This document shows positions 1 to 47,234 of a stretch of 47,234 bases of DNA, piece after piece; positions within the stretch are counted from its first letter, which is position 1; each line of letters begins with the position of its first letter. Made by a program: the position numbers and the translations under genes. Source of the stretch: a virus. A model generated the notes under the pieces. That model saw nothing but the letters and a program-made list of their open reading frames with translations. It was not told where the DNA came from and made no database searches. The stretch is taken from IMG/VR virus record IMGVR_UViG_3300028795_000002; one strand, written 5' to 3'.

Positions 1-127
1 GCACAAGCCTCCCTTTTGGAAAGACGTGCTGTCGCCGTTCGTAACAGCAAAGAGAACACGGTCATCCGAATCGACCCGGTGCAGTTCTTTACTAAATACA
101 CCTTTGTGCCATCCCCCGATGGTGGGT
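1..127. repeat. Terminal direct repeat (copy 1); identical to 47108-47234. Likely an assembly overlap of a circular or circularly permuted genome with unique length 47107 bp
   Basis: Read directly: gcacaagcctcccttttggaaagacg...ccccgatggtgggt occurs at both window ends. The portal reading frame is continuous across the junction. Confidence 0.95.
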
Positions 128-1284
128 TCTATGGATTAGGGCTTGGAGCTCTGCTCGGGCCTGTTAATGAGGCCGTCTCCACCATCATCAACCAACTGAT
201 TGATTGTGGGACAATGCAAACCACTGCTGGTGGCTGGATGGCACGTGGGGCTAGGATGAAAGCAGGAAAAACTAGCTTCGATCCGTTTGAATGGAAACAT
301 GTTGATTCGACTGGGGATGATTTGCGTAAGTCTATTTTCCCCCTCCCGGTGAATGCTCCTAGTGATGTTCTATTTCAGTTATTGGGTGTGCTTATTCAGT
401 ATGGGGAAAAGATCAGCTCGGCCACGGACATCATGACCGGGGTTTCTCCTGGGCAGAACACCCCGGCAACTACCTCCCAAGTGACTGTTGAACAAGGCAT
501 GATGCTCTTCTCCGGCATCCACAACCGGATGTATCGCTCCTTCCGCCACGAACTGACCATTCATTACAAGCTCAATCAGACTTTCTTCCAGCATTCTCCT
601 AGGTTCTGGGAACTCACGCAAGGCCCGGATGCAATTTTGCAAGCTGACGACTACCGGCAGGGCAACTTCCGGGTGTTTCCTTCAGCCGACCCGACTGTAG
701 TCAGCATGTCGCAGAGGAAAGAGAAAGCTGATAAGCTCGCGCAGGCAGCTATGACCCCCCTGGGAGCCCTCTGGGACAAGGCAGTGGTCTCTCGCATGTG
801 GCTGGAGGCTAACGAATGGGATGTGGAAGAGATATTCCCTGATCCGCAAGGCCCGCGTGCCGTCAAACCCCCGGTTGATCCGAAGACGCAGATTGCAATG
901 GCGAAGCTGGAGCAGGAAAAGCAGGAGCATCACGACGATATGCTGTTGGAAGTGGCGAAGTTGCAGCAGACTGTTGCCCTCAACAGAGCGAAGATCCTGG
1001 AATTGCGTGCACAAGCTGCAGAGAAATTCGCATCTGCAGACGGGGAAGGGACGAAAGAGCAGATTGGCTTGCTCAACGCTCGGATCGGAGCCCTCAAGTT
1101 GCACAACGACACTATCCTTAAAGGGGCCGATCTGGCCTTGAAGAAAGCAAAAACTGGCTCCGATGTGGAAGGGTCGTATCATAAAATGATGATGGACGTG
1201 CATGATCGGCTGACAGCGCAGGAAGCTGCCGATCGTGAAAACCTTCCCCAAACCCAACCGACTAATGATGGAGCGGCAACTTGA
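1..1284 (+). CDS. Portal protein, C-terminal part (continuation of 46115..47234)
   Basis: In frame from base 1. Bases 1-127 duplicate the window end. Long ORF with a coiled-coil, acidic C-terminus, directly downstream of the terminase. Confidence 0.8.
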   Translation, partial: AQASLLERRAVAVRNSKENTVIRIDPVQFFTKYTFVPSPDGGFYGLGLGALLGPVNEAVSTIINQLIDCGTMQTTAGGWMARGARMKAGKTSFDPFEWKHVDSTGDDLRKSIFPLPVNAPSDVLFQLLGVLIQYGEKISSATDIMTGVSPGQNTPATTSQVTVEQGMMLFSGIHNRMYRSFRHELTIHYKLNQTFFQHSPRFWELTQGPDAILQADDYRQGNFRVFPSADPTVVSMSQRKEKADKLAQAAMTPLGALWDKAVVSRMWLEANEWDVEEIFPDPQGPRAVKPPVDPKTQIAMAKLEQEKQEHHDDMLLEVAKLQQTVALNRAKILELRAQAAEKFASADGEGTKEQIGLLNARIGALKLHNDTILKGADLALKKAKTGSDVEGSYHKMMMDVHDRLTAQEAADRENLPQTQPTNDGAAT

Positions 1285-1556
1285 AACTCCCCCAAGACTA
1301 CGGCCCTGAGGATTTCCTCGGATGGCTGCAAAATCCCATCACGCAAACATTTCTGAATAGCCTGCGGGATGATCGACAGGAGATAATGGAGGCGTGGGCG
1401 AGGCGTGCCTACACAGGTGACGAGGGGCAGATGACCCTGCAGTTGAATGCTGTAGGGCTGGCTCAGGTCAAAACTATTGATGAATTGCTGCAGAATCTAG
1501 AATCGAGCGCTGATGAGGCTCGGGAGATGGTTGCGGAAAAGAATAGGAGAGGGTAA
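1281..1556 (+). CDS. Hypothetical head-module protein (91 aa if the TTG start is used)
   Basis: The ORF overlaps the portal stop (TTGA). An alternative ATG lies at 1386. No recognisable motif. Confidence 0.45.
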   Translation: MKLPQDYGPEDFLGWLQNPITQTFLNSLRDDRQEIMEAWARRAYTGDEGQMTLQLNAVGLAQVKTIDELLQNLESSADEAREMVAEKNRRG

Positions 1557-1927
1557 TGGCAGAGTATCTCCAACCCGGCTGGCGCACTACCAACAAAGGC
1601 CCCAATCCAGATAACAAATCCGGGTTTCGAGCGACGGGACACCGTATCTTGCTGGAGACTGAGGAAGTCGAAAAGAAATCCGCTGGTGGGATTGTCTTCA
1701 TCGAAAAGACTGTTGTAGCTGAAGCCAACCGCGCGCAGGTTTGCACTGTGCTAGAGATTGGGCCGGATGCGTGGTCGGATAAGTCTACAGACTATTGTGA
1801 GGTTGGCGATCGTGTGCTGGTTGGGCAGTATGTTGGCAAAATGCACGAATCCCCGATTGATGGTAAAACTTACAGGTTTGTCGCTGACCTGGATATCATC
1901 AGCCCACTGCCGAAGAAGGAAGTATGA
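1556..1927 (+). CDS. Co-chaperonin GroES/Cpn10 homolog
   Basis: RILLETEEVEKKSAGGIV...VGDRVLVGQYVG...DLDII aligns by eye with E. coli GroES (RVIVKRKEVETKSAGGIV...VGDIVIF...SDILAIV). RBS GGAGAGGG upstream. Confidence 0.8.
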   Translation: MAEYLQPGWRTTNKGPNPDNKSGFRATGHRILLETEEVEKKSAGGIVFIEKTVVAEANRAQVCTVLEIGPDAWSDKSTDYCEVGDRVLVGQYVGKMHESPIDGKTYRFVADLDIISPLPKKEV

Positions 1928-2124
1928 GTTACCAGATCAACTGGAAGGTGTTCGTGTGTGACCTCGGGCTCACCGAAGATGAAATTAAAGAGGTCTCTTC
2001 GAACAAAGTTCAAGTGGCTTTGCACACTGCGATCATCAAAGAGCTTCTTTTCCTCTTCCCAGATCTGCAGAATAAATTGCAAACCGGACTCAGCCCCTCA
2101 GAAGTCGTTTTCCTCCGGGATTAA
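1924..2124 (+). CDS. Hypothetical protein (66 aa)
   Basis: ATGA overlap with the GroES-like stop. Its stop codon lies inside palindromic element copy 1. Confidence 0.5.
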   Translation: MSYQINWKVFVCDLGLTEDEIKEVSSNKVQVALHTAIIKELLFLFPDLQNKLQTGLSPSEVVFLRD

Positions 2125-2147
2125 TAATTTGTAATCCCGGTAAATAA
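2108..2147. repeat. Palindromic intergenic element, copy 1
   Basis: TTTTCCTCCGGGATTAATAATTTGTAATCCCGGTAAATAA. It contains the stop codon of 1924..2124. Confidence 0.85.
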
Positions 2148-2153
2148 CCGTAG

Positions 2154-2179
2154 TTCCATAACTGGAGTTATAGCAATGA
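2154..2179 (+). repeat. 26-bp direct repeat (copy 1) carrying RBS and ATG
   Basis: TTCCAtaACTGGAGTTATAGCAATGA versus 2438-2463 TTCCActACTGGAGTTATAGCAATGA (24/26 identical). Confidence 0.9.
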
Positions 2180-2430
2180 ACATACAAAACCTCACACAAG
2201 CTGAAGTTTCACAAAATACAAATGACATCAAAAGTGCCACAGAAATTTTACATGCTGTCGCGGATATTCATAGAATGAAAATAACAAATGAGTCCCGGAT
2301 AGAACTTATCCAACGGCAAGTAGAACGATTGTATGAACTTCGCCGTGGTGCCCCCACTGGAGAACGTCATGTTGAAAAGTCCATAGAGCAGATCGAAGGT
2401 GTTCTTCGGAATCTTAAAGGTCTACACTAA
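2176..2430 (+). CDS. Hypothetical coiled-coil protein (84 aa)
   Basis: RBS GGAG 9 nt upstream. The whole gene is bracketed by 26-bp direct repeats (2154-2179 and 2438-2463). Confidence 0.55.
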   Translation: MNIQNLTQAEVSQNTNDIKSATEILHAVADIHRMKITNESRIELIQRQVERLYELRRGAPTGERHVEKSIEQIEGVLRNLKGLH

Positions 2431-2437
2431 ATAGAAT

Positions 2438-2463
2438 TTCCACTACTGGAGTTATAGCAATGA
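2438..2463 (+). repeat. 26-bp direct repeat (copy 2) carrying RBS and ATG
   Basis: See 2154-2179. Confidence 0.9.
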
Positions 2464-3404
2464 GCCTTGCTTTGAGAAAATTATTCCGCCAACTGCACGA
2501 AGAACAGACCGGGGAGGGTGGGGAGGGTGGTGGAGGTTCCGACCACGATACCGCAGTTGCCCGCGAGCAGGAACTCGAAGCCTCCCGCAAGGGCTGGCAG
2601 CCGAAGCACAAGTACAAAGGCCCTGAAGGTGGTTGGAAGGACGCTGCAACCTTCCTGGCAGATGGTGCTCGCTACAACAACCGACTGCAGGACGAGCTTG
2701 CTCAAGTCAAACGGGAACTTGCTGAATTTAAGGGCACCGCAAAACAATTCTCCGAATTTCAACAGCGGCAAATCGAGTCCCGAGATGCTGAAATCGGCTC
2801 CCTGCTCCGCGACCTCAAGAACCAGCAACGCGCAGCTATTCGGGACGGCGATGATGCCACTGCTGATGCTCTTGACGACCGCATTGAAATCCTCACAGAC
2901 GAACGAGCGAACGTCAAAAAGCAGATTGAAGACACCAAGCAATCTAAAGATCCTCAAGCAGCCAACCGCCCTCCGGTAGTCAATGAGGACGGAACCACCA
3001 GTGACCCCACGGTCACAGCCTGGATCGAAGATGGCAATAGCTGGTTCCGCGAATCTCGCCCTATGCGTGAATATGGCTTTGCTCTTGCCAATGAGTTGAT
3101 GGCTAATGGAGAAACCAAACGCGGTCGGCCCTTCCTCGACCTCATCACAGAGAAGATGAAAGAAGCCTTCCCATTAAAGTTTGATGAAGGCCGGAGCGAT
3201 CCGACACGACGAGGGAATATGACGGAATCTGGTGGCGGTGGTGGTTCTGGGGGCCAAAAGTACACGGTCAATGATCTGCCTGAAGCCGACCGAGAATTGA
3301 TGAAGGTAGGCATTCGCCAGGGCTGGACAACCGAAGCGACTTTCCTCAAGAACTATTTCGACGACTCCCCCCACATCCATCGAACCGCTGAAAAGAAAAA
3401 GTAA
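2460..3404 (+). CDS. Putative scaffolding protein (314 aa, coiled-coil, Gly-rich linkers)
   Basis: Lies between portal and capsid. Long charged heptad-like region (RLQDELAQVKRELAEFKG...) with low-complexity GEGGEGGGG and GGGGGSGG tracts. Call rests on position and composition only. Confidence 0.5.
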   Translation: MSLALRKLFRQLHEEQTGEGGEGGGGSDHDTAVAREQELEASRKGWQPKHKYKGPEGGWKDAATFLADGARYNNRLQDELAQVKRELAEFKGTAKQFSEFQQRQIESRDAEIGSLLRDLKNQQRAAIRDGDDATADALDDRIEILTDERANVKKQIEDTKQSKDPQAANRPPVVNEDGTTSDPTVTAWIEDGNSWFRESRPMREYGFALANELMANGETKRGRPFLDLITEKMKEAFPLKFDEGRSDPTRRGNMTESGGGGGSGGQKYTVNDLPEADRELMKVGIRQGWTTEATFLKNYFDDSPHIHRTAEKKK

Positions 3405-3453
3405 CTCCCCCTTTCTCAGCACTTCTCCTTTCCTTTCTCTTTGAGGTATTCTC

Positions 3454-4056
3454 GTGGATAATGAAACCAAGACCGCAGCCGGGGCATTCCAAAAATCCCC
3501 CGACACGGACACCAACCGACTCTTACAAGCCCGTCGCCAAGGCCGCTCTCTCCGGGAATCCCGAGAGGATGGCACAGCCCCCCGCGAGCGGGAGAATGAT
3601 TTGGGAGGTCTCACCCTCCAGTTGCACGTTCACGGAGAAATCCCCGGCCACAAGTTGGCTTGGGTCAACGACGAGGACGGAGCAATCGAACACAAGCTTC
3701 ATCAAGGTTTTGATTTCGTCACACAAGACGAGTTATATGCAAGGCAAGCAAAGATCGTCCCGGATGAGGAAATTAGCAGTGTGATTTCCCGATTCGTGAA
3801 AGGGACTCGCAGCGATGGGCAGGCTCTTCGGGCTTACCTGTTGAAGTGTCCTGAGGATCTTTGGGCTGAAATCGAATCGCGCCGGTATCGGGCTGCAGAT
3901 AAGTGGGACGCAGACATCCGCAGGCAGGCAGAAGATCCAGACCAACGCGCTGGCCTCCGCAGCCTCAGGAATCTGAGAACTGAAATCGATACTGGCTACA
4001 AGAGAGAATACGAGCTGGGGCAAGCCGCAAAAGAGCGCGGTCGTTCTAGCGAGTAA
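3454..4056 (+). CDS. Hypothetical head-assembly-module protein (200 aa, GTG start)
   Basis: GAGG lies 7 nt upstream of the GTG. Charged, Arg-rich termini. Lies between the scaffold-like gene and the capsid genes. Confidence 0.5.
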   Translation: MDNETKTAAGAFQKSPDTDTNRLLQARRQGRSLRESREDGTAPRERENDLGGLTLQLHVHGEIPGHKLAWVNDEDGAIEHKLHQGFDFVTQDELYARQAKIVPDEEISSVISRFVKGTRSDGQALRAYLLKCPEDLWAEIESRRYRAADKWDADIRRQAEDPDQRAGLRSLRNLRTEIDTGYKREYELGQAAKERGRSSE

Positions 4057-4113
4057 TCCGCAACTTGGGGCTGGGTCGGCCCCTCTCAACAAACCCTAAC
4101 TTCTAGGGAGACC

Positions 4114-4734
4114 ATGATGGCGAATTTTACCCAACCCCGTGGCTTCGTTCCCGCTCGCTATATGAATGGCGCAGCGTGGAGCGGAGGCGGGAACATGTAT
4201 TACATCCCTGCTTCTGATACTAACCAGTATAATCCTGGCGATGTCGTGCTGACGGCCGCAGTTGGTGCTGATGCCAACGGTATTCCGGCAGTCACGAAGA
4301 ACACCACAGGTACGGGCGTGGTTCGTGGCGTGGTGATCGGTTGCCTCACAGCAAACCCGAACAACCCTTCGCTGGTCGGCACGAACATCGACCTGACGAT
4401 CCAGAACATCCCGGCTACGAAAACCAAAGCATACTACGTGCTGGTGGTGGACGATCCGAAGGTGGTTTTCCAGATCCAGGATGACGGCATCACCACGGCC
4501 AACCTGGTCGCGGCAAGTGTGGGCCTCAATGCATCCTTCACTGTGACCAACCCAACGGCCCCTTCGCAGAACTCCGCAACGGTTCTCCTGTCGAGTTCCT
4601 TCGCAACCACCGCTGCGCTAACCGTCAAGCTCTTCGGCCTCTCCCAGATTCCGAATAACGCGTTCGGCGCTAATGCGACCTGGGATGTGATCTTCAACCA
4701 ACACGAATTCCAAGGCAACACTGCCGGCGTTTAA
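4114..4734 (+). CDS. Capsid-associated protein, possibly a head decoration protein (206 aa)
   Basis: Lies immediately upstream of the major capsid gene. Beta-rich, Gly/Val/Thr-rich. The product call is positional only. Confidence 0.45.
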   Translation: MMANFTQPRGFVPARYMNGAAWSGGGNMYYIPASDTNQYNPGDVVLTAAVGADANGIPAVTKNTTGTGVVRGVVIGCLTANPNNPSLVGTNIDLTIQNIPATKTKAYYVLVVDDPKVVFQIQDDGITTANLVAASVGLNASFTVTNPTAPSQNSATVLLSSSFATTAALTVKLFGLSQIPNNAFGANATWDVIFNQHEFQGNTAGV

Positions 4735-4763
4735 TTCGTAATCGCTAATTAAGGAGAATTACC

Positions 4764-5678
4764 ATGCCAGGTATTGTCAATACAGGCTCCTACCCCAAGG
4801 GACTATGGGAAGGGGTAAAAAGCTGGTGGGATTCGGCAGCTCCGGGTGCCCCGGAGTTTGCCCCCATGATGTTCCGCAAGTACGAATCGGATAAGAACTA
4901 CGAAGAGTACGTGCAGAGCGTTGGCCTGGGCCTTGCGGTGTTCAAGCCGGAAAGCCAGCCAATCAGCTACGACACGATGCAACAGGGTTTCATCACCCGT
5001 GGCACGAACGTAGCGTACGGTCTGGGGATCATTGTCACTCACGAAGAGTTGAAGGATAACCTCTACGTGAAGCTGACCCAGGGCCGTGTTGAGCGCCTTC
5101 GTCGGGCCTTCCGTGAAACGAAAAACATCAATGCCACGAATGTGTTCAATCGGGCCTTCAACTCCGCATATCTTGGCGGTGATGGGGTTTCCCTGCTGAA
5201 CACGGCCCATCCGAACTTCTCGGCAGGCACCTGGCAGAATAAGATGGCTATCGATGCGGCGCTTTCGCAAGCAGCTGTTGAAGACATGCTGATCTTGATG
5301 ATGCAGTCGAAAGACGATCGCGGGTATATCGAGCCGTTGTCTGGGGACAAGCTGATTGTCCATCCGAACAACATCATGAATGCTGATCGGATTTTGAAAA
5401 CCGCCAAGGCTGTCGGAAACAACAACAACGATATCAACCCGATCAATACCGAAGGGTATTTGTCCGGCGGTCGTGTCAGCAATCCGTACCTGACGGCAGC
5501 CGATCCGTGGTTCATCACCACCGGCATTCAAGATGGCATGATCTGGCAAGAGCGTGAGCCGTTGGAGATCTGGGAAGACAATGACGCAGATACCCGGAAC
5601 TACAAAGTAGGTGCCTACGAACGTTATACCTTCCTGTGGGCTAATCCGCGTGGTCTGTTCGGCAGCAACGCAGCCTAA
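4764..5678 (+). CDS. Major capsid protein (HK97-fold type inferred), 304 aa
   Basis: Strong RBS (TAAGGAGA). Size, composition and position fit a major capsid protein: after scaffold/decoration-like genes and before the head-tail genes. Confidence 0.75.
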   Translation: MPGIVNTGSYPKGLWEGVKSWWDSAAPGAPEFAPMMFRKYESDKNYEEYVQSVGLGLAVFKPESQPISYDTMQQGFITRGTNVAYGLGIIVTHEELKDNLYVKLTQGRVERLRRAFRETKNINATNVFNRAFNSAYLGGDGVSLLNTAHPNFSAGTWQNKMAIDAALSQAAVEDMLILMMQSKDDRGYIEPLSGDKLIVHPNNIMNADRILKTAKAVGNNNNDINPINTEGYLSGGRVSNPYLTAADPWFITTGIQDGMIWQEREPLEIWEDNDADTRNYKVGAYERYTFLWANPRGLFGSNAA

Positions 5679-5719
5679 TTTTCCCCCGTGATTACTAATT
5701 TGTAATCCCGGTAGGAAAC
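5679..5719. repeat. Palindromic intergenic element, copy 2
   Basis: TTTTCCCCCGTGATTACTAATTTGTAATCCCGGTAGGAAAC. It starts at the first base after the capsid gene's TAA. Confidence 0.9.
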
Positions 5720-5795
5720 TACCCCTCAGGGGAGCTATTGAAGTTAGCCCTAGGCTACACTCTCGACAGCTCCCCTTCCTTATTTGGAGAACAGC

Positions 5796-6587
5796 ATGCC
5801 TGCAAAACTCTCACGCACGACTAGAATGCCCTACGGCTTCACCAATGCCGCCTATCGTCAGACCATGGGTAATTCGGGAGTCCCCGATCCGACCTGGGCC
5901 CGCGTTATCGCTCTCGAATACATCAACAATGGCGATCTGACCGCTCTCACGGCGGGAGGTTCTGCTGTAATGGCTACCGCAACCGGTGTTGGTGGTTCCG
6001 CTACCCTCACGACCGGCGCGGCGGCTAATACTCTCGGAGCCTATGCCACTACCCAAGCCGTTTTCCAAGTCCCCACAGTCGCCAACAACCTCGGACGGAT
6101 GTTCTTCAAGTGGCAAGGGTCGATCGACTCTCTCTTGGGGACTTTGCAAGTGGGCTTCGTCGCTTCGGCAGCCTCCAGCCCCCAAGGTGTCTACATCCAG
6201 TCGACCGTAACGACCGGCGCTCTGTCTCTGATTGTCAAGAATGGTTCTGGCACCACCACAGTCCCGTTCCCAGCAAACCTAGCTCTCGTTGCTGGAACTT
6301 CCGTCGAACTCGGAATTGAAATCGACACCCTCGGTAATGTCTTCGGTTATTACAATCCGACAACTGGGGCGGAACCCATCACCGGCACTGTCCCTTCCAC
6401 CCCCATCGGCACGGTAGCTAATGGCCCGGTTGTCGCAGCTTACAACCAGCTCAATGGCGCCCTCACCGGGCTTTTCCTGCCGACAGCAGCTCTTTACACA
6501 TCTCAAGGGGCAATCCCGACCACTGCCGTGGCCCGCGTCTTGACTGTCAACTTCTTCGTGGCCGTCCAAGAAGTCACCCCCAACTAA
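5796..6587 (+). CDS. Hypothetical virion protein, Ala/Gly/Thr-rich (263 aa from ATG 5796; the track's TTG is at 5784)
   Basis: GGAG 6 nt upstream of ATG 5796. Lies in the structural module. Confidence 0.55.
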   Translation: MPAKLSRTTRMPYGFTNAAYRQTMGNSGVPDPTWARVIALEYINNGDLTALTAGGSAVMATATGVGGSATLTTGAAANTLGAYATTQAVFQVPTVANNLGRMFFKWQGSIDSLLGTLQVGFVASAASSPQGVYIQSTVTTGALSLIVKNGSGTTTVPFPANLALVAGTSVELGIEIDTLGNVFGYYNPTTGAEPITGTVPSTPIGTVANGPVVAAYNQLNGALTGLFLPTAALYTSQGAIPTTAVARVLTVNFFVAVQEVTPN

Positions 6588-6600
6588 TTAAGAGGCCGTC

Positions 6601-7041
6601 ATGGCAAATTCAGTAACCATCCAAACGATCATCGACGGCCCTCGTAATGCAGTGGTAAAGATTACTGGAGTTCTCGATACGTCAGATGTAGCTCCGGTGC
6701 AGGTGGCAATTCCTGCAAACATGATGCATATTTTCCAGTCTCTACCTTTCCCTTTGCTGAAGATCGAGCATATTGACTACTCGATTGGGGCAAATCTGGA
6801 GATTATTCTTTCCTGGGGGCTTGCTGCAGGGGCCGGTCCGGGGGCCGCTATTCTCCCGATTGCCGGTCGTGGTCGGATGTCTTTTTATGACTTCGGGGGG
6901 CTGACCAACAACCAATCCCCGACCGATGGCAGTATCTGGCTGCAAACCACAGGCTGGGCAGCGACTCCCGATGCTGTTAATGTCTTCAGTGTGGTGCTGG
7001 AGCTTATCAAAACTGGTGGGATTGGGGTAGGAGTTAAATGA
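6601..7041 (+). CDS. Hypothetical virion protein (146 aa)
   Basis: RBS AGAGG. Lies in the structural module. Confidence 0.55.
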   Translation: MANSVTIQTIIDGPRNAVVKITGVLDTSDVAPVQVAIPANMMHIFQSLPFPLLKIEHIDYSIGANLEIILSWGLAAGAGPGAAILPIAGRGRMSFYDFGGLTNNQSPTDGSIWLQTTGWAATPDAVNVFSVVLELIKTGGIGVGVK

Positions 7042-7181
7042 TGACGAAAACTAAGCCAAAGCACAAACCTGCTCACCAAAAGCCTTCAGCACATCAGGTC
7101 AAAGGTGGGGTAGCCGCTATGAGCCGTGCTATGCACGCTCGCGTGGCTTCGGCAGGTGTCAAAACGAATCGGAAGTATAAA
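7038..7181 (+). CDS. Possible small basic ORF (47 aa, MMTKTKPKHKPAHQKP...)
   Basis: ATGA overlap with the upstream stop. It fills an otherwise empty 158-nt gap. Below the ORF-track size cutoff and has no motif. Confidence 0.25.
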
Positions 7182-7199
7182 AAAGATTAAGGAATTGCG

Positions 7200-7907
7200 A
7201 TGCCAACCTACAGCGGAACCTATAACTTTGCACTCACCGCTCAACAGTTGGTGACGGCAGCCTTGAACAAAACGGGAGCTTTTGACGAGTATGAAACCAT
7301 ACCGGCACAGGATCTTGCGAATGTCCTGCAGGCTCTTGAGATAATGGTTAAGGAGATGGCCCTGGATGGGATGCCCCTCTGGTGTCTGCAGGATATTGCC
7401 TTTCCTACGGTTGTCGGGCAGGCGACTTACAACCTGTCAACTATTACGGGCAGCACTCTCCCACTGCGGATTCTCGATCAGTATATCGTTGACCAGTCCG
7501 GAAATAGCGTCACCCTCGTCATGACCTCCCGGTATGATTGGAATACCCTTGGACAGAAATTTGCTCCTGGAATCCCTAATCAAGTGTGGTACAACCCCCA
7601 ATTAGGGGCGGGGATTCTCACTCTTTATGATGTCCCCTCAGATAACACCCACACTATTCACGTAGTAACACAACTGCAAATGCAGGACGTGGGGGCGCTC
7701 ACGAACAATCTCGCCTTTCCTCAGGAAGCCTACCGTATGCTGCTCTGGTGTCTTACTGATGAAATCTCCCTTGACTACAGCATGCCTCCTAACGAACGCC
7801 TAGAAGTCAACCAGAAAGCTACCGGATTTAAGGAAAAATTCTGGAATGCTGAGTTTGGGCAAGAACAAGCCAGTGTCTTCCTGACCCCCTCCGAGCGGAG
7901 TCGATAA
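7200..7907 (+). CDS. Putative head-tail adaptor / tail tubular A-like protein (235 aa)
   Basis: Position and size match podovirus adaptor genes. It is followed by a larger overlapping gene (TAATG). Confidence 0.4.
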   Translation: MPTYSGTYNFALTAQQLVTAALNKTGAFDEYETIPAQDLANVLQALEIMVKEMALDGMPLWCLQDIAFPTVVGQATYNLSTITGSTLPLRILDQYIVDQSGNSVTLVMTSRYDWNTLGQKFAPGIPNQVWYNPQLGAGILTLYDVPSDNTHTIHVVTQLQMQDVGALTNNLAFPQEAYRMLLWCLTDEISLDYSMPPNERLEVNQKATGFKEKFWNAEFGQEQASVFLTPSERSR

Positions 7908-9358
7908 TGCGGACAGAAAACGATCTGCAAGACCTCCCCGTAACCTGGGCACATCCCATAGGTACACGTGACGGAACTCTAACCACTGACGCAAAAATGG
8001 TTAATTGTTTTACTGAAGCTACTGAAAATGGCAAAGGAACCATTATAAAGAGGCCTGGAACTGAGTACTATTCAGGAGCTTCTATCACGGGGACTGCGCA
8101 AGGCCAATTCTCCCACTTCGGAGCCAATTTCTTCATTGTTAACAATACCGCATATTCCTCATCGGCCAGTTCTGGGGCTGGAATTCCCATTCCTAGTGCT
8201 TTAATCCCCTATCAGCCTTTTGTTTCTTTAAGTTCCGAGGAAGCCGGAGCCCCGGCAACAGTAATTCAGGATCAATCAGGAAATCTGTGGACTTTTAATG
8301 GGGCTACTTTTACGAAAGTTACGGATGCCAATTACACTGGAACTGCCGTAGCACAGGGCATTGCCTATTTAGATGGTGTGTACTACGTGATACGTGTGGA
8401 TGGGCAGGTGATTGGGAGCGCTATCAATGACCCGACAACCTGGCCTGCTTTGGATTTTGTACAAGCTGATGTAACTTACAATGCGGGAATGACGGTCCTT
8501 CGGCATCTCAACTACATCATTGGATTCTATGATCAAGGGACTCAGGTCTTTTGGGATGCTAACGCGGCTCCTAACGGGTCCGGGATTGCGCTCCAACCTG
8601 TTCTTAATGCCTCTTTCACCACCGGCTGTTTCAACGGAGCTACCGTAGTAGAACAGAATGACATTTCATTTTGGGTAGCGAATACGGCGAAGTATGGTCG
8701 AACGGTGCAGACTTTTCAGGGGCTGCAGATGGTCCCGATCAGCACTCCCTTCATTGAAAAGATTCTTAATCAGAATTCCGTGACAGTCCTTTCAACGATG
8801 TGGGCTTTCGGGATTCAAATCGCCGGACATATTTTCTATGTGCTGACTATCCCAGCATTGAACATCTCCCTGGCCTATGACGTAACAACTCAATTGTGGT
8901 CTACCTGGTCTTCTGTGGTTGGGGGAGTAGAACAATACTTTACAGGTCGGTTCTACCAGAAAGAAGAAGGCAGTTCTGGAGGGTTCGTAGGAGATTCGTT
9001 GCAGGATGTGTCAACGGGCCGTCAGATGCTCATGCTTCCTACCCTATACACCGATGCAACAGGGGCCTTGAATGTCACCTGCATCACCCCTCCCTACGAT
9101 TGGAACACCTCCAATTACAAACGGATCAACTTCATGACGCAGATGGCAGATTCCATCAACACTTCAATTGGAATTTCCTTCAGCGACAACGACTACCAGA
9201 CTTTCAGCACCCCAAGACAGATGGACCTCAATGGGCCTCGCAATCAACTTCGTAACTGTGGTCGCAGCCGTCGTAGAATATGGAAGATGTTCCATCAAGA
9301 TAACACTCCGCTGCGGCTTTACGAGTGCCGTATGGATATGGATGTGTTGTCCAGATGA
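7907..9358 (+). CDS. Putative tail tubular B / nozzle-like protein (483 aa)
   Basis: Translationally coupled to 7200..7907. Beta-rich. Call rests on gene order only. Confidence 0.4.
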   Translation: MRTENDLQDLPVTWAHPIGTRDGTLTTDAKMVNCFTEATENGKGTIIKRPGTEYYSGASITGTAQGQFSHFGANFFIVNNTAYSSSASSGAGIPIPSALIPYQPFVSLSSEEAGAPATVIQDQSGNLWTFNGATFTKVTDANYTGTAVAQGIAYLDGVYYVIRVDGQVIGSAINDPTTWPALDFVQADVTYNAGMTVLRHLNYIIGFYDQGTQVFWDANAAPNGSGIALQPVLNASFTTGCFNGATVVEQNDISFWVANTAKYGRTVQTFQGLQMVPISTPFIEKILNQNSVTVLSTMWAFGIQIAGHIFYVLTIPALNISLAYDVTTQLWSTWSSVVGGVEQYFTGRFYQKEEGSSGGFVGDSLQDVSTGRQMLMLPTLYTDATGALNVTCITPPYDWNTSNYKRINFMTQMADSINTSIGISFSDNDYQTFSTPRQMDLNGPRNQLRNCGRSRRRIWKMFHQDNTPLRLYECRMDMDVLSR

Positions 9359-9365
9359 TTGGCGA

Positions 9366-9407
9366 GTTTCCCTCATACTTTACTAATTGTTAATCCCGGT
9401 GAAAAAC
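9366..9407. repeat. Palindromic intergenic element, copy 3
   Basis: GTTTCCCTCATACTTTACTAATTGTTAATCCCGGTGAAAAAC. It lies 8 nt after the stop of 7907..9358. Confidence 0.85.
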
Positions 9408-9707
9408 ACAACTTATATTGCTGGTGGAGTATTCGCCAAAGAGTGGGTGGCAGGGAGAGTCGGTGCGTATATTGAACAGCACCAGCACTCCTTTGACCAT
9501 CTGAGCTACCTAGCCTCCGGGATGGTGGAAGTGGAAGTTGAAGGGGAAAAGACAACCTACACTGGCCCGACTGGTATCCGTATCGCCGCCAGGAAAAACC
9601 ACAAAGTCACCGCACTCACGCCCGATGTGCTTTGGCTCTGCATCCACGCAATCCCGGATGAAATGCGAGATGTCCACTTGATTGAAAAGGCTCTGGTCTC
9701 CGAATGA
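9399..9707 (+). CDS. Cupin-fold protein (the track's TTG start at 9387 lies inside palindromic element copy 3; GTG 9399 is an alternative)
   Basis: His-rich cupin-like motif EQHQHSFDH...G.V.V.V.GE, then ...NHKV. Small beta-barrel size. Confidence 0.5.
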   Translation: MKNTTYIAGGVFAKEWVAGRVGAYIEQHQHSFDHLSYLASGMVEVEVEGEKTTYTGPTGIRIAARKNHKVTALTPDVLWLCIHAIPDEMRDVHLIEKALVSE

Positions 9708-10258
9708 AAAATATCCTAACCATCGCCCGTGGGTTGAATGTGATTCCTTTGCTGCTGGAACTCCAGCGGCAGCCTCAACTGTGGAATCAGAATCGAGCGC
9801 GCACGGAAGACCCTTCCAGTCCCCACCATGAAGCTGACGATATCTGGGTCCGCTACGGGGCGGGAGAATCTGGCTACGGCGGACAACCCCACACCAGCGT
9901 ATGGCTAGAAGCTGCTGACCTTCTCCCACAAGCCAAGGCCGACGCTCGTGCTATCCTCAACCTCGTTCGGGGGGACGCTCTCGGCGGCATTCTCATCACG
10001 CGAATCCCTCCGGGGCGTAGCGTGAAGCCTCATGTAGATCGTGGCTGGCATGCTCTCGAATATGACAAATTCGCTCTGCAAGTCGCTGCACACCCCCAAC
10101 AAGCCTTTTGCTATGAAGAAGGGCAACACATCACAGCTCCTGGGGATCTTTACTGGTTCCATAACCAGGAGCAGCATTGGGTAATTAATGAATCTCCAGT
10201 CGAACGCATTACAATGATTGTCTGCGTGAAACTGGATAAACCATTTGGAGGTGCATAG
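9704..10258 (+). CDS. Asp/Asn beta-hydroxylase-like 2OG-Fe(II) oxygenase (184 aa)
   Basis: RIPPGRSVKPHVDRGWH...F.LQV...GDLYWFHNQEQHWVINESPVERITMIVCV matches the remembered H-x-D...H pattern and the trailing N.S...R..LI motif of the Asp/Arg hydroxylase family. Confidence 0.6.
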   Translation: MKNILTIARGLNVIPLLLELQRQPQLWNQNRARTEDPSSPHHEADDIWVRYGAGESGYGGQPHTSVWLEAADLLPQAKADARAILNLVRGDALGGILITRIPPGRSVKPHVDRGWHALEYDKFALQVAAHPQQAFCYEEGQHITAPGDLYWFHNQEQHWVINESPVERITMIVCVKLDKPFGGA

Positions 10259-10878
10259 TGCCTTGGGGAATTGCAGCAGCAGCTGTCGGGTCTGTCGCTG
10301 GTGCGGCAGCTACTTCAGCCTTTAGTGGTGGCAGCTCCGGAGCTTCTAGTGCTGCCAATGCGGCAGATCCTTTTGCCTCCCAACGGGGCCAGTATCAAGG
10401 AATGCTGTCGAATTTGATTAACAACCCCTCTTCGATTACCAGCCAACCTGGCTATCAATTTGGCCTAGATCAAAGCAACAAAGCGGTTGAGGGCAGCGCG
10501 GCTGCAAACGGTATGGTAAATAGCGGGAATGTACTGCAGGCTCTAAGTACCAACTCCCAGAACTACGCTGCCACTCAGCTAAATAACCAGGAATTGCTCC
10601 TTGCACAGCTTTCTGGTGCTAACGTAGGTTCTCCTGGAACTGCTGGTCAGATCCTTCAGGGGCAAAATACCTTGAATCAGCAAGCTGCCGGGACTGTTGG
10701 TAATGCTGTGGGGAGTGCGGTCACTTCTGGTATCAACGGTTTTAACTCTGGCAGTTATTCCGGGGGCAATCCATTCGCCTCTGACACTTCCGGTTTCGGT
10801 GCGGGTTCCAACTCCTACGGATTTTCTAGTGGAGTTACCGACCCTTCAGCTGGCGTCAGCTACGGCTTCGGCGTCTAA
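10258..10878 (+). CDS. Gly/Ser/Ala/Asn-rich protein, putative internal/ejection protein (206 aa, GTG start)
   Basis: GGAGG 6 nt upstream of the GTG. Low-complexity protein directly upstream of two large coiled-coil proteins. Confidence 0.45.
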   Translation: MPWGIAAAAVGSVAGAAATSAFSGGSSGASSAANAADPFASQRGQYQGMLSNLINNPSSITSQPGYQFGLDQSNKAVEGSAAANGMVNSGNVLQALSTNSQNYAATQLNNQELLLAQLSGANVGSPGTAGQILQGQNTLNQQAAGTVGNAVGSAVTSGINGFNSGSYSGGNPFASDTSGFGAGSNSYGFSSGVTDPSAGVSYGFGV

Positions 10879-10893
10879 CCAAGGGGAACTACT

Positions 10894-12402
10894 ATGGCAA
10901 TCGGCGGTTTCCTCCAGGGTCTTGGATTGGCTTACGGTCGTGATCTTATCTACGGCCAGCAATTCGAGCAAAAACAAGCCCAAACAGATCTGTTGAAAAC
11001 TGAGGCTCAGCAAGCTCAGATGCAAACGCAGCAGATGCAGCAGCAGATGAAGACTAAGCAAGACATCGGAGCTTTTCTGAAGTCGCAAACTGACTTGGAA
11101 GGGGCGGACGCTGCTCTGCCATTGAATCAGGCAAAGATGTATAGTAAGGCTGCGGGTTTGGCGGCTTCCCAGGGGGATCTGGCCTCTGCAAAAGAAATGA
11201 CCGACTTGTCGAAAGAAGCCGGTCAGGAAGCCATGCAGCAAGCGAAAGACCTCGCAGCACAGCAATCTTTAAAGAAGGAAGACCTGGCAAATACTGCTGA
11301 CTCTTTCCTCAATAACCCAACTCGGGAAGGTGGGAATGACCTCGTCCGCAAGGCTGTTGCAGCTGGAGTTGATCCGACAACAATCCCACTCCCGAATTCT
11401 CCTGCCTTTGGGGCATGGGTAAACCAGCAAAAACTCGCTGGTATGGACAGCAAATCCCGTGCAGAGTTCCTGCAGAAAGCTGCCGATACGAAAGCTCGCC
11501 GGGAAGAGCAATGGCAAATCCACGCGGATAATGTCGATTTAAAACGGGCACAGATGCAGCAAACCGCACAATTCCGTGAGATGGAGATTGGGTTGCGGAG
11601 GGATTCTATTGAGGCTAGAAGAGACAGCGGTCCTGATCATTTAGACATTGGCGGCGCTATCTATGAAAAGGATAAAACGGGGGAACTCAAAGGAGAACGC
11701 CTTGCCACCGATCCACGCTACGTCAAACTTGGAAATAAGATTTCGGCTACGCAAGAAAACAACACAGTAGCCACAGGCAAAGCTGCAGCTAACGTGGCGC
11801 GTGACCTGAACCAAATGGCACGGTTCCCGACAGGCACTGCCAGCAGCCCGTTCTCCCACATCACGGACCATGATTTCTTGTCCTCGATCGAAAAGACCGG
11901 TAGCAATGCGCTGACTCCCGAGCAAGTTCAAATGTTCGGCACGTCGGCTGCAGGCCTCTCTACTGAACTCGCCCGAGTCCTAACCCTCGGCGGTGGGCGT
12001 GGGGCCAATCAGTCGGTCATCAACGAAATCAAGACCTTCACAACTCCGACTGCGGGGGACACCAATCTGGAAGCAGCCTACAAGATGTCCACAGCTGCCC
12101 AGATGGTGAAAACCACAATGGATAACACTCCCCCGCCCTCAGATCAGAGTGTTCGGAAGGGTTGGGATGCAACGAAGGCTTCCGTCGATTCTTTTCCGAC
12201 CCCGGAGCAGATCCTGGCAGCAGCCTCTGGGAAAGAGAAGAAGAAGCTGGCTGCTATGACCGGGACTTACTCGGATCTGCTGAATAAGGTGCAAGATGCT
12301 GCAGCTTCTAACAATGCGGAGGCATTGCCAGGTGGTAAAGATGCCGGTGCCGGAACTTCAGCCCCCCCGATTCCGGCCGGTTGGTCAGTTAAGGAGCATT
12401 GA
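10894..12402 (+). CDS. Putative internal virion (ejection) protein, Gln/Ala-rich coiled-coil, 502 aa
   Basis: Position and composition only. RBS AGGGGA. Confidence 0.45.
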   Translation: MAIGGFLQGLGLAYGRDLIYGQQFEQKQAQTDLLKTEAQQAQMQTQQMQQQMKTKQDIGAFLKSQTDLEGADAALPLNQAKMYSKAAGLAASQGDLASAKEMTDLSKEAGQEAMQQAKDLAAQQSLKKEDLANTADSFLNNPTREGGNDLVRKAVAAGVDPTTIPLPNSPAFGAWVNQQKLAGMDSKSRAEFLQKAADTKARREEQWQIHADNVDLKRAQMQQTAQFREMEIGLRRDSIEARRDSGPDHLDIGGAIYEKDKTGELKGERLATDPRYVKLGNKISATQENNTVATGKAAANVARDLNQMARFPTGTASSPFSHITDHDFLSSIEKTGSNALTPEQVQMFGTSAAGLSTELARVLTLGGGRGANQSVINEIKTFTTPTAGDTNLEAAYKMSTAAQMVKTTMDNTPPPSDQSVRKGWDATKASVDSFPTPEQILAAASGKEKKKLAAMTGTYSDLLNKVQDAAASNNAEALPGGKDAGAGTSAPPIPAGWSVKEH

Positions 12403-14781
12403 ATGCCAGATTTCACTTTTAATTCTCCTGAGGGAAAGTCGTATACCGTCTCCGGCCCCGAAGGTTCTACCAAGGAGCAGGCCTTCCAGATCCTTCAACA
12501 GCAGATTTCTTCGGGCACAGCTAAAGAAGAAAAACCCGCAACCACGGCTAAAGAACGCGTGCAGCAGGGTCTCGCCAATCTTAAGCCAAATTTACCTACT
12601 ACTGAAGATGGAAAGCCGGTTCCTTCCCCTACTTTTAAGTCTGCTTTAGAGGCTATCGGAACTAGCACAGCTCTGGGAGGGGCCCTTGGAGCAGTAAGCC
12701 CTGAATTGCTAACTGCCGCGGGCTATGCAGCCAACTTCATCCCAGACGTAGGCCCGGAAATTGGGACAGCTCTGATGGAAGCAGGAGCTGCAGCGCGCTC
12801 TGCCCGATTGGCAACAGCGGCTGAGGGTGCTCTTTCGGGAGGGGTCTCCGAAACCGCAGGGCAAACAGCTGAAGCAAAGGGTGCTAATAAACCAGTTGCT
12901 GATGCGGCCCGCTTGGCTGGTGGGATGGTTACTCCAGGAGTGGGGGCTCTCGCCAGCAAAGCCGAAGGCCTCTTCGGAGCCGTGGCGAAAACCCTCGGAG
13001 TGGCGAATACCCCCGCTAACGTGGCAAAGGCGGCGGCTACTTTGCGTGGTATCGAGGATGCGGGGGCACCGGCTAACGCCCTTCATCAGATGCTCCAGCA
13101 TGGGGCGGATGCTAACATCCAAGCAGCACAATCCGCAGGCGACAAAGTAATGGCTGACGCCCGACAACGTGCAACCGATGTAGGAGCCCAAGATGCTAAA
13201 GCTGCTCAGAAGGTTCTGGACGATGGTAAAAAACGTGCCGATCAGATTGTTGCTGAAGCTCGTCAGCGCGCTGCTGAATTGAATAAAGCCTCGGGAAATC
13301 GGATGGCTACGGCCGGGAAGGTGCTGGCGCAGGCAGAGCCCGCGTTGCGGGTGGTTGGGCAGCCGAGAGAGCTATCTGACATCGGCTCCGAACTGCAAAC
13401 TGCGGTGAAATCCCAGCATCAAGCAGGTCTCGACGCGCGACAAGCTGACTACAATGCGCTGAAAACCCAACGAGATGAGATAGTAAAGAGCAAGGAACAA
13501 GCTGGGGAAACCGTCGATCAAATCCCTGCAATGAGGGGCTTGAAAGACTACATCAAGACCAAGACCGATGCGAAGATCTCCCCCCGACCGACTACGGATC
13601 AGGGGATCTTGCGAGTGTATGGACAGGTGAATGAGGCGATTCAGAATCCCTCGTTTAAGGCTCTTGACCAAGTCCGCCGTAAACTAGGCGATGTGATTGG
13701 TGGGAAAGATGTGGAAGGCTACTCGGCCATTTCGAAAGACGTAGCTGGCAAGCTCTACTCCAAAATCTCCGACGTGCAGAAGGAATTCGCCGGGGAAGAC
13801 CAAACTGGAAAGAACCTTCAACAAATGATGCAGGAGCAATATCATGATGCCTCTTTGGGTCTTAGGAAGTTTGGAACAGGAGCCGGAGGGAAAGCAACTG
13901 CTCTTGATCGGGTCGATCCGGAGAGATTTGCGGCAGATCCGCAAGGAGTACCTAAGCAGTTCTTCTCTTCTCAACAGTCGGTTAGGGACCTCAAAGAACT
14001 TACAGGAGATTCTGGACTTGTGCAAAGGGCTGGAAGCTCCTACGTTAGTTCCCAACTCCGAGGAATGTCCGCCAAACAGGTAGAACAGTATGCTCAAAAG
14101 AATTCTGACTGGCTGCGGGAAGTACCTGGCCTCCAAAAAAGCATCAATGACTACGCGACGCGACTCAGCAAAATTGAAAAAACGGCGCAACGAGCTGAAC
14201 AGAGCAGTGAGCAACTATCAAAAAGAGCTGGAAAAGTGGTCCCGGCAGCTGAGGAAGTAGCAGCAAAGGAAAGGGCAGGAGTGGTTGGTCGTGTTGCGGA
14301 TATGTCGGAGCAATCGGTTAAGAACCAGCAACGAATACTGGATGAAGGGGGGAAAGCTGCAACGGAGGCTACGAAAGCTGCGGCAGCTCCGGCAGCTGGG
14401 CTTAAGGCGATTCTCACTGGCGGGGAGCGGCCAGAGGCGGTTCGTGAGCTTCTTTTAAATGGGAAGCCGGAGCAGACCCGGCTGGCTGCGAGGATTGCCA
14501 GTCAAACCCCCCAAGGGAAGCAGCAACTGGAAGGGAGTGTGAGGCAGATTACAGCGGAGATGACTCCAGCGACTCTGCAAAAGCAATGGAATGAAAGGCT
14601 GAAACCGATGCTGCAGGATGGGAAGATGATCAGCCCGGAGCGGCTGAAGGCTCTAGATAGTGATGTAAAGTCACTTATGAAAGCCTACGCAGGGAAACCT
14701 CCGGTCACGCTAGTGCAGCGTCACATTTACGCGGCGATTGGGTCGTCTGGCAGCAACTATATCGGGGGTGAAAGGGAATGA
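12403..14781 (+). CDS. Putative large internal virion (ejection) protein, Ala-rich, 792 aa
   Basis: RBS AAGGAG. It is the largest gene in the window. No tail tube, sheath or chaperone genes are present, which argues for a podovirus core protein rather than a tape measure. Confidence 0.45.
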   Translation: MPDFTFNSPEGKSYTVSGPEGSTKEQAFQILQQQISSGTAKEEKPATTAKERVQQGLANLKPNLPTTEDGKPVPSPTFKSALEAIGTSTALGGALGAVSPELLTAAGYAANFIPDVGPEIGTALMEAGAAARSARLATAAEGALSGGVSETAGQTAEAKGANKPVADAARLAGGMVTPGVGALASKAEGLFGAVAKTLGVANTPANVAKAAATLRGIEDAGAPANALHQMLQHGADANIQAAQSAGDKVMADARQRATDVGAQDAKAAQKVLDDGKKRADQIVAEARQRAAELNKASGNRMATAGKVLAQAEPALRVVGQPRELSDIGSELQTAVKSQHQAGLDARQADYNALKTQRDEIVKSKEQAGETVDQIPAMRGLKDYIKTKTDAKISPRPTTDQGILRVYGQVNEAIQNPSFKALDQVRRKLGDVIGGKDVEGYSAISKDVAGKLYSKISDVQKEFAGEDQTGKNLQQMMQEQYHDASLGLRKFGTGAGGKATALDRVDPERFAADPQGVPKQFFSSQQSVRDLKELTGDSGLVQRAGSSYVSSQLRGMSAKQVEQYAQKNSDWLREVPGLQKSINDYATRLSKIEKTAQRAEQSSEQLSKRAGKVVPAAEEVAAKERAGVVGRVADMSEQSVKNQQRILDEGGKAATEATKAAAAPAAGLKAILTGGERPEAVRELLLNGKPEQTRLAARIASQTPQGKQQLEGSVRQITAEMTPATLQKQWNERLKPMLQDGKMISPERLKALDSDVKSLMKAYAGKPPVTLVQRHIYAAIGSSGSNYIGGERE

Positions 14782-14963
14782 TTAAGAAATATTGCGTTGC
14801 TAGAATTCAGTATAAACAAGACATCGACACCGAAATTTGGGAAACTCGATTTGAATCAGAAGCTGATGCTGTTGACTGGCTTGCTAGATATTCGCACGAT
14901 GGGAGTTTTCGAGAATTTATAATTCTGCCCGTTTATATTTTTAATGAAAACTCTGGTGGTTAG
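14778..14963 (+). CDS. Hypothetical protein (61 aa), low GC
   Basis: ATGA overlap with the upstream gene. Palindromic element copy 4 begins 3 nt after its stop. Confidence 0.45.
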   Translation: MIKKYCVARIQYKQDIDTEIWETRFESEADAVDWLARYSHDGSFREFIILPVYIFNENSGG

Positions 14964-14965
14964 TC

Positions 14966-15007
14966 GTTTCCCTCCGGGATTAATAAATAGTAATTTCAGA
15001 GGGAAAT
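14966..15007. repeat. Palindromic intergenic element, copy 4
   Basis: GTTTCCCTCCGGGATTAATAAATAGTAATTTCAGAGGGAAAT. Confidence 0.85.
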
Positions 15008-15252
15008 TCGCTGGCGGCATAATTAGTGATTTGTGGGGAAGTGTTCTACCCTCGCCTACGGCTCGTGGGATTTGCGGACACGCCATAGCATCAACCGGGG
15101 GTTGAAAACCGCATGGCGGGGGCGGGATTTCGAGATTTTCGGCATTCCCATAAACAAAACCCCGCCGATACTCCATCACAGCTCCCCCTTTACTTCAGTA
15201 ACTATTAAGTCTAGTATTCTCATCAACATAGGCAACTTTGGTGAGAGCTTCC

Positions 15253-15666
15253 ATGCCCCGCATTATCCACAAACGTCATCTGATTCGTATACCAGTTCCG
15301 GCGGATATTGCTTATGATGTCACCTATTACTACAACCCAGAAGGGGACAGGGAGATAAGTCTCAAGCATGTGGAAAGGCTGCTGGTGGGAACCGAAAACC
15401 AGAAAGGATTAGCGAAGCATTTTCTGTCTTCCATTCAAGGGAAATATGAACTTACCATTAAACAGAGGCTTTGCTTGCTGCAAATGGAATTTCCGAGAGA
15501 CCTGCGTTTAAAAGCGATTCGGGCCTGTATTGAAAAAGCCAATAAGAAATTTGAAGCCAGGTTTCGCGCCGATCCCCACGCTGTTTATTTGGAGGAGGGA
15601 ACGGCAATCTCTAGAGCGCTGCGGGATTTGGAATGTGAGAGGAAGATTCTGGCGACTGTGGGGTAG
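15253..15666 (+). CDS. Hypothetical protein (137 aa from ATG 15253; the track's TTG is at 15238)
   Basis: ORF flanked by palindromic element copies 4 and 5. No motif recognised. Confidence 0.5.
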   Translation: MPRIIHKRHLIRIPVPADIAYDVTYYYNPEGDREISLKHVERLLVGTENQKGLAKHFLSSIQGKYELTIKQRLCLLQMEFPRDLRLKAIRACIEKANKKFEARFRADPHAVYLEEGTAISRALRDLECERKILATVG

Positions 15667-15707
15667 TTTTCCTCCGCGATTAATAAAAAGTAAAGTACGG
15701 GGGAAAC
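15666..15707. repeat. Palindromic intergenic element, copy 5
   Basis: GTTTTCCTCCGCGATTAATAAAAAGTAAAGTACGGGGGAAAC. It overlaps the TAG stop of 15253..15666. Confidence 0.8.
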
Positions 15708-15728
15708 TAAAACCTAGGGGAAAACCCT

Positions 15729-15757
15729 ATTGACAGGTTGTATTGACGACGTCATAA
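15729..15757 (+). promoter_or_regulatory. Near-consensus sigma70 promoter inside the late arm
   Basis: TTGACA - 17 nt - CATAAT. It lies 21 nt downstream of palindromic element copy 5 and about 410 nt upstream of the PurD-like gene. Confidence 0.6.
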
Positions 15758-15879
15758 TAAGAGCGCCCCCCGGGCGGTCGTTCTGTAGCTAGGGTCGGTT
15801 CTCCGGTTTTGCGCTCCAGCCAAACGGAGGTCAATTTTCTAGTAGTCGATTGCTCTCTCAATTCAGTCTAGTTTTTCGG

Positions 15880-15920
15880 TTTTCGGCGGGAATTACTAAT
15901 TAGTAATCCCGGTACGAAAT
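15880..15920. repeat. Palindromic intergenic element, copy 6 (perfect 16-bp centre)
   Basis: TTTTCGGCGGGAATTACTAATTAGTAATCCCGGTACGAAAT. The centre ATTACTAATTAGTAAT is a perfect palindrome. Confidence 0.9.
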
Positions 15921-16170
15921 CCCGGCGGTACGCCGTGCCCCTCACGTCGCTACTCCATTCCCCCTCAGCCCTTCCCTTCAGTAGCTCCTCCCTTTATAGT
16001 AGTTGCTACTTCGCGCGCGCACGTACTTACTACTGAAGTAAGCAGTGCTCAGCCCACACATTGTAGGGACTCTCGCTCCGCTCGGGATGCTGTAATAGGA
16101 AGTGGTCAATTGAATTTCCGACAGGTTGTCCCCGCGTACCGCGGCGCTTACTTATAATAGGAACTAGGTA

Positions 16171-17490
16171 GTGAAACTCTTCCTCATCGATCCCTACGGC
16201 CACTATGTGGATTTTGCACTTCGCTGCCTGGCGCAGGGGCATGACGTTCGCTATTTCCTAGGCCCTCAGGACAATAATGAGCGTGATCCTCTAGGGGATG
16301 GGCTATTTAATAAAGTCCCGACAATCTCCGGCTCTATGAATTGGGCGGATTTGATTCTAGTTTCCGACTGCAGTAAGTATATGAAGGAACTCGAAGGGTG
16401 GCGCAATCGGGGATTTCCCATTTTTGGGGCGAATCTTGAAGGAGCCTCTTGGGAATTGGACAGAACAAAAGGGGTGGAGATTCTTACTAAATGTGGAATT
16501 GAATGCCTCCCGGACGTGAAATTCACCAATTTTGATCAGGCTATTGCATATCAAAAAGAGCATTGGGATGAGCGGTTTGTGTGCAAACCCTGTGCTGACG
16601 TGGGGAAAGAGCTTTCCTATGTGTCGAAATCAGCAAAAGATATGATTTTCATGCTGGAATACTGGAAGAGGACAATCAAAAAGAAATGCTCTTTCATTTT
16701 TCAGGAATTCTGTCCGGGAATTGAGGTAGCTGTAGGTGGTTGGGTAGGTCGAAATGGGTTTGCCTCCTACTTCCTAGAGAACTTCGAGCACAAAAAACTA
16801 ATGAATGGAGAGAAAGGTCCCAATACTGGTGAAATGGGCACGGTAATGAAGTACGTGCGGGCGGAAGAATCTAAACTCGCTAGGGAATTGCTCTTACCTG
16901 TAGAAGCCGAATTGATTCGATGCGGGTATACCGGTTATATTGATGTGGCTGTAATGGTTGGAACAGAAGGTTCTAGGAAGGGAAAACTCAATCCCCTGGA
17001 ATTTACTTGCAGAAAAGGATGGCCGATTTTCAATATCCAACAAATTCTCTATTCGGATGTGGTCGGGTGGATGAAAGATCTTGTTGAGGGGCGTGACACA
17101 TTCCAACCAGATCCAGATATTGCTGCAGGAATACTCGTCGCAATGCCGGATTTTCCCTATATGAAAGCCAGCCTCGACAAGCTACAGGGATTTCCTGTTT
17201 GGGGTGTTGATAAGATTCGCTATAACTTCCACCCTGTGCATATGAAATTGGGGGAGGGATTCGATGAGAAGGGGAAAAAAATCCCCATGCTGGTAACAGC
17301 TGGAACGGAAGTGTGCGTTGTCACGGGTTGTGGGAAATCGGTAAAACAGGCAACGGAAAAGGCTTACAAGAATTTGGAGTCTATTGAGATGCCGAATTCT
17401 CCCATGTATCGAACCGACATTGGGGACCGCCTCGAAGCGCAACTCCCCGTTCTGCAGAAGTATGGCTACTGCACTAGCTGGATCTACTAG
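16171..17490 (+). CDS. PurD-like ATP-grasp enzyme (phosphoribosylamine-glycine ligase family), 439 aa, GTG start
   Basis: EHKKLMNGEKGPNTGEMGT matches the PurD motif DHKR..GD.GPNTGGMG. GYTGYIDVAVMV...LEFTCRKGWP matches YTGFLYAGLM...IEFNCRFGDPE. The overall length equals that of PurD. Confidence 0.7.
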   Translation: MKLFLIDPYGHYVDFALRCLAQGHDVRYFLGPQDNNERDPLGDGLFNKVPTISGSMNWADLILVSDCSKYMKELEGWRNRGFPIFGANLEGASWELDRTKGVEILTKCGIECLPDVKFTNFDQAIAYQKEHWDERFVCKPCADVGKELSYVSKSAKDMIFMLEYWKRTIKKKCSFIFQEFCPGIEVAVGGWVGRNGFASYFLENFEHKKLMNGEKGPNTGEMGTVMKYVRAEESKLARELLLPVEAELIRCGYTGYIDVAVMVGTEGSRKGKLNPLEFTCRKGWPIFNIQQILYSDVVGWMKDLVEGRDTFQPDPDIAAGILVAMPDFPYMKASLDKLQGFPVWGVDKIRYNFHPVHMKLGEGFDEKGKKIPMLVTAGTEVCVVTGCGKSVKQATEKAYKNLESIEMPNSPMYRTDIGDRLEAQLPVLQKYGYCTSWIY

Positions 17491-17499
17491 GAGCTTGCC

Positions 17500-17739
17500 A
17501 TGGCCGGAACTAACGCATACGTGTTGCCACCGGTTCCTCCTGCAGGGACTGATGCGAAATGGCTGCAGCAGCTGCAGGCTACTGTAATGTGGAATTTCAA
17601 TGCCACGGCAACGACAGCGAAAAGGCCGGTGAATCCTCTGATCGGGCAGCATCTCTTCGATACGACTATCGGAGCGCCGATCTGGTGTAAGTCATTAAAT
17701 CCGGTAGTTTGGGTGAATGGGGCAGGAACCGTGGTCTAG
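17500..17739 (+). CDS. Small fibre-associated protein (79 aa), paralog of 20631..20903
   Basis: C-terminus RPVNPLIGQHLFDTTIGAPIWCKSLNPVVWVNGAGTVV parallels RPTPTFVGQPYFDTTLGFMVWASQLSPSVWVDAAGVSV. Confidence 0.55.
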   Translation: MAGTNAYVLPPVPPAGTDAKWLQQLQATVMWNFNATATTAKRPVNPLIGQHLFDTTIGAPIWCKSLNPVVWVNGAGTVV

Positions 17740-17780
17740 TTTTCCCCCGGTTTTACTAATTGTTAATCACGGTAGGAAAC
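17739..17780. repeat. Palindromic intergenic element, copy 7
   Basis: GTTTTCCCCCGGTTTTACTAATTGTTAATCACGGTAGGAAAC. It overlaps the TAG stop of 17500..17739, and the next gene's RBS follows directly. Confidence 0.85.
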
Positions 17781-17790
17781 GGAGTTCAAA

Positions 17791-18306
17791 GTGGGGCAAG
17801 GAAAAGCAGATTACTATTCCGACGGAAACTGGAATTACTATTGCGACCTATGCGGCGCGAAAGGTAAATCCAAGAACGCCATGTTCACGTGGAATGGGTT
17901 GTATGTCTGCAAGCATCACAAAGAGATTCGCAATCCCCAGGATTTCCTGCGTGGGGTGAAGGACAACCAATCCGTCCCATGGTCTCGCCCCTACCAGCCA
18001 CCCCTCTGTGACAACACGGAATTCCCGTATGTCGAATACTGCACCCTACAGGGAACCAACGCCATTCCCGGATTCGCCATTCCCGGATGTGCTACCCCTT
18101 CCTACGTGAACACTGCTTTCTACCCGTCCATCGTCCAGTATCGTGGTTGGGCTATCCAGGATACCTACGGTTGCCCAATTCTCGATACGAATGGCTATCC
18201 AATTTACCCACCCAACACGCCCTCTGCCGAATTCCCCCCTCCCCCGGGTGGCTACGGCGCGCGCCTCAACATTGATTTCTACCTAAACGAGAGCATCCTC
18301 CTATGA
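17791..18306 (+). CDS. Zinc-ribbon (Cys4) virion-module protein (171 aa, GTG start)
   Basis: YCDLCGAKG...LYVCKHHKEIRNPQDF. GGAG 7 nt upstream of the GTG. Coupled by ATGA overlap to the downstream fibre gene. Confidence 0.55.
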   Translation: MGQGKADYYSDGNWNYYCDLCGAKGKSKNAMFTWNGLYVCKHHKEIRNPQDFLRGVKDNQSVPWSRPYQPPLCDNTEFPYVEYCTLQGTNAIPGFAIPGCATPSYVNTAFYPSIVQYRGWAIQDTYGCPILDTNGYPIYPPNTPSAEFPPPPGGYGARLNIDFYLNESILL

Positions 18307-20618
18307 AAAGACTCCTTCTTGTGTGCGGATTGCTCTGGTCTGCTCTTGCCAGTGCACAATTCACTCCGGGGCAGCTGCTAACTGCACAGGAACTCAACTC
18401 GCAGTTCCTCCTGTACGCCCCTCTAACCGGAGCTACCTTCTCCGGTACGGTCGTTGGCAATTCGGTCACGCAGTCCACGAATGACAACTCCACGTTGTTT
18501 GCGACAGATGCCTTTGTCAATCAACAGATCATCCGTTCGACCACGACGGTTCCACTTACTATTGCCGGCGGTACGTACAACCAAGCCACCCTGGGCAGCG
18601 GGTTCCAACCTGTCGTATTCGCGTCTGGTGGGGTGATCGGGTCAATTCTAACTATTGCAGCTCCCGGGACTGGCTATGCCGTTGGGGATTTGATTACCCT
18701 CGCCGGAGGCAATGCCGATGCTACTATTAGAATTACTTCTATAGGGGCGGGGGGTTCCGTTACGGCAGCCCAAGTCCTCTATGGCGGTACGGGTTACTCC
18801 AACGGGGCTCAGATTATGGCTACCCCGATTCCGCCGGGGGACCGAAATGTCATTCTGACCGGCGTGCTGACCAGCAATGTCACGTTCATTATCGCGAACG
18901 GCACCTTCAACACAGCTTCCCGTCGTCCTTCCTTCGTCAACAATACGACTGGTGCTTTTACGGTCACGGTGTTTCTAAGCAACGGAGCGGATGGTACAAC
19001 CGGTAGCGGTTATGTGTTGCCACAAGGAATTACTAACTCCACCTCAGTCCTTCTTCAGACTGACGGCAAAACCGATGTGTGGCCTGTAGATACTTCAGCT
19101 GGTATTGGGGCAGCGCCGATAATCTCAGCAAACACGACGCTCAATGTTCCTTCCCAATTTTCAACCATTCAGGCCGCCTGCAATTACCTCGGTACGGTGG
19201 TAATTAATACAAATGCCAGCGTAACGATTCAGGTAGCTAATGGCACGTATTCCTGGTCGAATATCGAATGCGCAGTGCCCCAGGGGGATCAAGTTTCCAT
19301 CATTGGGAACACGACAACCCCGGCAAGTGTCGTCATTAACGTAAACAATGCCAACAATGGGATGGGATTTCAGTTTTACCGTGGGCAACGTATCCATCTG
19401 ATCGACGGTTTTACAATCAATGGGACTGCCGGTTGGGTTTCCCACTGTAGTTGGAACACTAATGTGTACGGGGCAGCTTTCGATGCTTACGGCACAGGTT
19501 CCGGGACTCAGATTGGGGCACACGTCGTTATCAATAAAATGTACTATGGGGTATTGTCGGATCAGGGGGCAAGTATCAGCTCTCCTACGGGTTTGACAAT
19601 AACAGAAGCTGGAGATGCTGGGGTGCTGGCCCGCTGGTCGGGTAGTGTAGACATTGAAAATGCCACATCCACTAATACGTGTGATACGACTGCGGGAAAT
19701 AATTTAGGCTTTGGATTTCTCGCCGAAGTCGGGGGAAGTGGTCATTTTGATGGGGGGACGGCAACAGGAAATAACGTGGCGGGAGCCGCAGCGCAAAATG
19801 GCGGTGCGGCTTGGGCGCACAACATGACCCTGAACAGCAATACCTACGGACTCTATGCAAACGAGGGCGGCAATATTGAAGGTAATAGCTCGACCATCAC
19901 TGGCGGAACAAATGGAGTTCAATCGAACGATGGCGGCTATGTCAATGTCGTTGGAGTAACTGCATCTGGGGCTAGCGGTTCGGGTATGAACGCGGCCAAC
20001 AGTGGCATAATTGATGCCGGTGCAGGGGCAACTGCAAATACAAATCCGAACGGTTTTACGCAATTTACGGGCGGTGTTATTTATGGAACGTTGAATGGTA
20101 CGGGCAATACTTTTAATTTGTTCGTAAACGGGAATGCAATAGCCGGTACTACAATAACCGCCAGCAGTACTATTACCCCCTCCCAAACCGCAGGTATCGT
20201 CGGCACCACTACCAACAACAACGCCAATGCGGGGAGTGTGGGGGAGTACATATCCAGCACTGTGGCCTCCGGCTCCGCTGTTAGTCTAACCTCTGGAACG
20301 CCTGCTAATGTGACTTCAATTTCCCTGACGGCGGGAGATTGGGATGTCTTTGGAGCTGTCGATTTCAATGTCGGGGCAACTACAGTTGTACAGCTCTTTG
20401 GAGGCTCTGCGAGCACTACTTCCGCAACCAACACTTCCGGTTCTGTGTTCTTCTCCCCGGGCTTTGCCGCAGGAGTTACAACCACAGCCGGCGGAGCCAT
20501 CCCGACTATCCGATTGAGTCTTGCCTCTACCACTACTGTATACTTAGTGGCACAGTCTAATTTCACTGTCAGCACTATGAGCGCCTATGGGTTTATTGGT
20601 GCCCGTCGTCGTCGTTAA
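18303..20618 (+). CDS. Tail fibre/tailspike protein with a beta-helix-like Gly/Asn/Thr-rich body (771 aa) and a Sec-signal-like N-terminus
   Basis: N-terminus MKRLLLVCGLLWSALASAQ. A fibre-collar-like motif follows: PLTGATFSG...STLFATDAFV. Long G/N/T/A-rich repeats. Confidence 0.65.
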   Translation: MKRLLLVCGLLWSALASAQFTPGQLLTAQELNSQFLLYAPLTGATFSGTVVGNSVTQSTNDNSTLFATDAFVNQQIIRSTTTVPLTIAGGTYNQATLGSGFQPVVFASGGVIGSILTIAAPGTGYAVGDLITLAGGNADATIRITSIGAGGSVTAAQVLYGGTGYSNGAQIMATPIPPGDRNVILTGVLTSNVTFIIANGTFNTASRRPSFVNNTTGAFTVTVFLSNGADGTTGSGYVLPQGITNSTSVLLQTDGKTDVWPVDTSAGIGAAPIISANTTLNVPSQFSTIQAACNYLGTVVINTNASVTIQVANGTYSWSNIECAVPQGDQVSIIGNTTTPASVVINVNNANNGMGFQFYRGQRIHLIDGFTINGTAGWVSHCSWNTNVYGAAFDAYGTGSGTQIGAHVVINKMYYGVLSDQGASISSPTGLTITEAGDAGVLARWSGSVDIENATSTNTCDTTAGNNLGFGFLAEVGGSGHFDGGTATGNNVAGAAAQNGGAAWAHNMTLNSNTYGLYANEGGNIEGNSSTITGGTNGVQSNDGGYVNVVGVTASGASGSGMNAANSGIIDAGAGATANTNPNGFTQFTGGVIYGTLNGTGNTFNLFVNGNAIAGTTITASSTITPSQTAGIVGTTTNNNANAGSVGEYISSTVASGSAVSLTSGTPANVTSISLTAGDWDVFGAVDFNVGATTVVQLFGGSASTTSATNTSGSVFFSPGFAAGVTTTAGGAIPTIRLSLASTTTVYLVAQSNFTVSTMSAYGFIGARRRR

Positions 20619-20630
20619 CAGGAGTCTGCC

Positions 20631-20903
20631 ATGGCAGAGCAAGGATCATATCCATTAAACGGCCGAACACTTCAGCCGACGGATACAGTAACGGGGGTGG
20701 TTACAGGCCAGACAGCAGATATTCCACTGTCGGTGTTGGCTTCTTTTTTAGCGATTGGGGGAACTCCCTCGGGGCCGACCACCTCCCGGCCCACTCCTAC
20801 ATTTGTAGGGCAGCCTTATTTCGACACTACCCTGGGATTTATGGTCTGGGCTAGCCAACTTTCACCCTCTGTCTGGGTAGATGCTGCTGGAGTTTCGGTA
20901 TGA
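20631..20903 (+). CDS. Small fibre-associated protein (90 aa), paralog of 17500..17739
   Basis: Shares the C-terminal FDTT.G...W....P.VWV..AG motif. RBS AGGAG. Confidence 0.55.
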   Translation: MAEQGSYPLNGRTLQPTDTVTGVVTGQTADIPLSVLASFLAIGGTPSGPTTSRPTPTFVGQPYFDTTLGFMVWASQLSPSVWVDAAGVSV

Positions 20904-22357
20904 AAAAACTAATTGCAGGTCTGTTGCTGGGAGTTTGTGTCTCAGCGGCTTTTGGGCAAACCTTCCCGGTTAACAATTTGACCGTGGCAGGGACCTCGAA
21001 TTTCGCGGGGCAGTCTACTTTTACATTGTCTCCGACCGGTCCCACCCCTGGGATCGGGGACAGCACTACCAAGTTAGCTACAACTGCTTTTGTAACGGGG
21101 AATTTCGTTCCCCTGTCAGGGTTGGCCGGATTAGCGCCAATCAATTCCCCGACTTTCACGGGAATCCCTGCAGCCCCTACAGCTAGCTTCGGCACCAACA
21201 CGACCCAACTAGTTACAACGGCCTTTGTTGCACAAAGCAAAGATTGCCCCTCGATTATGGATTACGCGGGGATTAATACAGGTATGGGGGATAATTCTAC
21301 TGCGTTTAATGCAGTGGTAGCGGCACAGACCTCAGGAAAGGTTTGTGTGTACTTTCCTCCAGGAAATTATGCTTTTACGAATTCGATTTCTTATACATTT
21401 CCGAGTTCTACTGGGGGGTCGATCACTATTAAAGGGGCAGGAGCTGACCTTACAAACCTGACTTTTAATAAACCCTCCGCAAGTTTGCTGACGATTATCT
21501 TTCAGGGGCCCTATAACTCAGCCCATGTTAGGGATATGACAATTGCTTCGGCAATTGCCGCTTCGTCAAACACAGGATTGTTTTTTAGTCAGGGTGTGTC
21601 AACGGTTTCAAATCCCGCAAATAGCGCTTTGTCCGATGTCACTGGGGTGACCTTCCGAGGAGCTGATGGGTATGTAGTCACAGATGGATGGTCAACGGGA
21701 GTGTTGGTTTCTTCAGTCTCTAATGTTAATTTCACTAATGATGTTTGGGTAGGGCCATCTGCTGGAACTGTAGGGGTTTTGCTGCAAGGAACATCTACTG
21801 CGTTGGGGGTGGTTTATCAATTTCAGGGATGTACTTTCAATTACATCAATATCGGAATTGAGTACGCGCAGTGGGTTCAAGGAGTGACGGTCGCACAGAG
21901 CAATTTCACCGGGGGTGTGGACGGGATTTTAACACCAGCCTCGCAAGCGGGATTAGATGAATTGCTGGTGTATGGAAATCAGTTTAATGTCTCTGGAAAT
22001 GGGATTTTCCTTTCCACTGGCGTTGAAAGTGCTCAGATATTTGGAAATATTTTCCTGGTTCCAAATAGTGCAAATGGTATTTTCATGTCTTTTGCGGGGA
22101 ACAATGTCATCGCAAACAACACTTTCGAGCCCGCTAATGGATCCCCAGCCGGAAACAATGGGCTAGTGATTTCAGGGACTATAAATAACTGGCCAAATGT
22201 TATTACAGGGAATTCCTTTAATCAGATGAAAAGCGACGGGATTCAATTGGGATCTGGATCTACAGGGAATAACGTGCAGTCTAATGCATACTTCGGTAAT
22301 GGGACAAATATAGTTAACGCCGGATCTGGAAATACAATAGGTGGAGGGTCTCCGTAA
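20900..22357 (+). CDS. Tail fibre/tailspike with right-handed beta-helix repeats (485 aa) and a Sec-signal-like N-terminus
   Basis: N-terminus MKKLIAGLLLGVCVSAAFGQ. Repeated TKLATTAFV / TQLVTTAFV collar motifs. Beta-helix-type repeats: GNQFN, GNIF, NNVIANNTF, ITGNSFN, NNVQSNAYFGNG. Confidence 0.7.
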   Translation: MKKLIAGLLLGVCVSAAFGQTFPVNNLTVAGTSNFAGQSTFTLSPTGPTPGIGDSTTKLATTAFVTGNFVPLSGLAGLAPINSPTFTGIPAAPTASFGTNTTQLVTTAFVAQSKDCPSIMDYAGINTGMGDNSTAFNAVVAAQTSGKVCVYFPPGNYAFTNSISYTFPSSTGGSITIKGAGADLTNLTFNKPSASLLTIIFQGPYNSAHVRDMTIASAIAASSNTGLFFSQGVSTVSNPANSALSDVTGVTFRGADGYVVTDGWSTGVLVSSVSNVNFTNDVWVGPSAGTVGVLLQGTSTALGVVYQFQGCTFNYINIGIEYAQWVQGVTVAQSNFTGGVDGILTPASQAGLDELLVYGNQFNVSGNGIFLSTGVESAQIFGNIFLVPNSANGIFMSFAGNNVIANNTFEPANGSPAGNNGLVISGTINNWPNVITGNSFNQMKSDGIQLGSGSTGNNVQSNAYFGNGTNIVNAGSGNTIGGGSP

Positions 22358-22758
22358 TGGCTTCAACACAATTTCAAGACTACAATCAGAACAATCCGAT
22401 TGTTAGTAGTTGGCTTAATGACGTGAACGCGGCCACTTACACGGCAAAAGGAACTGCGAAGACCTCGCTACAGTCAGCCGCTGCTTGGGTGAGGTTTGCC
22501 GTGGTGGCGGGAGTGGTCACGATCCAGCAATCGAGTAATATCTCCACGGTAGTACGTACCGGGGTTGGGGTGTATGTGGTTACGTATGCAATCCCAATGG
22601 TCAATGCCACAAATTGCTATGGGGTGACTACGAATACAGCTGGATTTAGTGAAGCGTCAGCCGAAGCAACAAACAGTGTTACGATTACTTGCACGAATAC
22701 TGCGAATGCTGCAGTTGATCCCGGGTCAGTGAGTATGTTGATTTTTGGGGCAGATTGA
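22357..22758 (+). CDS. Hypothetical protein downstream of the fibre gene (133 aa)
   Basis: TAATG overlap with the fibre stop. No motif. Confidence 0.5.
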   Translation: MASTQFQDYNQNNPIVSSWLNDVNAATYTAKGTAKTSLQSAAAWVRFAVVAGVVTIQQSSNISTVVRTGVGVYVVTYAIPMVNATNCYGVTTNTAGFSEASAEATNSVTITCTNTANAAVDPGSVSMLIFGAD

Positions 22759-22764
22759 ACTTGG

Positions 22765-22806
22765 GTTTTCGACAGACTTTAATAAAAAGTAATATGCATA
22801 AATAAC
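22765..22806. repeat. Palindromic intergenic element, copy 8 (degenerate)
   Basis: GTTTTCGACAGACTTTAATAAAAAGTAATATGCATAAATAAC. It lies upstream of the holin. Confidence 0.55.
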
Positions 22807-22821
22807 CCATCGGGGCACTGG

Positions 22822-23040
22822 ATGCTAAACGTGAATGAACTCAAAAAACATCTGATGGTGGCCACGGCCCAAGTATCCCCCCCGGCGGGTGTGACGGTTT
22901 GGCTGACTTTGGGGAATCATTTGGATACATGGATTAAGTTGGCCACACTGATTTACATCGTGGGGCAGATATGGTTTCTGGGGGTGAAGGCCTGGCTGCT
23001 ACTGAAAAAGAAAATGGAGATTGATGATGGACCCGACTAA
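22822..23040 (+). CDS. Putative holin (72 aa)
   Basis: Hydrophobic segments VTVWLTLGNHL and LATLIYIVGQIWFLGVKAWLLL, then a charged tail KKKMEIDDGPD. Lies immediately upstream of the endolysin. Confidence 0.5.
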   Translation: MLNVNELKKHLMVATAQVSPPAGVTVWLTLGNHLDTWIKLATLIYIVGQIWFLGVKAWLLLKKKMEIDDGPD

Positions 23041-23497
23041 TTTGGCGCTGTTGATTTCAGAGTTGCGAATTGATGAGGGGGTCAGATATGAGCCATATAA
23101 TGACAGTCTCGGGATTCCTACTGTTGGAGTTGGTCACAATTTGCAGGCTGCTCCATTGCCAGATGTTTGGGCCTACCCACTGAATGATGATGAAGTAAAT
23201 CAACTGCTGACTGAAGATCTGCAGACTGTTTTCACTTCCCTCGACAATAACCTGCAATGGTGGACTGATCTCAACAACGTTCGACAGAGGGTACTTGCTA
23301 ATATGTGCTTTCAGATGGGGATCGGGGGGTTGTTGGGATTTAGGAATACTTTAATTTTTATTCGACAGGGGCAGTATTCGGCAGCTGCTTCTGGCATGCT
23401 CAATTCTAAATGGGCCGATCAAACACCCGCACGTGCGCAACGATTGGCTACTATGATGTCCACAGGAGTTTCACAATATTCACAGGAGCAAGTATGA
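23024..23497 (+). CDS. Endolysin, T4-lysozyme-like (GH24) muramidase
   Basis: LISELRIDEGVRYEPYNDSLGIPTVGVGHN matches the GH24 catalytic signature E-x8-(D/Y)-x5-T-(I/V)-G-x-G. Confidence 0.8.
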   Translation: MMDPTNLALLISELRIDEGVRYEPYNDSLGIPTVGVGHNLQAAPLPDVWAYPLNDDEVNQLLTEDLQTVFTSLDNNLQWWTDLNNVRQRVLANMCFQMGIGGLLGFRNTLIFIRQGQYSAAASGMLNSKWADQTPARAQRLATMMSTGVSQYSQEQV

Positions 23498-23787
23498 ATA
23501 CTCTGCAATTCGGTATGGCAGTTCTGGACTGGCTGCAATCGGACCCGAGTCATGTAGTAGTTGCCGCTTCGGCTGTTGCTGCTATAACTCCCACGCCGGT
23601 CCCGGGAACGATGTATGCGAAGCTCTACAAGATCGTGGATCTGTTCGCAGTGAATGTTTTTCGAGCGAAAGATACTGGGGTCACGCCGGCAGCAGTTGCT
23701 GAACAATTGGCAGAGTTGCTTGCAAAGAAATCAGCTCCAGTGGCTGCCGCAGCGCCTGTCTCGACCGTTGTTACCACCACTCCCTAG
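23494..23787 (+). CDS. Lysis-cassette protein, possibly an i-spanin or second holin-like protein (97 aa)
   Basis: ATGA overlap with the endolysin stop; AGGAG RBS. Hydrophobic VVVAASAVAAITPTPV segment and an Ala-rich C-terminus. Confidence 0.4.
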   Translation: MNTLQFGMAVLDWLQSDPSHVVVAASAVAAITPTPVPGTMYAKLYKIVDLFAVNVFRAKDTGVTPAAVAEQLAELLAKKSAPVAAAAPVSTVVTTTP

Positions 23788-23795
23788 GAGGAAAT

Positions 23796-24149
23796 ATGAA
23801 GAAGCTTCTAGTAGGTATGTTGTTTGTTGTATTGGCAGGCTGTTCGTCGTTGGGATTGACTCCGGCAACGAGCCCCTCGCAAGGACTTGCTTACTCTTAC
23901 GGCACTGTGGCTGCTATTCGTTCTTCGGCTGCTGCTGCATTGACTGCAGGGACCATTACGACTGCTCAAGGTCAGCAAGTGCTTGATCTGACGGATAAAG
24001 CTCGGGCAGCCTTGGATGCTGGTGAGTTGGTGGCAGTCTCCGCACCGACAAACACGACCGGAATTGTGGGGTATTTGACCACCGCAACTGAGTTGTTGAC
24101 GCAGGCCCAAGCCCTTCTGCCGAAGTTGTCCGCCACCCCACTTAAGTAA
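23796..24149 (+). CDS. Lipoprotein, o-spanin candidate (117 aa)
   Basis: Lipobox in MKKLLVGMLFVVLAGC|SS. RBS AGGAGG. Lies in the lysis cassette, which implies a Gram-negative host. Confidence 0.55.
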   Translation: MKKLLVGMLFVVLAGCSSLGLTPATSPSQGLAYSYGTVAAIRSSAAAALTAGTITTAQGQQVLDLTDKARAALDAGELVAVSAPTNTTGIVGYLTTATELLTQAQALLPKLSATPLK

Positions 24150-24160
24150 GGAGTACTGTC

Positions 24161-24379
24161 ATGGGTTCAGTAGCTGAAGCTCTCTCGTTGTTGTTGGCTG
24201 CTACAAATGCGGCCGCAACAGCAATCGCCAATGCGCAGCAGATTTCCGCGATGATTCAAGCGGCGAATGCAGCAGGCACGACGACGTTTACCCCGGAGCA
24301 GTGGGCGGTGATTCAAAAGATCGATGACGATGCTCGCGCGTCGCTGGTTGCTTCCATCACGGCAGCACTCTCAAAATGA
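24161..24379 (+). CDS. Hypothetical Ala-rich protein (72 aa)
   Basis: RBS AAGGAG. No motif. Confidence 0.45.
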   Translation: MGSVAEALSLLLAATNAAATAIANAQQISAMIQAANAAGTTTFTPEQWAVIQKIDDDARASLVASITAALSK

Positions 24380-24744
24380 GGGCCGCTTTTCGGACTAAGC
24401 TGGAGGTGGAACCAGCTAGCGAGTTCGATGATGGCCGGTGGAGGCTGACTGCTCCACTGGTTTATTACACGGACGTGCTAGGGAAGGAAATCACGGTGCC
24501 GGTAGGGTTTGTTACAGACTTTGCCTCTGTGCCCCGCATCCCCGTGGTGTATGAGTTGTGTGGGGATACGAGTTCGGAGGCATCGGCGGTGCATGATTTT
24601 CTGTACACCACACACCCGTGTACACGTGTCCAAGCCGATGCGATTCTCTATGAGGCATCCGCGATTACGGGGGTTCCTCTATGGAGGCGGTTTATTGTGT
24701 GGCTAGGCGTGCGGGCGTTTGGTTGGTCGCATTGGGGAAAGTAG
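24376..24744 (+). CDS. DUF1353-like protein (122 aa)
   Basis: VPVGFVTDFASVPR...AVHDFLY...RVQADAIL matches the remembered DUF1353 pattern (F.TDG.S.P....HD.LY...R..AD). Confidence 0.55.
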   Translation: MRAAFRTKLEVEPASEFDDGRWRLTAPLVYYTDVLGKEITVPVGFVTDFASVPRIPVVYELCGDTSSEASAVHDFLYTTHPCTRVQADAILYEASAITGVPLWRRFIVWLGVRAFGWSHWGK

Positions 24745-24755
24745 CTGGAAGATGG

Positions 24756-24797
24756 GTTTTGTGCGTAGATTAATAAAAAGTAATCCCGGTAAGAAAT
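24756..24797. repeat. Palindromic intergenic element, copy 9
   Basis: GTTTTGTGCGTAGATTAATAAAAAGTAATCCCGGTAAGAAAT. It abuts the bidirectional terminator. Confidence 0.75.
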
Positions 24798-24829
24798 AAG
24801 CCACCTGAAACTGAGGTGGCTTTTTATTT
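24798..24829. terminator. Bidirectional intrinsic terminator at the convergence of the late and early arms
   Basis: aaGCCACCTgaaactgAGGTGGCttttt: a 7-bp GC-rich stem. It is T-rich downstream on the plus strand (TTTTTATTT) and on the minus strand (TTATTTCTT). Confidence 0.8.
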
Positions 24830-24905
24830 AGATAGGGGAGTTGTCACAGCGGCCCGGGAACTCACCTGATAATTTAAACCCTTCTAAGGGCTTACCCCGG
24901 CTTGG

Positions 24906-25124
24906 TCATATAACATCATCATTATGAGCTGGATCGAGTAGTATGCGAAATCTAAAGGCATCTTTGGTCCTTTCTGGTTTGTGTAAGGCTTTCAGCCGAG
25001 CGTCTACAGCTTTGAAGAATTCGGCAAGCCATACTGCGACTTGTTCTGGTTCGAGCCCGGAGCAGACATTTAGCTGGATGAAGGTGCCGTCATTCATTGA
25101 GAGGAAAACGAAATAGGAGTACAT
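24906..25124 (-). CDS. Hypothetical protein (72 aa from ATG 25124)
   Basis: TAATG overlap with the polymerase stop. It is the last gene of the minus arm. Confidence 0.45.
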   Translation of the reverse strand: MYSYFVFLSMNDGTFIQLNVCSGLEPEQVAVWLAEFFKAVDARLKALHKPERTKDAFRFRILLDPAHNDDVI

Positions 25125-27526
25125 TAGCCACACTCTCCCCAAGATTTTTCACTGGACACCACCCCCACCGGAATGTAGAGGGGATCTTCATATGGTATTG
25201 CAATTGATGCCGCATTGCGAATCAGTTCTAATGCCTCGTCTTTCCTAGAAGTCGGAAACTGCCCCGCGAGCGAATCGTGGACTTGTAGTAAGATCTGAAT
25301 CCAATCACCGTAGGCATCGTCGATAGCCACATATGCGCGATTAATGAGACAAGCGACAGATGACTGCGGTATCCAAGCGATAGCCTGGTTAAAGATAGTC
25401 CCTTCGATTTTGTCGAAAAAGTAATTCCGATAGCCAAAAGCGTTCTCCACGTATCGTCGTGAGGAAACCTGTTTTTTGATATCACTTTGCCACTTGGCAA
25501 TCTCAGGACATAATCCAAAGTACCATTTTTGGATACGCTCAGTTTCATGTACATTGAGCCCGATCCTAGGAGCAATACCTTCCGCTGTGCCGAGATAGTT
25601 TGTCCCGTGACACAGGGATTTAAACATCGCATACTCGCGTGGGTGCGAGTTCTTCGACATACTTTGGTCATGGTAGTATTCCTTCATCACTTCCACATAG
25701 GGCTTGCGGCCAGCTTTGAAGTTTTCTTTCATCCATTCGCAGCCGGATTCCCAGGTAACAATTCGGAGGTCGGCACTATCGAGATCGATGTCGAAGAAGG
25801 TGTGGCCTTCATCCGGGATGAAAATATTTCGAATGTTCGGTAGTTCTAGCCCAGCATCTGCAGTCTCCCCGCCTTTGGGGATATTCTGCATGTTCATCCC
25901 GCTGCCGAATGCGTTCTTGCTGGATGAAAAGCGGTAGGTTTCCGTACCGGCAATGTTGAAGGAGCAACGCATTCTGCGATCCGCGTCGAGGGGAGCCAGC
26001 ACGAAAGTGGAATGGAACACTCCCAAAGAGCGAAGTTCAGAGATCTTGCGTATGACAGGCCACAAAATTGGCTCACGGGCTCCAAGAGACTGAAGAGCCG
26101 CATCATTTGTTGTGACTCCCCTGGTTCGAGAAGTAATCTTTTTAAGGCCCATCTGCCTATAAAAGAAATCCTGCATTTGCATGGGAGAGCGGTAGTTGAT
26201 TTCATAGCCTAGTACCTCACGCATCCAATGTTTGCGGGTTTCCGCCTCTCGCATGAGAGTGAGTGATAGGTCGGACCGTTTTTGTTGATCCACCCGCACA
26301 CCACGGATCATTGACTTGAGAACTTTCGGTCGTAGGGATTGCTGGAAGGAGTTGACGGATTCAAGTCCCATGCCTTTTAAGACAGACTTGAGGACATGAT
26401 AGACAGCGAGAGTGCGGCAGCTGTCTGTCGCGCAATACTCCCAATACTTCATCTCGTCCTCACCGTCCTCACCTTCTTTCCAGTCGGTGCGGTCATCCTT
26501 CCAGTAGAGGTGGTCGTCGCAGTACATTGAGGAGAGAAACCCGAGGTTCTTTGGCAAGCTGCTAAAGCAGGAATGCTGCATGAGCATTGTGTCAGCTACG
26601 TTCGTGGGGAGAATGCTCCAATGACGGTGGATGTATTGGAGATCGTAGTTGAAGTTTTGGCCGACCAGAAGAACTTTCGGATGTGTGAGGATTGCACAAA
26701 TTCTATGAACAAGTTCTGACTCTTGTTTGGGGTCCCAAAATCCTTCAGGATTTCTGAGAGGGCTCAATTGTACGCACAGTCCTTTGGTCGGTTCCCACGC
26801 GAAAGACAGACAAGTGATATGTCCCGAACGTGTTTCGATATCGCAAGATACTGGAAAGTCACCTTCACTCAAATCTATTCTATCGTGCAGCCATTCCAAA
26901 CGCTCGCACATCAATTGAAACCACTCAGCCGAATTATCTACTGCGATTAATCGAGAGTAATCACGGTGAAAAAGCCCCGGAGTCAGTGAATCCTTCTTCA
27001 CCCTCTTGAAATCGTGAACCATCCAGGGTCTGCGAGCGTATTGCAGATGGATCAAATCCACCTTCAACGTCGGGATGACCTTATACCCTGGTGTCAACAA
27101 CGAATCCATGATCGAGCTACGGTAGTTGTAGCTGGATGTTTGGCCAGTCAACGCGAACAATGCCAAATCCCCAACGGTGCAAATCACGTTGGGTTTGACG
27201 CGCTCCACCTCATCACGAATCGCCATGCACGCATCATAGAGCTTCTGCGTGATGAACTGCCCCTGAAAGTAGATGTGACTCGGCTGGCGGTCCTTTTTCT
27301 TTTCTATAATGTGCAGTTCATTGGGGTAGCAGCGAGATTTCATGACGAGGGTCATGTAGCAATCATCACGACGGATGCCTGCCTCTTGCAGCATCTTGGT
27401 GAGTTCAAATCCCCCGCCCCCGATGAAGGGCTCCCCACGACGAAGATCCTGCTCCGTTGGGTAGTCTCCGACAACCATTATCTTCGCGTTCAGAGGTCCA
27501 CTTGCACTTACCGTCATTTGAGCCAT
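25124..27526 (-). CDS. Family A DNA polymerase with 3'-5' exonuclease domain and an N-terminal UDG-superfamily-like domain (800 aa)
   Basis: Exonuclease motifs: SCDIETRS, LVGQNFNYDLQYI, YCATDSCRT. Polymerase motifs: A FFDIDLDSADLRIV, B FKSLCHGTNYLG, C LLQVHDSL. N-terminus VVGDYPTEQDLRRGEPFIGGGGFEL resembles the family-4 UDG motif GEAPG..E...G.PF.G.AG..L. Confidence 0.85.
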   Translation of the reverse strand: MAQMTVSASGPLNAKIMVVGDYPTEQDLRRGEPFIGGGGFELTKMLQEAGIRRDDCYMTLVMKSRCYPNELHIIEKKKDRQPSHIYFQGQFITQKLYDACMAIRDEVERVKPNVICTVGDLALFALTGQTSSYNYRSSIMDSLLTPGYKVIPTLKVDLIHLQYARRPWMVHDFKRVKKDSLTPGLFHRDYSRLIAVDNSAEWFQLMCERLEWLHDRIDLSEGDFPVSCDIETRSGHITCLSFAWEPTKGLCVQLSPLRNPEGFWDPKQESELVHRICAILTHPKVLLVGQNFNYDLQYIHRHWSILPTNVADTMLMQHSCFSSLPKNLGFLSSMYCDDHLYWKDDRTDWKEGEDGEDEMKYWEYCATDSCRTLAVYHVLKSVLKGMGLESVNSFQQSLRPKVLKSMIRGVRVDQQKRSDLSLTLMREAETRKHWMREVLGYEINYRSPMQMQDFFYRQMGLKKITSRTRGVTTNDAALQSLGAREPILWPVIRKISELRSLGVFHSTFVLAPLDADRRMRCSFNIAGTETYRFSSSKNAFGSGMNMQNIPKGGETADAGLELPNIRNIFIPDEGHTFFDIDLDSADLRIVTWESGCEWMKENFKAGRKPYVEVMKEYYHDQSMSKNSHPREYAMFKSLCHGTNYLGTAEGIAPRIGLNVHETERIQKWYFGLCPEIAKWQSDIKKQVSSRRYVENAFGYRNYFFDKIEGTIFNQAIAWIPQSSVACLINRAYVAIDDAYGDWIQILLQVHDSLAGQFPTSRKDEALELIRNAASIAIPYEDPLYIPVGVVSSEKSWGECG

Positions 27527-27541
27527 ATGACCAACTCCTAA

Positions 27542-27736
27542 TTATTTTGGTTCATTCATTGTGCAATGTTTTTGCAGCGTGCGCTTGCAGAGGTTACGAC
27601 ACGCAATCAATCGGATATGGAATTGTTGTGGTGCCCAATCCTCCGGCAGGATCATCACCGCGTCATCATGCGTTCCGATGATTACCTTCTCCGGCTCCCA
27701 CTTCCAGAGCCGAGTTTTCGCTGATTCGAGGGGCAT
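27542..27736 (-). CDS. Hypothetical protein (64 aa)
   Basis: GGAG RBS. Tightly packed between the methyltransferase and the polymerase. Confidence 0.45.
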   Translation of the reverse strand: MPLESAKTRLWKWEPEKVIIGTHDDAVMILPEDWAPQQFHIRLIACRNLCKRTLQKHCTMNEPK

Positions 27737-27739
27737 GTG

Positions 27740-29110
27740 CTACTCCTTAAGCTGGTTTAGTTCCGCCATCAAGGCCTTGCCTTGCTCTGCAGGATCAATG
27801 CTTCCCAATCCTTGCAATCTTTGGAGACAAATTCCGTAATATTGCTGATTGAGTTCGATGCCTGTCGCTAGTATCTTGGCAGCATGTGCAGCAGGAAATA
27901 TGGTGCCGCTGCCAGCGAAGCTATCGAGGACTCTATCTCCTGGTCGACAGCTTCTTTTGAGCAAATCGCTGTACAGAGCCACTGGTTTCTGAGCCCCGTG
28001 GGAAGTATTTGGATCCGCAAAGGTCGTGATAACATCTGGATAGATTCCAAGTGTTTTCTTCTTGCCCTTGATAGCATAGAGGATCATCTCCCATTGGCGA
28101 CGGGGGCCGTGTTCGGGGTGGGGGACGCGACCAGAGTTGGGCTTGGTGCAGATAAACGGAGTACGGGTGACCCACCAACCGGCTCCTTGCATAATTCTCT
28201 TGAGTTCGTGAAAATTGTCGAGATCGCAGAAGACATAAGCGTGAGCCTCCTGTTTTGCCACCCTGTAGGCCAACGGTGCCCATTCTGCCATGAGAGATCG
28301 CCAAGATTCGTAATCATCTCTGTAGTGGTGTTCAATTCCACCCATCTTTCCAGCGCTATCACCGAATTCATCTGCTCCCATCCCGTAAGGTGGGTCTGTG
28401 AGAATAACATCAAATTGCTCCGGGTCAGTGGAAAGCATCCATGAGATGCAGTTCGTGTTGAAAATCTTATGGGATTCGTGCGTGAGGGTAGAACCGATTT
28501 GCTTGGCAAGTTCCTTATGCTTCTTCGCTTCTTCCATCTTTTTGAGGATTTTAAACCCCTCGTCAGCCGTGCGGGCTTTGGCTACCTCAGGGATGTGGAG
28601 GTAGTTGCTGACGATGATGTCCTTTCGGACTGTGTTTTGGAAGTTCCCGTCAGAGCGACCCTTGACCTCAACTGCCGTATCAGCAACAGTATGGACGCGG
28701 CCCTCAGCTTGAGCTTGCTTACTTCTAAGATTATGAAGACGGGCGAGGGCGGCAGATCGCTCTTGCCATGTGAGGTCTTTTCGCTGCAAGTTCTCATCAA
28801 GTTCCGCCTGCTCTGCTTCGAGTGGCGAGAGCTGGCCGAGGGTAACGTAGGGTAGGAATCCATCAGGTATCACCTCCTCATTATAGCGGACCTCGCCGCC
28901 GAGCATTCGCACCTCAGCCACGGCACGCATTCGGCGTTCTCCCGCGACGAGAACCATAGCGCCATCACGCTCCCGGAGAACAATCGCATGCATGAGGCCG
29001 TGCATACGAACGCCCGCCGCTAGTTCGGCTAGGTCTTGCGAGTTGAATTCCCTGCGCTGCCGGTTAGGGTCAATGATGACATCAGATGTTTTGATTAGTT
29101 GAGCTTGCAT
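27740..29110 (-). CDS. ParB-like N-terminal domain fused to an N6/N4 DNA methyltransferase (456 aa)
   Basis: ParB box LVAGERRMRA. Methyltransferase motif IV LTDPPYGMG and motif I VLDSFAGSGT, in beta-class order. Confidence 0.8.
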   Translation of the reverse strand: MQAQLIKTSDVIIDPNRQRREFNSQDLAELAAGVRMHGLMHAIVLRERDGAMVLVAGERRMRAVAEVRMLGGEVRYNEEVIPDGFLPYVTLGQLSPLEAEQAELDENLQRKDLTWQERSAALARLHNLRSKQAQAEGRVHTVADTAVEVKGRSDGNFQNTVRKDIIVSNYLHIPEVAKARTADEGFKILKKMEEAKKHKELAKQIGSTLTHESHKIFNTNCISWMLSTDPEQFDVILTDPPYGMGADEFGDSAGKMGGIEHHYRDDYESWRSLMAEWAPLAYRVAKQEAHAYVFCDLDNFHELKRIMQGAGWWVTRTPFICTKPNSGRVPHPEHGPRRQWEMILYAIKGKKKTLGIYPDVITTFADPNTSHGAQKPVALYSDLLKRSCRPGDRVLDSFAGSGTIFPAAHAAKILATGIELNQQYYGICLQRLQGLGSIDPAEQGKALMAELNQLKE

Positions 29111-29150
29111 ACTAGGGAGTCCTAGTTCGTGTGGAGGGTTTCAGTGGAAA

Positions 29151-29170
29151 AGGGAGCGCAGAGGCTCCCT
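29151..29170 (-). terminator. Weak hairpin, possible attenuating terminator upstream of the methyltransferase gene
   Basis: aGGGAGCgcagagGCTCCCt; on the minus strand only TTTCC follows. Confidence 0.3.
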
Positions 29171-29191
29171 TGGGGTTTGGGTAGGTGTTAA

Positions 29192-29314
29192 TTACCCTTG
29201 CTTAGTTAACGCCATGACAGCTGTGCAAAACACGACCATGGCGAAAATTGCCCACCACGGCCATTGCGCGTCAAGCTTCACTAGCACAAACACGGCGATG
29301 AAGAGGGCGAGCAT
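29192..29314 (-). CDS. Possible small membrane protein (40 aa, MLALFIAVFVLVKLDAQWPWWAIFAMVVFCTAVMALTKQG)
   Basis: Translated by hand; below the ORF-track cutoff. Two hydrophobic stretches. It fills the gap between 29317..29649 and the hairpin. Confidence 0.4.
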   Translation of the reverse strand: MLALFIAVFVLVKLDAQWPWWAIFAMVVFCTAVMALTKQG

Positions 29315-29316
29315 GG

Positions 29317-29649
29317 TTACAAAGTCCAGTTTGTTTGGTGGTTTCTAGCATCTGCCGGTTTTTCGCCCTCAGCACAGGAATACACAGCAGCTTGTTGGCG
29401 CTGATAGGGCGTCCATTGGCAGCAACGCCCGGTATAATCCCAGGGTTTATCGGTTTGAAACAGGGGGATATCTTCAAACAGCCAAGATTGCCCCACAGCA
29501 TCCAATACCTGGAGATTAAGGAACAAATCATTGTGGACGTATACTACAGTCGCTGCTAGTGGCTGAAAACGAAAATCAACTCCATTTTCGATGTCACGGG
29601 CGTCTGGGTAGAACCAAACCTGACGGCCGATGGTAGGTTTAATCGACAT
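29317..29649 (-). CDS. Hypothetical protein (110 aa)
   Basis: AAGGCTCA leader box upstream of the ATG. No motif. Confidence 0.5.
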   Translation of the reverse strand: MSIKPTIGRQVWFYPDARDIENGVDFRFQPLAATVVYVHNDLFLNLQVLDAVGQSWLFEDIPLFQTDKPWDYTGRCCQWTPYQRQQAAVYSCAEGEKPADARNHQTNWTL

Positions 29650-29681
29650 TTCTGAGCCTTGCTTGTTATATTCAGGAAGAA

Positions 29682-29697
29682 CCGCCCCGAAGGGCGG
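29682..29697 (-). terminator. GC-rich tetraloop hairpin after the SSB-like gene (terminator or RNA stabiliser)
   Basis: CCGCCCcgaaGGGCGG. On the minus strand the loop reads TTCG and the hairpin is followed by TTCTTCC. Confidence 0.45.
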
Positions 29698-29716
29698 ATT
29701 GTCGGTGGGGAGCCGT

Positions 29717-30172
29717 TTAGCCCAAGCTCGTTACAGCATCCACCTGCGCGTAGACAATCTCCGGGTCGCGGTCATCCGGGCGTTGCGAGACTTTCACCTT
29801 AGCCATATGGCCCGGCAGCTGATTAAATGCGAATTCAACCGACGGATCGTTGAGGCCGACTGCCGCACGCAAACGACCGAGGGCGACGTTCTTGCCTTCC
29901 GCCGTGTCAACCGCACCGTCCGGGGTGAGGTCCAGCATGATGCCTTGTCGGACGTTGACGATATCCCGACCGGTAGTTACTTTGGCAGAGTCGTCTTCGA
30001 CTGACCAGCTAACATCCAAGGCTACGCCCGTTTTTGTGCCGTCTTTGGATTGCCACTGACGTGCAGAGATTTTGTCGATCACTGCGGGATATTCGCCAAT
30101 CGGGCACGGGACAACTTTCGTGGAGTTTGCGCCGGAGACTGCGGAATTAAGGAAGCTATCTGCGTCGAACAA
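29717..30172 (-). CDS. DUF669-like putative ssDNA-binding protein (about 151 aa from TTG 30172; the track ORF extends to 30241)
   Basis: AGGAG 7 nt upstream of TTG 30172. Lies directly downstream of the AAA_24 ATPase, apart from the HNH insert, as in the conserved phage replication module. The P.GEYPAVI...W.SKDG...L pattern resembles DUF669. Confidence 0.5.
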   Translation of the reverse strand: MFDADSFLNSAVSGANSTKVVPCPIGEYPAVIDKISARQWQSKDGTKTGVALDVSWSVEDDSAKVTTGRDIVNVRQGIMLDLTPDGAVDTAEGKNVALGRLRAAVGLNDPSVEFAFNQLPGHMAKVKVSQRPDDRDPEIVYAQVDAVTSLG

Positions 30173-30225
30173 GGTATTTCTCCTAAAAATTAAATGGAAA
30201 ACTTTGGCATCGGCCTCGGTTCTTT

Positions 30226-30687
30226 TTACAGGTACTGCCAACTACGACGATATACGATATTTTGTATTGCGCCATTACTTACACCATACTTATCAGCTAA
30301 GGTTCGTAAAGAAACCATCCTTGAATGGTGCAATTCTCTAATCTCTAAGACCTCCCTTTCTGTGAGTAAAGATCTTCCATTTCTAGAACCAATAGACATT
30401 CTACCCTCTGCTACAGCATCTTGAATATTATCTTTTTGAGTTCCTGATAAAAGATGGTTAGGATTCACGCATTTTCGGTTGTGGCATTTATGCCTTATAA
30501 CTAGCCCTTTTGGAATTTCTCCGAAAACCTCTTCATACTGAAGTCTGTGGGCTAGGTGATTTTTCCCATCAAAACCGAACTGCCCATAACCGCCGGTAGT
30601 GCAAGAAGCTTTCCATTCCCAACATTCATCTGCACCTCCAATTGGTATATACCGCAGAAATCTAGACCGTGTTGAATGATCCATCAT
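30226..30687 (-). CDS. HNH homing endonuclease (HNH_3-type) with C-terminal HTH
   Basis: GGYGQFGFDGKNHLAHRLQYE...IRHKCHNRKCVNPNHL. Low GC relative to its neighbours and has its own promoter. It interrupts the ATPase-SSB module. Confidence 0.8.
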   Translation of the reverse strand: MMDHSTRSRFLRYIPIGGADECWEWKASCTTGGYGQFGFDGKNHLAHRLQYEEVFGEIPKGLVIRHKCHNRKCVNPNHLLSGTQKDNIQDAVAEGRMSIGSRNGRSLLTEREVLEIRELHHSRMVSLRTLADKYGVSNGAIQNIVYRRSWQYL

Positions 30688-30717
30688 AATTTTACCTATT
30701 TTGCCGTAGTTTATGTC

Positions 30718-30745
30718 AGTATACCAGGTAAAATTTATGTATCAA
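30718..30745 (-). promoter_or_regulatory. Sigma70-like promoter for the HNH gene
   Basis: Minus strand: TTGATA - 16 nt - TATACT, about 30 nt upstream of ATG 30687. Confidence 0.5.
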
Positions 30746-30782
30746 CAAAGTTTTTGCAGAGTGTCAGAGTCTGTAGTAGGAG

Positions 30783-30823
30783 TTATTTACCGAAATTACT
30801 AATTTGTAATCGCGGGGGGAAAT
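30783..30823. repeat. Palindromic intergenic element, copy 10
   Basis: TTATTTACCGAAATTACTAATTTGTAATCGCGGGGGGAAAT. It lies between the AAA_24 stop and the HNH promoter. Confidence 0.8.
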
Positions 30824-30834
30824 ACACTGACAAG

Positions 30835-31710
30835 TTAAATCACCCCACCTCGTTTTTGCCACTTCTCAATGATGGGTTTGAAATCCGCAGCCAGTTTTTC
30901 TGAAACTGGTAGATTTCTAGTTTTTACGTCCGCTTGTGCCGATCCTGTGTTCCAAGTCCAGGAAGTCCCAGAACGTTCGGTCAAGATGCAATCACTGAAC
31001 ATTGGGGGCAACTTCGGGGCTAGTTTTGCTCCTAACGTGGATACCATCAATTTGATACCCCCCAATACTTCATCCTTCTCGCGTTCTACGTGGGCAATTA
31101 AGACAAAATGGCACTTGCATGCGTCTGTCCATAGTCGGATGATTTGTTCGATCTGCTGTTGAGCTATGCCCCAATCGCTGATGTTACGGACAGGTTTATT
31201 ACCAACTACCAAAGACATGGCCATGTGGGCGAGCCCTGCCATCCCATCAATTACGAGGACCTTATCTGTGCCCCACTCATCCACAGCCCCGTAGTTTTTC
31301 CCCGTCCGATCGTCTACGAAGTTATTCAAAATCTCCAGCATATGGATAAATCGATTATGCTTACTACGGTTTGGATCGTTAGCTTTTGCCAGAGTCTCCA
31401 ATGACATAGTGTTGACCCGTTTAGCATTTTCCAGAAGGTCGGTGAAGGAGGCTTTAGCAGCAGCCAATTGATGCCAATGGAAATTCTCCGGGACAGGCTT
31501 TCCCTTATCCTTCCAAAATCCCTGCAAGGTTTCCAAGCCCGGCTCAAGACCGAGATAGAAAACTTGCAGCTTTGGGGATGCTTCGACCAGCGTGCCGATA
31601 CTGTGGGTTTTCCCTGTGCCCGCCGGACCCATCAGCAACACATTAACTCCCGATAGTGCAATTTCATCAGGAGCCGTTGCCGCTGTCACAATTTCGCCAA
31701 TAGTTGTCAT
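30835..31710 (-). CDS. AAA_24 / Sak4-like RecA-fold ATPase (291 aa)
   Basis: Walker A LLMGPAGTGKTHS. Walker B-like KVLVIDGMAG. Typical neighbourhood of exonuclease, helicase and DUF669. Confidence 0.7.
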   Translation of the reverse strand: MTTIGEIVTAATAPDEIALSGVNVLLMGPAGTGKTHSIGTLVEASPKLQVFYLGLEPGLETLQGFWKDKGKPVPENFHWHQLAAAKASFTDLLENAKRVNTMSLETLAKANDPNRSKHNRFIHMLEILNNFVDDRTGKNYGAVDEWGTDKVLVIDGMAGLAHMAMSLVVGNKPVRNISDWGIAQQQIEQIIRLWTDACKCHFVLIAHVEREKDEVLGGIKLMVSTLGAKLAPKLPPMFSDCILTERSGTSWTWNTGSAQADVKTRNLPVSEKLAADFKPIIEKWQKRGGVI

Positions 31711-31958
31711 AGGTTCGGATTCGCGTCAATTTCAAGTGAAATCCCGTTGAAGGTTTTCATCCCTTCTAGGATCTTATCGGAGTAGTACCTCTCCCCATCG
31801 GTGAAGAAAAACCGGCGTGGGTGGAGGGAGACCAACAACTCCCCACAGACTGCTGTTACTGGAAGATGCTGCAGGCAATCAGGGAGGTTTTGCAGCCACT
31901 CTGCCAACTCCCCGATCGACATGTTATCTTCTTCAGGTTTTTTCCAGTTCTCGGCCAT
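31707..31958 (-). CDS. Hypothetical protein (83 aa from ATG 31958; the track ORF extends to 32015)
   Basis: AAGGAG 7 nt upstream of ATG 31958. ATGA overlap with the downstream ATPase gene. Confidence 0.45.
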   Translation of the reverse strand: MAENWKKPEEDNMSIGELAEWLQNLPDCLQHLPVTAVCGELLVSLHPRRFFFTDGERYYSDKILEGMKTFNGISLEIDANPNL

Positions 31959-32295
31959 TGGCCATCTCCTTATCCCACAATCGTAGGTGCAATTCAAATT
32001 CCCTTCGGATGACATCCTCTGGTAGGATCGCAGTTAGCTCCGGTTCCCAATTTAAAATCAAAGAACCGGGGATCACGTAACGGGACGGGCCGGGGTGTTG
32101 CTCGCAATGCCCGCCGATGATCCGCCATTCCCGCGTTGAGCCGTCCACCGGCATCCTCGCCCATATTTCTCCGCACGTAGGGCAGAACATTGCGTAGGGC
32201 TGCGGCTGCTGGGCTTCAGCGTGAACGAATCGGAGGGAGTCCTCAGAAGATCCCAAATAATCCCCAGAGACCCAAAAGTGGCGGATATAAGCCAT
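31933..32295 (-). CDS. Hypothetical zinc-binding protein (120 aa)
   Basis: CPTCGEIW...GGHCEQH gives four candidate metal ligands. No family recognised. Confidence 0.5.
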   Translation of the reverse strand: MAYIRHFWVSGDYLGSSEDSLRFVHAEAQQPQPYAMFCPTCGEIWARMPVDGSTREWRIIGGHCEQHPGPSRYVIPGSLILNWEPELTAILPEDVIRREFELHLRLWDKEMANGRELEKT

Positions 32296-32300
32296 AACAA

Positions 32301-33338
32301 CTACCCGAGAAGTCCGCGCAACTCATCTCCGAGAGCCTTCGAGTCGCCTGCGAACACGCCGGGCAATTGAGGGGCAGGTGGAGCACCTTCTGGACGCGTG
32401 AATCCCCAGTTGGCTTCGTAGTCAGCAACAGATATTTCGGCACGCTCTAAGGGGTCCCACACTCTTTGCACGAAATGGGCTGGCAGCCATTCGTCAGGCG
32501 TACTGGATTTACAAATTCGCTGAAATTGGCAGCCGCCATATTCTGTACAAGCTCCGTCGAGGTCATAATCCCAGTATCCTTCTTCCCAACATTGAATCAT
32601 CCTGCGGATATCTCGCAGGGTTTGCTTTTCCCACAGGGCAATCTCATGAGGGGATCGGTACGTGGGAACCTCCATCGTGTCGTATTTTGTCTTTAGAATT
32701 GAGACACCCCGAACAATAGTCCCCTGAGGTTTTATACTCTGTTGCATCAACGCCCAGTTATAGCCTGTAAACTGTGATCGCGTCTCCCACTGACGGGCGA
32801 ATGTAGCACCTAGCGCCGACGTGGTTTTTTCGTCGTAGTTCCAGATGCCTGTTCCGTGTCGATTAGCAACCATGTCGGAACGTCCCGTATAGAGTAAGGG
32901 ATTCCCAGTAACAGGATGGTTGATTTTGAGTGGTTCTGCGAACGAGAATTCGATGCCTTTGCGACCGCTGGGTAGAGTAATCGGCTCCGCACCATCGCCC
33001 CCTAATGGGTAGTTGAAGAGATAAAATTCGAAAGCTCCGAGCATGCGTTCGAGGGATTTTGCCGATTCTGGTGGGCAATCAAAATCCCCGTAGCTCTTGA
33101 TAAGAGCTGTCATGCCGATCGCTTCAGCATCAGAGTCAGACTTGCCATCGACGTAGAAAGCTTCGCGGGCTGCTTCGATGGCTGAGGCGAATGCACCACC
33201 GGCGACCAAATGCACAGACTTAGCTACCGGTTTCCAGTGCTCAATATAGCTCAGGAAAAATTTCTGGGGGCATGCTCTGAAGGCCGCAATTAAAGTAGAG
33301 TCCAGAGCATTCGGGAACATGGGGCGGAATTTTTGCAT
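32301..33338 (-). CDS. PD-(D/E)XK exonuclease, Cas4/RecB-like with Fe-S Cys cluster (345 aa)
   Basis: N-terminal Cys (FRACPQKF). Nuclease core RSDMV...NYDEKT. C-terminal CTEYGGCQFQRIC. Confidence 0.65.
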   Translation of the reverse strand: MQKFRPMFPNALDSTLIAAFRACPQKFFLSYIEHWKPVAKSVHLVAGGAFASAIEAAREAFYVDGKSDSDAEAIGMTALIKSYGDFDCPPESAKSLERMLGAFEFYLFNYPLGGDGAEPITLPSGRKGIEFSFAEPLKINHPVTGNPLLYTGRSDMVANRHGTGIWNYDEKTTSALGATFARQWETRSQFTGYNWALMQQSIKPQGTIVRGVSILKTKYDTMEVPTYRSPHEIALWEKQTLRDIRRMIQCWEEGYWDYDLDGACTEYGGCQFQRICKSSTPDEWLPAHFVQRVWDPLERAEISVADYEANWGFTRPEGAPPAPQLPGVFAGDSKALGDELRGLLG

Positions 33339-33341
33339 ATC

Positions 33342-33641
33342 CTAGCCCTCAATCGCCAGAAGACTGTTGTACACCGATTGCAATTCTGTAATCTTTTTCT
33401 GAAACTCTGCCCGCACTATCTGCATTTCTACCTGAACAGCTTTTGCTTTACCTGCCTTGAAGTCAAAACTATCTGGCACCTCGAAAGTAAAAGTTTGAGG
33501 TTCTGGAAGCATCACCCAACCATATTCAGTCATATCAGCAGTTGAAGCTGAATAGACTATTTTCGTTTCGTATTTGTCTTTTTCACTGTCGTAGTACATT
33601 TGCTCATCTACGTGAATGAACATTTGTTGAGATTGCTGCAT
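33342..33641 (-). CDS. Hypothetical protein (99 aa)
   Basis: AGAGGCTCA leader box upstream of the ATG. No motif. Confidence 0.5.
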   Translation of the reverse strand: MQQSQQMFIHVDEQMYYDSEKDKYETKIVYSASTADMTEYGWVMLPEPQTFTFEVPDSFDFKAGKAKAVQVEMQIVRAEFQKKITELQSVYNSLLAIEG

Positions 33642-33667
33642 TTTGAGCCTCTGTAGTTGTACTACGG

Positions 33668-33901
33668 TTAAATACCCAATTCCTTCAGCAGATCATCGGA
33701 GTTCACATCCTCCGGTTTTTGCTTCTTCGGGGCTTTGGCAGCTCCCGACGCAGCGCGCGCCTTCGGTTTCGGAGCTTCCAGCTGCGCGCGCTCCTTGCGG
33801 ATTGCCTCGATTGCAAGCTTCATTTCTTCGATTGAGAGCTGGCCGAGAGCTGCGCGGGCTCGCCAATCCTGGATTTGCTCGTTAATCAATTCGGATGCCA
33901 T
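33668..33901 (-). CDS. Small Lys-rich protein with C-terminal DDLLKELG motif (77 aa from ATG 33901)
   Basis: GAGGAA 4 nt upstream of ATG 33901. The C-terminus KKQKPEDVNSDDLLKELGI is shared with the ends of 38321..38932 and 40507..41172. Confidence 0.55.
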   Translation of the reverse strand: MASELINEQIQDWRARAALGQLSIEEMKLAIEAIRKERAQLEAPKPKARAASGAAKAPKKQKPEDVNSDDLLKELGI

Positions 33902-33917
33902 AAAGTTCCTCAAATTG

Positions 33918-33959
33918 GTTTTCTACCGGGATTAACAAATAGTAATCTATGGGGGAAAC
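33918..33959. repeat. Palindromic intergenic element, copy 11
   Basis: GTTTTCTACCGGGATTAACAAATAGTAATCTATGGGGGAAAC. It lies 7 nt after the stop of the HNH-like gene. Confidence 0.85.
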
Positions 33960-33965
33960 CCATGT

Positions 33966-34427
33966 CTATTCAGTTTTAGTTTGAGTTAATTCCCAATTCT
34001 TTCTGGCAGCTATAGCAGCTTCCAAATCCCGGCCTGTATACAAGAGCTTGGAGCCGAATTTTTGGGGCGTCATAGCTATAATGTACCCATCTTTTCTTAT
34101 GCTTACACCTTTAACACCTGAAACACTATCGTTCCTTACTTTTTGAACTCTTTTATTGTCGTTCTGTTCTGCCATAGTTGCCCAATGGCAATTACTCTTT
34201 GCGTAACCTTTACTGTTATCAAGCCTTTCTAAAGTTAGACCTTCGGCCGGATCACCCATATCAGCTAAAAACTGGGGGAATAGATCCCAATCTGGGTGAA
34301 CTGAAATACCCCGGCCCCCGTAATAGGGATAGACAGGACACTTTGGATTGTTGCATCGCTGCCTCATATTTACCCAGCAATCATAGGCTTTTCTATGCAG
34401 CTCTCTCCACGGAGTTTTACCTCCCAT
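33966..34427 (-). CDS. Free-standing homing-endonuclease-like protein (variant HNH family) with AP2-like DNA-binding tail
   Basis: YYGGRGISVHPDW...LERLDNSKGYAKSNCHWATMAEQNDNKR, then SGVKGVSIRKDGYI. Low GC. Confidence 0.6.
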   Translation of the reverse strand: MGGKTPWRELHRKAYDCWVNMRQRCNNPKCPVYPYYGGRGISVHPDWDLFPQFLADMGDPAEGLTLERLDNSKGYAKSNCHWATMAEQNDNKRVQKVRNDSVSGVKGVSIRKDGYIIAMTPQKFGSKLLYTGRDLEAAIAARKNWELTQTKTE

Positions 34428-34428
34428 A

Positions 34429-35748
34429 TCAACCTCCCAAATACAGTTTTTTCTGTGCTCTAGAGCAACTCACGTATAAACACTGAAAAGCCTCCCTCCG
34501 ATTGCGATTATATAAGACATCGGAGTAGTCTACGAGAACATTTCTATATGTACTGCCCTGTGACCTATGAGCGGTAATTGCGTAAGCGAATCTGACATCC
34601 ATAAAAAGGTCTTTCAGATCCCAAAACCTTCTCCACAGCTTTGGATTTGCCTGCGCCTCATGCGCAAGCAGCTGGCAGTCGTTATCATGCTGCTGTTTGC
34701 TTATCGGATGGATTACCAGCAACCGGACGACTTGGTTATCCTCCCGCCGGACTTTCAGCTCCAACGCGTGATACTTCGGCTCCAGCGGATGCTTACACTC
34801 AATCACCCCTTCAACTATCGCCTCGTCGTCGGTATGCAGAAGCAACTCATCATTGCGCTCACAAGGACCAGCTGCCACCACGCGATCACCGACCAGAAAG
34901 AATCCTGGTTGTGCCTCGGCTCCGAAGATAGCTGTTCGCGCAATCTGGTTGTACTCGTCAACTTTGACGTTTCTCCAGCTAATAACCTTTGTAGTGCGAC
35001 CATCCGCGAATTCCCCCCGAGCAGCTGCAGCGAAGATCTGCTTTTTGAAGTCCATCTTGGAAAGCTTCCAGACCCCTTCCTGCCCGTCGTTGTCTGATTT
35101 GATGCTGACGCACGGAGACGGGCTGAAGATGACCTGACGAATATCAGAAACGAGGGAGAGAATTTGGTTGTCATGTCGCATTACTCGGGTGAGTTGCACG
35201 CCCAGATCACCACGTAGGGCTAGGGATTCGGATTCCTTTACAGGGGGTAGCTGCGCCGGGTCTCCCATAAAGACTACCTTCAGGTCGAACTTGTCAGCGA
35301 TGTCGCCCAAGAGTCCGAAGAGATGCTCGTTGACCATGGAGGCTTCATCGACCACAATCACATCAGTATCTGACAAGTCCACTGGCTTCCCATGGGCAAT
35401 TTGCTTAGTCTCCCCATTCTTGTCTACTCGTAATCCGAGCAGCGAATAGATCGTGCAGGCTTGGCCCACGACCTCGCGAAGGACTTTCGCTGCCTTGTTT
35501 GTTGGAGCAGTGTAAGAAATTCGCACATTAGACGCCCCAATTCGGCGGACGACCTCCCGCATGCAAGAGGTTTTCCCTGTGCCTGCATATCCACGGAAGC
35601 AGAAACACCAATTGGTGAGGAGGGGGCTGCTGATGAAGGTAAGGAGTTCTTCGATTGCTTTGAGCTGTTCCGAGATGAATTGGAACGGGGCTTCTTGCTG
35701 GTAGAGGGACGAGTCCGCCCCTGCTTGGAGGATTTCTTCATGATTCAT
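34429..35748 (-). CDS. SF1 helicase, Dda/RecD-like (439 aa)
   Basis: Walker A GYAGTGKTS. Walker B VIVVDEASMV. C-terminal motif AYAITAHRSQGSTY. Confidence 0.8.
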   Translation of the reverse strand: MNHEEILQAGADSSLYQQEAPFQFISEQLKAIEELLTFISSPLLTNWCFCFRGYAGTGKTSCMREVVRRIGASNVRISYTAPTNKAAKVLREVVGQACTIYSLLGLRVDKNGETKQIAHGKPVDLSDTDVIVVDEASMVNEHLFGLLGDIADKFDLKVVFMGDPAQLPPVKESESLALRGDLGVQLTRVMRHDNQILSLVSDIRQVIFSPSPCVSIKSDNDGQEGVWKLSKMDFKKQIFAAAARGEFADGRTTKVISWRNVKVDEYNQIARTAIFGAEAQPGFFLVGDRVVAAGPCERNDELLLHTDDEAIVEGVIECKHPLEPKYHALELKVRREDNQVVRLLVIHPISKQQHDNDCQLLAHEAQANPKLWRRFWDLKDLFMDVRFAYAITAHRSQGSTYRNVLVDYSDVLYNRNRREAFQCLYVSCSRAQKKLYLGG

Positions 35749-35798
35749 GAAAAGTGAGCCTTAAAAGTTAACTGTCACCGCTTGCGGTGGTGGAAGGA

Positions 35799-35960
35799 TT
35801 ACAAAAATTTAGTAAGATGCTTCAACCAATCCTTGACTTCGGGGTCCCTCTCTGCTCGCACAGTCTGCATTGCAAATTCTGCCATCCAGAGAAGTAAGTT
35901 TCTGTCCAGCTCAGTTTCGAGAGTTAGCGTGATTGGAGAAAATTCTCTCTCTATTTTCAT
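35799..35960 (-). CDS. Hypothetical protein (53 aa from ATG 35960)
   Basis: GGAGGA RBS and ATGA overlap with the upstream gene. Its 3' end overlaps a degenerate palindromic element. Confidence 0.45.
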   Translation of the reverse strand: MKIEREFSPITLTLETELDRNLLLWMAEFAMQTVRAERDPEVKDWLKHLTKFL

Positions 35961-36415
35961 TTCGATTCCTCCAGTACCGGTGCGTAATAAACACTCAACC
36001 CCAACATATCTGCAATTTTCTTTTCCCACTTAGCTCCTTTTGAGTTCTGCCAATCCGGGAGCAGAAAAATTGCATCACATTCGGGGAGAGCGCGGACGCA
36101 GAAATGCATGTAGTACTGGTGCATAGCATCTCCCCGCAAGGGGTCAATCGGTCCTTCAATGTGGATCGGGTTGAAGATGGAACAGCCAGCGGATAGGAGC
36201 ATCTGCTGTGCAAAGAGAAATTGCGGGCGATTGTTGTCTTCAATATCGGTCACAGGCCCAGAGATGTAAACCACAGTGTTCGGTTGGGGCTTGTGTTCTG
36301 TGACTGACCACATGGAGCAGTTTCGGAAATCCATTGCTCCATGCGGGGTTTTGCCGAGGTCGGAAGGCTTGAGCCAGCAGGAAACTGCAGCATCACGTCG
36401 TTCGAGGGGGATCAT
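35957..36415 (-). CDS. DUF4406 / nucleoside 2-deoxyribosyltransferase-like protein (152 aa)
   Basis: VYISGPVT...FNP...DAIFLLPDWQNSKGAKWE resembles the remembered DUF4406 pattern. Confidence 0.5.
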   Translation of the reverse strand: MIPLERRDAAVSCWLKPSDLGKTPHGAMDFRNCSMWSVTEHKPQPNTVVYISGPVTDIEDNNRPQFLFAQQMLLSAGCSIFNPIHIEGPIDPLRGDAMHQYYMHFCVRALPECDAIFLLPDWQNSKGAKWEKKIADMLGLSVYYAPVLEESK

Positions 36416-36648
36416 TTTTTCTCCTGCCGGTCAATGGATTCTATAACTGCGACAGTGAGAGCGGCAAGTTTGAGTAATCTAGCCCTACCTTCCCAAATAG
36501 TGGAGGCTCTCACATAACCAAACAGCTGATGTTCCAAATAATGAAGCCAGTCTCGCTCATCGTGCCTATCGTCATGGGCAGGGCCTCCCCATTTAAGATC
36601 CTGCCTCTCTCTTTCTTTTTCGATCTGATTTAAGATTTCAGTTCTCAT
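36412..36648 (-). CDS. Hypothetical protein with ERERQDLKWG motif (78 aa)
   Basis: Helical. The motif recalls small phage proteins often annotated as NTP-pyrophosphohydrolase-like, but no catalytic EExxE motif is seen. Confidence 0.4.
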   Translation of the reverse strand: MRTEILNQIEKERERQDLKWGGPAHDDRHDERDWLHYLEHQLFGYVRASTIWEGRARLLKLAALTVAVIESIDRQEKK

Positions 36649-36857
36649 TTCACCACCTCCAAGTTCTCTTCAGTTAAAAGTTCATATTCAATCACATCAG
36701 CATGTTTCACCTTCGCCCCCAAGAGATTAAAAACAACAACATTGGGGCGAATTGATTTCTTTGCCTGGCCGCGCTTAACCATTGCCTCTAGCCGGTTACG
36801 GGCGACTGTTCGAGAGTCTTTGATTATAGAGGCATATTCGGCTGTGGTGACTTTCAT
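36645..36857 (-). CDS. Small putative winged-helix DNA-binding protein (70 aa from ATG 36857)
   Basis: ATGA overlaps at both ends. TTAEYASIIKDSRTVARNRLEAMVKRG looks HTH-like. Confidence 0.4.
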   Translation of the reverse strand: MKVTTAEYASIIKDSRTVARNRLEAMVKRGQAKKSIRPNVVVFNLLGAKVKHADVIEYELLTEENLEVVK

Positions 36858-37288
36858 GACTTCTTCTCCGCTTGCACCACCTTTCCGGCGGTGAGGGCGG
36901 CGCGGGCTTGATCCGCCCAAATTTCGACGGTGCGGCCTTTGTCGATGAAGTCGTGCCCCTCGGCCATCAGTTCGCTGATCTTGCGTAAGCGCTGCTCGGC
37001 GACATACAGAGCCGCCTCAAAAGCTTCCCGCTCCCCTATCGCCCCCTTTGCGGCGTCCTCGCCGCGCATCGCTTCGACGAACAAGTTGCGAGCTTCCCCG
37101 ATCAGCTTCACGACGCGATCTCGCATCCAGTAAGCGTCATGGTCATATGACGGGTCGCCGTGATAGCGGCACGAAATTGCGGTGACTTCTGTTTCGAGCC
37201 AGCCAAATACGTCATCAGTCACCGCCTCGTCTGCTTGCTCGGCGTCGCCGCACGATTTCGCGGGAGCGGCAGTCTTTTCGTCCGTCAT
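36854..37288 (-). CDS. Hypothetical acidic protein (144 aa)
   Basis: Translationally coupled within the operon. No motif. Confidence 0.5.
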   Translation of the reverse strand: MTDEKTAAPAKSCGDAEQADEAVTDDVFGWLETEVTAISCRYHGDPSYDHDAYWMRDRVVKLIGEARNLFVEAMRGEDAAKGAIGEREAFEAALYVAEQRLRKISELMAEGHDFIDKGRTVEIWADQARAALTAGKVVQAEKKS

Positions 37289-37503
37289 TTCACCATCTCC
37301 AGCGATTCTTCAATCTCCGAAAAAGTCCCATCCAGCTTTTGGAAGTATTCTCGAACCAATTGCTCAAAGAAAGCTGATTTCACCCCATGAGGGATTCGGT
37401 TCTCCACCTCGGAGGTTAGGTAGGAGTCGATACGCGCTACGAGGTGGTCCGGCAGGACAATGCCGACACGTTGCGGAGCGGAGGTTTTACGGGGGCGTCC
37501 CAT
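37285..37503 (-). CDS. Ribbon-helix-helix (CopG/Arc-like) DNA-binding protein (72 aa)
   Basis: N-terminus MGRPRKTSAPQRVGIVLPDHLVARIDSY has a basic arm, a beta-strand and a helix, typical of RHH regulators. Confidence 0.6.
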   Translation of the reverse strand: MGRPRKTSAPQRVGIVLPDHLVARIDSYLTSEVENRIPHGVKSAFFEQLVREYFQKLDGTFSEIEESLEMVK

Positions 37504-37508
37504 GCGGG

Positions 37509-37982
37509 CTACTCCTTAAGAGAAATAGGGATACCAGACCAGCCCTGCGATTCGTAGCAAGCCGGGCACATAGAAACATACTGCGGGCGGATTTCCACCT
37601 CCCTAGAAAGTCGGGAGAGTTCGAAAGAGTCCTTAGGGGTGAGGTAGCTGATCGCCCGCAAGCGAAGGTGTTCTTTCTTGATGAAGACACCTTCCACGCG
37701 TTGGTGCTCTGAATGGCAGGTGGAACACACTTGGGAATGGATTAAGAGTACTGCGGAGATGTTGGACCAGCCTTCCGCACGGTCCTTGATCTTCTGGACG
37801 TCCTTATAGTGGGCTTCTACTTCCGGCCCGGTCATCCAGCTGGCCGTTTTGGGGAGGACTGCCCCCTTGCGGGAGGCTTTGATGCCTTGTTTTTGTTCGC
37901 GCTGCTTCTTTTGCAGGTCTACGGATTCCCCGAGAAGGGAATCGAGGTCTGCGAATTCGTCTATAGCCGAATCGATTGTCAT
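37509..37982 (-). CDS. Hypothetical Zn-binding protein (157 aa) with N-terminal DLDSLLGE motif
   Basis: CSTCH...CPACY. GGAGGCTCA leader box. It is the first gene after a terminator, palindromic element and promoter. Confidence 0.5.
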   Translation of the reverse strand: MTIDSAIDEFADLDSLLGESVDLQKKQREQKQGIKASRKGAVLPKTASWMTGPEVEAHYKDVQKIKDRAEGWSNISAVLLIHSQVCSTCHSEHQRVEGVFIKKEHLRLRAISYLTPKDSFELSRLSREVEIRPQYVSMCPACYESQGWSGIPISLKE

Positions 37983-38006
37983 GAGTGAGCCTCCGAATGA
38001 GTTTTT

Positions 38007-38035
38007 ATTATGAGTTTTGTATGTGGAAATTGCAA
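38007..38035 (-). promoter_or_regulatory. Sigma70-like promoter
   Basis: Minus strand: TTGCAA - 17 nt - CATAAT. It lies 16 nt downstream of palindromic element copy 12 and about 25 nt upstream of ATG 37982. Confidence 0.55.
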
Positions 38036-38051
38036 TCCAGTTTTCTAGAGA

Positions 38052-38093
38052 GTTTCCCGCAGAAAGTACTAATTAGTAATAGCGGTGGGAAAT
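38052..38093. repeat. Palindromic intergenic element, copy 12
   Basis: GTTTCCCGCAGAAAGTACTAATTAGTAATAGCGGTGGGAAAT. It lies between a terminator and a promoter. Confidence 0.85.
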
Positions 38094-38096
38094 AGG

Positions 38097-38130
38097 AAAA
38101 GCCCCTGACGCGGGGGCGAAAGGGGCTTTT
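38097..38130. terminator. Intrinsic terminator (bidirectional shape) after gene 38321..38932
   Basis: aaaaGCCCCTgacgcgggggcgaaAGGGGCtttt. Confidence 0.7.
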
Positions 38131-38320
38131 GGAGCAGTAAGGCGGATGGAAAGGAGGCTCAATTCTTTCCCTATTACTGCAAATTAGGGGGCCGAGGTAC
38201 GTGTCCAAGGGTTTCGTCGGCCCGTCCCAGGTCGCGAAGTCTGGGTCGCACTACATTCGGGAGTTACCACCTAGCCGTCCTTTTATCAGCTACGGCCCGC
38301 TGCCTCCGCTTTCGCGGATC

Positions 38321-38932
38321 TTACTCGTCACCACCACCCAGTTCTTCCAGCAACGCATCCGTGTCCACCGCCTCACCCTTCGGCTTTTGCTTCTTCGCGG
38401 CTTCCAGCTTCTCAATGATCGGCTTGATCGTCGGATTAGCGCGCAGGGCCAGCTTCTCCGAATTGGTCTTGCTCTTCAGGTAGCTCTTAACCTGTTCTGC
38501 GGTCTTGCCGGAGACTTCAACCAGAGCTTTCGCGAGAACCGAAAGACCAGCCATTGCCGAGCTTTCGCTCTTCGTGCGCTCCGCACCCCACTCACCAGCT
38601 TCCAGTCGCGCGATGAGTTCTTCTTCGGCGATCACCATGTCTTCCACATCTTCCAGACCTGCGACTTCATCACCGAGCTTTTGCAGCATGCCATGAGCGG
38701 CAAACTTCGCGAAGAGGGGCTTGTTCGCTGCGAGCTTCAGGCTGCGCGTTTCGCCATTTACGAAATCCAGGCGGATCGTCACGTCGAAGCCATCTTCCGA
38801 AATATCTGCGGTCTTGAGCAGTCGGCGCTTGCCTGCAAACTCCACCTCACGACCATCCGTCATGACGATGGTTTTCACTTCGCGCTTTGCCTTCGTGGTT
38901 GCTGTCGTGCCCACTTCAACATGTTCCGTCAT
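38321..38932 (-). CDS. Early protein of unknown function, paralog A (203 aa), acidic C-terminal DALLEELG tail
   Basis: Paralogous to 40507..41172. Compare HGMLQKLGD with HGLKQKLVD, and VKSYLKSKTNSEKLALRANP with VRDYLSAKTKEQRAALRKNP. It has its own consensus promoter and terminator. Confidence 0.6.
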   Translation of the reverse strand: MTEHVEVGTTATTKAKREVKTIVMTDGREVEFAGKRRLLKTADISEDGFDVTIRLDFVNGETRSLKLAANKPLFAKFAAHGMLQKLGDEVAGLEDVEDMVIAEEELIARLEAGEWGAERTKSESSAMAGLSVLAKALVEVSGKTAEQVKSYLKSKTNSEKLALRANPTIKPIIEKLEAAKKQKPKGEAVDTDALLEELGGGDE

Positions 38933-39004
38933 TGTTACTTACTCCAGGTTGGTTGTTCCGGGAGTCGGCCCGGTTGCCGGTTGTTCGTTGATTCGATGGG
39001 GTCA

Positions 39005-39033
39005 ACTATAGAGCAGAGCAATTCGGATGTCAA
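39005..39033 (-). promoter_or_regulatory. Near-consensus sigma70 promoter for 38321..38932
   Basis: Minus strand: TTGACA - 17 nt - TATAGT, about 70 nt upstream of ATG 38932. Confidence 0.7.
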
Positions 39034-39043
39034 CCGCCTGCCG

Positions 39044-39430
39044 TTAGTCCTTCGTTTTGCGGATTTGCCGTAGCAATTCGAGATTGCTATCTAGGGTTGA
39101 GGGATGGTTGATTGGCGTTTGTCGGTCGATTCCTAGGGCATCTCGGAGGGCCGCAGCGTCCTTATCGTCACCGCGACGGTAGAAATGGAGCGTGCAACCG
39201 GCTACGCGCATAGAGAGGTGTTCGCACATAGGCACGAGGTCCGGGCGGTCCCCACACGAACGCAGAGCTTTAAAATATTTGAGAATTCGAAAGCGAAGGG
39301 AGTGGGCAATCTTCTGTTCGGCAAAGTCAATCGAGAATTCGGCCCTACCTTCATGCATAGCTTTGTCTACGCGACGTAGAACTTCCTCGAATTCTGGGCC
39401 GAAATCCTTCAATTGTGTTGAGCGTGGCAT
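39044..39430 (-). CDS. Hypothetical protein (128 aa)
   Basis: GGGAG RBS. Preceded by three iteron-like repeats. Confidence 0.5.
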   Translation of the reverse strand: MPRSTQLKDFGPEFEEVLRRVDKAMHEGRAEFSIDFAEQKIAHSLRFRILKYFKALRSCGDRPDLVPMCEHLSMRVAGCTLHFYRRGDDKDAAALRDALGIDRQTPINHPSTLDSNLELLRQIRKTKD

Positions 39431-39452
39431 ACCTGAAAACTCCCGAAAATGG

Positions 39453-39505
39453 CGGATGGTCCCGAGAACATGATCGATGGTCCCGGCATTTCCTCGGATG
39501 GTAGC
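39453..39505. repeat. Three direct repeats CG(G)ATGGT(CCCG) spaced 20-22 bp apart
   Basis: CGGATGGTCCCG at 39453, CGATGGTCCCG at 39475, CGGATGGTAGC at 39495. They lie between a hairpin terminator and the start of gene 39044..39430. Confidence 0.6.
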
Positions 39506-39540
39506 AGGTTTACCCTAGTTAATGAAACCAGCAAGTAAAT

Positions 39541-39560
39541 CGGCCCCTAGAGCGGGGCCG
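39541..39560 (-). terminator. GC-rich hairpin terminator candidate after 39592..39861
   Basis: CGGCCCCtagagcGGGGCCG; on the minus strand it is followed by ATTTACTT. Confidence 0.5.
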
Positions 39561-39591
39561 TGAGTTGGTTGATAGCGAGATATCGGAATAG

Positions 39592-39861
39592 CTAACGCGG
39601 CGCAGGTCCGGCCGATTTGATGTATTCCAATACCACCGACATGCCTTCAGCAAACCCCATCCGCCATAGGAATTTCTCCTGATCGGACATGCTGTTAGGG
39701 GTGGATGCGAGAGCGAGCTGGTAGCGATTCTCACACACCTCTCGTAGGGATTTGTGCCGGGTTTCGTGATCGGCTACGGTTTTGCAGAGTTGTTCCGTGA
39801 TTGCCGGGGAGACCGGACGTTGCCATTGTTCCATCGTTGCTATGTGTCGTTCTTCTGCCAT
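39592..39861 (-). CDS. Hypothetical protein (89 aa from ATG 39861)
   Basis: The GGAGGCTCA leader box abuts palindromic element copy 13 with a 1-nt gap. Confidence 0.5.
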   Translation of the reverse strand: MAEERHIATMEQWQRPVSPAITEQLCKTVADHETRHKSLREVCENRYQLALASTPNSMSDQEKFLWRMGFAEGMSVVLEYIKSAGPAPR

Positions 39862-39872
39862 CTGAGCCTCCA

Positions 39873-39914
39873 ATTTCCCACCGAAATTACAAATTAGTAA
39901 TCCCGGTGGGATAT
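39873..39914. repeat. Palindromic intergenic element, copy 13
   Basis: ATTTCCCACCGAAATTACAAATTAGTAATCCCGGTGGGATAT. It lies 1 nt from the RBS of 39592..39861. Confidence 0.85.
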
Positions 39915-39921
39915 TCCTAAA

Positions 39922-40128
39922 TTAAGAGTGAGCCGCGACTACAAACTCACCCCATTCCGTTGCTGTCAAATCCACCATACGATGCATCACCGATACGCGG
40001 TAGGTCGGTTCGGGGAAGAGGGACGCGAGCAACATCGCTAACGGCTCTACGCTATCCCTACCCGTCACCCAATTGGTCTCAAACAACCGATGACCGCTCG
40101 TTTCCACAATCACTTGATATTGGTGCAT
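39922..40128 (-). CDS. Hypothetical protein (68 aa)
   Basis: GGAGGCTCA leader box. The 14-bp palindrome GTTTCACGTGAAAC lies just upstream. Confidence 0.5.
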   Translation of the reverse strand: MHQYQVIVETSGHRLFETNWVTGRDSVEPLAMLLASLFPEPTYRVSVMHRMVDLTATEWGEFVVAAHS

Positions 40129-40143
40129 GTGAGCCTCCAGTTT

Positions 40144-40157
40144 GTTTCACGTGAAAC
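40144..40157. promoter_or_regulatory. Perfect 14-bp palindrome GTTTCACGTGAAAC (operator-like)
   Basis: Read directly. It lies 5 nt upstream of the RBS of 39922..40128. Its arms equal the outer arms (GTTTC/GAAAC) of the 40-bp element. Confidence 0.4.
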
Positions 40158-40269
40158 TATCGGCCCCCCGATTTCCCCTTAGAAATACCCGTGTTGTAAT
40201 AGCCAGAAAAGGCCAGAGAAAAACATTATTATGGCAACGATGAAACGGATTAGGAACATAGGCAATCTC

Positions 40270-40413
40270 CTAGTAGGGCCGCACGTCGATCAGCCCCCGC
40301 AGCCACATCCATGCCGCATAGCTAACAGGTTGCGTGCATTCCCTAGCACAATGTTTTTTGTAGGTGATGTAGCGAATGAACACCACAACCCCCTCACTCA
40401 CATTCGAATTCAT
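40270..40413 (-). CDS. Possible small protein (47 aa, MNSNVSEGVVVFIRYITYKK...)
   Basis: GGAG 6 nt upstream of ATG 40413. In frame with the track ORF 40270..40473. Confidence 0.35.
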   Translation of the reverse strand: MNSNVSEGVVVFIRYITYKKHCARECTQPVSYAAWMWLRGLIDVRPY

Positions 40414-40506
40414 TTTCGACTCCATCCCCGCCGGGGGCAGGTTTATTTTAATCCCACGCGGATAGCTCCGCAATGCAGAACTATGGGCGTGGGATCGGTG
40501 CTTGGG

Positions 40507-41172
40507 CTATTCGGAGATGGAAACGAGCTTCTTCTTGCTCGTGCGTGCGTTGAGTTTCGCGGCAACCGGAGTGGGTTGCTCTGCGATGTCCGCTTCAATC
40601 CCCGAACCATCCCCCGCGTTTTCATCCGGCTGCGGCTCCATGCCCAACTCATTGAGCAGATCGTCCGTGTTGACGCCATTCACGACCGTAGCGGCCTGCA
40701 GTTCCGCCATAATTTGCACCACACGAGGGTTTTTGCGAAGCGCGGCGCGCTGCTCTTTGGTCTTTGCCGAGAGGTAATCACGAACATACAACTCGTCACG
40801 TCCAGTCATTTTCATGAGAGCGCGGAGCAGGATGTTGTTCACGCCCGCTGTGGATGTGGTGCCCTCACCGCTCGCCCGGTTCTCATTCCACTTGCCGTCC
40901 GGCGAGGCGAGCCGATCAGCGATTTTCTTCACCGCGAGGTACTTGTCATCCACGCTGGCCGATGCGCCGGTGTCGAGGTTCCGAGAGATCGCTGCAGCAT
41001 CTACGAGTTTTTGCTTCAGCCCGTGGAGAATTGCCATGTTGCGGATGTCGTCATTGAGTACGTTGGCATCTACGACAATCTCTTTCCCGTTTGAGAAGTT
41101 GAGTGTAAGCGTCATTTTCGGGAGGTAGACGTCAGCGGAGATTGTGGACTTCTTGCTGGATACGATTGCCAT
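40507..41172 (-). CDS. Early protein of unknown function, paralog B (221 aa)
   Basis: Paralog of 38321..38932. Contains an internal NTDDLLNELG motif followed by an acidic/basic tail. AGAGGCTCA leader box. Confidence 0.6.
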   Translation of the reverse strand: MAIVSSKKSTISADVYLPKMTLTLNFSNGKEIVVDANVLNDDIRNMAILHGLKQKLVDAAAISRNLDTGASASVDDKYLAVKKIADRLASPDGKWNENRASGEGTTSTAGVNNILLRALMKMTGRDELYVRDYLSAKTKEQRAALRKNPRVVQIMAELQAATVVNGVNTDDLLNELGMEPQPDENAGDGSGIEADIAEQPTPVAAKLNARTSKKKLVSISE

Positions 41173-41269
41173 GATTGAGCCTCTTTTAAGCAGATGAGGG
41201 ATTCGGTCCCACTACCGTTTTGCGAGGTACATTATCCCGTCGCATGGAGATACATTAGAGCAAAAGACT

Positions 41270-41288
41270 GAGAGTTGCAAGCACTCTC
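41270..41288 (-). terminator. Hairpin terminator candidate after the small-ORF cluster
   Basis: GAGAGTtgcaagcACTCTC; on the minus strand it is followed by AGTCTTTTGCTC. Confidence 0.45.
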
Positions 41289-41293
41289 TACAA

Positions 41294-41437
41294 CTATTTG
41301 CACATCATGATGACTACGGTCACGACCAGCCCGATGCACAACACGTAGCATGCTCCGAGTGCGAGAAATTCTTTCCATAGCGGGATGTCGTGCCGATTCG
41401 CGCGCCGCCATCCGATTGAGTGGGAGTGGTGTTTCAT
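41294..41437 (-). CDS. Possible small membrane protein (47 aa, MKHHSHSIGWRRANRHDIPLWKEFLALGACYVLCIGLVVTVVIMMCK)
   Basis: Translated by hand. ATGA overlap with the upstream ORF. C-terminal transmembrane segment. Confidence 0.4.
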   Translation of the reverse strand: MKHHSHSIGWRRANRHDIPLWKEFLALGACYVLCIGLVVTVVIMMCK

Positions 41438-41592
41438 ACCAGATACCACACAAATTTCAAACACGCTATGACACCGACAAGCATTGCCATGACCATGACG
41501 AATGTATAGATGCCGTGGAGAGTTTCGAGGGTGTCATCACGACACAATTTCCACTCCCCTTTCCAGTACTCCCAATTCGATTGCTCGTCCAT
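41434..41592 (-). CDS. Small membrane protein (52 aa from ATG 41592)
   Basis: AGGAGG 4 nt upstream of the ATG. C-terminal TM segment IYTFVMVMAMLVGVIACLKFVWYLV. Confidence 0.5.
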   Translation of the reverse strand: MDEQSNWEYWKGEWKLCRDDTLETLHGIYTFVMVMAMLVGVIACLKFVWYLV

Positions 41593-41607
41593 ACAGCCTC
41601 CTATCGG

Positions 41608-41650
41608 GGTTTCCCCCATACTTTACTAATTAGCAATCGCGGGTGGAAAC
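41608..41650. repeat. Palindromic intergenic element, copy 14
   Basis: GGTTTCCCCCATACTTTACTAATTAGCAATCGCGGGTGGAAAC. Confidence 0.8.
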
Positions 41651-41663
41651 TCGCACTCTCAGC

Positions 41664-41804
41664 CTAACACCACACTACATCATCATAGCTCACGCAATGC
41701 AGGAACCTCACATTGCACCACACCTCGTAACACCGATGGCGGATAGCGAGGTGTAACGAGCGGTGGGTCGCGTAGACAGTCACCCCGAATTCAGCGTAGA
41801 ACAT
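41664..41804 (-). CDS. Possible small Cys/aromatic-rich protein (46 aa)
   Basis: ATG lies 1 nt after the upstream stop. Sequence MFYAEFGVTVYATHRSLHLAIRHRCYEVWCNVRFLHCVSYDDVVWC. Confidence 0.35.
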   Translation of the reverse strand: MFYAEFGVTVYATHRSLHLAIRHRCYEVWCNVRFLHCVSYDDVVWC

Positions 41805-41805
41805 C

Positions 41806-42042
41806 TCAATTCCCCTTCCCACACAACACATAATGCGCGAAGTCGCAATCCCCCGCGCCACCATTGCCACCATTCCCCCCGCCATTGCTACTAGCTCCCG
41901 ATTGCGAGCCGTGCGCAGCCGATCCTAGTGCGCCGCTATTGCCACCGCCGTGGTGCCCGTGATTGGCGGATGCGTTGGATGCGTAGACATTGGCGACTCC
42001 ACATACGACTAGGAGAACTACGCCGAAAAGAATTTGTTTCAT
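41806..42042 (-). CDS. Secreted Gly/His/Asn-rich small protein (78 aa) with Sec signal peptide and a C-terminal Cys pair
   Basis: Signal peptide MKQILFGVVLLVVCGVANVYA|SNAS. Then HGHHGGGNSG...GGGNGGNGGAGDCDFAHYVLCGKGN. Confidence 0.55.
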   Translation of the reverse strand: MKQILFGVVLLVVCGVANVYASNASANHGHHGGGNSGALGSAAHGSQSGASSNGGGNGGNGGAGDCDFAHYVLCGKGN

Positions 42043-42212
42043 GACAGCACCCCCACCACACTAATAACAGCGGACACGTCCAATCCGAATGCCTCTACAT
42101 CGGCCCAGAAATCCTTTACAGCTTGCTCCGCCGCTTCAGCCCTATACTCGTGAGTCGTAATACCACTGCCCGCGATAGGTGCGGCGAGCACGGTGATTTG
42201 GTACTTTCTCAT
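42039..42212 (-). CDS. Hypothetical protein (57 aa from ATG 42212)
   Basis: G-rich RBS. ATGA overlap with the downstream gene. Confidence 0.45.
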   Translation of the reverse strand: MRKYQITVLAAPIAGSGITTHEYRAEAAEQAVKDFWADVEAFGLDVSAVISVVGVLS

Positions 42213-42293
42213 GACGCCCCCTTCGTTACGTGAACAACCGGACGGGTGATGTAGTAAACCCCGTCTACCCAAGCGATGAATTGATGTTGCATG

Positions 42294-42476
42294 CTATTTC
42301 CCCTCTACCAACAGGTCGCCGTGAATCCAATCTGCATACTCACCGAAAGTCGTCCTGAAATTTACGAGATACCGCTCACCCGTCTCGTCAGATTCCGCGA
42401 GCACGACATAACCGCACGCGTCGTTTGCCTCATGCGCACTACACACAACCCGAACCAGAGACCCGATTGCGAACAT
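42294..42476 (-). CDS. Hypothetical protein (60 aa)
   Basis: AAGGAG RBS. Confidence 0.5.
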   Translation of the reverse strand: MFAIGSLVRVVCSAHEANDACGYVVLAESDETGERYLVNFRTTFGEYADWIHGDLLVEGK

Positions 42477-42488
42477 TTCTATCTCCTT

Positions 42489-42983
42489 TTAATTGTTACC
42501 GTACAGAAATTGATCCAGCTCCTTCTCATCCCGGATTTCCACCGTGGCCCAATAAGTCTGCCCTTTACCCGTATTACGTTCGTCTCTAACTTCAATCACA
42601 TCCGATGCATAGTTGATATGTGCGATGTGATTTTTACTTAACACACTAAACATATAGTTCAGCTCCTTTGCCCGCTCATTTGCCGTGATCAATGCGTCAC
42701 GTGCTTCTTTCGTACGCGGGCACCGATCAAACACCGTGTTGGCATGTTCACATTGCTTGCACATCATTTTAAGTTCAGACGGCGTGTAGAACCCCCGCAT
42801 GGATACCCCGAACGAGCCATCATCAATCACGAACTCGCAGGGCAGTTCGAATCCGAGTTCCGGGAACATTGCCATCAACTCATCACTAGTGATTACGCCG
42901 TTGCTCATTTCAATCTCCGGTTGGTTGCATACCGCATTTCGGGCGTTGCATGCTGCGGTACTACGGTTAGAAATATAGACCAT
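42489..42983 (-). CDS. Hypothetical protein, first gene of the early arm (164 aa; alternative start M26 at 42908)
   Basis: GAGGCTTGG leader upstream. No motif recognised. Confidence 0.5.
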   Translation of the reverse strand: MVYISNRSTAACNARNAVCNQPEIEMSNGVITSDELMAMFPELGFELPCEFVIDDGSFGVSMRGFYTPSELKMMCKQCEHANTVFDRCPRTKEARDALITANERAKELNYMFSVLSKNHIAHINYASDVIEVRDERNTGKGQTYWATVEIRDEKELDQFLYGNN

Positions 42984-43046
42984 TTTCCAAGCCTCAACGC
43001 GATGATATTTATCTATCAGGTTCTACGTGGCTGACTATCGGATGTA

Positions 43047-43083
43047 ATCGACTACCATCTCACCTAACTGACTCGCGGGTAAG
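43047..43083. repeat. Left arm of a long-range inverted repeat bracketing the divergent control region
   Basis: AATCGACTACCatctcacctAACTGaCTCGCGGGTAAG. Its reverse complement matches 43517-43555 in blocks of 12/12, 5/5, 4/4 and 11/11. Confidence 0.8.
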
Positions 43084-43516
43084 CCATTTCGTATGTGAAC
43101 AACTCGCACGACTGACAATACATATTAGAGGAATGAGGAGATGAATCAGCCATGGAGCTACGGTACGCGTGACACCTAATCGCTAGCCCCTCCCACTCAC
43201 TACCGTCATTAGCATAGCACGCTAGCTCTCATGGTCAGCCATCGATGTGAGGCCGTGTGTTAGAGCTATCGCTTTAGATGTATGTGAGTGGTCACTATCG
43301 GGCTGCGGGCTGCCAAATGTTGATAATTGGTGATTATGTCAAATGGGGAGTGCGCGAGGGGTAGGGAGGGGGAAATTCCGAAGGAGGTGTGAAAATTTGC
43401 AAGACACCATCCTATTTTTTCTGAAATTTTTCAATTCTCTCGATTACTGATAACAATTCCTAGCATCCTACTGTTAGTTTTTTCTCTTAGTAGGGGTTTT
43501 TCTCATAATTTATTCC

Positions 43517-43555
43517 CTTACCCGCGAGCCAGTTTGCGAGAGGGGGTAGTCGATT
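43517..43555. repeat. Right arm of the long-range inverted repeat
   Basis: CTTACCCGCGAGcCAGTTtgcGAGAgggGGTAGTCGATT. Confidence 0.8.
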
Positions 43556-43579
43556 GCGGTGCGTGCGAGGCTGTAGGTG

Positions 43580-43622
43580 GGTTTCCTTCCGGGATTACTA
43601 ATTGTTAATTTATGTAGAAAAT
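43580..43622. repeat. Palindromic intergenic element, copy 15
   Basis: GGTTTCCTTCCGGGATTACTAATTGTTAATTTATGTAGAAAAT. It lies in the divergent control region, 25 nt from the right inverted-repeat arm. Confidence 0.8.
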
Positions 43623-43733
43623 CCGCTGAATTGTTGTTCTGTCCCTAGTTGTTGCTGGCTGACCTCACGGGGGCTTCGCGCGTAGCGTGCGAATATGTTA
43701 TCTTCACGTTAAATTAGCCCCTGGAGGGATGCA

Positions 43734-44060
43734 ATGAAACTGAAATATACCCATGAAGCGATGATTGATCTGATTATTGCTGAGCCGACAGTCACGAATA
43801 AGGAACTTGCCACGATCTTCGATTACTCGGAAGCGTGGATTTCCCACATCCGATGTGCAGATAGCTTTCAGTCCCGAATCGCGGAGCGGAAGGCCTTGTT
43901 GGTCGATCCAGCTATCCGTCGTTCTATCGAAGATCGCCTGTCTGGCATCACCGTCAAAGCAATAGACCGAATCCAGGAGGTTCTCGATGGACCCGACGCT
44001 TCTGCATCATTTGCTCTTGATGCTCTTGGCATTGCTGCAACCGGCCTGAAGGGGCTGTGA
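43734..44060 (+). CDS. Small-terminase-like HTH protein, paralog 1 (108 aa)
   Basis: GGAGGG RBS. Lies upstream of TerL. Paralogous to the next gene (YTHEAMIDLIIAEPTVTNKELATIF...W...SFQ). Confidence 0.5.
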   Translation: MKLKYTHEAMIDLIIAEPTVTNKELATIFDYSEAWISHIRCADSFQSRIAERKALLVDPAIRRSIEDRLSGITVKAIDRIQEVLDGPDASASFALDALGIAATGLKGL

Positions 44061-44623
44061 TGTCCGACGAATTTGCAATAGCTATTCAACAGATGGCTGA
44101 TGCGAATACACTTGCATCTACAAGCCCTCCTACAGCCTCTTCCGCTCTTCGCTACTCGCCAGAACTGATGGTTGACATCATCCTCAACAATCCTGACTAC
44201 AGCCCGAAGCAGCTCGGAGAGATTTTCGGCCGTCCGCAGTCGTGGGTGGCGCAGGTGCTTGCCTCCCAGTCTTTTCAAACCGCTCTCGATCCACATCGCT
44301 CGCAGGTACTCAATCCCGAATATGCAATGACTCTTGAAGAGCGCTTTCGTGGCCTAACCATTCGCTCTCTGACTGTCCTCCAGGAAAAGCTCGAAGCGGG
44401 CAAGGCTCTCCCTGACATGACTGTAGTTAAGATCGCCGAACTCGGGATCAAGGCACTGGGCGTGGGGCAGAAGGTAGAAAAGCCAATCTCTCCTGAAGAC
44501 ATCCCCCAGAACTCTTCAGAGAAGGTCGCGGAGCGCATCATGGCGGCTATGCAAAAGCGAAAAGAAGCGGAAGCGTCCAACACCGTGGATGTGGAAGTGA
44601 AGGAAATCCCGAATGGCGAATAG
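44060..44623 (+). CDS. Small-terminase-like HTH protein, paralog 2 (187 aa)
   Basis: YSPELMVDIILNNPDYSPKQLGEIF...W...SFQ aligns with paralog 1. It overlaps the TerL start, the usual terS position. Confidence 0.55.
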   Translation: MSDEFAIAIQQMADANTLASTSPPTASSALRYSPELMVDIILNNPDYSPKQLGEIFGRPQSWVAQVLASQSFQTALDPHRSQVLNPEYAMTLEERFRGLTIRSLTVLQEKLEAGKALPDMTVVKIAELGIKALGVGQKVEKPISPEDIPQNSSEKVAERIMAAMQKRKEAEASNTVDVEVKEIPNGE

Positions 44624-46109
44624 TCTGCAGACAACTCTCAAGAGAACAGAACTCAATGCCGAACTCATTGAGGGCTTTGCTGTAACCTATCTCTACTCAG
44701 GCTTTGACGAGCCTAAACCGACCCCTCAATTCCACCGGGAAGGTTGGGAGTTGTATAGCTCGAATGCCCTGCAGGCCTCTGTCATCGCCCCGCGCGGTCA
44801 CGCCAAATCCTCCGCACTCACCCATGTCTTTATCCTAGCGACGTGCCTGTTCCGGGTAGAATCCTACGTCATCCTCATTTCCACTAATGAGGAATTGGCA
44901 ATTGAACACTTGGGCGACATCAGCCGGGAGCTAACTGAAAATGAAGAACTCATCACCGACTTCGGAATCAAAGGATTCATCACCAACAGCAAAACTGAAA
45001 TCATCGTTGAATTCAATGATGGACACCAGTTCCGAATACTTGCTCGGGGGTCGGGGCAGAAACTGCGAGGGCGTAAGTGGCGCGGTATGCGACCAGGTCT
45101 TATCGTCTGCGATGATCTTGAAGATGATGAACAAGTTGAAAATAAAGAACGACGGGAAAAGTTTAGAAAATGGTTCAATCGTGCTGCCATGCCGGCACTG
45201 CGGAGAGGCGGTAAGATTCGAGTGCATGGGACCATCCTGCATGAGGATTCATTACTAGCCCGCTTCCACAAGCAAACCCGCGAGAACAAGAGCTGGCAGG
45301 TAAAATTCTACAAGGCTCACAAAGCCTATGATGATTTCTCCGAAATCCTCTGGCCGGAGCAGTTCACCGAATCCGACCTCCAGGCAATCCGCCAGCGATA
45401 CATCGACGATAACGACTCTTCTGGCTATTCCCAAGAATACCTCAACGATCCTTATGACAACACGGACGGCTACCTCAAGAAAGAATACTTCAACCCGATG
45501 GAAGAAGAGGACTTCGATGCGGACGTGCAGATTGCTGCTGGGGTCGATTTTGCTATTAGTAAGGCTGCTAAAGCAAACCGCAGCTCGTTCACATTCGCGG
45601 GCAGGACGGTAAACAACACTCTCAACTTCTTCCATCAGGACAAGGGCCGATGGGGGACAGATGAAATCATTGACAAAATGCTGGAGTATGAAGAACAGAT
45701 CCATCCTGATGTGTGGTTTGTCGAAGATGGTGTGATCTGGAAAGCGATCGAGCCGATCCTTCTGCAGGACATGCGGATCAAAAACATCTTCCTCAATATC
45801 GTCCCTCTTCCCTCGGTTAAGGACAAAGCCACTCGCGGACGATCCTGGCAGAAGCGTATGAAAGCGGCTACCTGCAAATTCGATAAGCAAGCCGAATGGT
45901 ATCCCGACTACGAACACGAATGCCTGCGGTTCACTGGCTACTCCGACTCGATCCTTGATGACCAATTCGACAGCTCTGCTATCTTGTCCCGAGGCTTCGA
46001 CTCTCTACCTATGATGACTGAAGAAGACTTCATGACCGAGGAAGAGCTGGAAGCAGCCCGCACCGATCCGCCTGGGCATCAAGGCCGAAACGCAACTACA
46101 GGATATTAA
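44613..46109 (+). CDS. terL: Terminase large subunit
   Basis: Walker A-like VIAPRGHAKSS. Walker B LIVCDDLEDDE. The size (498 aa) and position before the portal fit TerL. Confidence 0.85.
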   Translation: MANSLQTTLKRTELNAELIEGFAVTYLYSGFDEPKPTPQFHREGWELYSSNALQASVIAPRGHAKSSALTHVFILATCLFRVESYVILISTNEELAIEHLGDISRELTENEELITDFGIKGFITNSKTEIIVEFNDGHQFRILARGSGQKLRGRKWRGMRPGLIVCDDLEDDEQVENKERREKFRKWFNRAAMPALRRGGKIRVHGTILHEDSLLARFHKQTRENKSWQVKFYKAHKAYDDFSEILWPEQFTESDLQAIRQRYIDDNDSSGYSQEYLNDPYDNTDGYLKKEYFNPMEEEDFDADVQIAAGVDFAISKAAKANRSSFTFAGRTVNNTLNFFHQDKGRWGTDEIIDKMLEYEEQIHPDVWFVEDGVIWKAIEPILLQDMRIKNIFLNIVPLPSVKDKATRGRSWQKRMKAATCKFDKQAEWYPDYEHECLRFTGYSDSILDDQFDSSAILSRGFDSLPMMTEEDFMTEEELEAARTDPPGHQGRNATTGY

Positions 46110-46114
46110 CCGCT

Positions 46115-47234
46115 ATGTCAGCAACAATTGCGCAGCAAGATTCGGTCAGCATGCCCGCAGAGCCAGAAATCAAACAGCGATTTGATCTGGATGAGATTTT
46201 GAACAGTCCGAATTTGGCAGAAAAGCTGGATGAGGACACGCGGAAGGCTCTCGGTCGCTGGGTCGTTGGGGGTTATGTGAAAGACATCTCCAGCCGCACT
46301 CAATGGTCTGAGCAACATGCAGAGGCTATGAAGATCGCCCTGCAGGTGAAGGAGATGAAGAATTTCCCCTGGACAAATGCGAGCAATGTGAAGTTTCCGT
46401 TGGTGACTGTCGGAGCATTGCAATTCCTCGCGCGAATCTCCATCCTTACCAAAGGCAGTAATCTGGCTAACTTCCGAATTCAAGGGGAAGATCCTGAAGG
46501 AAAGAAGATGGCCAGGGCAAAACGGATTAGTCGGCATATTAATATCCAGCTGACTGATGATGACCCGGCATGGGCGGATATGGATGAGCAGACGAAATTC
46601 GCGGCTAGCTTGCTCGGATCGGCTTTTAAGAAAACCAGTTACGACGCAGTTTCTGGGATCAACTGCAGCGAGTTCGTCCCGGCACAGAACTTCGTAGTTG
46701 ATTACAACTGCAAGAACCTGCTCACGGCTCAGCGCTACACCCATGTGATTAACATGGATGAGAACAAGCTGATGGAGAGGATTCATCGGAAGATCTTTAT
46801 CAAGGAAGAAAACACCCACGCGTCATCTCCTGACCAGATCATGGTCAACATGCTGGAACGTGCCGCCAGAGAAGTCCAAGGCCTCTCCCCGAATGCCGAA
46901 TCCGAAGATGTTCGAGTGCTGGAGCAGTATTGCTGGTTGGATCTTGATGGTGACGGCTATCGGGAGCCCTATATTATCAGCGTACGAGAAGATACTGGCC
47001 ACTTGTACCGTATTGTTGCTCGCTTTTATGATGATGGTTCTATCCACAGGCGGTTAGACGCGCGTCAACGCCAATTTGAAACTCTGGCAAACCTTGCAAC
47101 AGATGCTGCACAAGCCTCCCTTTTGGAAAGACGTGCTGTCGCCGTTCGTAACAGCAAAGAGAACACGGTCATCCGAATCGACCCGGTGCAGTTCTTTACT
47201 AAATACACCTTTGTGCCATCCCCCGATGGTGGGT
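46115..47234 (+). CDS. Portal protein, N-terminal part. The ORF runs off the window end and continues in frame at base 128. Full ORF 46115 -> wrap -> 1284, about 758 aa
   Basis: ATG at 46115, 5 nt after the TerL stop; open to the window end. Translation starts MSATIAQQDS... and includes ...WLDLDGDGYREPYIISV... Its frame matches ORF 16..1284 through the 127-bp overlap. Size and position directly after TerL fit a portal. Confidence 0.8.
   Translation, partial: MSATIAQQDSVSMPAEPEIKQRFDLDEILNSPNLAEKLDEDTRKALGRWVVGGYVKDISSRTQWSEQHAEAMKIALQVKEMKNFPWTNASNVKFPLVTVGALQFLARISILTKGSNLANFRIQGEDPEGKKMARAKRISRHINIQLTDDDPAWADMDEQTKFAASLLGSAFKKTSYDAVSGINCSEFVPAQNFVVDYNCKNLLTAQRYTHVINMDENKLMERIHRKIFIKEENTHASSPDQIMVNMLERAAREVQGLSPNAESEDVRVLEQYCWLDLDGDGYREPYIISVREDTGHLYRIVARFYDDGSIHRRLDARQRQFETLANLATDAAQASLLERRAVAVRNSKENTVIRIDPVQFFTKYTFVPSPDGG
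47108..47234. repeat. Terminal direct repeat (copy 2); identical to 1-127
   Basis: Same 127-nt string as bases 1-127. Confidence 0.95.

Follow-up and report, generated by a model that had tools for sequence, protein, structure and literature searches.

The dispersed element in the phage genome

The window analysed here, IMGVR_UViG_3300028795_000002, is a complete, circularly assembled phage genome of 47,234 nucleotides. It carries a near-palindromic element of ~42 bp with the skeleton GTTWTY-N8-ATTAC-N6-GTAAT-N8-RAWAAC in 16 copies, 15 of them clear and intergenic and one, degenerate, internal to the DNA polymerase gene. The inner half-sites, ATTAC and GTAAT, have centres 11 bp apart, i.e. 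one helical turn, and are flanked by clade-specific GC-rich shoulders and then by the outer arms GTTWTY/RAWAAC, with an irregular subsite spacing of 13-11-13 bp. A repeat search of the genome placed 15 copies of ~45 nt in one family (starting at 2104, 5675, 9363, 14963, 15663, 15876, 17736, 24753, 26930, 30779, 33915, 38049, 39870, 41606 and 43578), and the degenerate copy at 22763 fell into a second family (D4). The coordinates of a preliminary description were thereby borne out, the sole extra copy being that at 26930-26974 in the polymerase ORF. An nhmmer profile built from the element copies and run on the genome recovered 14 copies with E = 3e-12 to 5e-9, the copy at 22765 with E = 5e-6 and the polymerase-internal one with E = 0.16. 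As for two partial relics proposed earlier, 4731-4745 is only a weak partial profile match (E = 2.6), and 35796-35816, which reads GGATTAC-N8-AGTAAG, has the wrong spacing.

The copies are only 60-85% alike within the genome, and the idealised 40-mer consensus, with zero matches at <=3 mismatches in the genome, is therefore an abstraction. The family itself is non-random, as previously expected: the core ATTAM-N6-KTAAT occurs 10 times versus 0.07 +/- 0.29 in 100 dinucleotide shuffles. The non-coding share of the genome is 9.2%, and it holds 15 of the 16 copy centres (binomial P = 4e-15). In the window all full copies are indeed intergenic, as stated earlier, but this does not extend to the whole family; likewise, the reported difference in element centre between late and early arms is seen in the window but is not a general rule in relatives.

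Genomic contexts of the individual copies

Copy 1 (2107..2148; E = 2e-11) lies between the ORF 1924-2124, whose TAA stop it contains, and the gene 2176-2430, and has syntenic counterparts in relatives. Copy 2 (5678..5719; E = 3e-12) begins at the stop codon of the major capsid gene (4764-5678) and has a small hairpin, CCCC-TCA-GGGG (5722-5732), on its 3' side. Copy 3 (9366..9407; E = 4e-10), 3' of the gene 7907-9358, combines a 'type B' left shoulder (CATAC) with a CCCGG right shoulder. Three further copies follow: copy 4 (14966..15007; E = 4e-11), 3' of the ORF 14778-14963; copy 5 (15666..15707; E = 2e-9), at the stop codon of the ORF 15238-15666 and 22 nt upstream of a sigma70-like promoter (TTGACA-17-CATAAT, 15730-15758); and copy 6 (15879..15920; E = 1e-11), upstream of the gene 16171-17490. 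Copy 7 (17739..17780; E = 2.5e-11) occupies the gap between the genes 17500-17739 and 17791-18306. The degenerate copy 8 (22765..22806; E = 5e-6) separates the tail-fibre module from the lysis genes, and its counterpart in relatives has the conserved form GTTTTCGACATACATTAACAAAAAGTAAT. Copy 9 (24756..24797; E = 5e-9) sits where the two transcription arms converge and is directly followed by a canonical bidirectional intrinsic terminator (24798-24822).

Beyond this point lies the polymerase-internal copy (26933..26974, minus strand; E = 0.16), in frame within the DNA polymerase ORF 25124-27526. Copy 10 (30782..30823; E = 3e-10) comes after the Sak4-like gene (30835-31710); downstream of it lies an inserted HNH endonuclease gene (30226-30687), which has a sigma70-like promoter of its own (30745-30718). 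Copy 11 (33918..33959; E = 9e-11) separates a second HNH endonuclease gene (33966-34427) from the gene 33668-33913; in relatives without this HNH gene the element is directly 3' of the helicase gene. Copy 12 (38052..38093; E = 3e-11) has a terminator-like hairpin (38117-38101) on one side and a sigma70-like promoter (38035-38007) on the other, both on the minus strand, the promoter leading into an operon with a zinc-ribbon gene and a gene for a ribbon-helix-helix (RHH)-like protein. Copy 13 (39873..39914; E = 4e-11), the most perfect palindrome of all with a -25.3 kcal/mol fold, stops 1 nt short of the next gene's GGAGG ribosome-binding site, and copy 14 (41609..41650; E = 1e-10) has an AGGAGG ribosome-binding site 6 nt downstream. 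Copy 15 (43581..43622; E = 3e-9) is found in the 750-nt non-coding region (42984-43733) between the divergent arms.

Position relative to genes, promoters and terminators

The placement beside stop codons reported for the window is borne out across the family: the stop-to-element distance has a median of +5 nt, with 61 of 124 copies within about 10 nt of a stop (histogram bins -10 and 0), and the distance from the element to the following start codon a median of 31 nt. Since the elements fill stop-to-RBS gaps, some copies ending 1-30 nt before ribosome-binding sites, they must be transcribed. Canonical terminators adjoin elements but none lies within them, and the absence of a U-tract noted earlier is correct. 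Sigma70-like promoters are over-represented just downstream of the elements, at 13 of 128 copies, versus 4 upstream and 1 antisense.

The short distances to ribosome-binding sites might also be read as those of a promoter module, in which host RNA polymerase with a phage factor (sigma-like or an activator) would start a short-leader transcript at each copy, with MotA boxes and Ogr/Delta sites as analogues. Compatible with this are the greater conservation of the gene-proximal shoulder or half relative to the distal one, a copy number about equal to the promoter number of a T7-type genome, the paucity of sigma70 consensus promoters in the genome, the zinc-ribbon protein (37509-37982) encoded beside the RHH-like gene and an Ogr/Delta-like zinc finger annotated near the helicase gene in the relative MW202489.1. 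However, a near-symmetric element would fire in both directions, and it contains no conserved -10-like hexamer with the essential A2/T6 positions. One copy immediately precedes a terminator where the two arms converge, another is within the polymerase gene, and several copies have separate sigma70 promoters downstream. We accordingly regard a promoter function as improbable.

Conservation across related phages

IMG/VR relatives have the element at the corresponding, syntenic gene boundaries, and its shoulders are specific to the clade. The skeleton is present, at 0.2-0.45 copies per kb, in all relatives whose helicase is about 53% identical or more, and clades of very different GC content share an almost invariant inner TTAC-N6-GTAA core. 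The earlier observation that the shoulders decay independently is upheld: non-complementary 'type A' and 'type B' half-sites mix freely, and the half-sites are themselves conserved.

The near-invariant core and the clade-specific shoulders could also fit a host protein, such as a nucleoid protein or global regulator, whose binding to these DNA sites the phage exploits, the shoulders reflecting different hosts. However, when 185,579 representative genomes were scanned with a single strict window-clade pattern, generic hairpins turned up in about chance numbers and no genome had a matching repeat family, and we attach little likelihood to this explanation.

The elements could also be landmarks for recombination or homing, either as PeSL-like cassette-exchange boundaries or as targets of the phage HNH endonucleases. 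Both HNH genes adjoin elements, relatives lacking these genes retain the elements, three elements surround variable small ORFs at 14.8-16.2 kb, and the phage encodes Sak4 and an exonuclease. Homology breakpoints fall within 60 nt of an element in 5 of 38 cases versus 2.1 expected (P about 0.055), an enrichment that is marginal and confounded, as elements and breakpoints both lie at gene boundaries. Against this stand the stable synteny of copy positions over deep divergence, the within-genome divergence of the copies, which makes them a poor substrate for homologous recombination, and the lack of HNH genes in most element-bearing clades; further, the in-frame polymerase copy and the clade-specific co-variation point to a constant recognition factor. 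The cassette-boundary role proposed earlier has weak support from the HNH genes and the breakpoints, and we judge it quite unlikely.

A conserved copy within the DNA polymerase gene

Each related clade with an inspected polymerase region carries a full internal copy, some 545-552 nt from the start of the gene (some 540 nt in GenBank MW202489.1); that of the window is degenerate and encodes LFHRDYSRLIAVDN. The encoded amino acids follow the DNA variant of the clade, being FHRDYKLLIAVDN in one and IIRPDYNFVIRPNY in another, and the internal copy scores highest with the shoulder matrix of its own clade. Synonymous codon identity at this copy is 0.76 versus a gene mean of 0.48 +/- 0.08, the top window of the gene. 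The polymerase-internal copy is under nucleotide-level selection.

A short, dispersed intergenic palindrome is what a selfish REP- or MITE-like sequence that spreads through the phage genome would typically look like. This origin is very remote, as the copies occupy orthologous rather than variable positions across clades and are under strong purifying selection, including that in the polymerase gene, no transposase or RAYT gene was found in the phage, and the strict-pattern scan of representative genomes found no host copies. The element is real and its positions are conserved; it is selected at the nucleotide level, and its copies co-evolve as a family.

Double-stranded DNA site versus RNA hairpin

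As transcribed sequences that begin right at stop codons, a typical spot for 3' hairpins, the elements could act as RNA hairpins in polycistronic transcripts, with a ~20-bp stem and an internal loop serving RNase III-type processing, 3' stabilisation or U-tract-independent attenuation, as between T7 genes. T7 RNase III sites have a stem-internal loop-stem shape, which the element recalls, and for 9 of the 16 copies in the window the fold is better than in shuffles, reaching -25 kcal/mol. The remaining 7 fold no better than shuffles (z > -1; copy 3, for example, has z = +0.42), yet are conserved in position and sequence among relatives. Sense-strand pairs show no G:U excess (144 G:U against 198 A:C, with 18% of pairs being other mismatches), and the shoulders are unpaired in many copies while the alternative half-sites are themselves conserved. 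Genuine RNA structures adjoin the elements instead: canonical terminators, and the hairpin 3' of copy 2, whose stems differ in relatives but are still complementary. A stable hairpin or cleavage site would carry a cost inside the polymerase ORF, yet no copy is more constrained than the one found there. An Rfam search with the element gave zero matches. The processing or stabiliser role suggested earlier is disfavoured by the shuffle-like folds and the pair counts, and we consider an RNA hairpin unlikely. The element is most likely a double-stranded DNA recognition site and not an RNA structure.

A candidate binder

The preliminary description had named two possible regulators. One, a winged-helix-like protein (wHTH-like, 36645-36857), is an unlikely binder because it has no homologue outside close relatives. 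The other, a 72-aa RHH-like protein (37285..37503, minus strand; MGRPRK...QRVGIVLPDHLVARIDSYL...), fares better and is the best candidate binder of the elements. It has a basic N-terminal arm resembling an AT-hook, is conserved in all element-bearing clades, and its operon, in which the zinc-ribbon gene (37509-37982) adjoins it, is preceded by an element in most of them. An RHH fold is weakly suggested by profile matches to a CopG-family RHH (E = 0.049) and the RHH antitoxin EndoAI (E = 0.074) in the PDB and by a Pfam RHH_1 match (E = 8e-4) of one member of the family; the AlphaFold model of the monomer has a pLDDT of 67, and a Foldseek search with it gave no matches. The predicted DNA-reading beta-strand changes with the shoulder variant, being RxG with CCGNG-ATTA and xN(I/V)(A/G/S) with other shoulders, a correspondence confounded by phylogeny. 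The co-occurrence is not exclusive, because Microcystis phage Mel-JY34 has an RHH homologue and lacks the canonical element.

A proposed genome-wide operator set

Among the three roles proposed earlier, an operator set for a dimeric phage regulator is the best supported, given the independent decay and mixing of half-sites, the lack of a wobble-pair signature and the nucleotide-level selection on the in-frame polymerase copy. The 5-N6-5 geometry would fit operators of dimeric or tetrameric regulators such as Arc. A link to transcription is suggested by the terminators that adjoin the elements, the sigma70-like promoters downstream and the better conserved gene-proximal shoulder. We give about an even chance to the proposal that the elements are operators, distributed genome-wide, of a DNA-binding protein that the phage encodes, with the RHH-like protein (37285-37503) as the best candidate. 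Such a sequence-specific protein would occupy all of the about 16 sites per genome, at gene boundaries on both transcription arms and in frame in the polymerase, and modulate host RNA polymerase there. The RHH-like protein would bind as a dimer of dimers or higher oligomer. Two points against it are the length of the site, 42 bp being long for a single RHH tetramer, and the irregular 13-11-13 bp subsite spacing. In a tight stop-to-RBS gap the bound protein may hinder read-through as a roadblock or insulator; at copies followed within 16-40 nt by a sigma70-type promoter, the element may be an upstream operator. We infer the effect on transcription, and at most sites it is conjecture, because only about 10% of copies have a recognisable downstream promoter. 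It also counts against the operator set that the phage, in which no integrase or repressor was found among the genes, is apparently virulent, and a roadblock in its late operons would be without obvious benefit.

Together, the sites would provide genome-wide temporal control of expression. Stoperators and Cluster O repeats are known sets of this kind, and the element set described here is conserved by a large group of uncultured phages.

A dispersed near-palindromic element in a complete phage genome

The window begins and ends with a 127-bp exact direct repeat (bases 1-127 are identical to 47108-47234), indicating that it is a circularly assembled, complete phage genome of ~47.1 kb; the junction of the circular assembly is crossed by the portal ORF. 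PHROG matches place the portal, the major capsid protein (4764-5678, plus strand), a head-closure-like protein, tail fibers and the large terminase (44613-46109, plus strand) on the plus arm. The minus arm codes for DNA polymerase A (25124-27526), a ParB-like domain fused to a methyltransferase (27740-29110), a Sak4-like protein, an exonuclease, two HNH endonucleases and a Dda-like helicase (34429-35748). The arms point away from each other at 42984-43733 and meet at ~24800. Pfam and PHROG searches of the scanned ORFs, which included all the small early ones, recognized no integrase, repressor, sigma factor or RNA polymerase. A megablast of half of the genome against GenBank phages returned no matches, and the nearest GenBank records by polymerase protein are the phage MW202489.1 (48.5%) and Microcystis phage Mel-JY34 (35.6%). 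Neither the element described here nor Mel-JY34 was found to be described in the searchable literature.

A repeat search of the window recovers a 15-member family of ~45 nt, with the degenerate copy at 22765 falling into a sister family. It matches the copy coordinates of the preliminary description exactly and adds one further member, at 26930-26974, inside the polymerase ORF. A profile built from the copies recovers them in the window at E = 3e-12 to 5e-6 and the polymerase-internal copy only at E = 0.16. The family is real and, as had been anticipated, beyond chance recurrence: its core, ATTAM-N6-KTAAT, was observed 10 times, compared with an expectation of 0.07. Spanning 42 bp, the near-palindromic element has information content that is symmetric overall, both halves being similar, and the centers of ATTAC and GTAAT lie 11 bp apart in all clades. 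The 40-mer consensus initially offered is an idealization, with not one copy in the window lying within three mismatches of it, and a strict perfect-palindrome detector proved too strict, retrieving a single copy there. The proposed restriction to intergenic regions holds for 15 of 16 copies, whose centers lie in the non-coding 9.2% of the genome (P = 4e-15), but not for the one inside the polymerase ORF. A supposed relic at 35797-35817 reads GGATTAC-N8-AGTAAG, which is element-like and decayed, but its spacer length is wrong; this site lies just upstream of the helicase gene, beside the hairpin CACCGCTTGCGGTG.

Several other features of the genome were observed alongside. An inverted repeat of ~38 nt (43047-43084 and 43518-43556; aatcgactacc..ctcgcgggtaag and its reverse complement) encloses ~430 nt within the 750 nt of non-coding DNA that separate the divergent arms; an origin, a packaging site and an early control region are conceivable roles for this stretch. 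Three conserved early proteins encoded on the minus strand (33668-33913, 38321-38932 and 40507-41172) have a common acidic C-terminal tail, D(T/S)D(A/D)LL(E/K/N)ELG, a pattern suggesting that all three dock onto one partner protein through it; two of the trio, of 203 aa and 221 aa, also have homologs in Mel-JY34. Just 5' of the large terminase gene, two paralogous HTH-like proteins (43734-44060 and 44057-44623, plus strand) are united by the motif ..P..(T/S).K(E/Q)L(A/G).IF......W(I/V). The small terminase is probably the second of them, whose counterpart in MW202489.1 is labeled 'cyclic nucleotide-binding domain'.

Conservation of position and clade-specific divergence of sequence

Scans of IMG/VR, four seeded with proteins and one with a pattern, yielded more than 170 related loci, across which the element is widely conserved. 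Close relatives bear it at the window's gene boundaries at ~2126, 5697, 9385, 15898, 17758, 22784, 24775, 33937, 38071, 39892, 41628 and 43600, with a few positions extra or missing relative to the window. This retention at the same boundaries indicates that the copies are old and held in place rather than recently mobile. The skeleton GTTWTY-N8-ATTAC-N6-GTAAT-N8-RAWAAC is kept in IMG/VR contigs down to ~53% helicase identity, at 0.2-0.45 copies/kb, while the shoulders, i.e. the GC-rich stretches between the outer arms and the inner half-sites, differ by clade (CCGGG, CCGCG, CGCGTGG, GTGAGG, CCGCAC, TAGTAGG and others). More distant phages, MW202489.1 and the related loci L184 and L197, have recognizable variants, e.g. 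CCGGGTTTAC-N6-GTAAACCCGG.

We considered whether the element might serve as a landmark for recombination or homing, a reading that we regard as improbable. As the preliminary description held, both HNH endonuclease genes (30226-30687 and 33966-34427, minus strand) directly adjoin copies of the element. Most related clades lack both HNH genes and keep the elements, and homology breakpoints are marginally enriched near elements (5 of 38 cases against 2.1 expected; P ~0.055). The HNH gene at 30226-30687 has a sigma70-like promoter of its own at 30745-30718 on the minus strand. A selfish repeat is more remote still and we give it hardly any credence: no transposase was found, and a mobile palindrome of the REP or MITE type was rejected on this count, because the positions are syntenic and because the genome scan described below revealed no host family.

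A dual-use copy inside the polymerase gene

The unusual feature of the family is its copy within the polymerase gene, which combines coding and site function. A full in-frame copy occurs ~545-552 nt into the gene in every clade with a polymerase region examined, e.g. at 6771 in L004, 10552 in L044, 10549 in L061 and 6244 in L059 (all related loci), among others, and ~540 nt into the gene in MW202489.1; the window's own copy, at 26933-26974, is decayed. The copy takes the form of its clade's variant and the encoded peptide changes along with it, being FHRDYKLLIAVDN in one clade and IIRPDYNFVIRPNY in another; what is conserved is the DNA motif and not the protein. When the polymerase-internal copies of three divergent clades are scored against shoulder matrices of intergenic copies, each clade's own matrix gives +11 to +13 bits and those of other distant clades give negative values. 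The element family is co-evolving. That the element is under strong selection is evident from a comparison of ten polymerase genes whose amino-acid identities to that of the window are 68-86%: a 14-codon window over the element has a synonymous codon identity of 0.76, the highest of ~790 windows, the gene averaging 0.48 (sd 0.08).

A probable DNA site rather than an RNA hairpin

Because the arms should covary at clade level whether the element is a DNA site or an RNA stem, tests were chosen that separate the two. In RNA hairpins acting as RNase III sites or stabilizers, pairing should persist across the copies and wobble pairs should be tolerated on the transcribed strand; here base pairing is not maintained across the copies. 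Among 128 copies oriented by their flanking long ORFs, the sense-strand arm pairs comprise 1536 Watson-Crick, 144 G:U, 198 A:C and 426 other mismatched pairs (18%). A selected RNA stem should give an excess of G:U, whereas here G:U does not exceed A:C. For seven of the 16 copies in the window, folding is no improvement on that of dinucleotide shuffles (z > -1), yet precisely these poorly folding forms recur, conserved, in relatives. No Rfam family was matched in the window. Within a clade, two half-site flavors that are unable to pair with each other mix freely as A+A, A+B and B+A, these being ACCGGGATTAC and CGACATACATTAAC in the clade of the window. An RNA hairpin is hence an unlikely explanation. 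We conclude that the selected object is most plausibly double-stranded DNA read by a protein.

Genuine RNA signals adjoin the elements rather than lying within them. A scan for terminators (GC-rich stem-loop plus U-tract) called none of the elements, in line with the earlier statement that they are not classical terminators. Where the arms converge, copy 9 (24756-24797) is directly followed by a bidirectional intrinsic terminator of canonical form, AAGCCACCTGAAACTGAGGTGGCTT, flanked on either side by T-runs (24798-24822), and a terminator-like hairpin on the minus strand (38117-38101) lies just before copy 12 (38052-38093). The element following the capsid gene is succeeded by a small hairpin at 5722-5732, found at orthologous positions in four related loci (L005, L007, L008 and L011). 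Its stems differ yet stay complementary among the relatives (CCCC/GGGG, CCGCT/AGCGG, CCTC/GAGG), which points to a true RNA structure at the 3' end, separate from the element.

Placement relative to genes and promoters

Family-wide, the median distance is 5 nt from the upstream stop codon to the start of the element and 31 nt from its end to the following start codon, and it often stops 1-15 nt short of the ribosome-binding site. Its outer TAG/CTA and central TAA/TAG supply stop codons in all three frames of both strands, and for this reason several ORFs end inside it. The arms are symmetric except that the gene-proximal shoulder holds 0.5-1.1 bits versus 0.1-0.5 bits for the distal one. These genomes contain few consensus sigma70 promoters. 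Within 110 nt downstream of the element such promoters are enriched, occurring at 13 of 128 copies (~10%), two of them being perfect TTGACA-17-TATAAT, versus four upstream and one antisense; in the window they follow copies 5 (15666-15707), 10 (30782-30823) and 12. Most copies are promoterless and lie within operons.

The element itself was rejected as a sigma70 promoter, having no acceptable -10 hexamer. As for a factor-dependent promoter, the same missing hexamer, the symmetry of the element and the presence of one copy at the convergent terminator all speak against it, and we rate it as having a small chance of being correct. Resemblances to Bacteroidetes, ECF, NtcA, DnaA-box, parS and IHF motifs, judged by eye, were likewise set aside, none being conserved across clades.

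A candidate reader of the element

Few small early proteins are conserved across the element-bearing clades. One of these is the 72-aa product of 37285-37503 (minus strand), whose sequence pattern is that of a ribbon-helix-helix (RHH) protein, with a basic arm (MGRPRK), a strand (QRVGIVLP) and two helices, and which has homologs in every element-bearing clade. A profile of 26 diverse members searched against PDB gives as its best matches the CopG family (E = 0.049), the EndoAI antitoxin (0.074) and MazE6 (1.4), and single members match the Pfam models RHH_1 (E = 8e-4) and RHH_3 (E = 0.007). An AlphaFold2 prediction from nine close homologs was poor (pLDDT 67), and a Foldseek search of this model against PDB had no matches. 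In most clades an element lies upstream of the operon encoding this protein. The predicted DNA-facing strand reads R-x-G in clades with CCGNG-ATTA shoulders and x-N-(I/V)-(A/G/S) in those with others, a co-variation that is confounded by phylogeny. Taken together, these observations are only suggestive of the RHH protein as the reader of the element. Mel-JY34 failed as a negative control supposed to lack both element and RHH protein, since a profile search found an RHH homolog there; this phage thus has the homolog without a canonical element.

The wHTH-like protein of 36645-36857, previously put forward as an alternative binder, loses standing by being conserved in close relatives only, and nothing ties the ParB-like domain of the methyltransferase to the element. 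The operon of the RHH-like gene also encodes, immediately upstream of this gene, a 157-aa zinc ribbon with two CxxC pairs (37509-37982, minus strand). It is weakly conserved in many clades, and an Ogr/Delta-like zinc finger is annotated in the corresponding neighborhood of MW202489.1. This zinc-ribbon protein could be a second regulator.

A scan of 185,579 representative genomes with the pattern CCGSGATTA-N8-TAATCSCGG revealed no comparable repeat family: its 50 matches, versus a rough chance estimate of ~70, are all generic hairpins and none fits the full profile. This argues weakly against a host regulon, and we hold a host binder to be a poor prospect. An apparent excess in Methylomonas was traced to a different hairpin repeat specific to this genus, CCGCGATTAGCGAAGCGTAATCGCGG, unrelated to the phage element. 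It recurs in seven Methylomonas genomes (L094, L113, L115, L116, L127, L133 and L134) and is probably a REP-like family of the genus.

Comparison with known dispersed sites

Typical RHH operators, such as those of P22 Arc and Mnt, plasmid CopG and omega, consist of inverted subsites one helical turn apart that are read by the beta-ribbons of dimers, with cooperative tetramers or longer arrays covering 20-50 bp; they occur at one or a few promoters, not ~16 times per genome. The element has this geometry in its 11-bp half-site spacing but is genome-wide, and membership of the candidate in the RHH superfamily is weakly supported. The KorB operators (OB) of plasmid RK2 similarly comprise about a dozen palindromic copies around a replicon under one global regulator, some promoter-proximal and others distal or intragenic. 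These sites are 13 bp long and are bound by a ParB-family CTPase; dispersed palindromic copies are common to both, whereas setting (plasmid versus phage) and length (13 versus 42 bp) differ. In lytic phages, T7 RNase III processing sites and T4-type PeSLs are structured sequences that recur in intergenic positions, at the borders of cassettes or genes. The former act as RNA, unlike the element, whose RNA pairing is not conserved, and the latter combine an early promoter with a stem-loop, whereas promoters accompany only ~10% of element copies.

Most similar in kind among known systems are Cluster A mycobacteriophage stoperators and the Cluster O dyad repeats of 17 bp; the element is a member of neither. 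Stoperators are sites of the L5/TipsytheTRex repressors present in more than 20 copies per genome; those at promoters are operators and those within operons are proposed to stop elongation (PMC9283540, PMC6550527). Like the element, they are many copies of one motif, protein-bound in their case, spread over a phage genome (PMC9283540, PMC6550527), mostly in short intergenic gaps near stop codons on both arms, with others at promoters. However, they are 13-bp asymmetric sites (PMC9283540) and not a 42-bp near-palindrome, they are bound by a monomeric two-domain HTH immunity repressor rather than an RHH-like candidate, their orientation strictly follows transcription where the element has a weak directional bias only, and they belong to temperate phages (PMC9283540, PMC6550527), whereas no lysogeny genes were found in the window's scanned ORFs. 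The Cluster O repeat (5'-TGTTCGGNNNCCGAACA; TGTTCGG-N3-CCGAACA) occurs in more than 30 copies per genome and is, as the element, palindromic, located in intergenic gaps with some copies inside ORFs, and oriented without clear relation to transcription (PMC4351075). It is much shorter (7-3-7), has invariant arms and an unrelated sequence, and neither an in-frame dual-constraint copy nor clade-specific co-variation has been reported for it (PMC4351075), whereas the element has both.

Mechanistic interpretation and implications

We infer both the identity of the binder and the transcriptional outcome as follows. An early-expressed phage protein, probably the RHH protein, would bind the inner ATTAC/GTAAT pair, and binding would probably spread cooperatively across the shoulders and outer arms. 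An 11-bp spacing of half-sites is the geometry of Arc-type operators. Complexes bound in the gaps between stop codon and ribosome-binding site may hinder elongating RNA polymerase as a roadblock or insulator, while those upstream of promoters may act as operators; the polymerase-internal site might let the same protein limit polymerase expression. In its fullest form this amounts to a large lineage of uncultured, apparently virulent phages with an independently evolved stoperator-like system, wherein one small RHH protein would read ~16 palindromes of 42 bp and gate RNA polymerase at nearly every operon boundary, the polymerase-gene site would dictate ~14 residues and let the regulator throttle polymerase synthesis, and at least nine specificity variants would have arisen as protein and site diversified together. 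We offer this full combination tentatively, as possible rather than probable.

Dispersed operator-like repeats were already known from a few phage groups, and the element family is a further case of such genome-wide repeats in phages. Its skeleton is a simple signature by which metagenomes can be searched for this phage group and for the limits of its transcription units. The value of the family lies in its deep conservation, its fixed positions, clade variants that change with a small candidate DNA-binding protein, and a copy that is both coding and putatively regulatory; these four properties together make recognition specificity and function directly testable. If true, the co-diversified variants, at least nine in number, would be a natural set of orthogonal regulator-operator pairs.

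Follow-up and report, generated by a model that had tools for sequence, protein, structure and literature searches.

In the lac operon the main operator is accompanied by auxiliary operators on either side. The nutL and nutR sites of phage lambda, each containing boxA and boxB, occur as an inverted pair, one on each of the two divergent early sides. In lambdoid phages cosN and cosB show a pattern of core and flank, and cosB co-evolves with Nu1. The pac region of Bacillus phage SPP1 overlaps promoters and the 5' end of gene 1; there TerS binds the two sites that flank pacC, namely pacL and pacR, and also acts as a repressor of its own synthesis (PMC6316719). Lactococcal phages of the c2 type (Ceduovirus) have their origin in the non-coding stretch that separates the divergent early and late blocks, and no phage proteins are needed for its function (PMC7150918).

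The locus described here belongs to a stretch of viral DNA of 47,234 nucleotides (the window). A left arm of 38 nt (43046-43083) and a right arm of 39 nt (43517-43555) form an inverted repeat that encloses the control region. The arms stand at both exits of the gene-free region, with leftward early genes on one side and rightward terminase and late genes on the other. The features of the locus are as follows.

42489-42983, minus strand: first leftward (early) ORF, 164 aa, with no homologue in any relative
43020-43047, minus strand: degenerate early-promoter remnant (TTACAT, 16 nt, TAGAAC), which fails the promoter criteria in this genome
43046-43083, no strand: left arm; read outward (leftward), inner box CTTACCCGCGAGTCAG, spacer, outer box GGTAGTCGATT
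43122-43127, minus strand: -10-like hexamer TAATAT, facing leftward about 40 nt inside the left arm; at the alignment column in 11 of 17 relatives
43187-43200, plus strand: C-rich tract in the less conserved left half, present in most relatives and absent, for example, in L063
43211-43216: second inner -10-like hexamer, TATGCT; at the alignment column in 12 of 17 relatives
43320-43342, no strand: central imperfect palindrome TTGATAAT-N7-ATTATGTCAA, unique in the genome
43358-43436, plus strand: core, deeply conserved in the alignment of relatives; G-tract GGGGTAGGGAGGGGGAAA, then GTGAAAATTTGCAAGACACCATCCTA, then TTTTTTCTGAAATTTTTCAA
43400-43516, no strand: A+T-rich tract (67-70% A+T) between the core and the right arm
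43517-43555, no strand: right arm, the better conserved copy; CTTACCCGCGAGCCAG, then TTTGCGAGAGGG, then GGTAGTCGATT
43578-43622, no strand: copy 15 of a dispersed palindromic element of 45 nt, between the right arm and arm3
43657-43676, plus strand: arm3, a degenerate third copy oriented like the left arm; the first rightward ORF follows about 79 nt downstream
43694-43704, plus strand: -10-like TATGTT and TG-T-TATCTT, 30-40 nt ahead of the first rightward ORF; in 13 of 17 relatives
43734-44623, plus strand: two unannotated paralogous helical proteins of 108 aa (43734-44060) and 188 aa (44057-44623)
44613-46109, plus strand: terminase large subunit (phrog_38, E 1.1e-66)

The inverted repeat is real and stands far above chance. 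In a global alignment the left arm and the reverse complement of the right arm share 33 matches with 5 mismatches and 1 gap; a repeat search breaks the structure at the indel into pieces of 18 nt (94%) and 16 nt (88%). Inverted repeats with a spacing of 100-1200 nt were scanned by local alignment over the entire 47,107-bp genome. The arm pair scores 34, the second-best real pair 21, and the genome-wide maximum in 30 dinucleotide-preserving shuffles is 16-23 (mean 18.2, sd 1.6). Inward extension to 43157/43439 gains only about 5 points, which is close to noise. The original prediction had placed the start of the left arm at 43047; the repeat itself is as described, with the start moved to 43046, where one extra base pair fits. 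The remaining details of that description hold: all four exact arm blocks are found in the sequence, the 433 bp between the arms contain no ORF of at least 60 aa (the longest are of 31 and 35 aa), and the palindrome 43320-43342 as well as the complementary tracts CCCCTCCCACTCAC (43187-43200), GTGAGTGG (43284) and GGGAGGGG (43364) are in place. The first leftward ORF has its start codon at 42983, 63 nt away from the left arm (about 65 had been given), and the end of the right arm lies 23-25 nt from palindromic element copy 15 (given as 25) and 179 nt from the first rightward ORF at 43734 (given as about 180). The 35-aa ORF of the core (43343-43450) was discarded as a gene candidate, its frame and start not being kept in relatives.

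Read outward, 26 arms from 14 genomes align as one sequence without gaps. The arm unit is bipartite to tripartite and spans about 38-70 nt, with weaker similarity reaching out to about 70 nt. It consists of the inner box CTTACCCGCGAGCCAG, a spacer with a second (G/C)CGAG and the outer box (A)TGTAGTC. The right-arm spacer sequence (G/C)CGAGAAAT is also kept across genomes, and in the present right arm GCGAG forms a direct repeat (43524-43528 and 43536-43540). The arm motif occurs only at this locus, and no dispersed copies of the arm boxes, the core motifs or a possible phage-specific promoter motif were found genome-wide. The pentamer CTGAC is just mildly enriched in the genome. The third copy, arm3, is not significant in this genome alone, where 43 of 300 shuffles reach an equal score. 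Its row in the list covers the degenerate stretch GGCTGACCTCACGGGGGCTT, the best local match nearby is 43672-43684, and the CTGGCTGAC motif at 43655-43663 is the positional counterpart of arm3 in relatives. A strong arm3 occupies the same position in L059 (16/18, 0/300 shuffles), L069 (0/300), L055 (1/300) and L010 (3/300). The weak arm3 of this genome is situated close to the -10 region of the late operon.

The arm pair is kept at the same location in nearly all related phage contigs, with the neighbouring protein down to 45% identity; where this protein is 45-77% identical, the arms are present within otherwise unalignable sequence. Homology of this genome with its relative L055 starts at 43065, within the left arm. 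The identity of the arms within a genome is 0.674 versus 0.584 across genomes, a difference reached in none of 20,000 permutations, and double changes are concerted in 43 cases versus 26 discordant ones. Both arms carry GGTTCG in L010, GGCGTCG in L009, GCGCC in L008 and GGGTATATAGT in L068, and in L063 the outer arm halves are far from the version of this genome yet match each other. The two arms evolve in concert. One-sided changes amount to 131, and the arms are on average only about 67% alike. L059 is devoid of the left arm but has the 16/18 third copy 118 nt to the right of its right arm; the present genome shows the converse, a strong left arm and a degenerate third copy. Whether left arm or arm3, the partner of the right arm is always inverted. 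The spacing between the arms varies from 412 to 525 bp among genomes, and the helical register is not kept. In the L066/L067 lineage the arms are lost while the core and both paralogues are retained, so the arms are dispensable in that lineage. A search of 50,697 GenBank phage records with megablast and blastn brought no meaningful match to the region. An exact-pattern scan of 185,579 bacterial and archaeal genomes gave 49 arm matches, which is about the chance expectation, and the three Acidobacteriota matches inspected all lack the core; hence these matches give no clue to the host.

Directly outside the left arm a leftward sigma-70-type early promoter is found in 10 of 15 relatives (for example, TTGACA-17-TAGAAT and TTGACA-17-TATAGT), the chance expectation of the scan being about 0.1 match per 200 nt. 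In five lineages the -35 hexamer begins 41-45 nt from the start of the inner box, i.e. about 2-5 nt past the outer box. Thus the left arm lies beside a promoter in these relatives, in this genome that promoter is degenerate, and the right arm has no sigma-70 promoter adjoining it. Between the arms no position meets the sigma-70 criteria in more than one relative. For the two inner -10-like hexamers (43122-43127 and 43211-43216) no matching -35 was found; a further conserved -10-like hexamer of the TG-n-AAATTT type faces outward close to 43420. The hexamers at 43694-43704 probably represent the promoter of the late/terminase operon. Downstream, the gene for the 188-aa protein overlaps the start of terL, and the nearest named relatives of TerL are Mu-like headful packagers. 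The gene next door had been called terS in the original prediction. It could not be identified as such: the two paralogues found in its place match no small-terminase family and no family in Pfam, PHROG or structure searches, and the predicted structure of the 188-aa protein has no Foldseek match under E 0.1. The weak best structural matches of both paralogues are all helix-turn-helix DNA binders, which makes them available as candidate DNA-binding proteins. Two early paralogues (38321-38932 and 40507-41172) are further candidate binders without family assignment. The phage encodes PolA, helicase and recombination proteins; a Pfam scan of 50 ORFs recognised no phage RNA polymerase, sigma factor, primase or initiator.

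Protein binding is the most likely role of the arms, ahead of an RNA stem or a mobile or invertible element. To the more specific reading, in which the arms are paired or auxiliary operator sites bridging the divergent control region, we assign a probability of about 0.35. The arms would be mirror-image copies of one asymmetric recognition element, a putative operator. A putative phage-encoded multimeric sequence-specific DNA-binding protein would take the right arm as its principal site and would also bind the inverted partner, that is the left arm about 0.4-0.5 kb off and/or arm3 about 0.12 kb to the right. With both sites bound, the DNA would be bridged into a loop, and this loop would couple the early promoter abutting the left arm with the promoter region of the late operon. 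We infer the binding at the arms, the identity of the binder, the looping and its regulatory outcome. The inner box and the right-arm spacer are conserved in sequence and not just in complementarity, which points to a protein site instead of a freely drifting helix. Of the four options offered in the original prediction, paired looping operators are the best supported, but the promoters do not lie between the arms. Several observations speak against operators: the outer early promoter of this genome is degenerate and fails the scan, the better conserved right arm has no adjoining sigma-70 promoter, the orientation of the left arm to the early promoter differs from that of arm3 to the late -10, and the spacing between the arms keeps no helical register. 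In addition, the length and asymmetry of the sites set them apart from classical palindromic operators, and the L066/L067 lineage lives without arms while keeping the core. Paired, co-evolving, unique sites beside terminase genes and around an A+T-rich core also fit binding by a terminase or an initiator; pac sites and origin sites are close rivals of the operators.

The core is a non-coding element of 75-80 nt common to phages with just about 38% TerL identity. It consists in brief of a G-tract, CACCNTCCTA and a T-tract, or in full of G5-N-G5-A4, about 25 nt, (A)AGGCACC(A/T)TCCTA, T6 and then AAATTTTT. Its sequence profile scores 76 bits in this genome and matches once, with unchanged orientation, in each of four distant phages, among them the isolate Alcaligenes phage vB_Af_QDWS535, on which a literature search found nothing. 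Directly to the left of the G-tract, MW202796 carries the direct repeat TTATATAAGACAT 3-4 times, and in the Alcaligenes phage ATGGGGACA is found 4-5 times left of the G-tract, partly at about 21-nt spacing; distant core-bearing phages also have (TA)n tracts. The half-sites of the central palindrome are kept in all relatives, its centre being variable in distant ones. An intrinsic terminator or an SD/anti-SD hairpin formed by the G-tract with CACCNTCC was rejected, as no consensus structure supports it. Judged by sequence comparison, the core is much older than the arms and a separate cis-acting element; it is common to a broad, mostly uncultivated phage group with terminases less than 40% identical, in the same position and orientation. 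Its function is probably that of an origin or packaging site, which the arms may not share. We consider it a tentative possibility that the core is a new cis-acting element (an origin or a packaging-cleavage site) and that the arms are repeats added by this clade and co-evolving with a specificity protein. Each clade would then add its own flanking repeats, the 38-nt arms being comparable to cosB with Nu1 in lambdoid phages. More speculatively, the arms could mark the two edges of a terminal repeat about 0.5 kb long, acting there as symmetric sites for nicking or recognition.

It is possible, though doubtful, that the arms are small-terminase sites flanking the first cut of TerL in a pac region of the SPP1 kind, with the 108-aa/188-aa paralogues as putative small terminases. 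The region lies directly upstream of these two proteins, the second of which overlaps the terL start and is laid out like a small terminase, with three short helices followed by long ones; the arm site is unique within the genome, and TerL belongs to phrog_38 with its Mu-like headful relatives. Conservation of the core with terL over a long distance, combined with clade-specific and co-evolving flanking repeats, parallels cosN versus cosB. Such a role is weakened by the failure of either paralogue to match a small-terminase family, by the size of the module (about 510 bp, bigger than known pac sites), by the left arm abutting the early and not the late promoter, and by L066/L067, which lost the arms though both paralogues are retained. 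The contigs of about 46 kb end at scattered genome positions, as for permuted or circular DNA, but when counted over contigs the ends are not enriched here relative to adjacent genes. Physical genome ends in the region were rejected: nine contigs start inside it, at scattered positions and at a density no higher than in adjacent genes. These starts fall within the left arm, at the palindrome, in the G-tract and right of the right arm; a second strain in its sample accounts for that of L007. Somewhat less likely still, the enclosed core is a replication origin, and the arms are clade-specific sites of an initiator or accessory protein flanking the unwinding region. A non-coding early/late junction, an A+T-rich tract and repeated sites, as sought for an origin, are all found. 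The gene-free and seemingly promoter-free region is large, its tract of 67-70% A+T adjoins the G-tract, the core is kept at about 38% TerL identity with distant phages having direct repeats and (TA)n tracts of their own, and PolA, helicase and recombination proteins are present, with a primase or initiator not recognised. The Ceduovirus origin is a precedent for this position between divergent blocks (PMC7150918). Against this, the arms are 412-525 bp apart, too distant to cooperate in the melting of one unwinding element, no initiator gene was recognised in the phage, and the replication genes are 8-18 kb away. Cumulative GC skew has no extreme here, though the skew is dominated by the direction of transcription. 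L066/L067 keep the core without arms, so an origin concerns the core more than the repeat.

At the RNA level, an unlikely explanation is that divergent transcripts starting inside the segment carry an arm near their 5' ends as a nut-like leader, recruiting a factor for read-through of the intergenic hairpin elements by RNA polymerase. The gapless outward alignment of all 26 arms agrees with it, as do the conserved -10-like hexamers that face outward from within the segment (the TG-n-AAATTT type near 43420 and, in 11 of 17 relatives, TAATAT at 43127-43122) and the right arm lying 25 nt ahead of a 45-nt hairpin element, of which 15-16 copies occur along both arms of the genome. The conserved inner box with a clade-specific outer box resembles boxA and boxB, and with its outer early promoter lacking, this genome may have its early genes read from inside the segment. 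But the inner promoters meet the sigma-70 criteria in no more than one relative per position, most relatives have good promoters downstream of the arms, RNAalifold on the 26 outward arm units gives 0 pairs and thus no conserved hairpin, and the hairpin elements are putative terminators. Far less probable is pairing of the arms as the closing stem of a large structured RNA or as an rRNA-type RNase III processing stalk. Either strand of the region is predicted to fold more stably than its shuffled versions (z -4.6 and -5.5), but similar z-scores on both strands are expected from any inverted repeat. Several both-side changes preserve pairing and the partner of the right arm is always inverted, while the 131 one-sided changes, the arm similarity of about 67% and the conservation of the inner box as sequence argue against a stem. 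The original prediction had proposed such a stem, and a structure search did not support it: Rfam gives no match at E up to 1 (42000-44500, both strands), the RNAalifold covariation terms of +0.86 and +0.46 are a penalty, and internal covariation was not detected. The consensus fold of 560-690 columns reaches only -29 to -33 kcal/mol without supported internal helices. On either strand RNAalifold returns just the repeat and a few short invariant hairpins, with the core alone at -1 kcal/mol and the left half of the presumed loop poorly conserved. The search found no canonical promoter reading across both arms, and both gene blocks point away, so that no transcription enters from either side. 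The ends of a MITE-like or invertible segment, also proposed, are practically dismissed, and as far as assemblies allow such an insert is ruled out. In its favour there is nothing but the geometry of about 430 bp of non-coding DNA with inverted repeats at its ends. The genome has no further copy of the arm motif, the flanking GGATGT and GCGGTG are not a target duplication, and a Pfam scan of 50 ORFs revealed no recombinase, transposase or integrase domain. Comparison with about 20 distinct relatives shows the core present and never inverted: its orientation is the same in every terL-oriented locus and also in the 100% identical contig L053 from another sample. Every relative carries the segment at the orthologous position, and homology runs uninterrupted from its right half into the flank. 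Target duplication, several copies and presence or absence between relatives, expected of a MITE or IS, were thus not observed; of the hallmarks of an inverton only the flanking inverted repeats were found, and not both orientations or a site-specific recombinase.

If the arms are paired operator-like sites, they offer a handle on early/late gene control in an uncultivated soil/peat phage clade and point to two unannotated protein families as candidate binders. The more useful by-product is the core: being conserved across about 38% TerL identity and present in a cultured Alcaligenes phage, it makes it possible to test in the laboratory what early/late junctions of this whole class do (origin, pac or both). 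In practical terms the benefit is modest, namely better annotation of origins, pac sites and regulatory regions in metagenomic phage genomes.

Comparison with invertons of the Hin/Gin/Fim type is confined to inverted repeats flanking a segment; the segment differs in its single orientation and in that no recombinase was found. With lambda nutL/nutR the locus shares two near-identical bipartite inverted elements, similar within a phage and different between phages, but the arms have no boxB-like hairpin and an N-like protein is not recognised here. The c2 origins, to our knowledge, lack a long inverted repeat on their two sides, unlike this region. In both cases a small virulent phage has a region free of genes where its early and late blocks diverge, with early promoters at the edge and no recognised phage initiator; the c2 origin needs an early-promoter transcript through it, whereas here no promoter into the core was found, and there is no sequence similarity (PMC7150918). 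The resemblance to SPP1 pac includes the non-coding or 5'-of-gene region directly upstream of the terminase genes, two flanking (here putative) protein-binding regions around a central one, the overlap with promoter elements of the terminase operon and a TerL of headful type; here, in contrast, a recognisable TerS is lacking, the module is about twice as long and the left site is at the early promoter (PMC6316719). The looping operators lac O1/O2/O3, gal OE/OI and lambda OL-OR differ in that the present arms are at least 38 nt long, asymmetric, bipartite and always inverted relative to the main copy. Here the promoters are outside the pair, helical phasing is not kept, the looped-out DNA is itself conserved and the repressor is putative. 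The likeness to these operators consists in two to three copies, 0.1-0.5 kb apart, around a promoter region, with one copy adjoining a promoter in relatives, and in one best-conserved copy with weaker flanking partners that are seemingly interchangeable, as seen in L059 versus this genome.

The inverted repeat sits in a 750-bp gap between two diverging gene blocks of a circularly closed phage genome of 47,107 bp, whose closest GenBank relative shares only 38% TerL identity. Bases 1–127 are duplicated exactly at 47108–47234, inside a gene; this 127-nt terminal duplication is an assembly overlap of a circular or permuted map and no biological terminal repeat. The rightward (late) block runs from 43734 across the junction to ~24.7 kb and encodes the terminase large subunit (phrog_38, E 1.1e-66), portal, capsid, tail fibres and lysozyme. 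The leftward block (42983 down to 25124) encodes PolA with a UDG-like N-terminus, a ParB_N-methylase fusion, HNH endonuclease, AAA_24 protein, PD-(D/E)XK nuclease and SF1 helicase. None of the window ORFs scanned was recognised as an integrase, recombinase, RNA polymerase, primase or initiator. The late-block ORF 16171–17490 matches two parts of phosphoribosylglycinamide synthetase (PurD), the ATP-grasp domain and the C-terminal domain; it could be an auxiliary metabolic gene or else encode an ATP-grasp ligase that serves another role.

Arms and selected genes of the window
43046–43083: left arm, by alignment to the right arm
43517–43555: right arm, by alignment to the left arm
25124–27526: family A DNA polymerase with N-terminal uracil-DNA-glycosylase-superfamily domain (domain match)
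27740–29110: ParB_N domain fused to N6/N4 DNA methylase (domain match)
1556–1927: GroES/Cpn10-like gene after portal (domain match), annotated in MW202796 too
9704–10258: cupin/Asp-Arg-hydroxylase-like ORF (weak domain match)

The repeat described in the original prediction is confirmed with 33 matches, 5 mismatches and one gap, and the remaining coordinates of that prediction are all correct. The arm pair scores 34 in a whole-genome inverted-repeat scan, versus 21 for the next best pair and maxima of 16–23 in 30 dinucleotide shuffles of the genome. Its inward extension to 43157/43439 is weak, near noise. Read outward from the enclosed segment, 26 arm units from 14 genomes align over ~70 nt almost gap-free: the inner box CTTACCCGCGAGCCAG is followed by a spacer with a second (G/C)CGAG, by the outer box (ATGTAGTC or TGCAATC) and by a further GCTG(A/C)(A/G). 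The right arm, spacer included, is conserved better than the left. The motif does not occur again in the rest of the genome.

The relatives comprised 14 IMG/VR contigs (TerL identity 78–91%), further metagenome contigs and loci found via 97 homologues of the adjoining 188-aa protein, ~20 distinct versions of the region in total, with 188-aa protein identity down to 45%. Blastn homology to the window starts abruptly at 43312–43319 in most of them and extends rightward; in L055, the closest relative for this region, it starts at 43065, within the left arm. Homologues of the first five leftward ORFs were found in none of the relatives searched, and synteny returns at 40507–41172; this hypervariable early accessory block (41434–42983) starts exactly at the left arm. 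Nearly all relatives keep the inverted repeat with the same inner box, the arms being 412–525 bp apart.

The two arms change together. Both carry GGTTCG in L010, GGCGTCG in L009, GCGCC in L008 and GGGTATATAGT in L068, and the outer halves in L063 differ from those of the window, yet agree with each other. Over 12 genomes, arm identity is 0.674 within a genome versus 0.584 across genomes (0/20,000 permutations), with 43 concerted, 26 discordant and 131 one-sided changes. Four relatives (L055, L010, L059 and L069) have a significant third arm copy; the window has a degenerate one. In L059, where the left arm is absent, the right arm pairs 16/18 with the third copy 118 nt to its right. The arm pair is weaker and shifted in L012/L014; in L066/L067 the arms are lost and the core is retained.

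The core elements occupy the right half of the segment between the arms. They include an invariant palindrome, TTGATAAT-N7-ATTATGTCAA, of which distant relatives keep the half-sites around a variable centre, and a G-tract followed on its right by GTGAAAATTTGCAAGGCACC(A/T)TCCTA and T-tracts. The non-coding core of ~75 nt reads G5NG5A4 ... CACCNTCCTA-T6 ... AAATTTTT; its position and orientation are kept in phages whose TerL is <40% identical, among them Alcaligenes phage vB_Af_QDWS535, an isolate. A profile built from sequence alone and spanning the G-tract through the T-tract was searched against four distant phage loci (145 kb) and gave exactly one match per locus (4/4) and nothing else, each on the terL strand in the divergent intergenic gap.

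Core positions and profile matches
Core: window 43358–43436; L079 2366–2441; L080 2651–2721; L045 1945–2014; L042 1821–1893
Match in MW202796: E 5e-6
Match in Alcaligenes phage vB_Af_QDWS535: E 5e-4
Match in L045: E 6e-3
Match in L042: E 0.024

The arms are missing from these four phages. Next to the G-tract each clade carries different short repeats of its own, and two of the four phages have (TA)n tracts. Judged by sequence, the core is an element separate from the arms and older. In the distant relative L063 (2726–2752) the G-tract has grown to four G5–G7 runs split by single A residues (G5AG6AG7AG6), a canonical G-quadruplex-forming pattern; L064, a Logan contig from this type of phage, begins within the tract.

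The promoter scan found good sigma-70-type promoters elsewhere on the early strand of the window, hence the host uses canonical promoters, and none in 42984–43733. Under the same criteria, a leftward promoter lies directly outside the left arm in 10/15 relatives, none of the relatives scanned has a promoter outside the right arm, and no promoter between the arms is conserved. The promoter outside the left arm has, in five lineages, a -35 hexamer that begins 41–45 nt from the inner-box start (e.g. TTGACA-17-TAGAAT). The outer early promoter of the window is degenerate (TTACAT 43047–43042, 16 nt, TAGAAC 43025–43020). On the right side a -35-like TTGC stands at the mirrored offset without a -10, which suggests that an arm together with its promoter was long ago duplicated in mirror image.

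Conserved -10-like hexamers without -35
43127–43122, leftward: 11/17 relatives
43216–43211, leftward: 12/17 relatives
43694–43704, rightward: 13/17 relatives, 30–40 nt before the first late ORF

Two pairs of paralogues have no family assignment: the unannotated 108-aa (43734–44060) and 188-aa (44057–44623) proteins upstream of terL, 27–34% identical, and the early 203-aa and 221-aa proteins (38321–38932, 40507–41172), 35–40% identical. None of the 97 homologues of the 188-aa family carries a name; the model of this protein is all-helical, and its best structural matches, non-significant, are helix-turn-helix DNA binders. A near-perfect 40–45-nt palindrome, GTTTCCcCCGGGATTACTAATTnGTAATCCCGGgGGAAAC, occurs in 15–16 copies in intergenic gaps of both blocks, mostly 10–30 nt ahead of start codons, and homologous copies occur in relatives. 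Three copies are immediately followed by a good sigma-70-type promoter (near 15725, 30745 and 38035). Candidate roles for the palindromes are terminators or insulators lacking a U-tract, RNA-processing hairpins and regulator sites.

Palindrome copies, ~45 nt each
2104, 5675, 9363, 14963, 15663, 15876, 17736, 22752
24753, 26930, 30779, 33915, 38049, 39870, 41606, 43578

The closing stem of a structured RNA, one of the roles originally proposed for the repeat, is not borne out. Single sequences fold better than shuffles to the same degree on either strand, which is expected of any inverted repeat; the Rfam search of the region gave no match. The RNAalifold consensus of either strand consists solely of the repeat plus a handful of short helices, most of them invariant, and its covariation term is a penalty; for the arm units alone no pairs were predicted, and the consensus fold of the core is -1 kcal/mol. 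Transcription does not enter the region, as the two gene blocks are directed away from it. A MITE-like element was rejected for want of target duplication, second copy and, among the ORFs scanned, recombinase. An invertible segment was rejected likewise: no recombinase was recognised among those ORFs, and the core has one and the same orientation in every relative and in a contig of 100% identity from a different sample.

Two to three copies of one sequence-specific recognition element would behave as the arms do: their sequence is conserved, they change in concert, they are unique in the genome and the partner is interchangeable. Only one observation links them directly to a function: in relatives the left arm adjoins the early promoter, and the third copy adjoins the late -10. 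This favours operator-like sites. We tentatively propose, with a probability of roughly 35%, that the arms are paired (main plus auxiliary) operator-like sites, which a candidate phage protein would bridge. Close rivals, both by analogy, are terminase binding and origin function; either would suit the core at least as well as the arms. As putative terminase binding sites the arms are likened to pacL/pacR of SPP1, which terminase binds (PMC6316719). The origin of Ceduovirus is located between divergent early and late blocks (PMC7150918), as is the region in the window.
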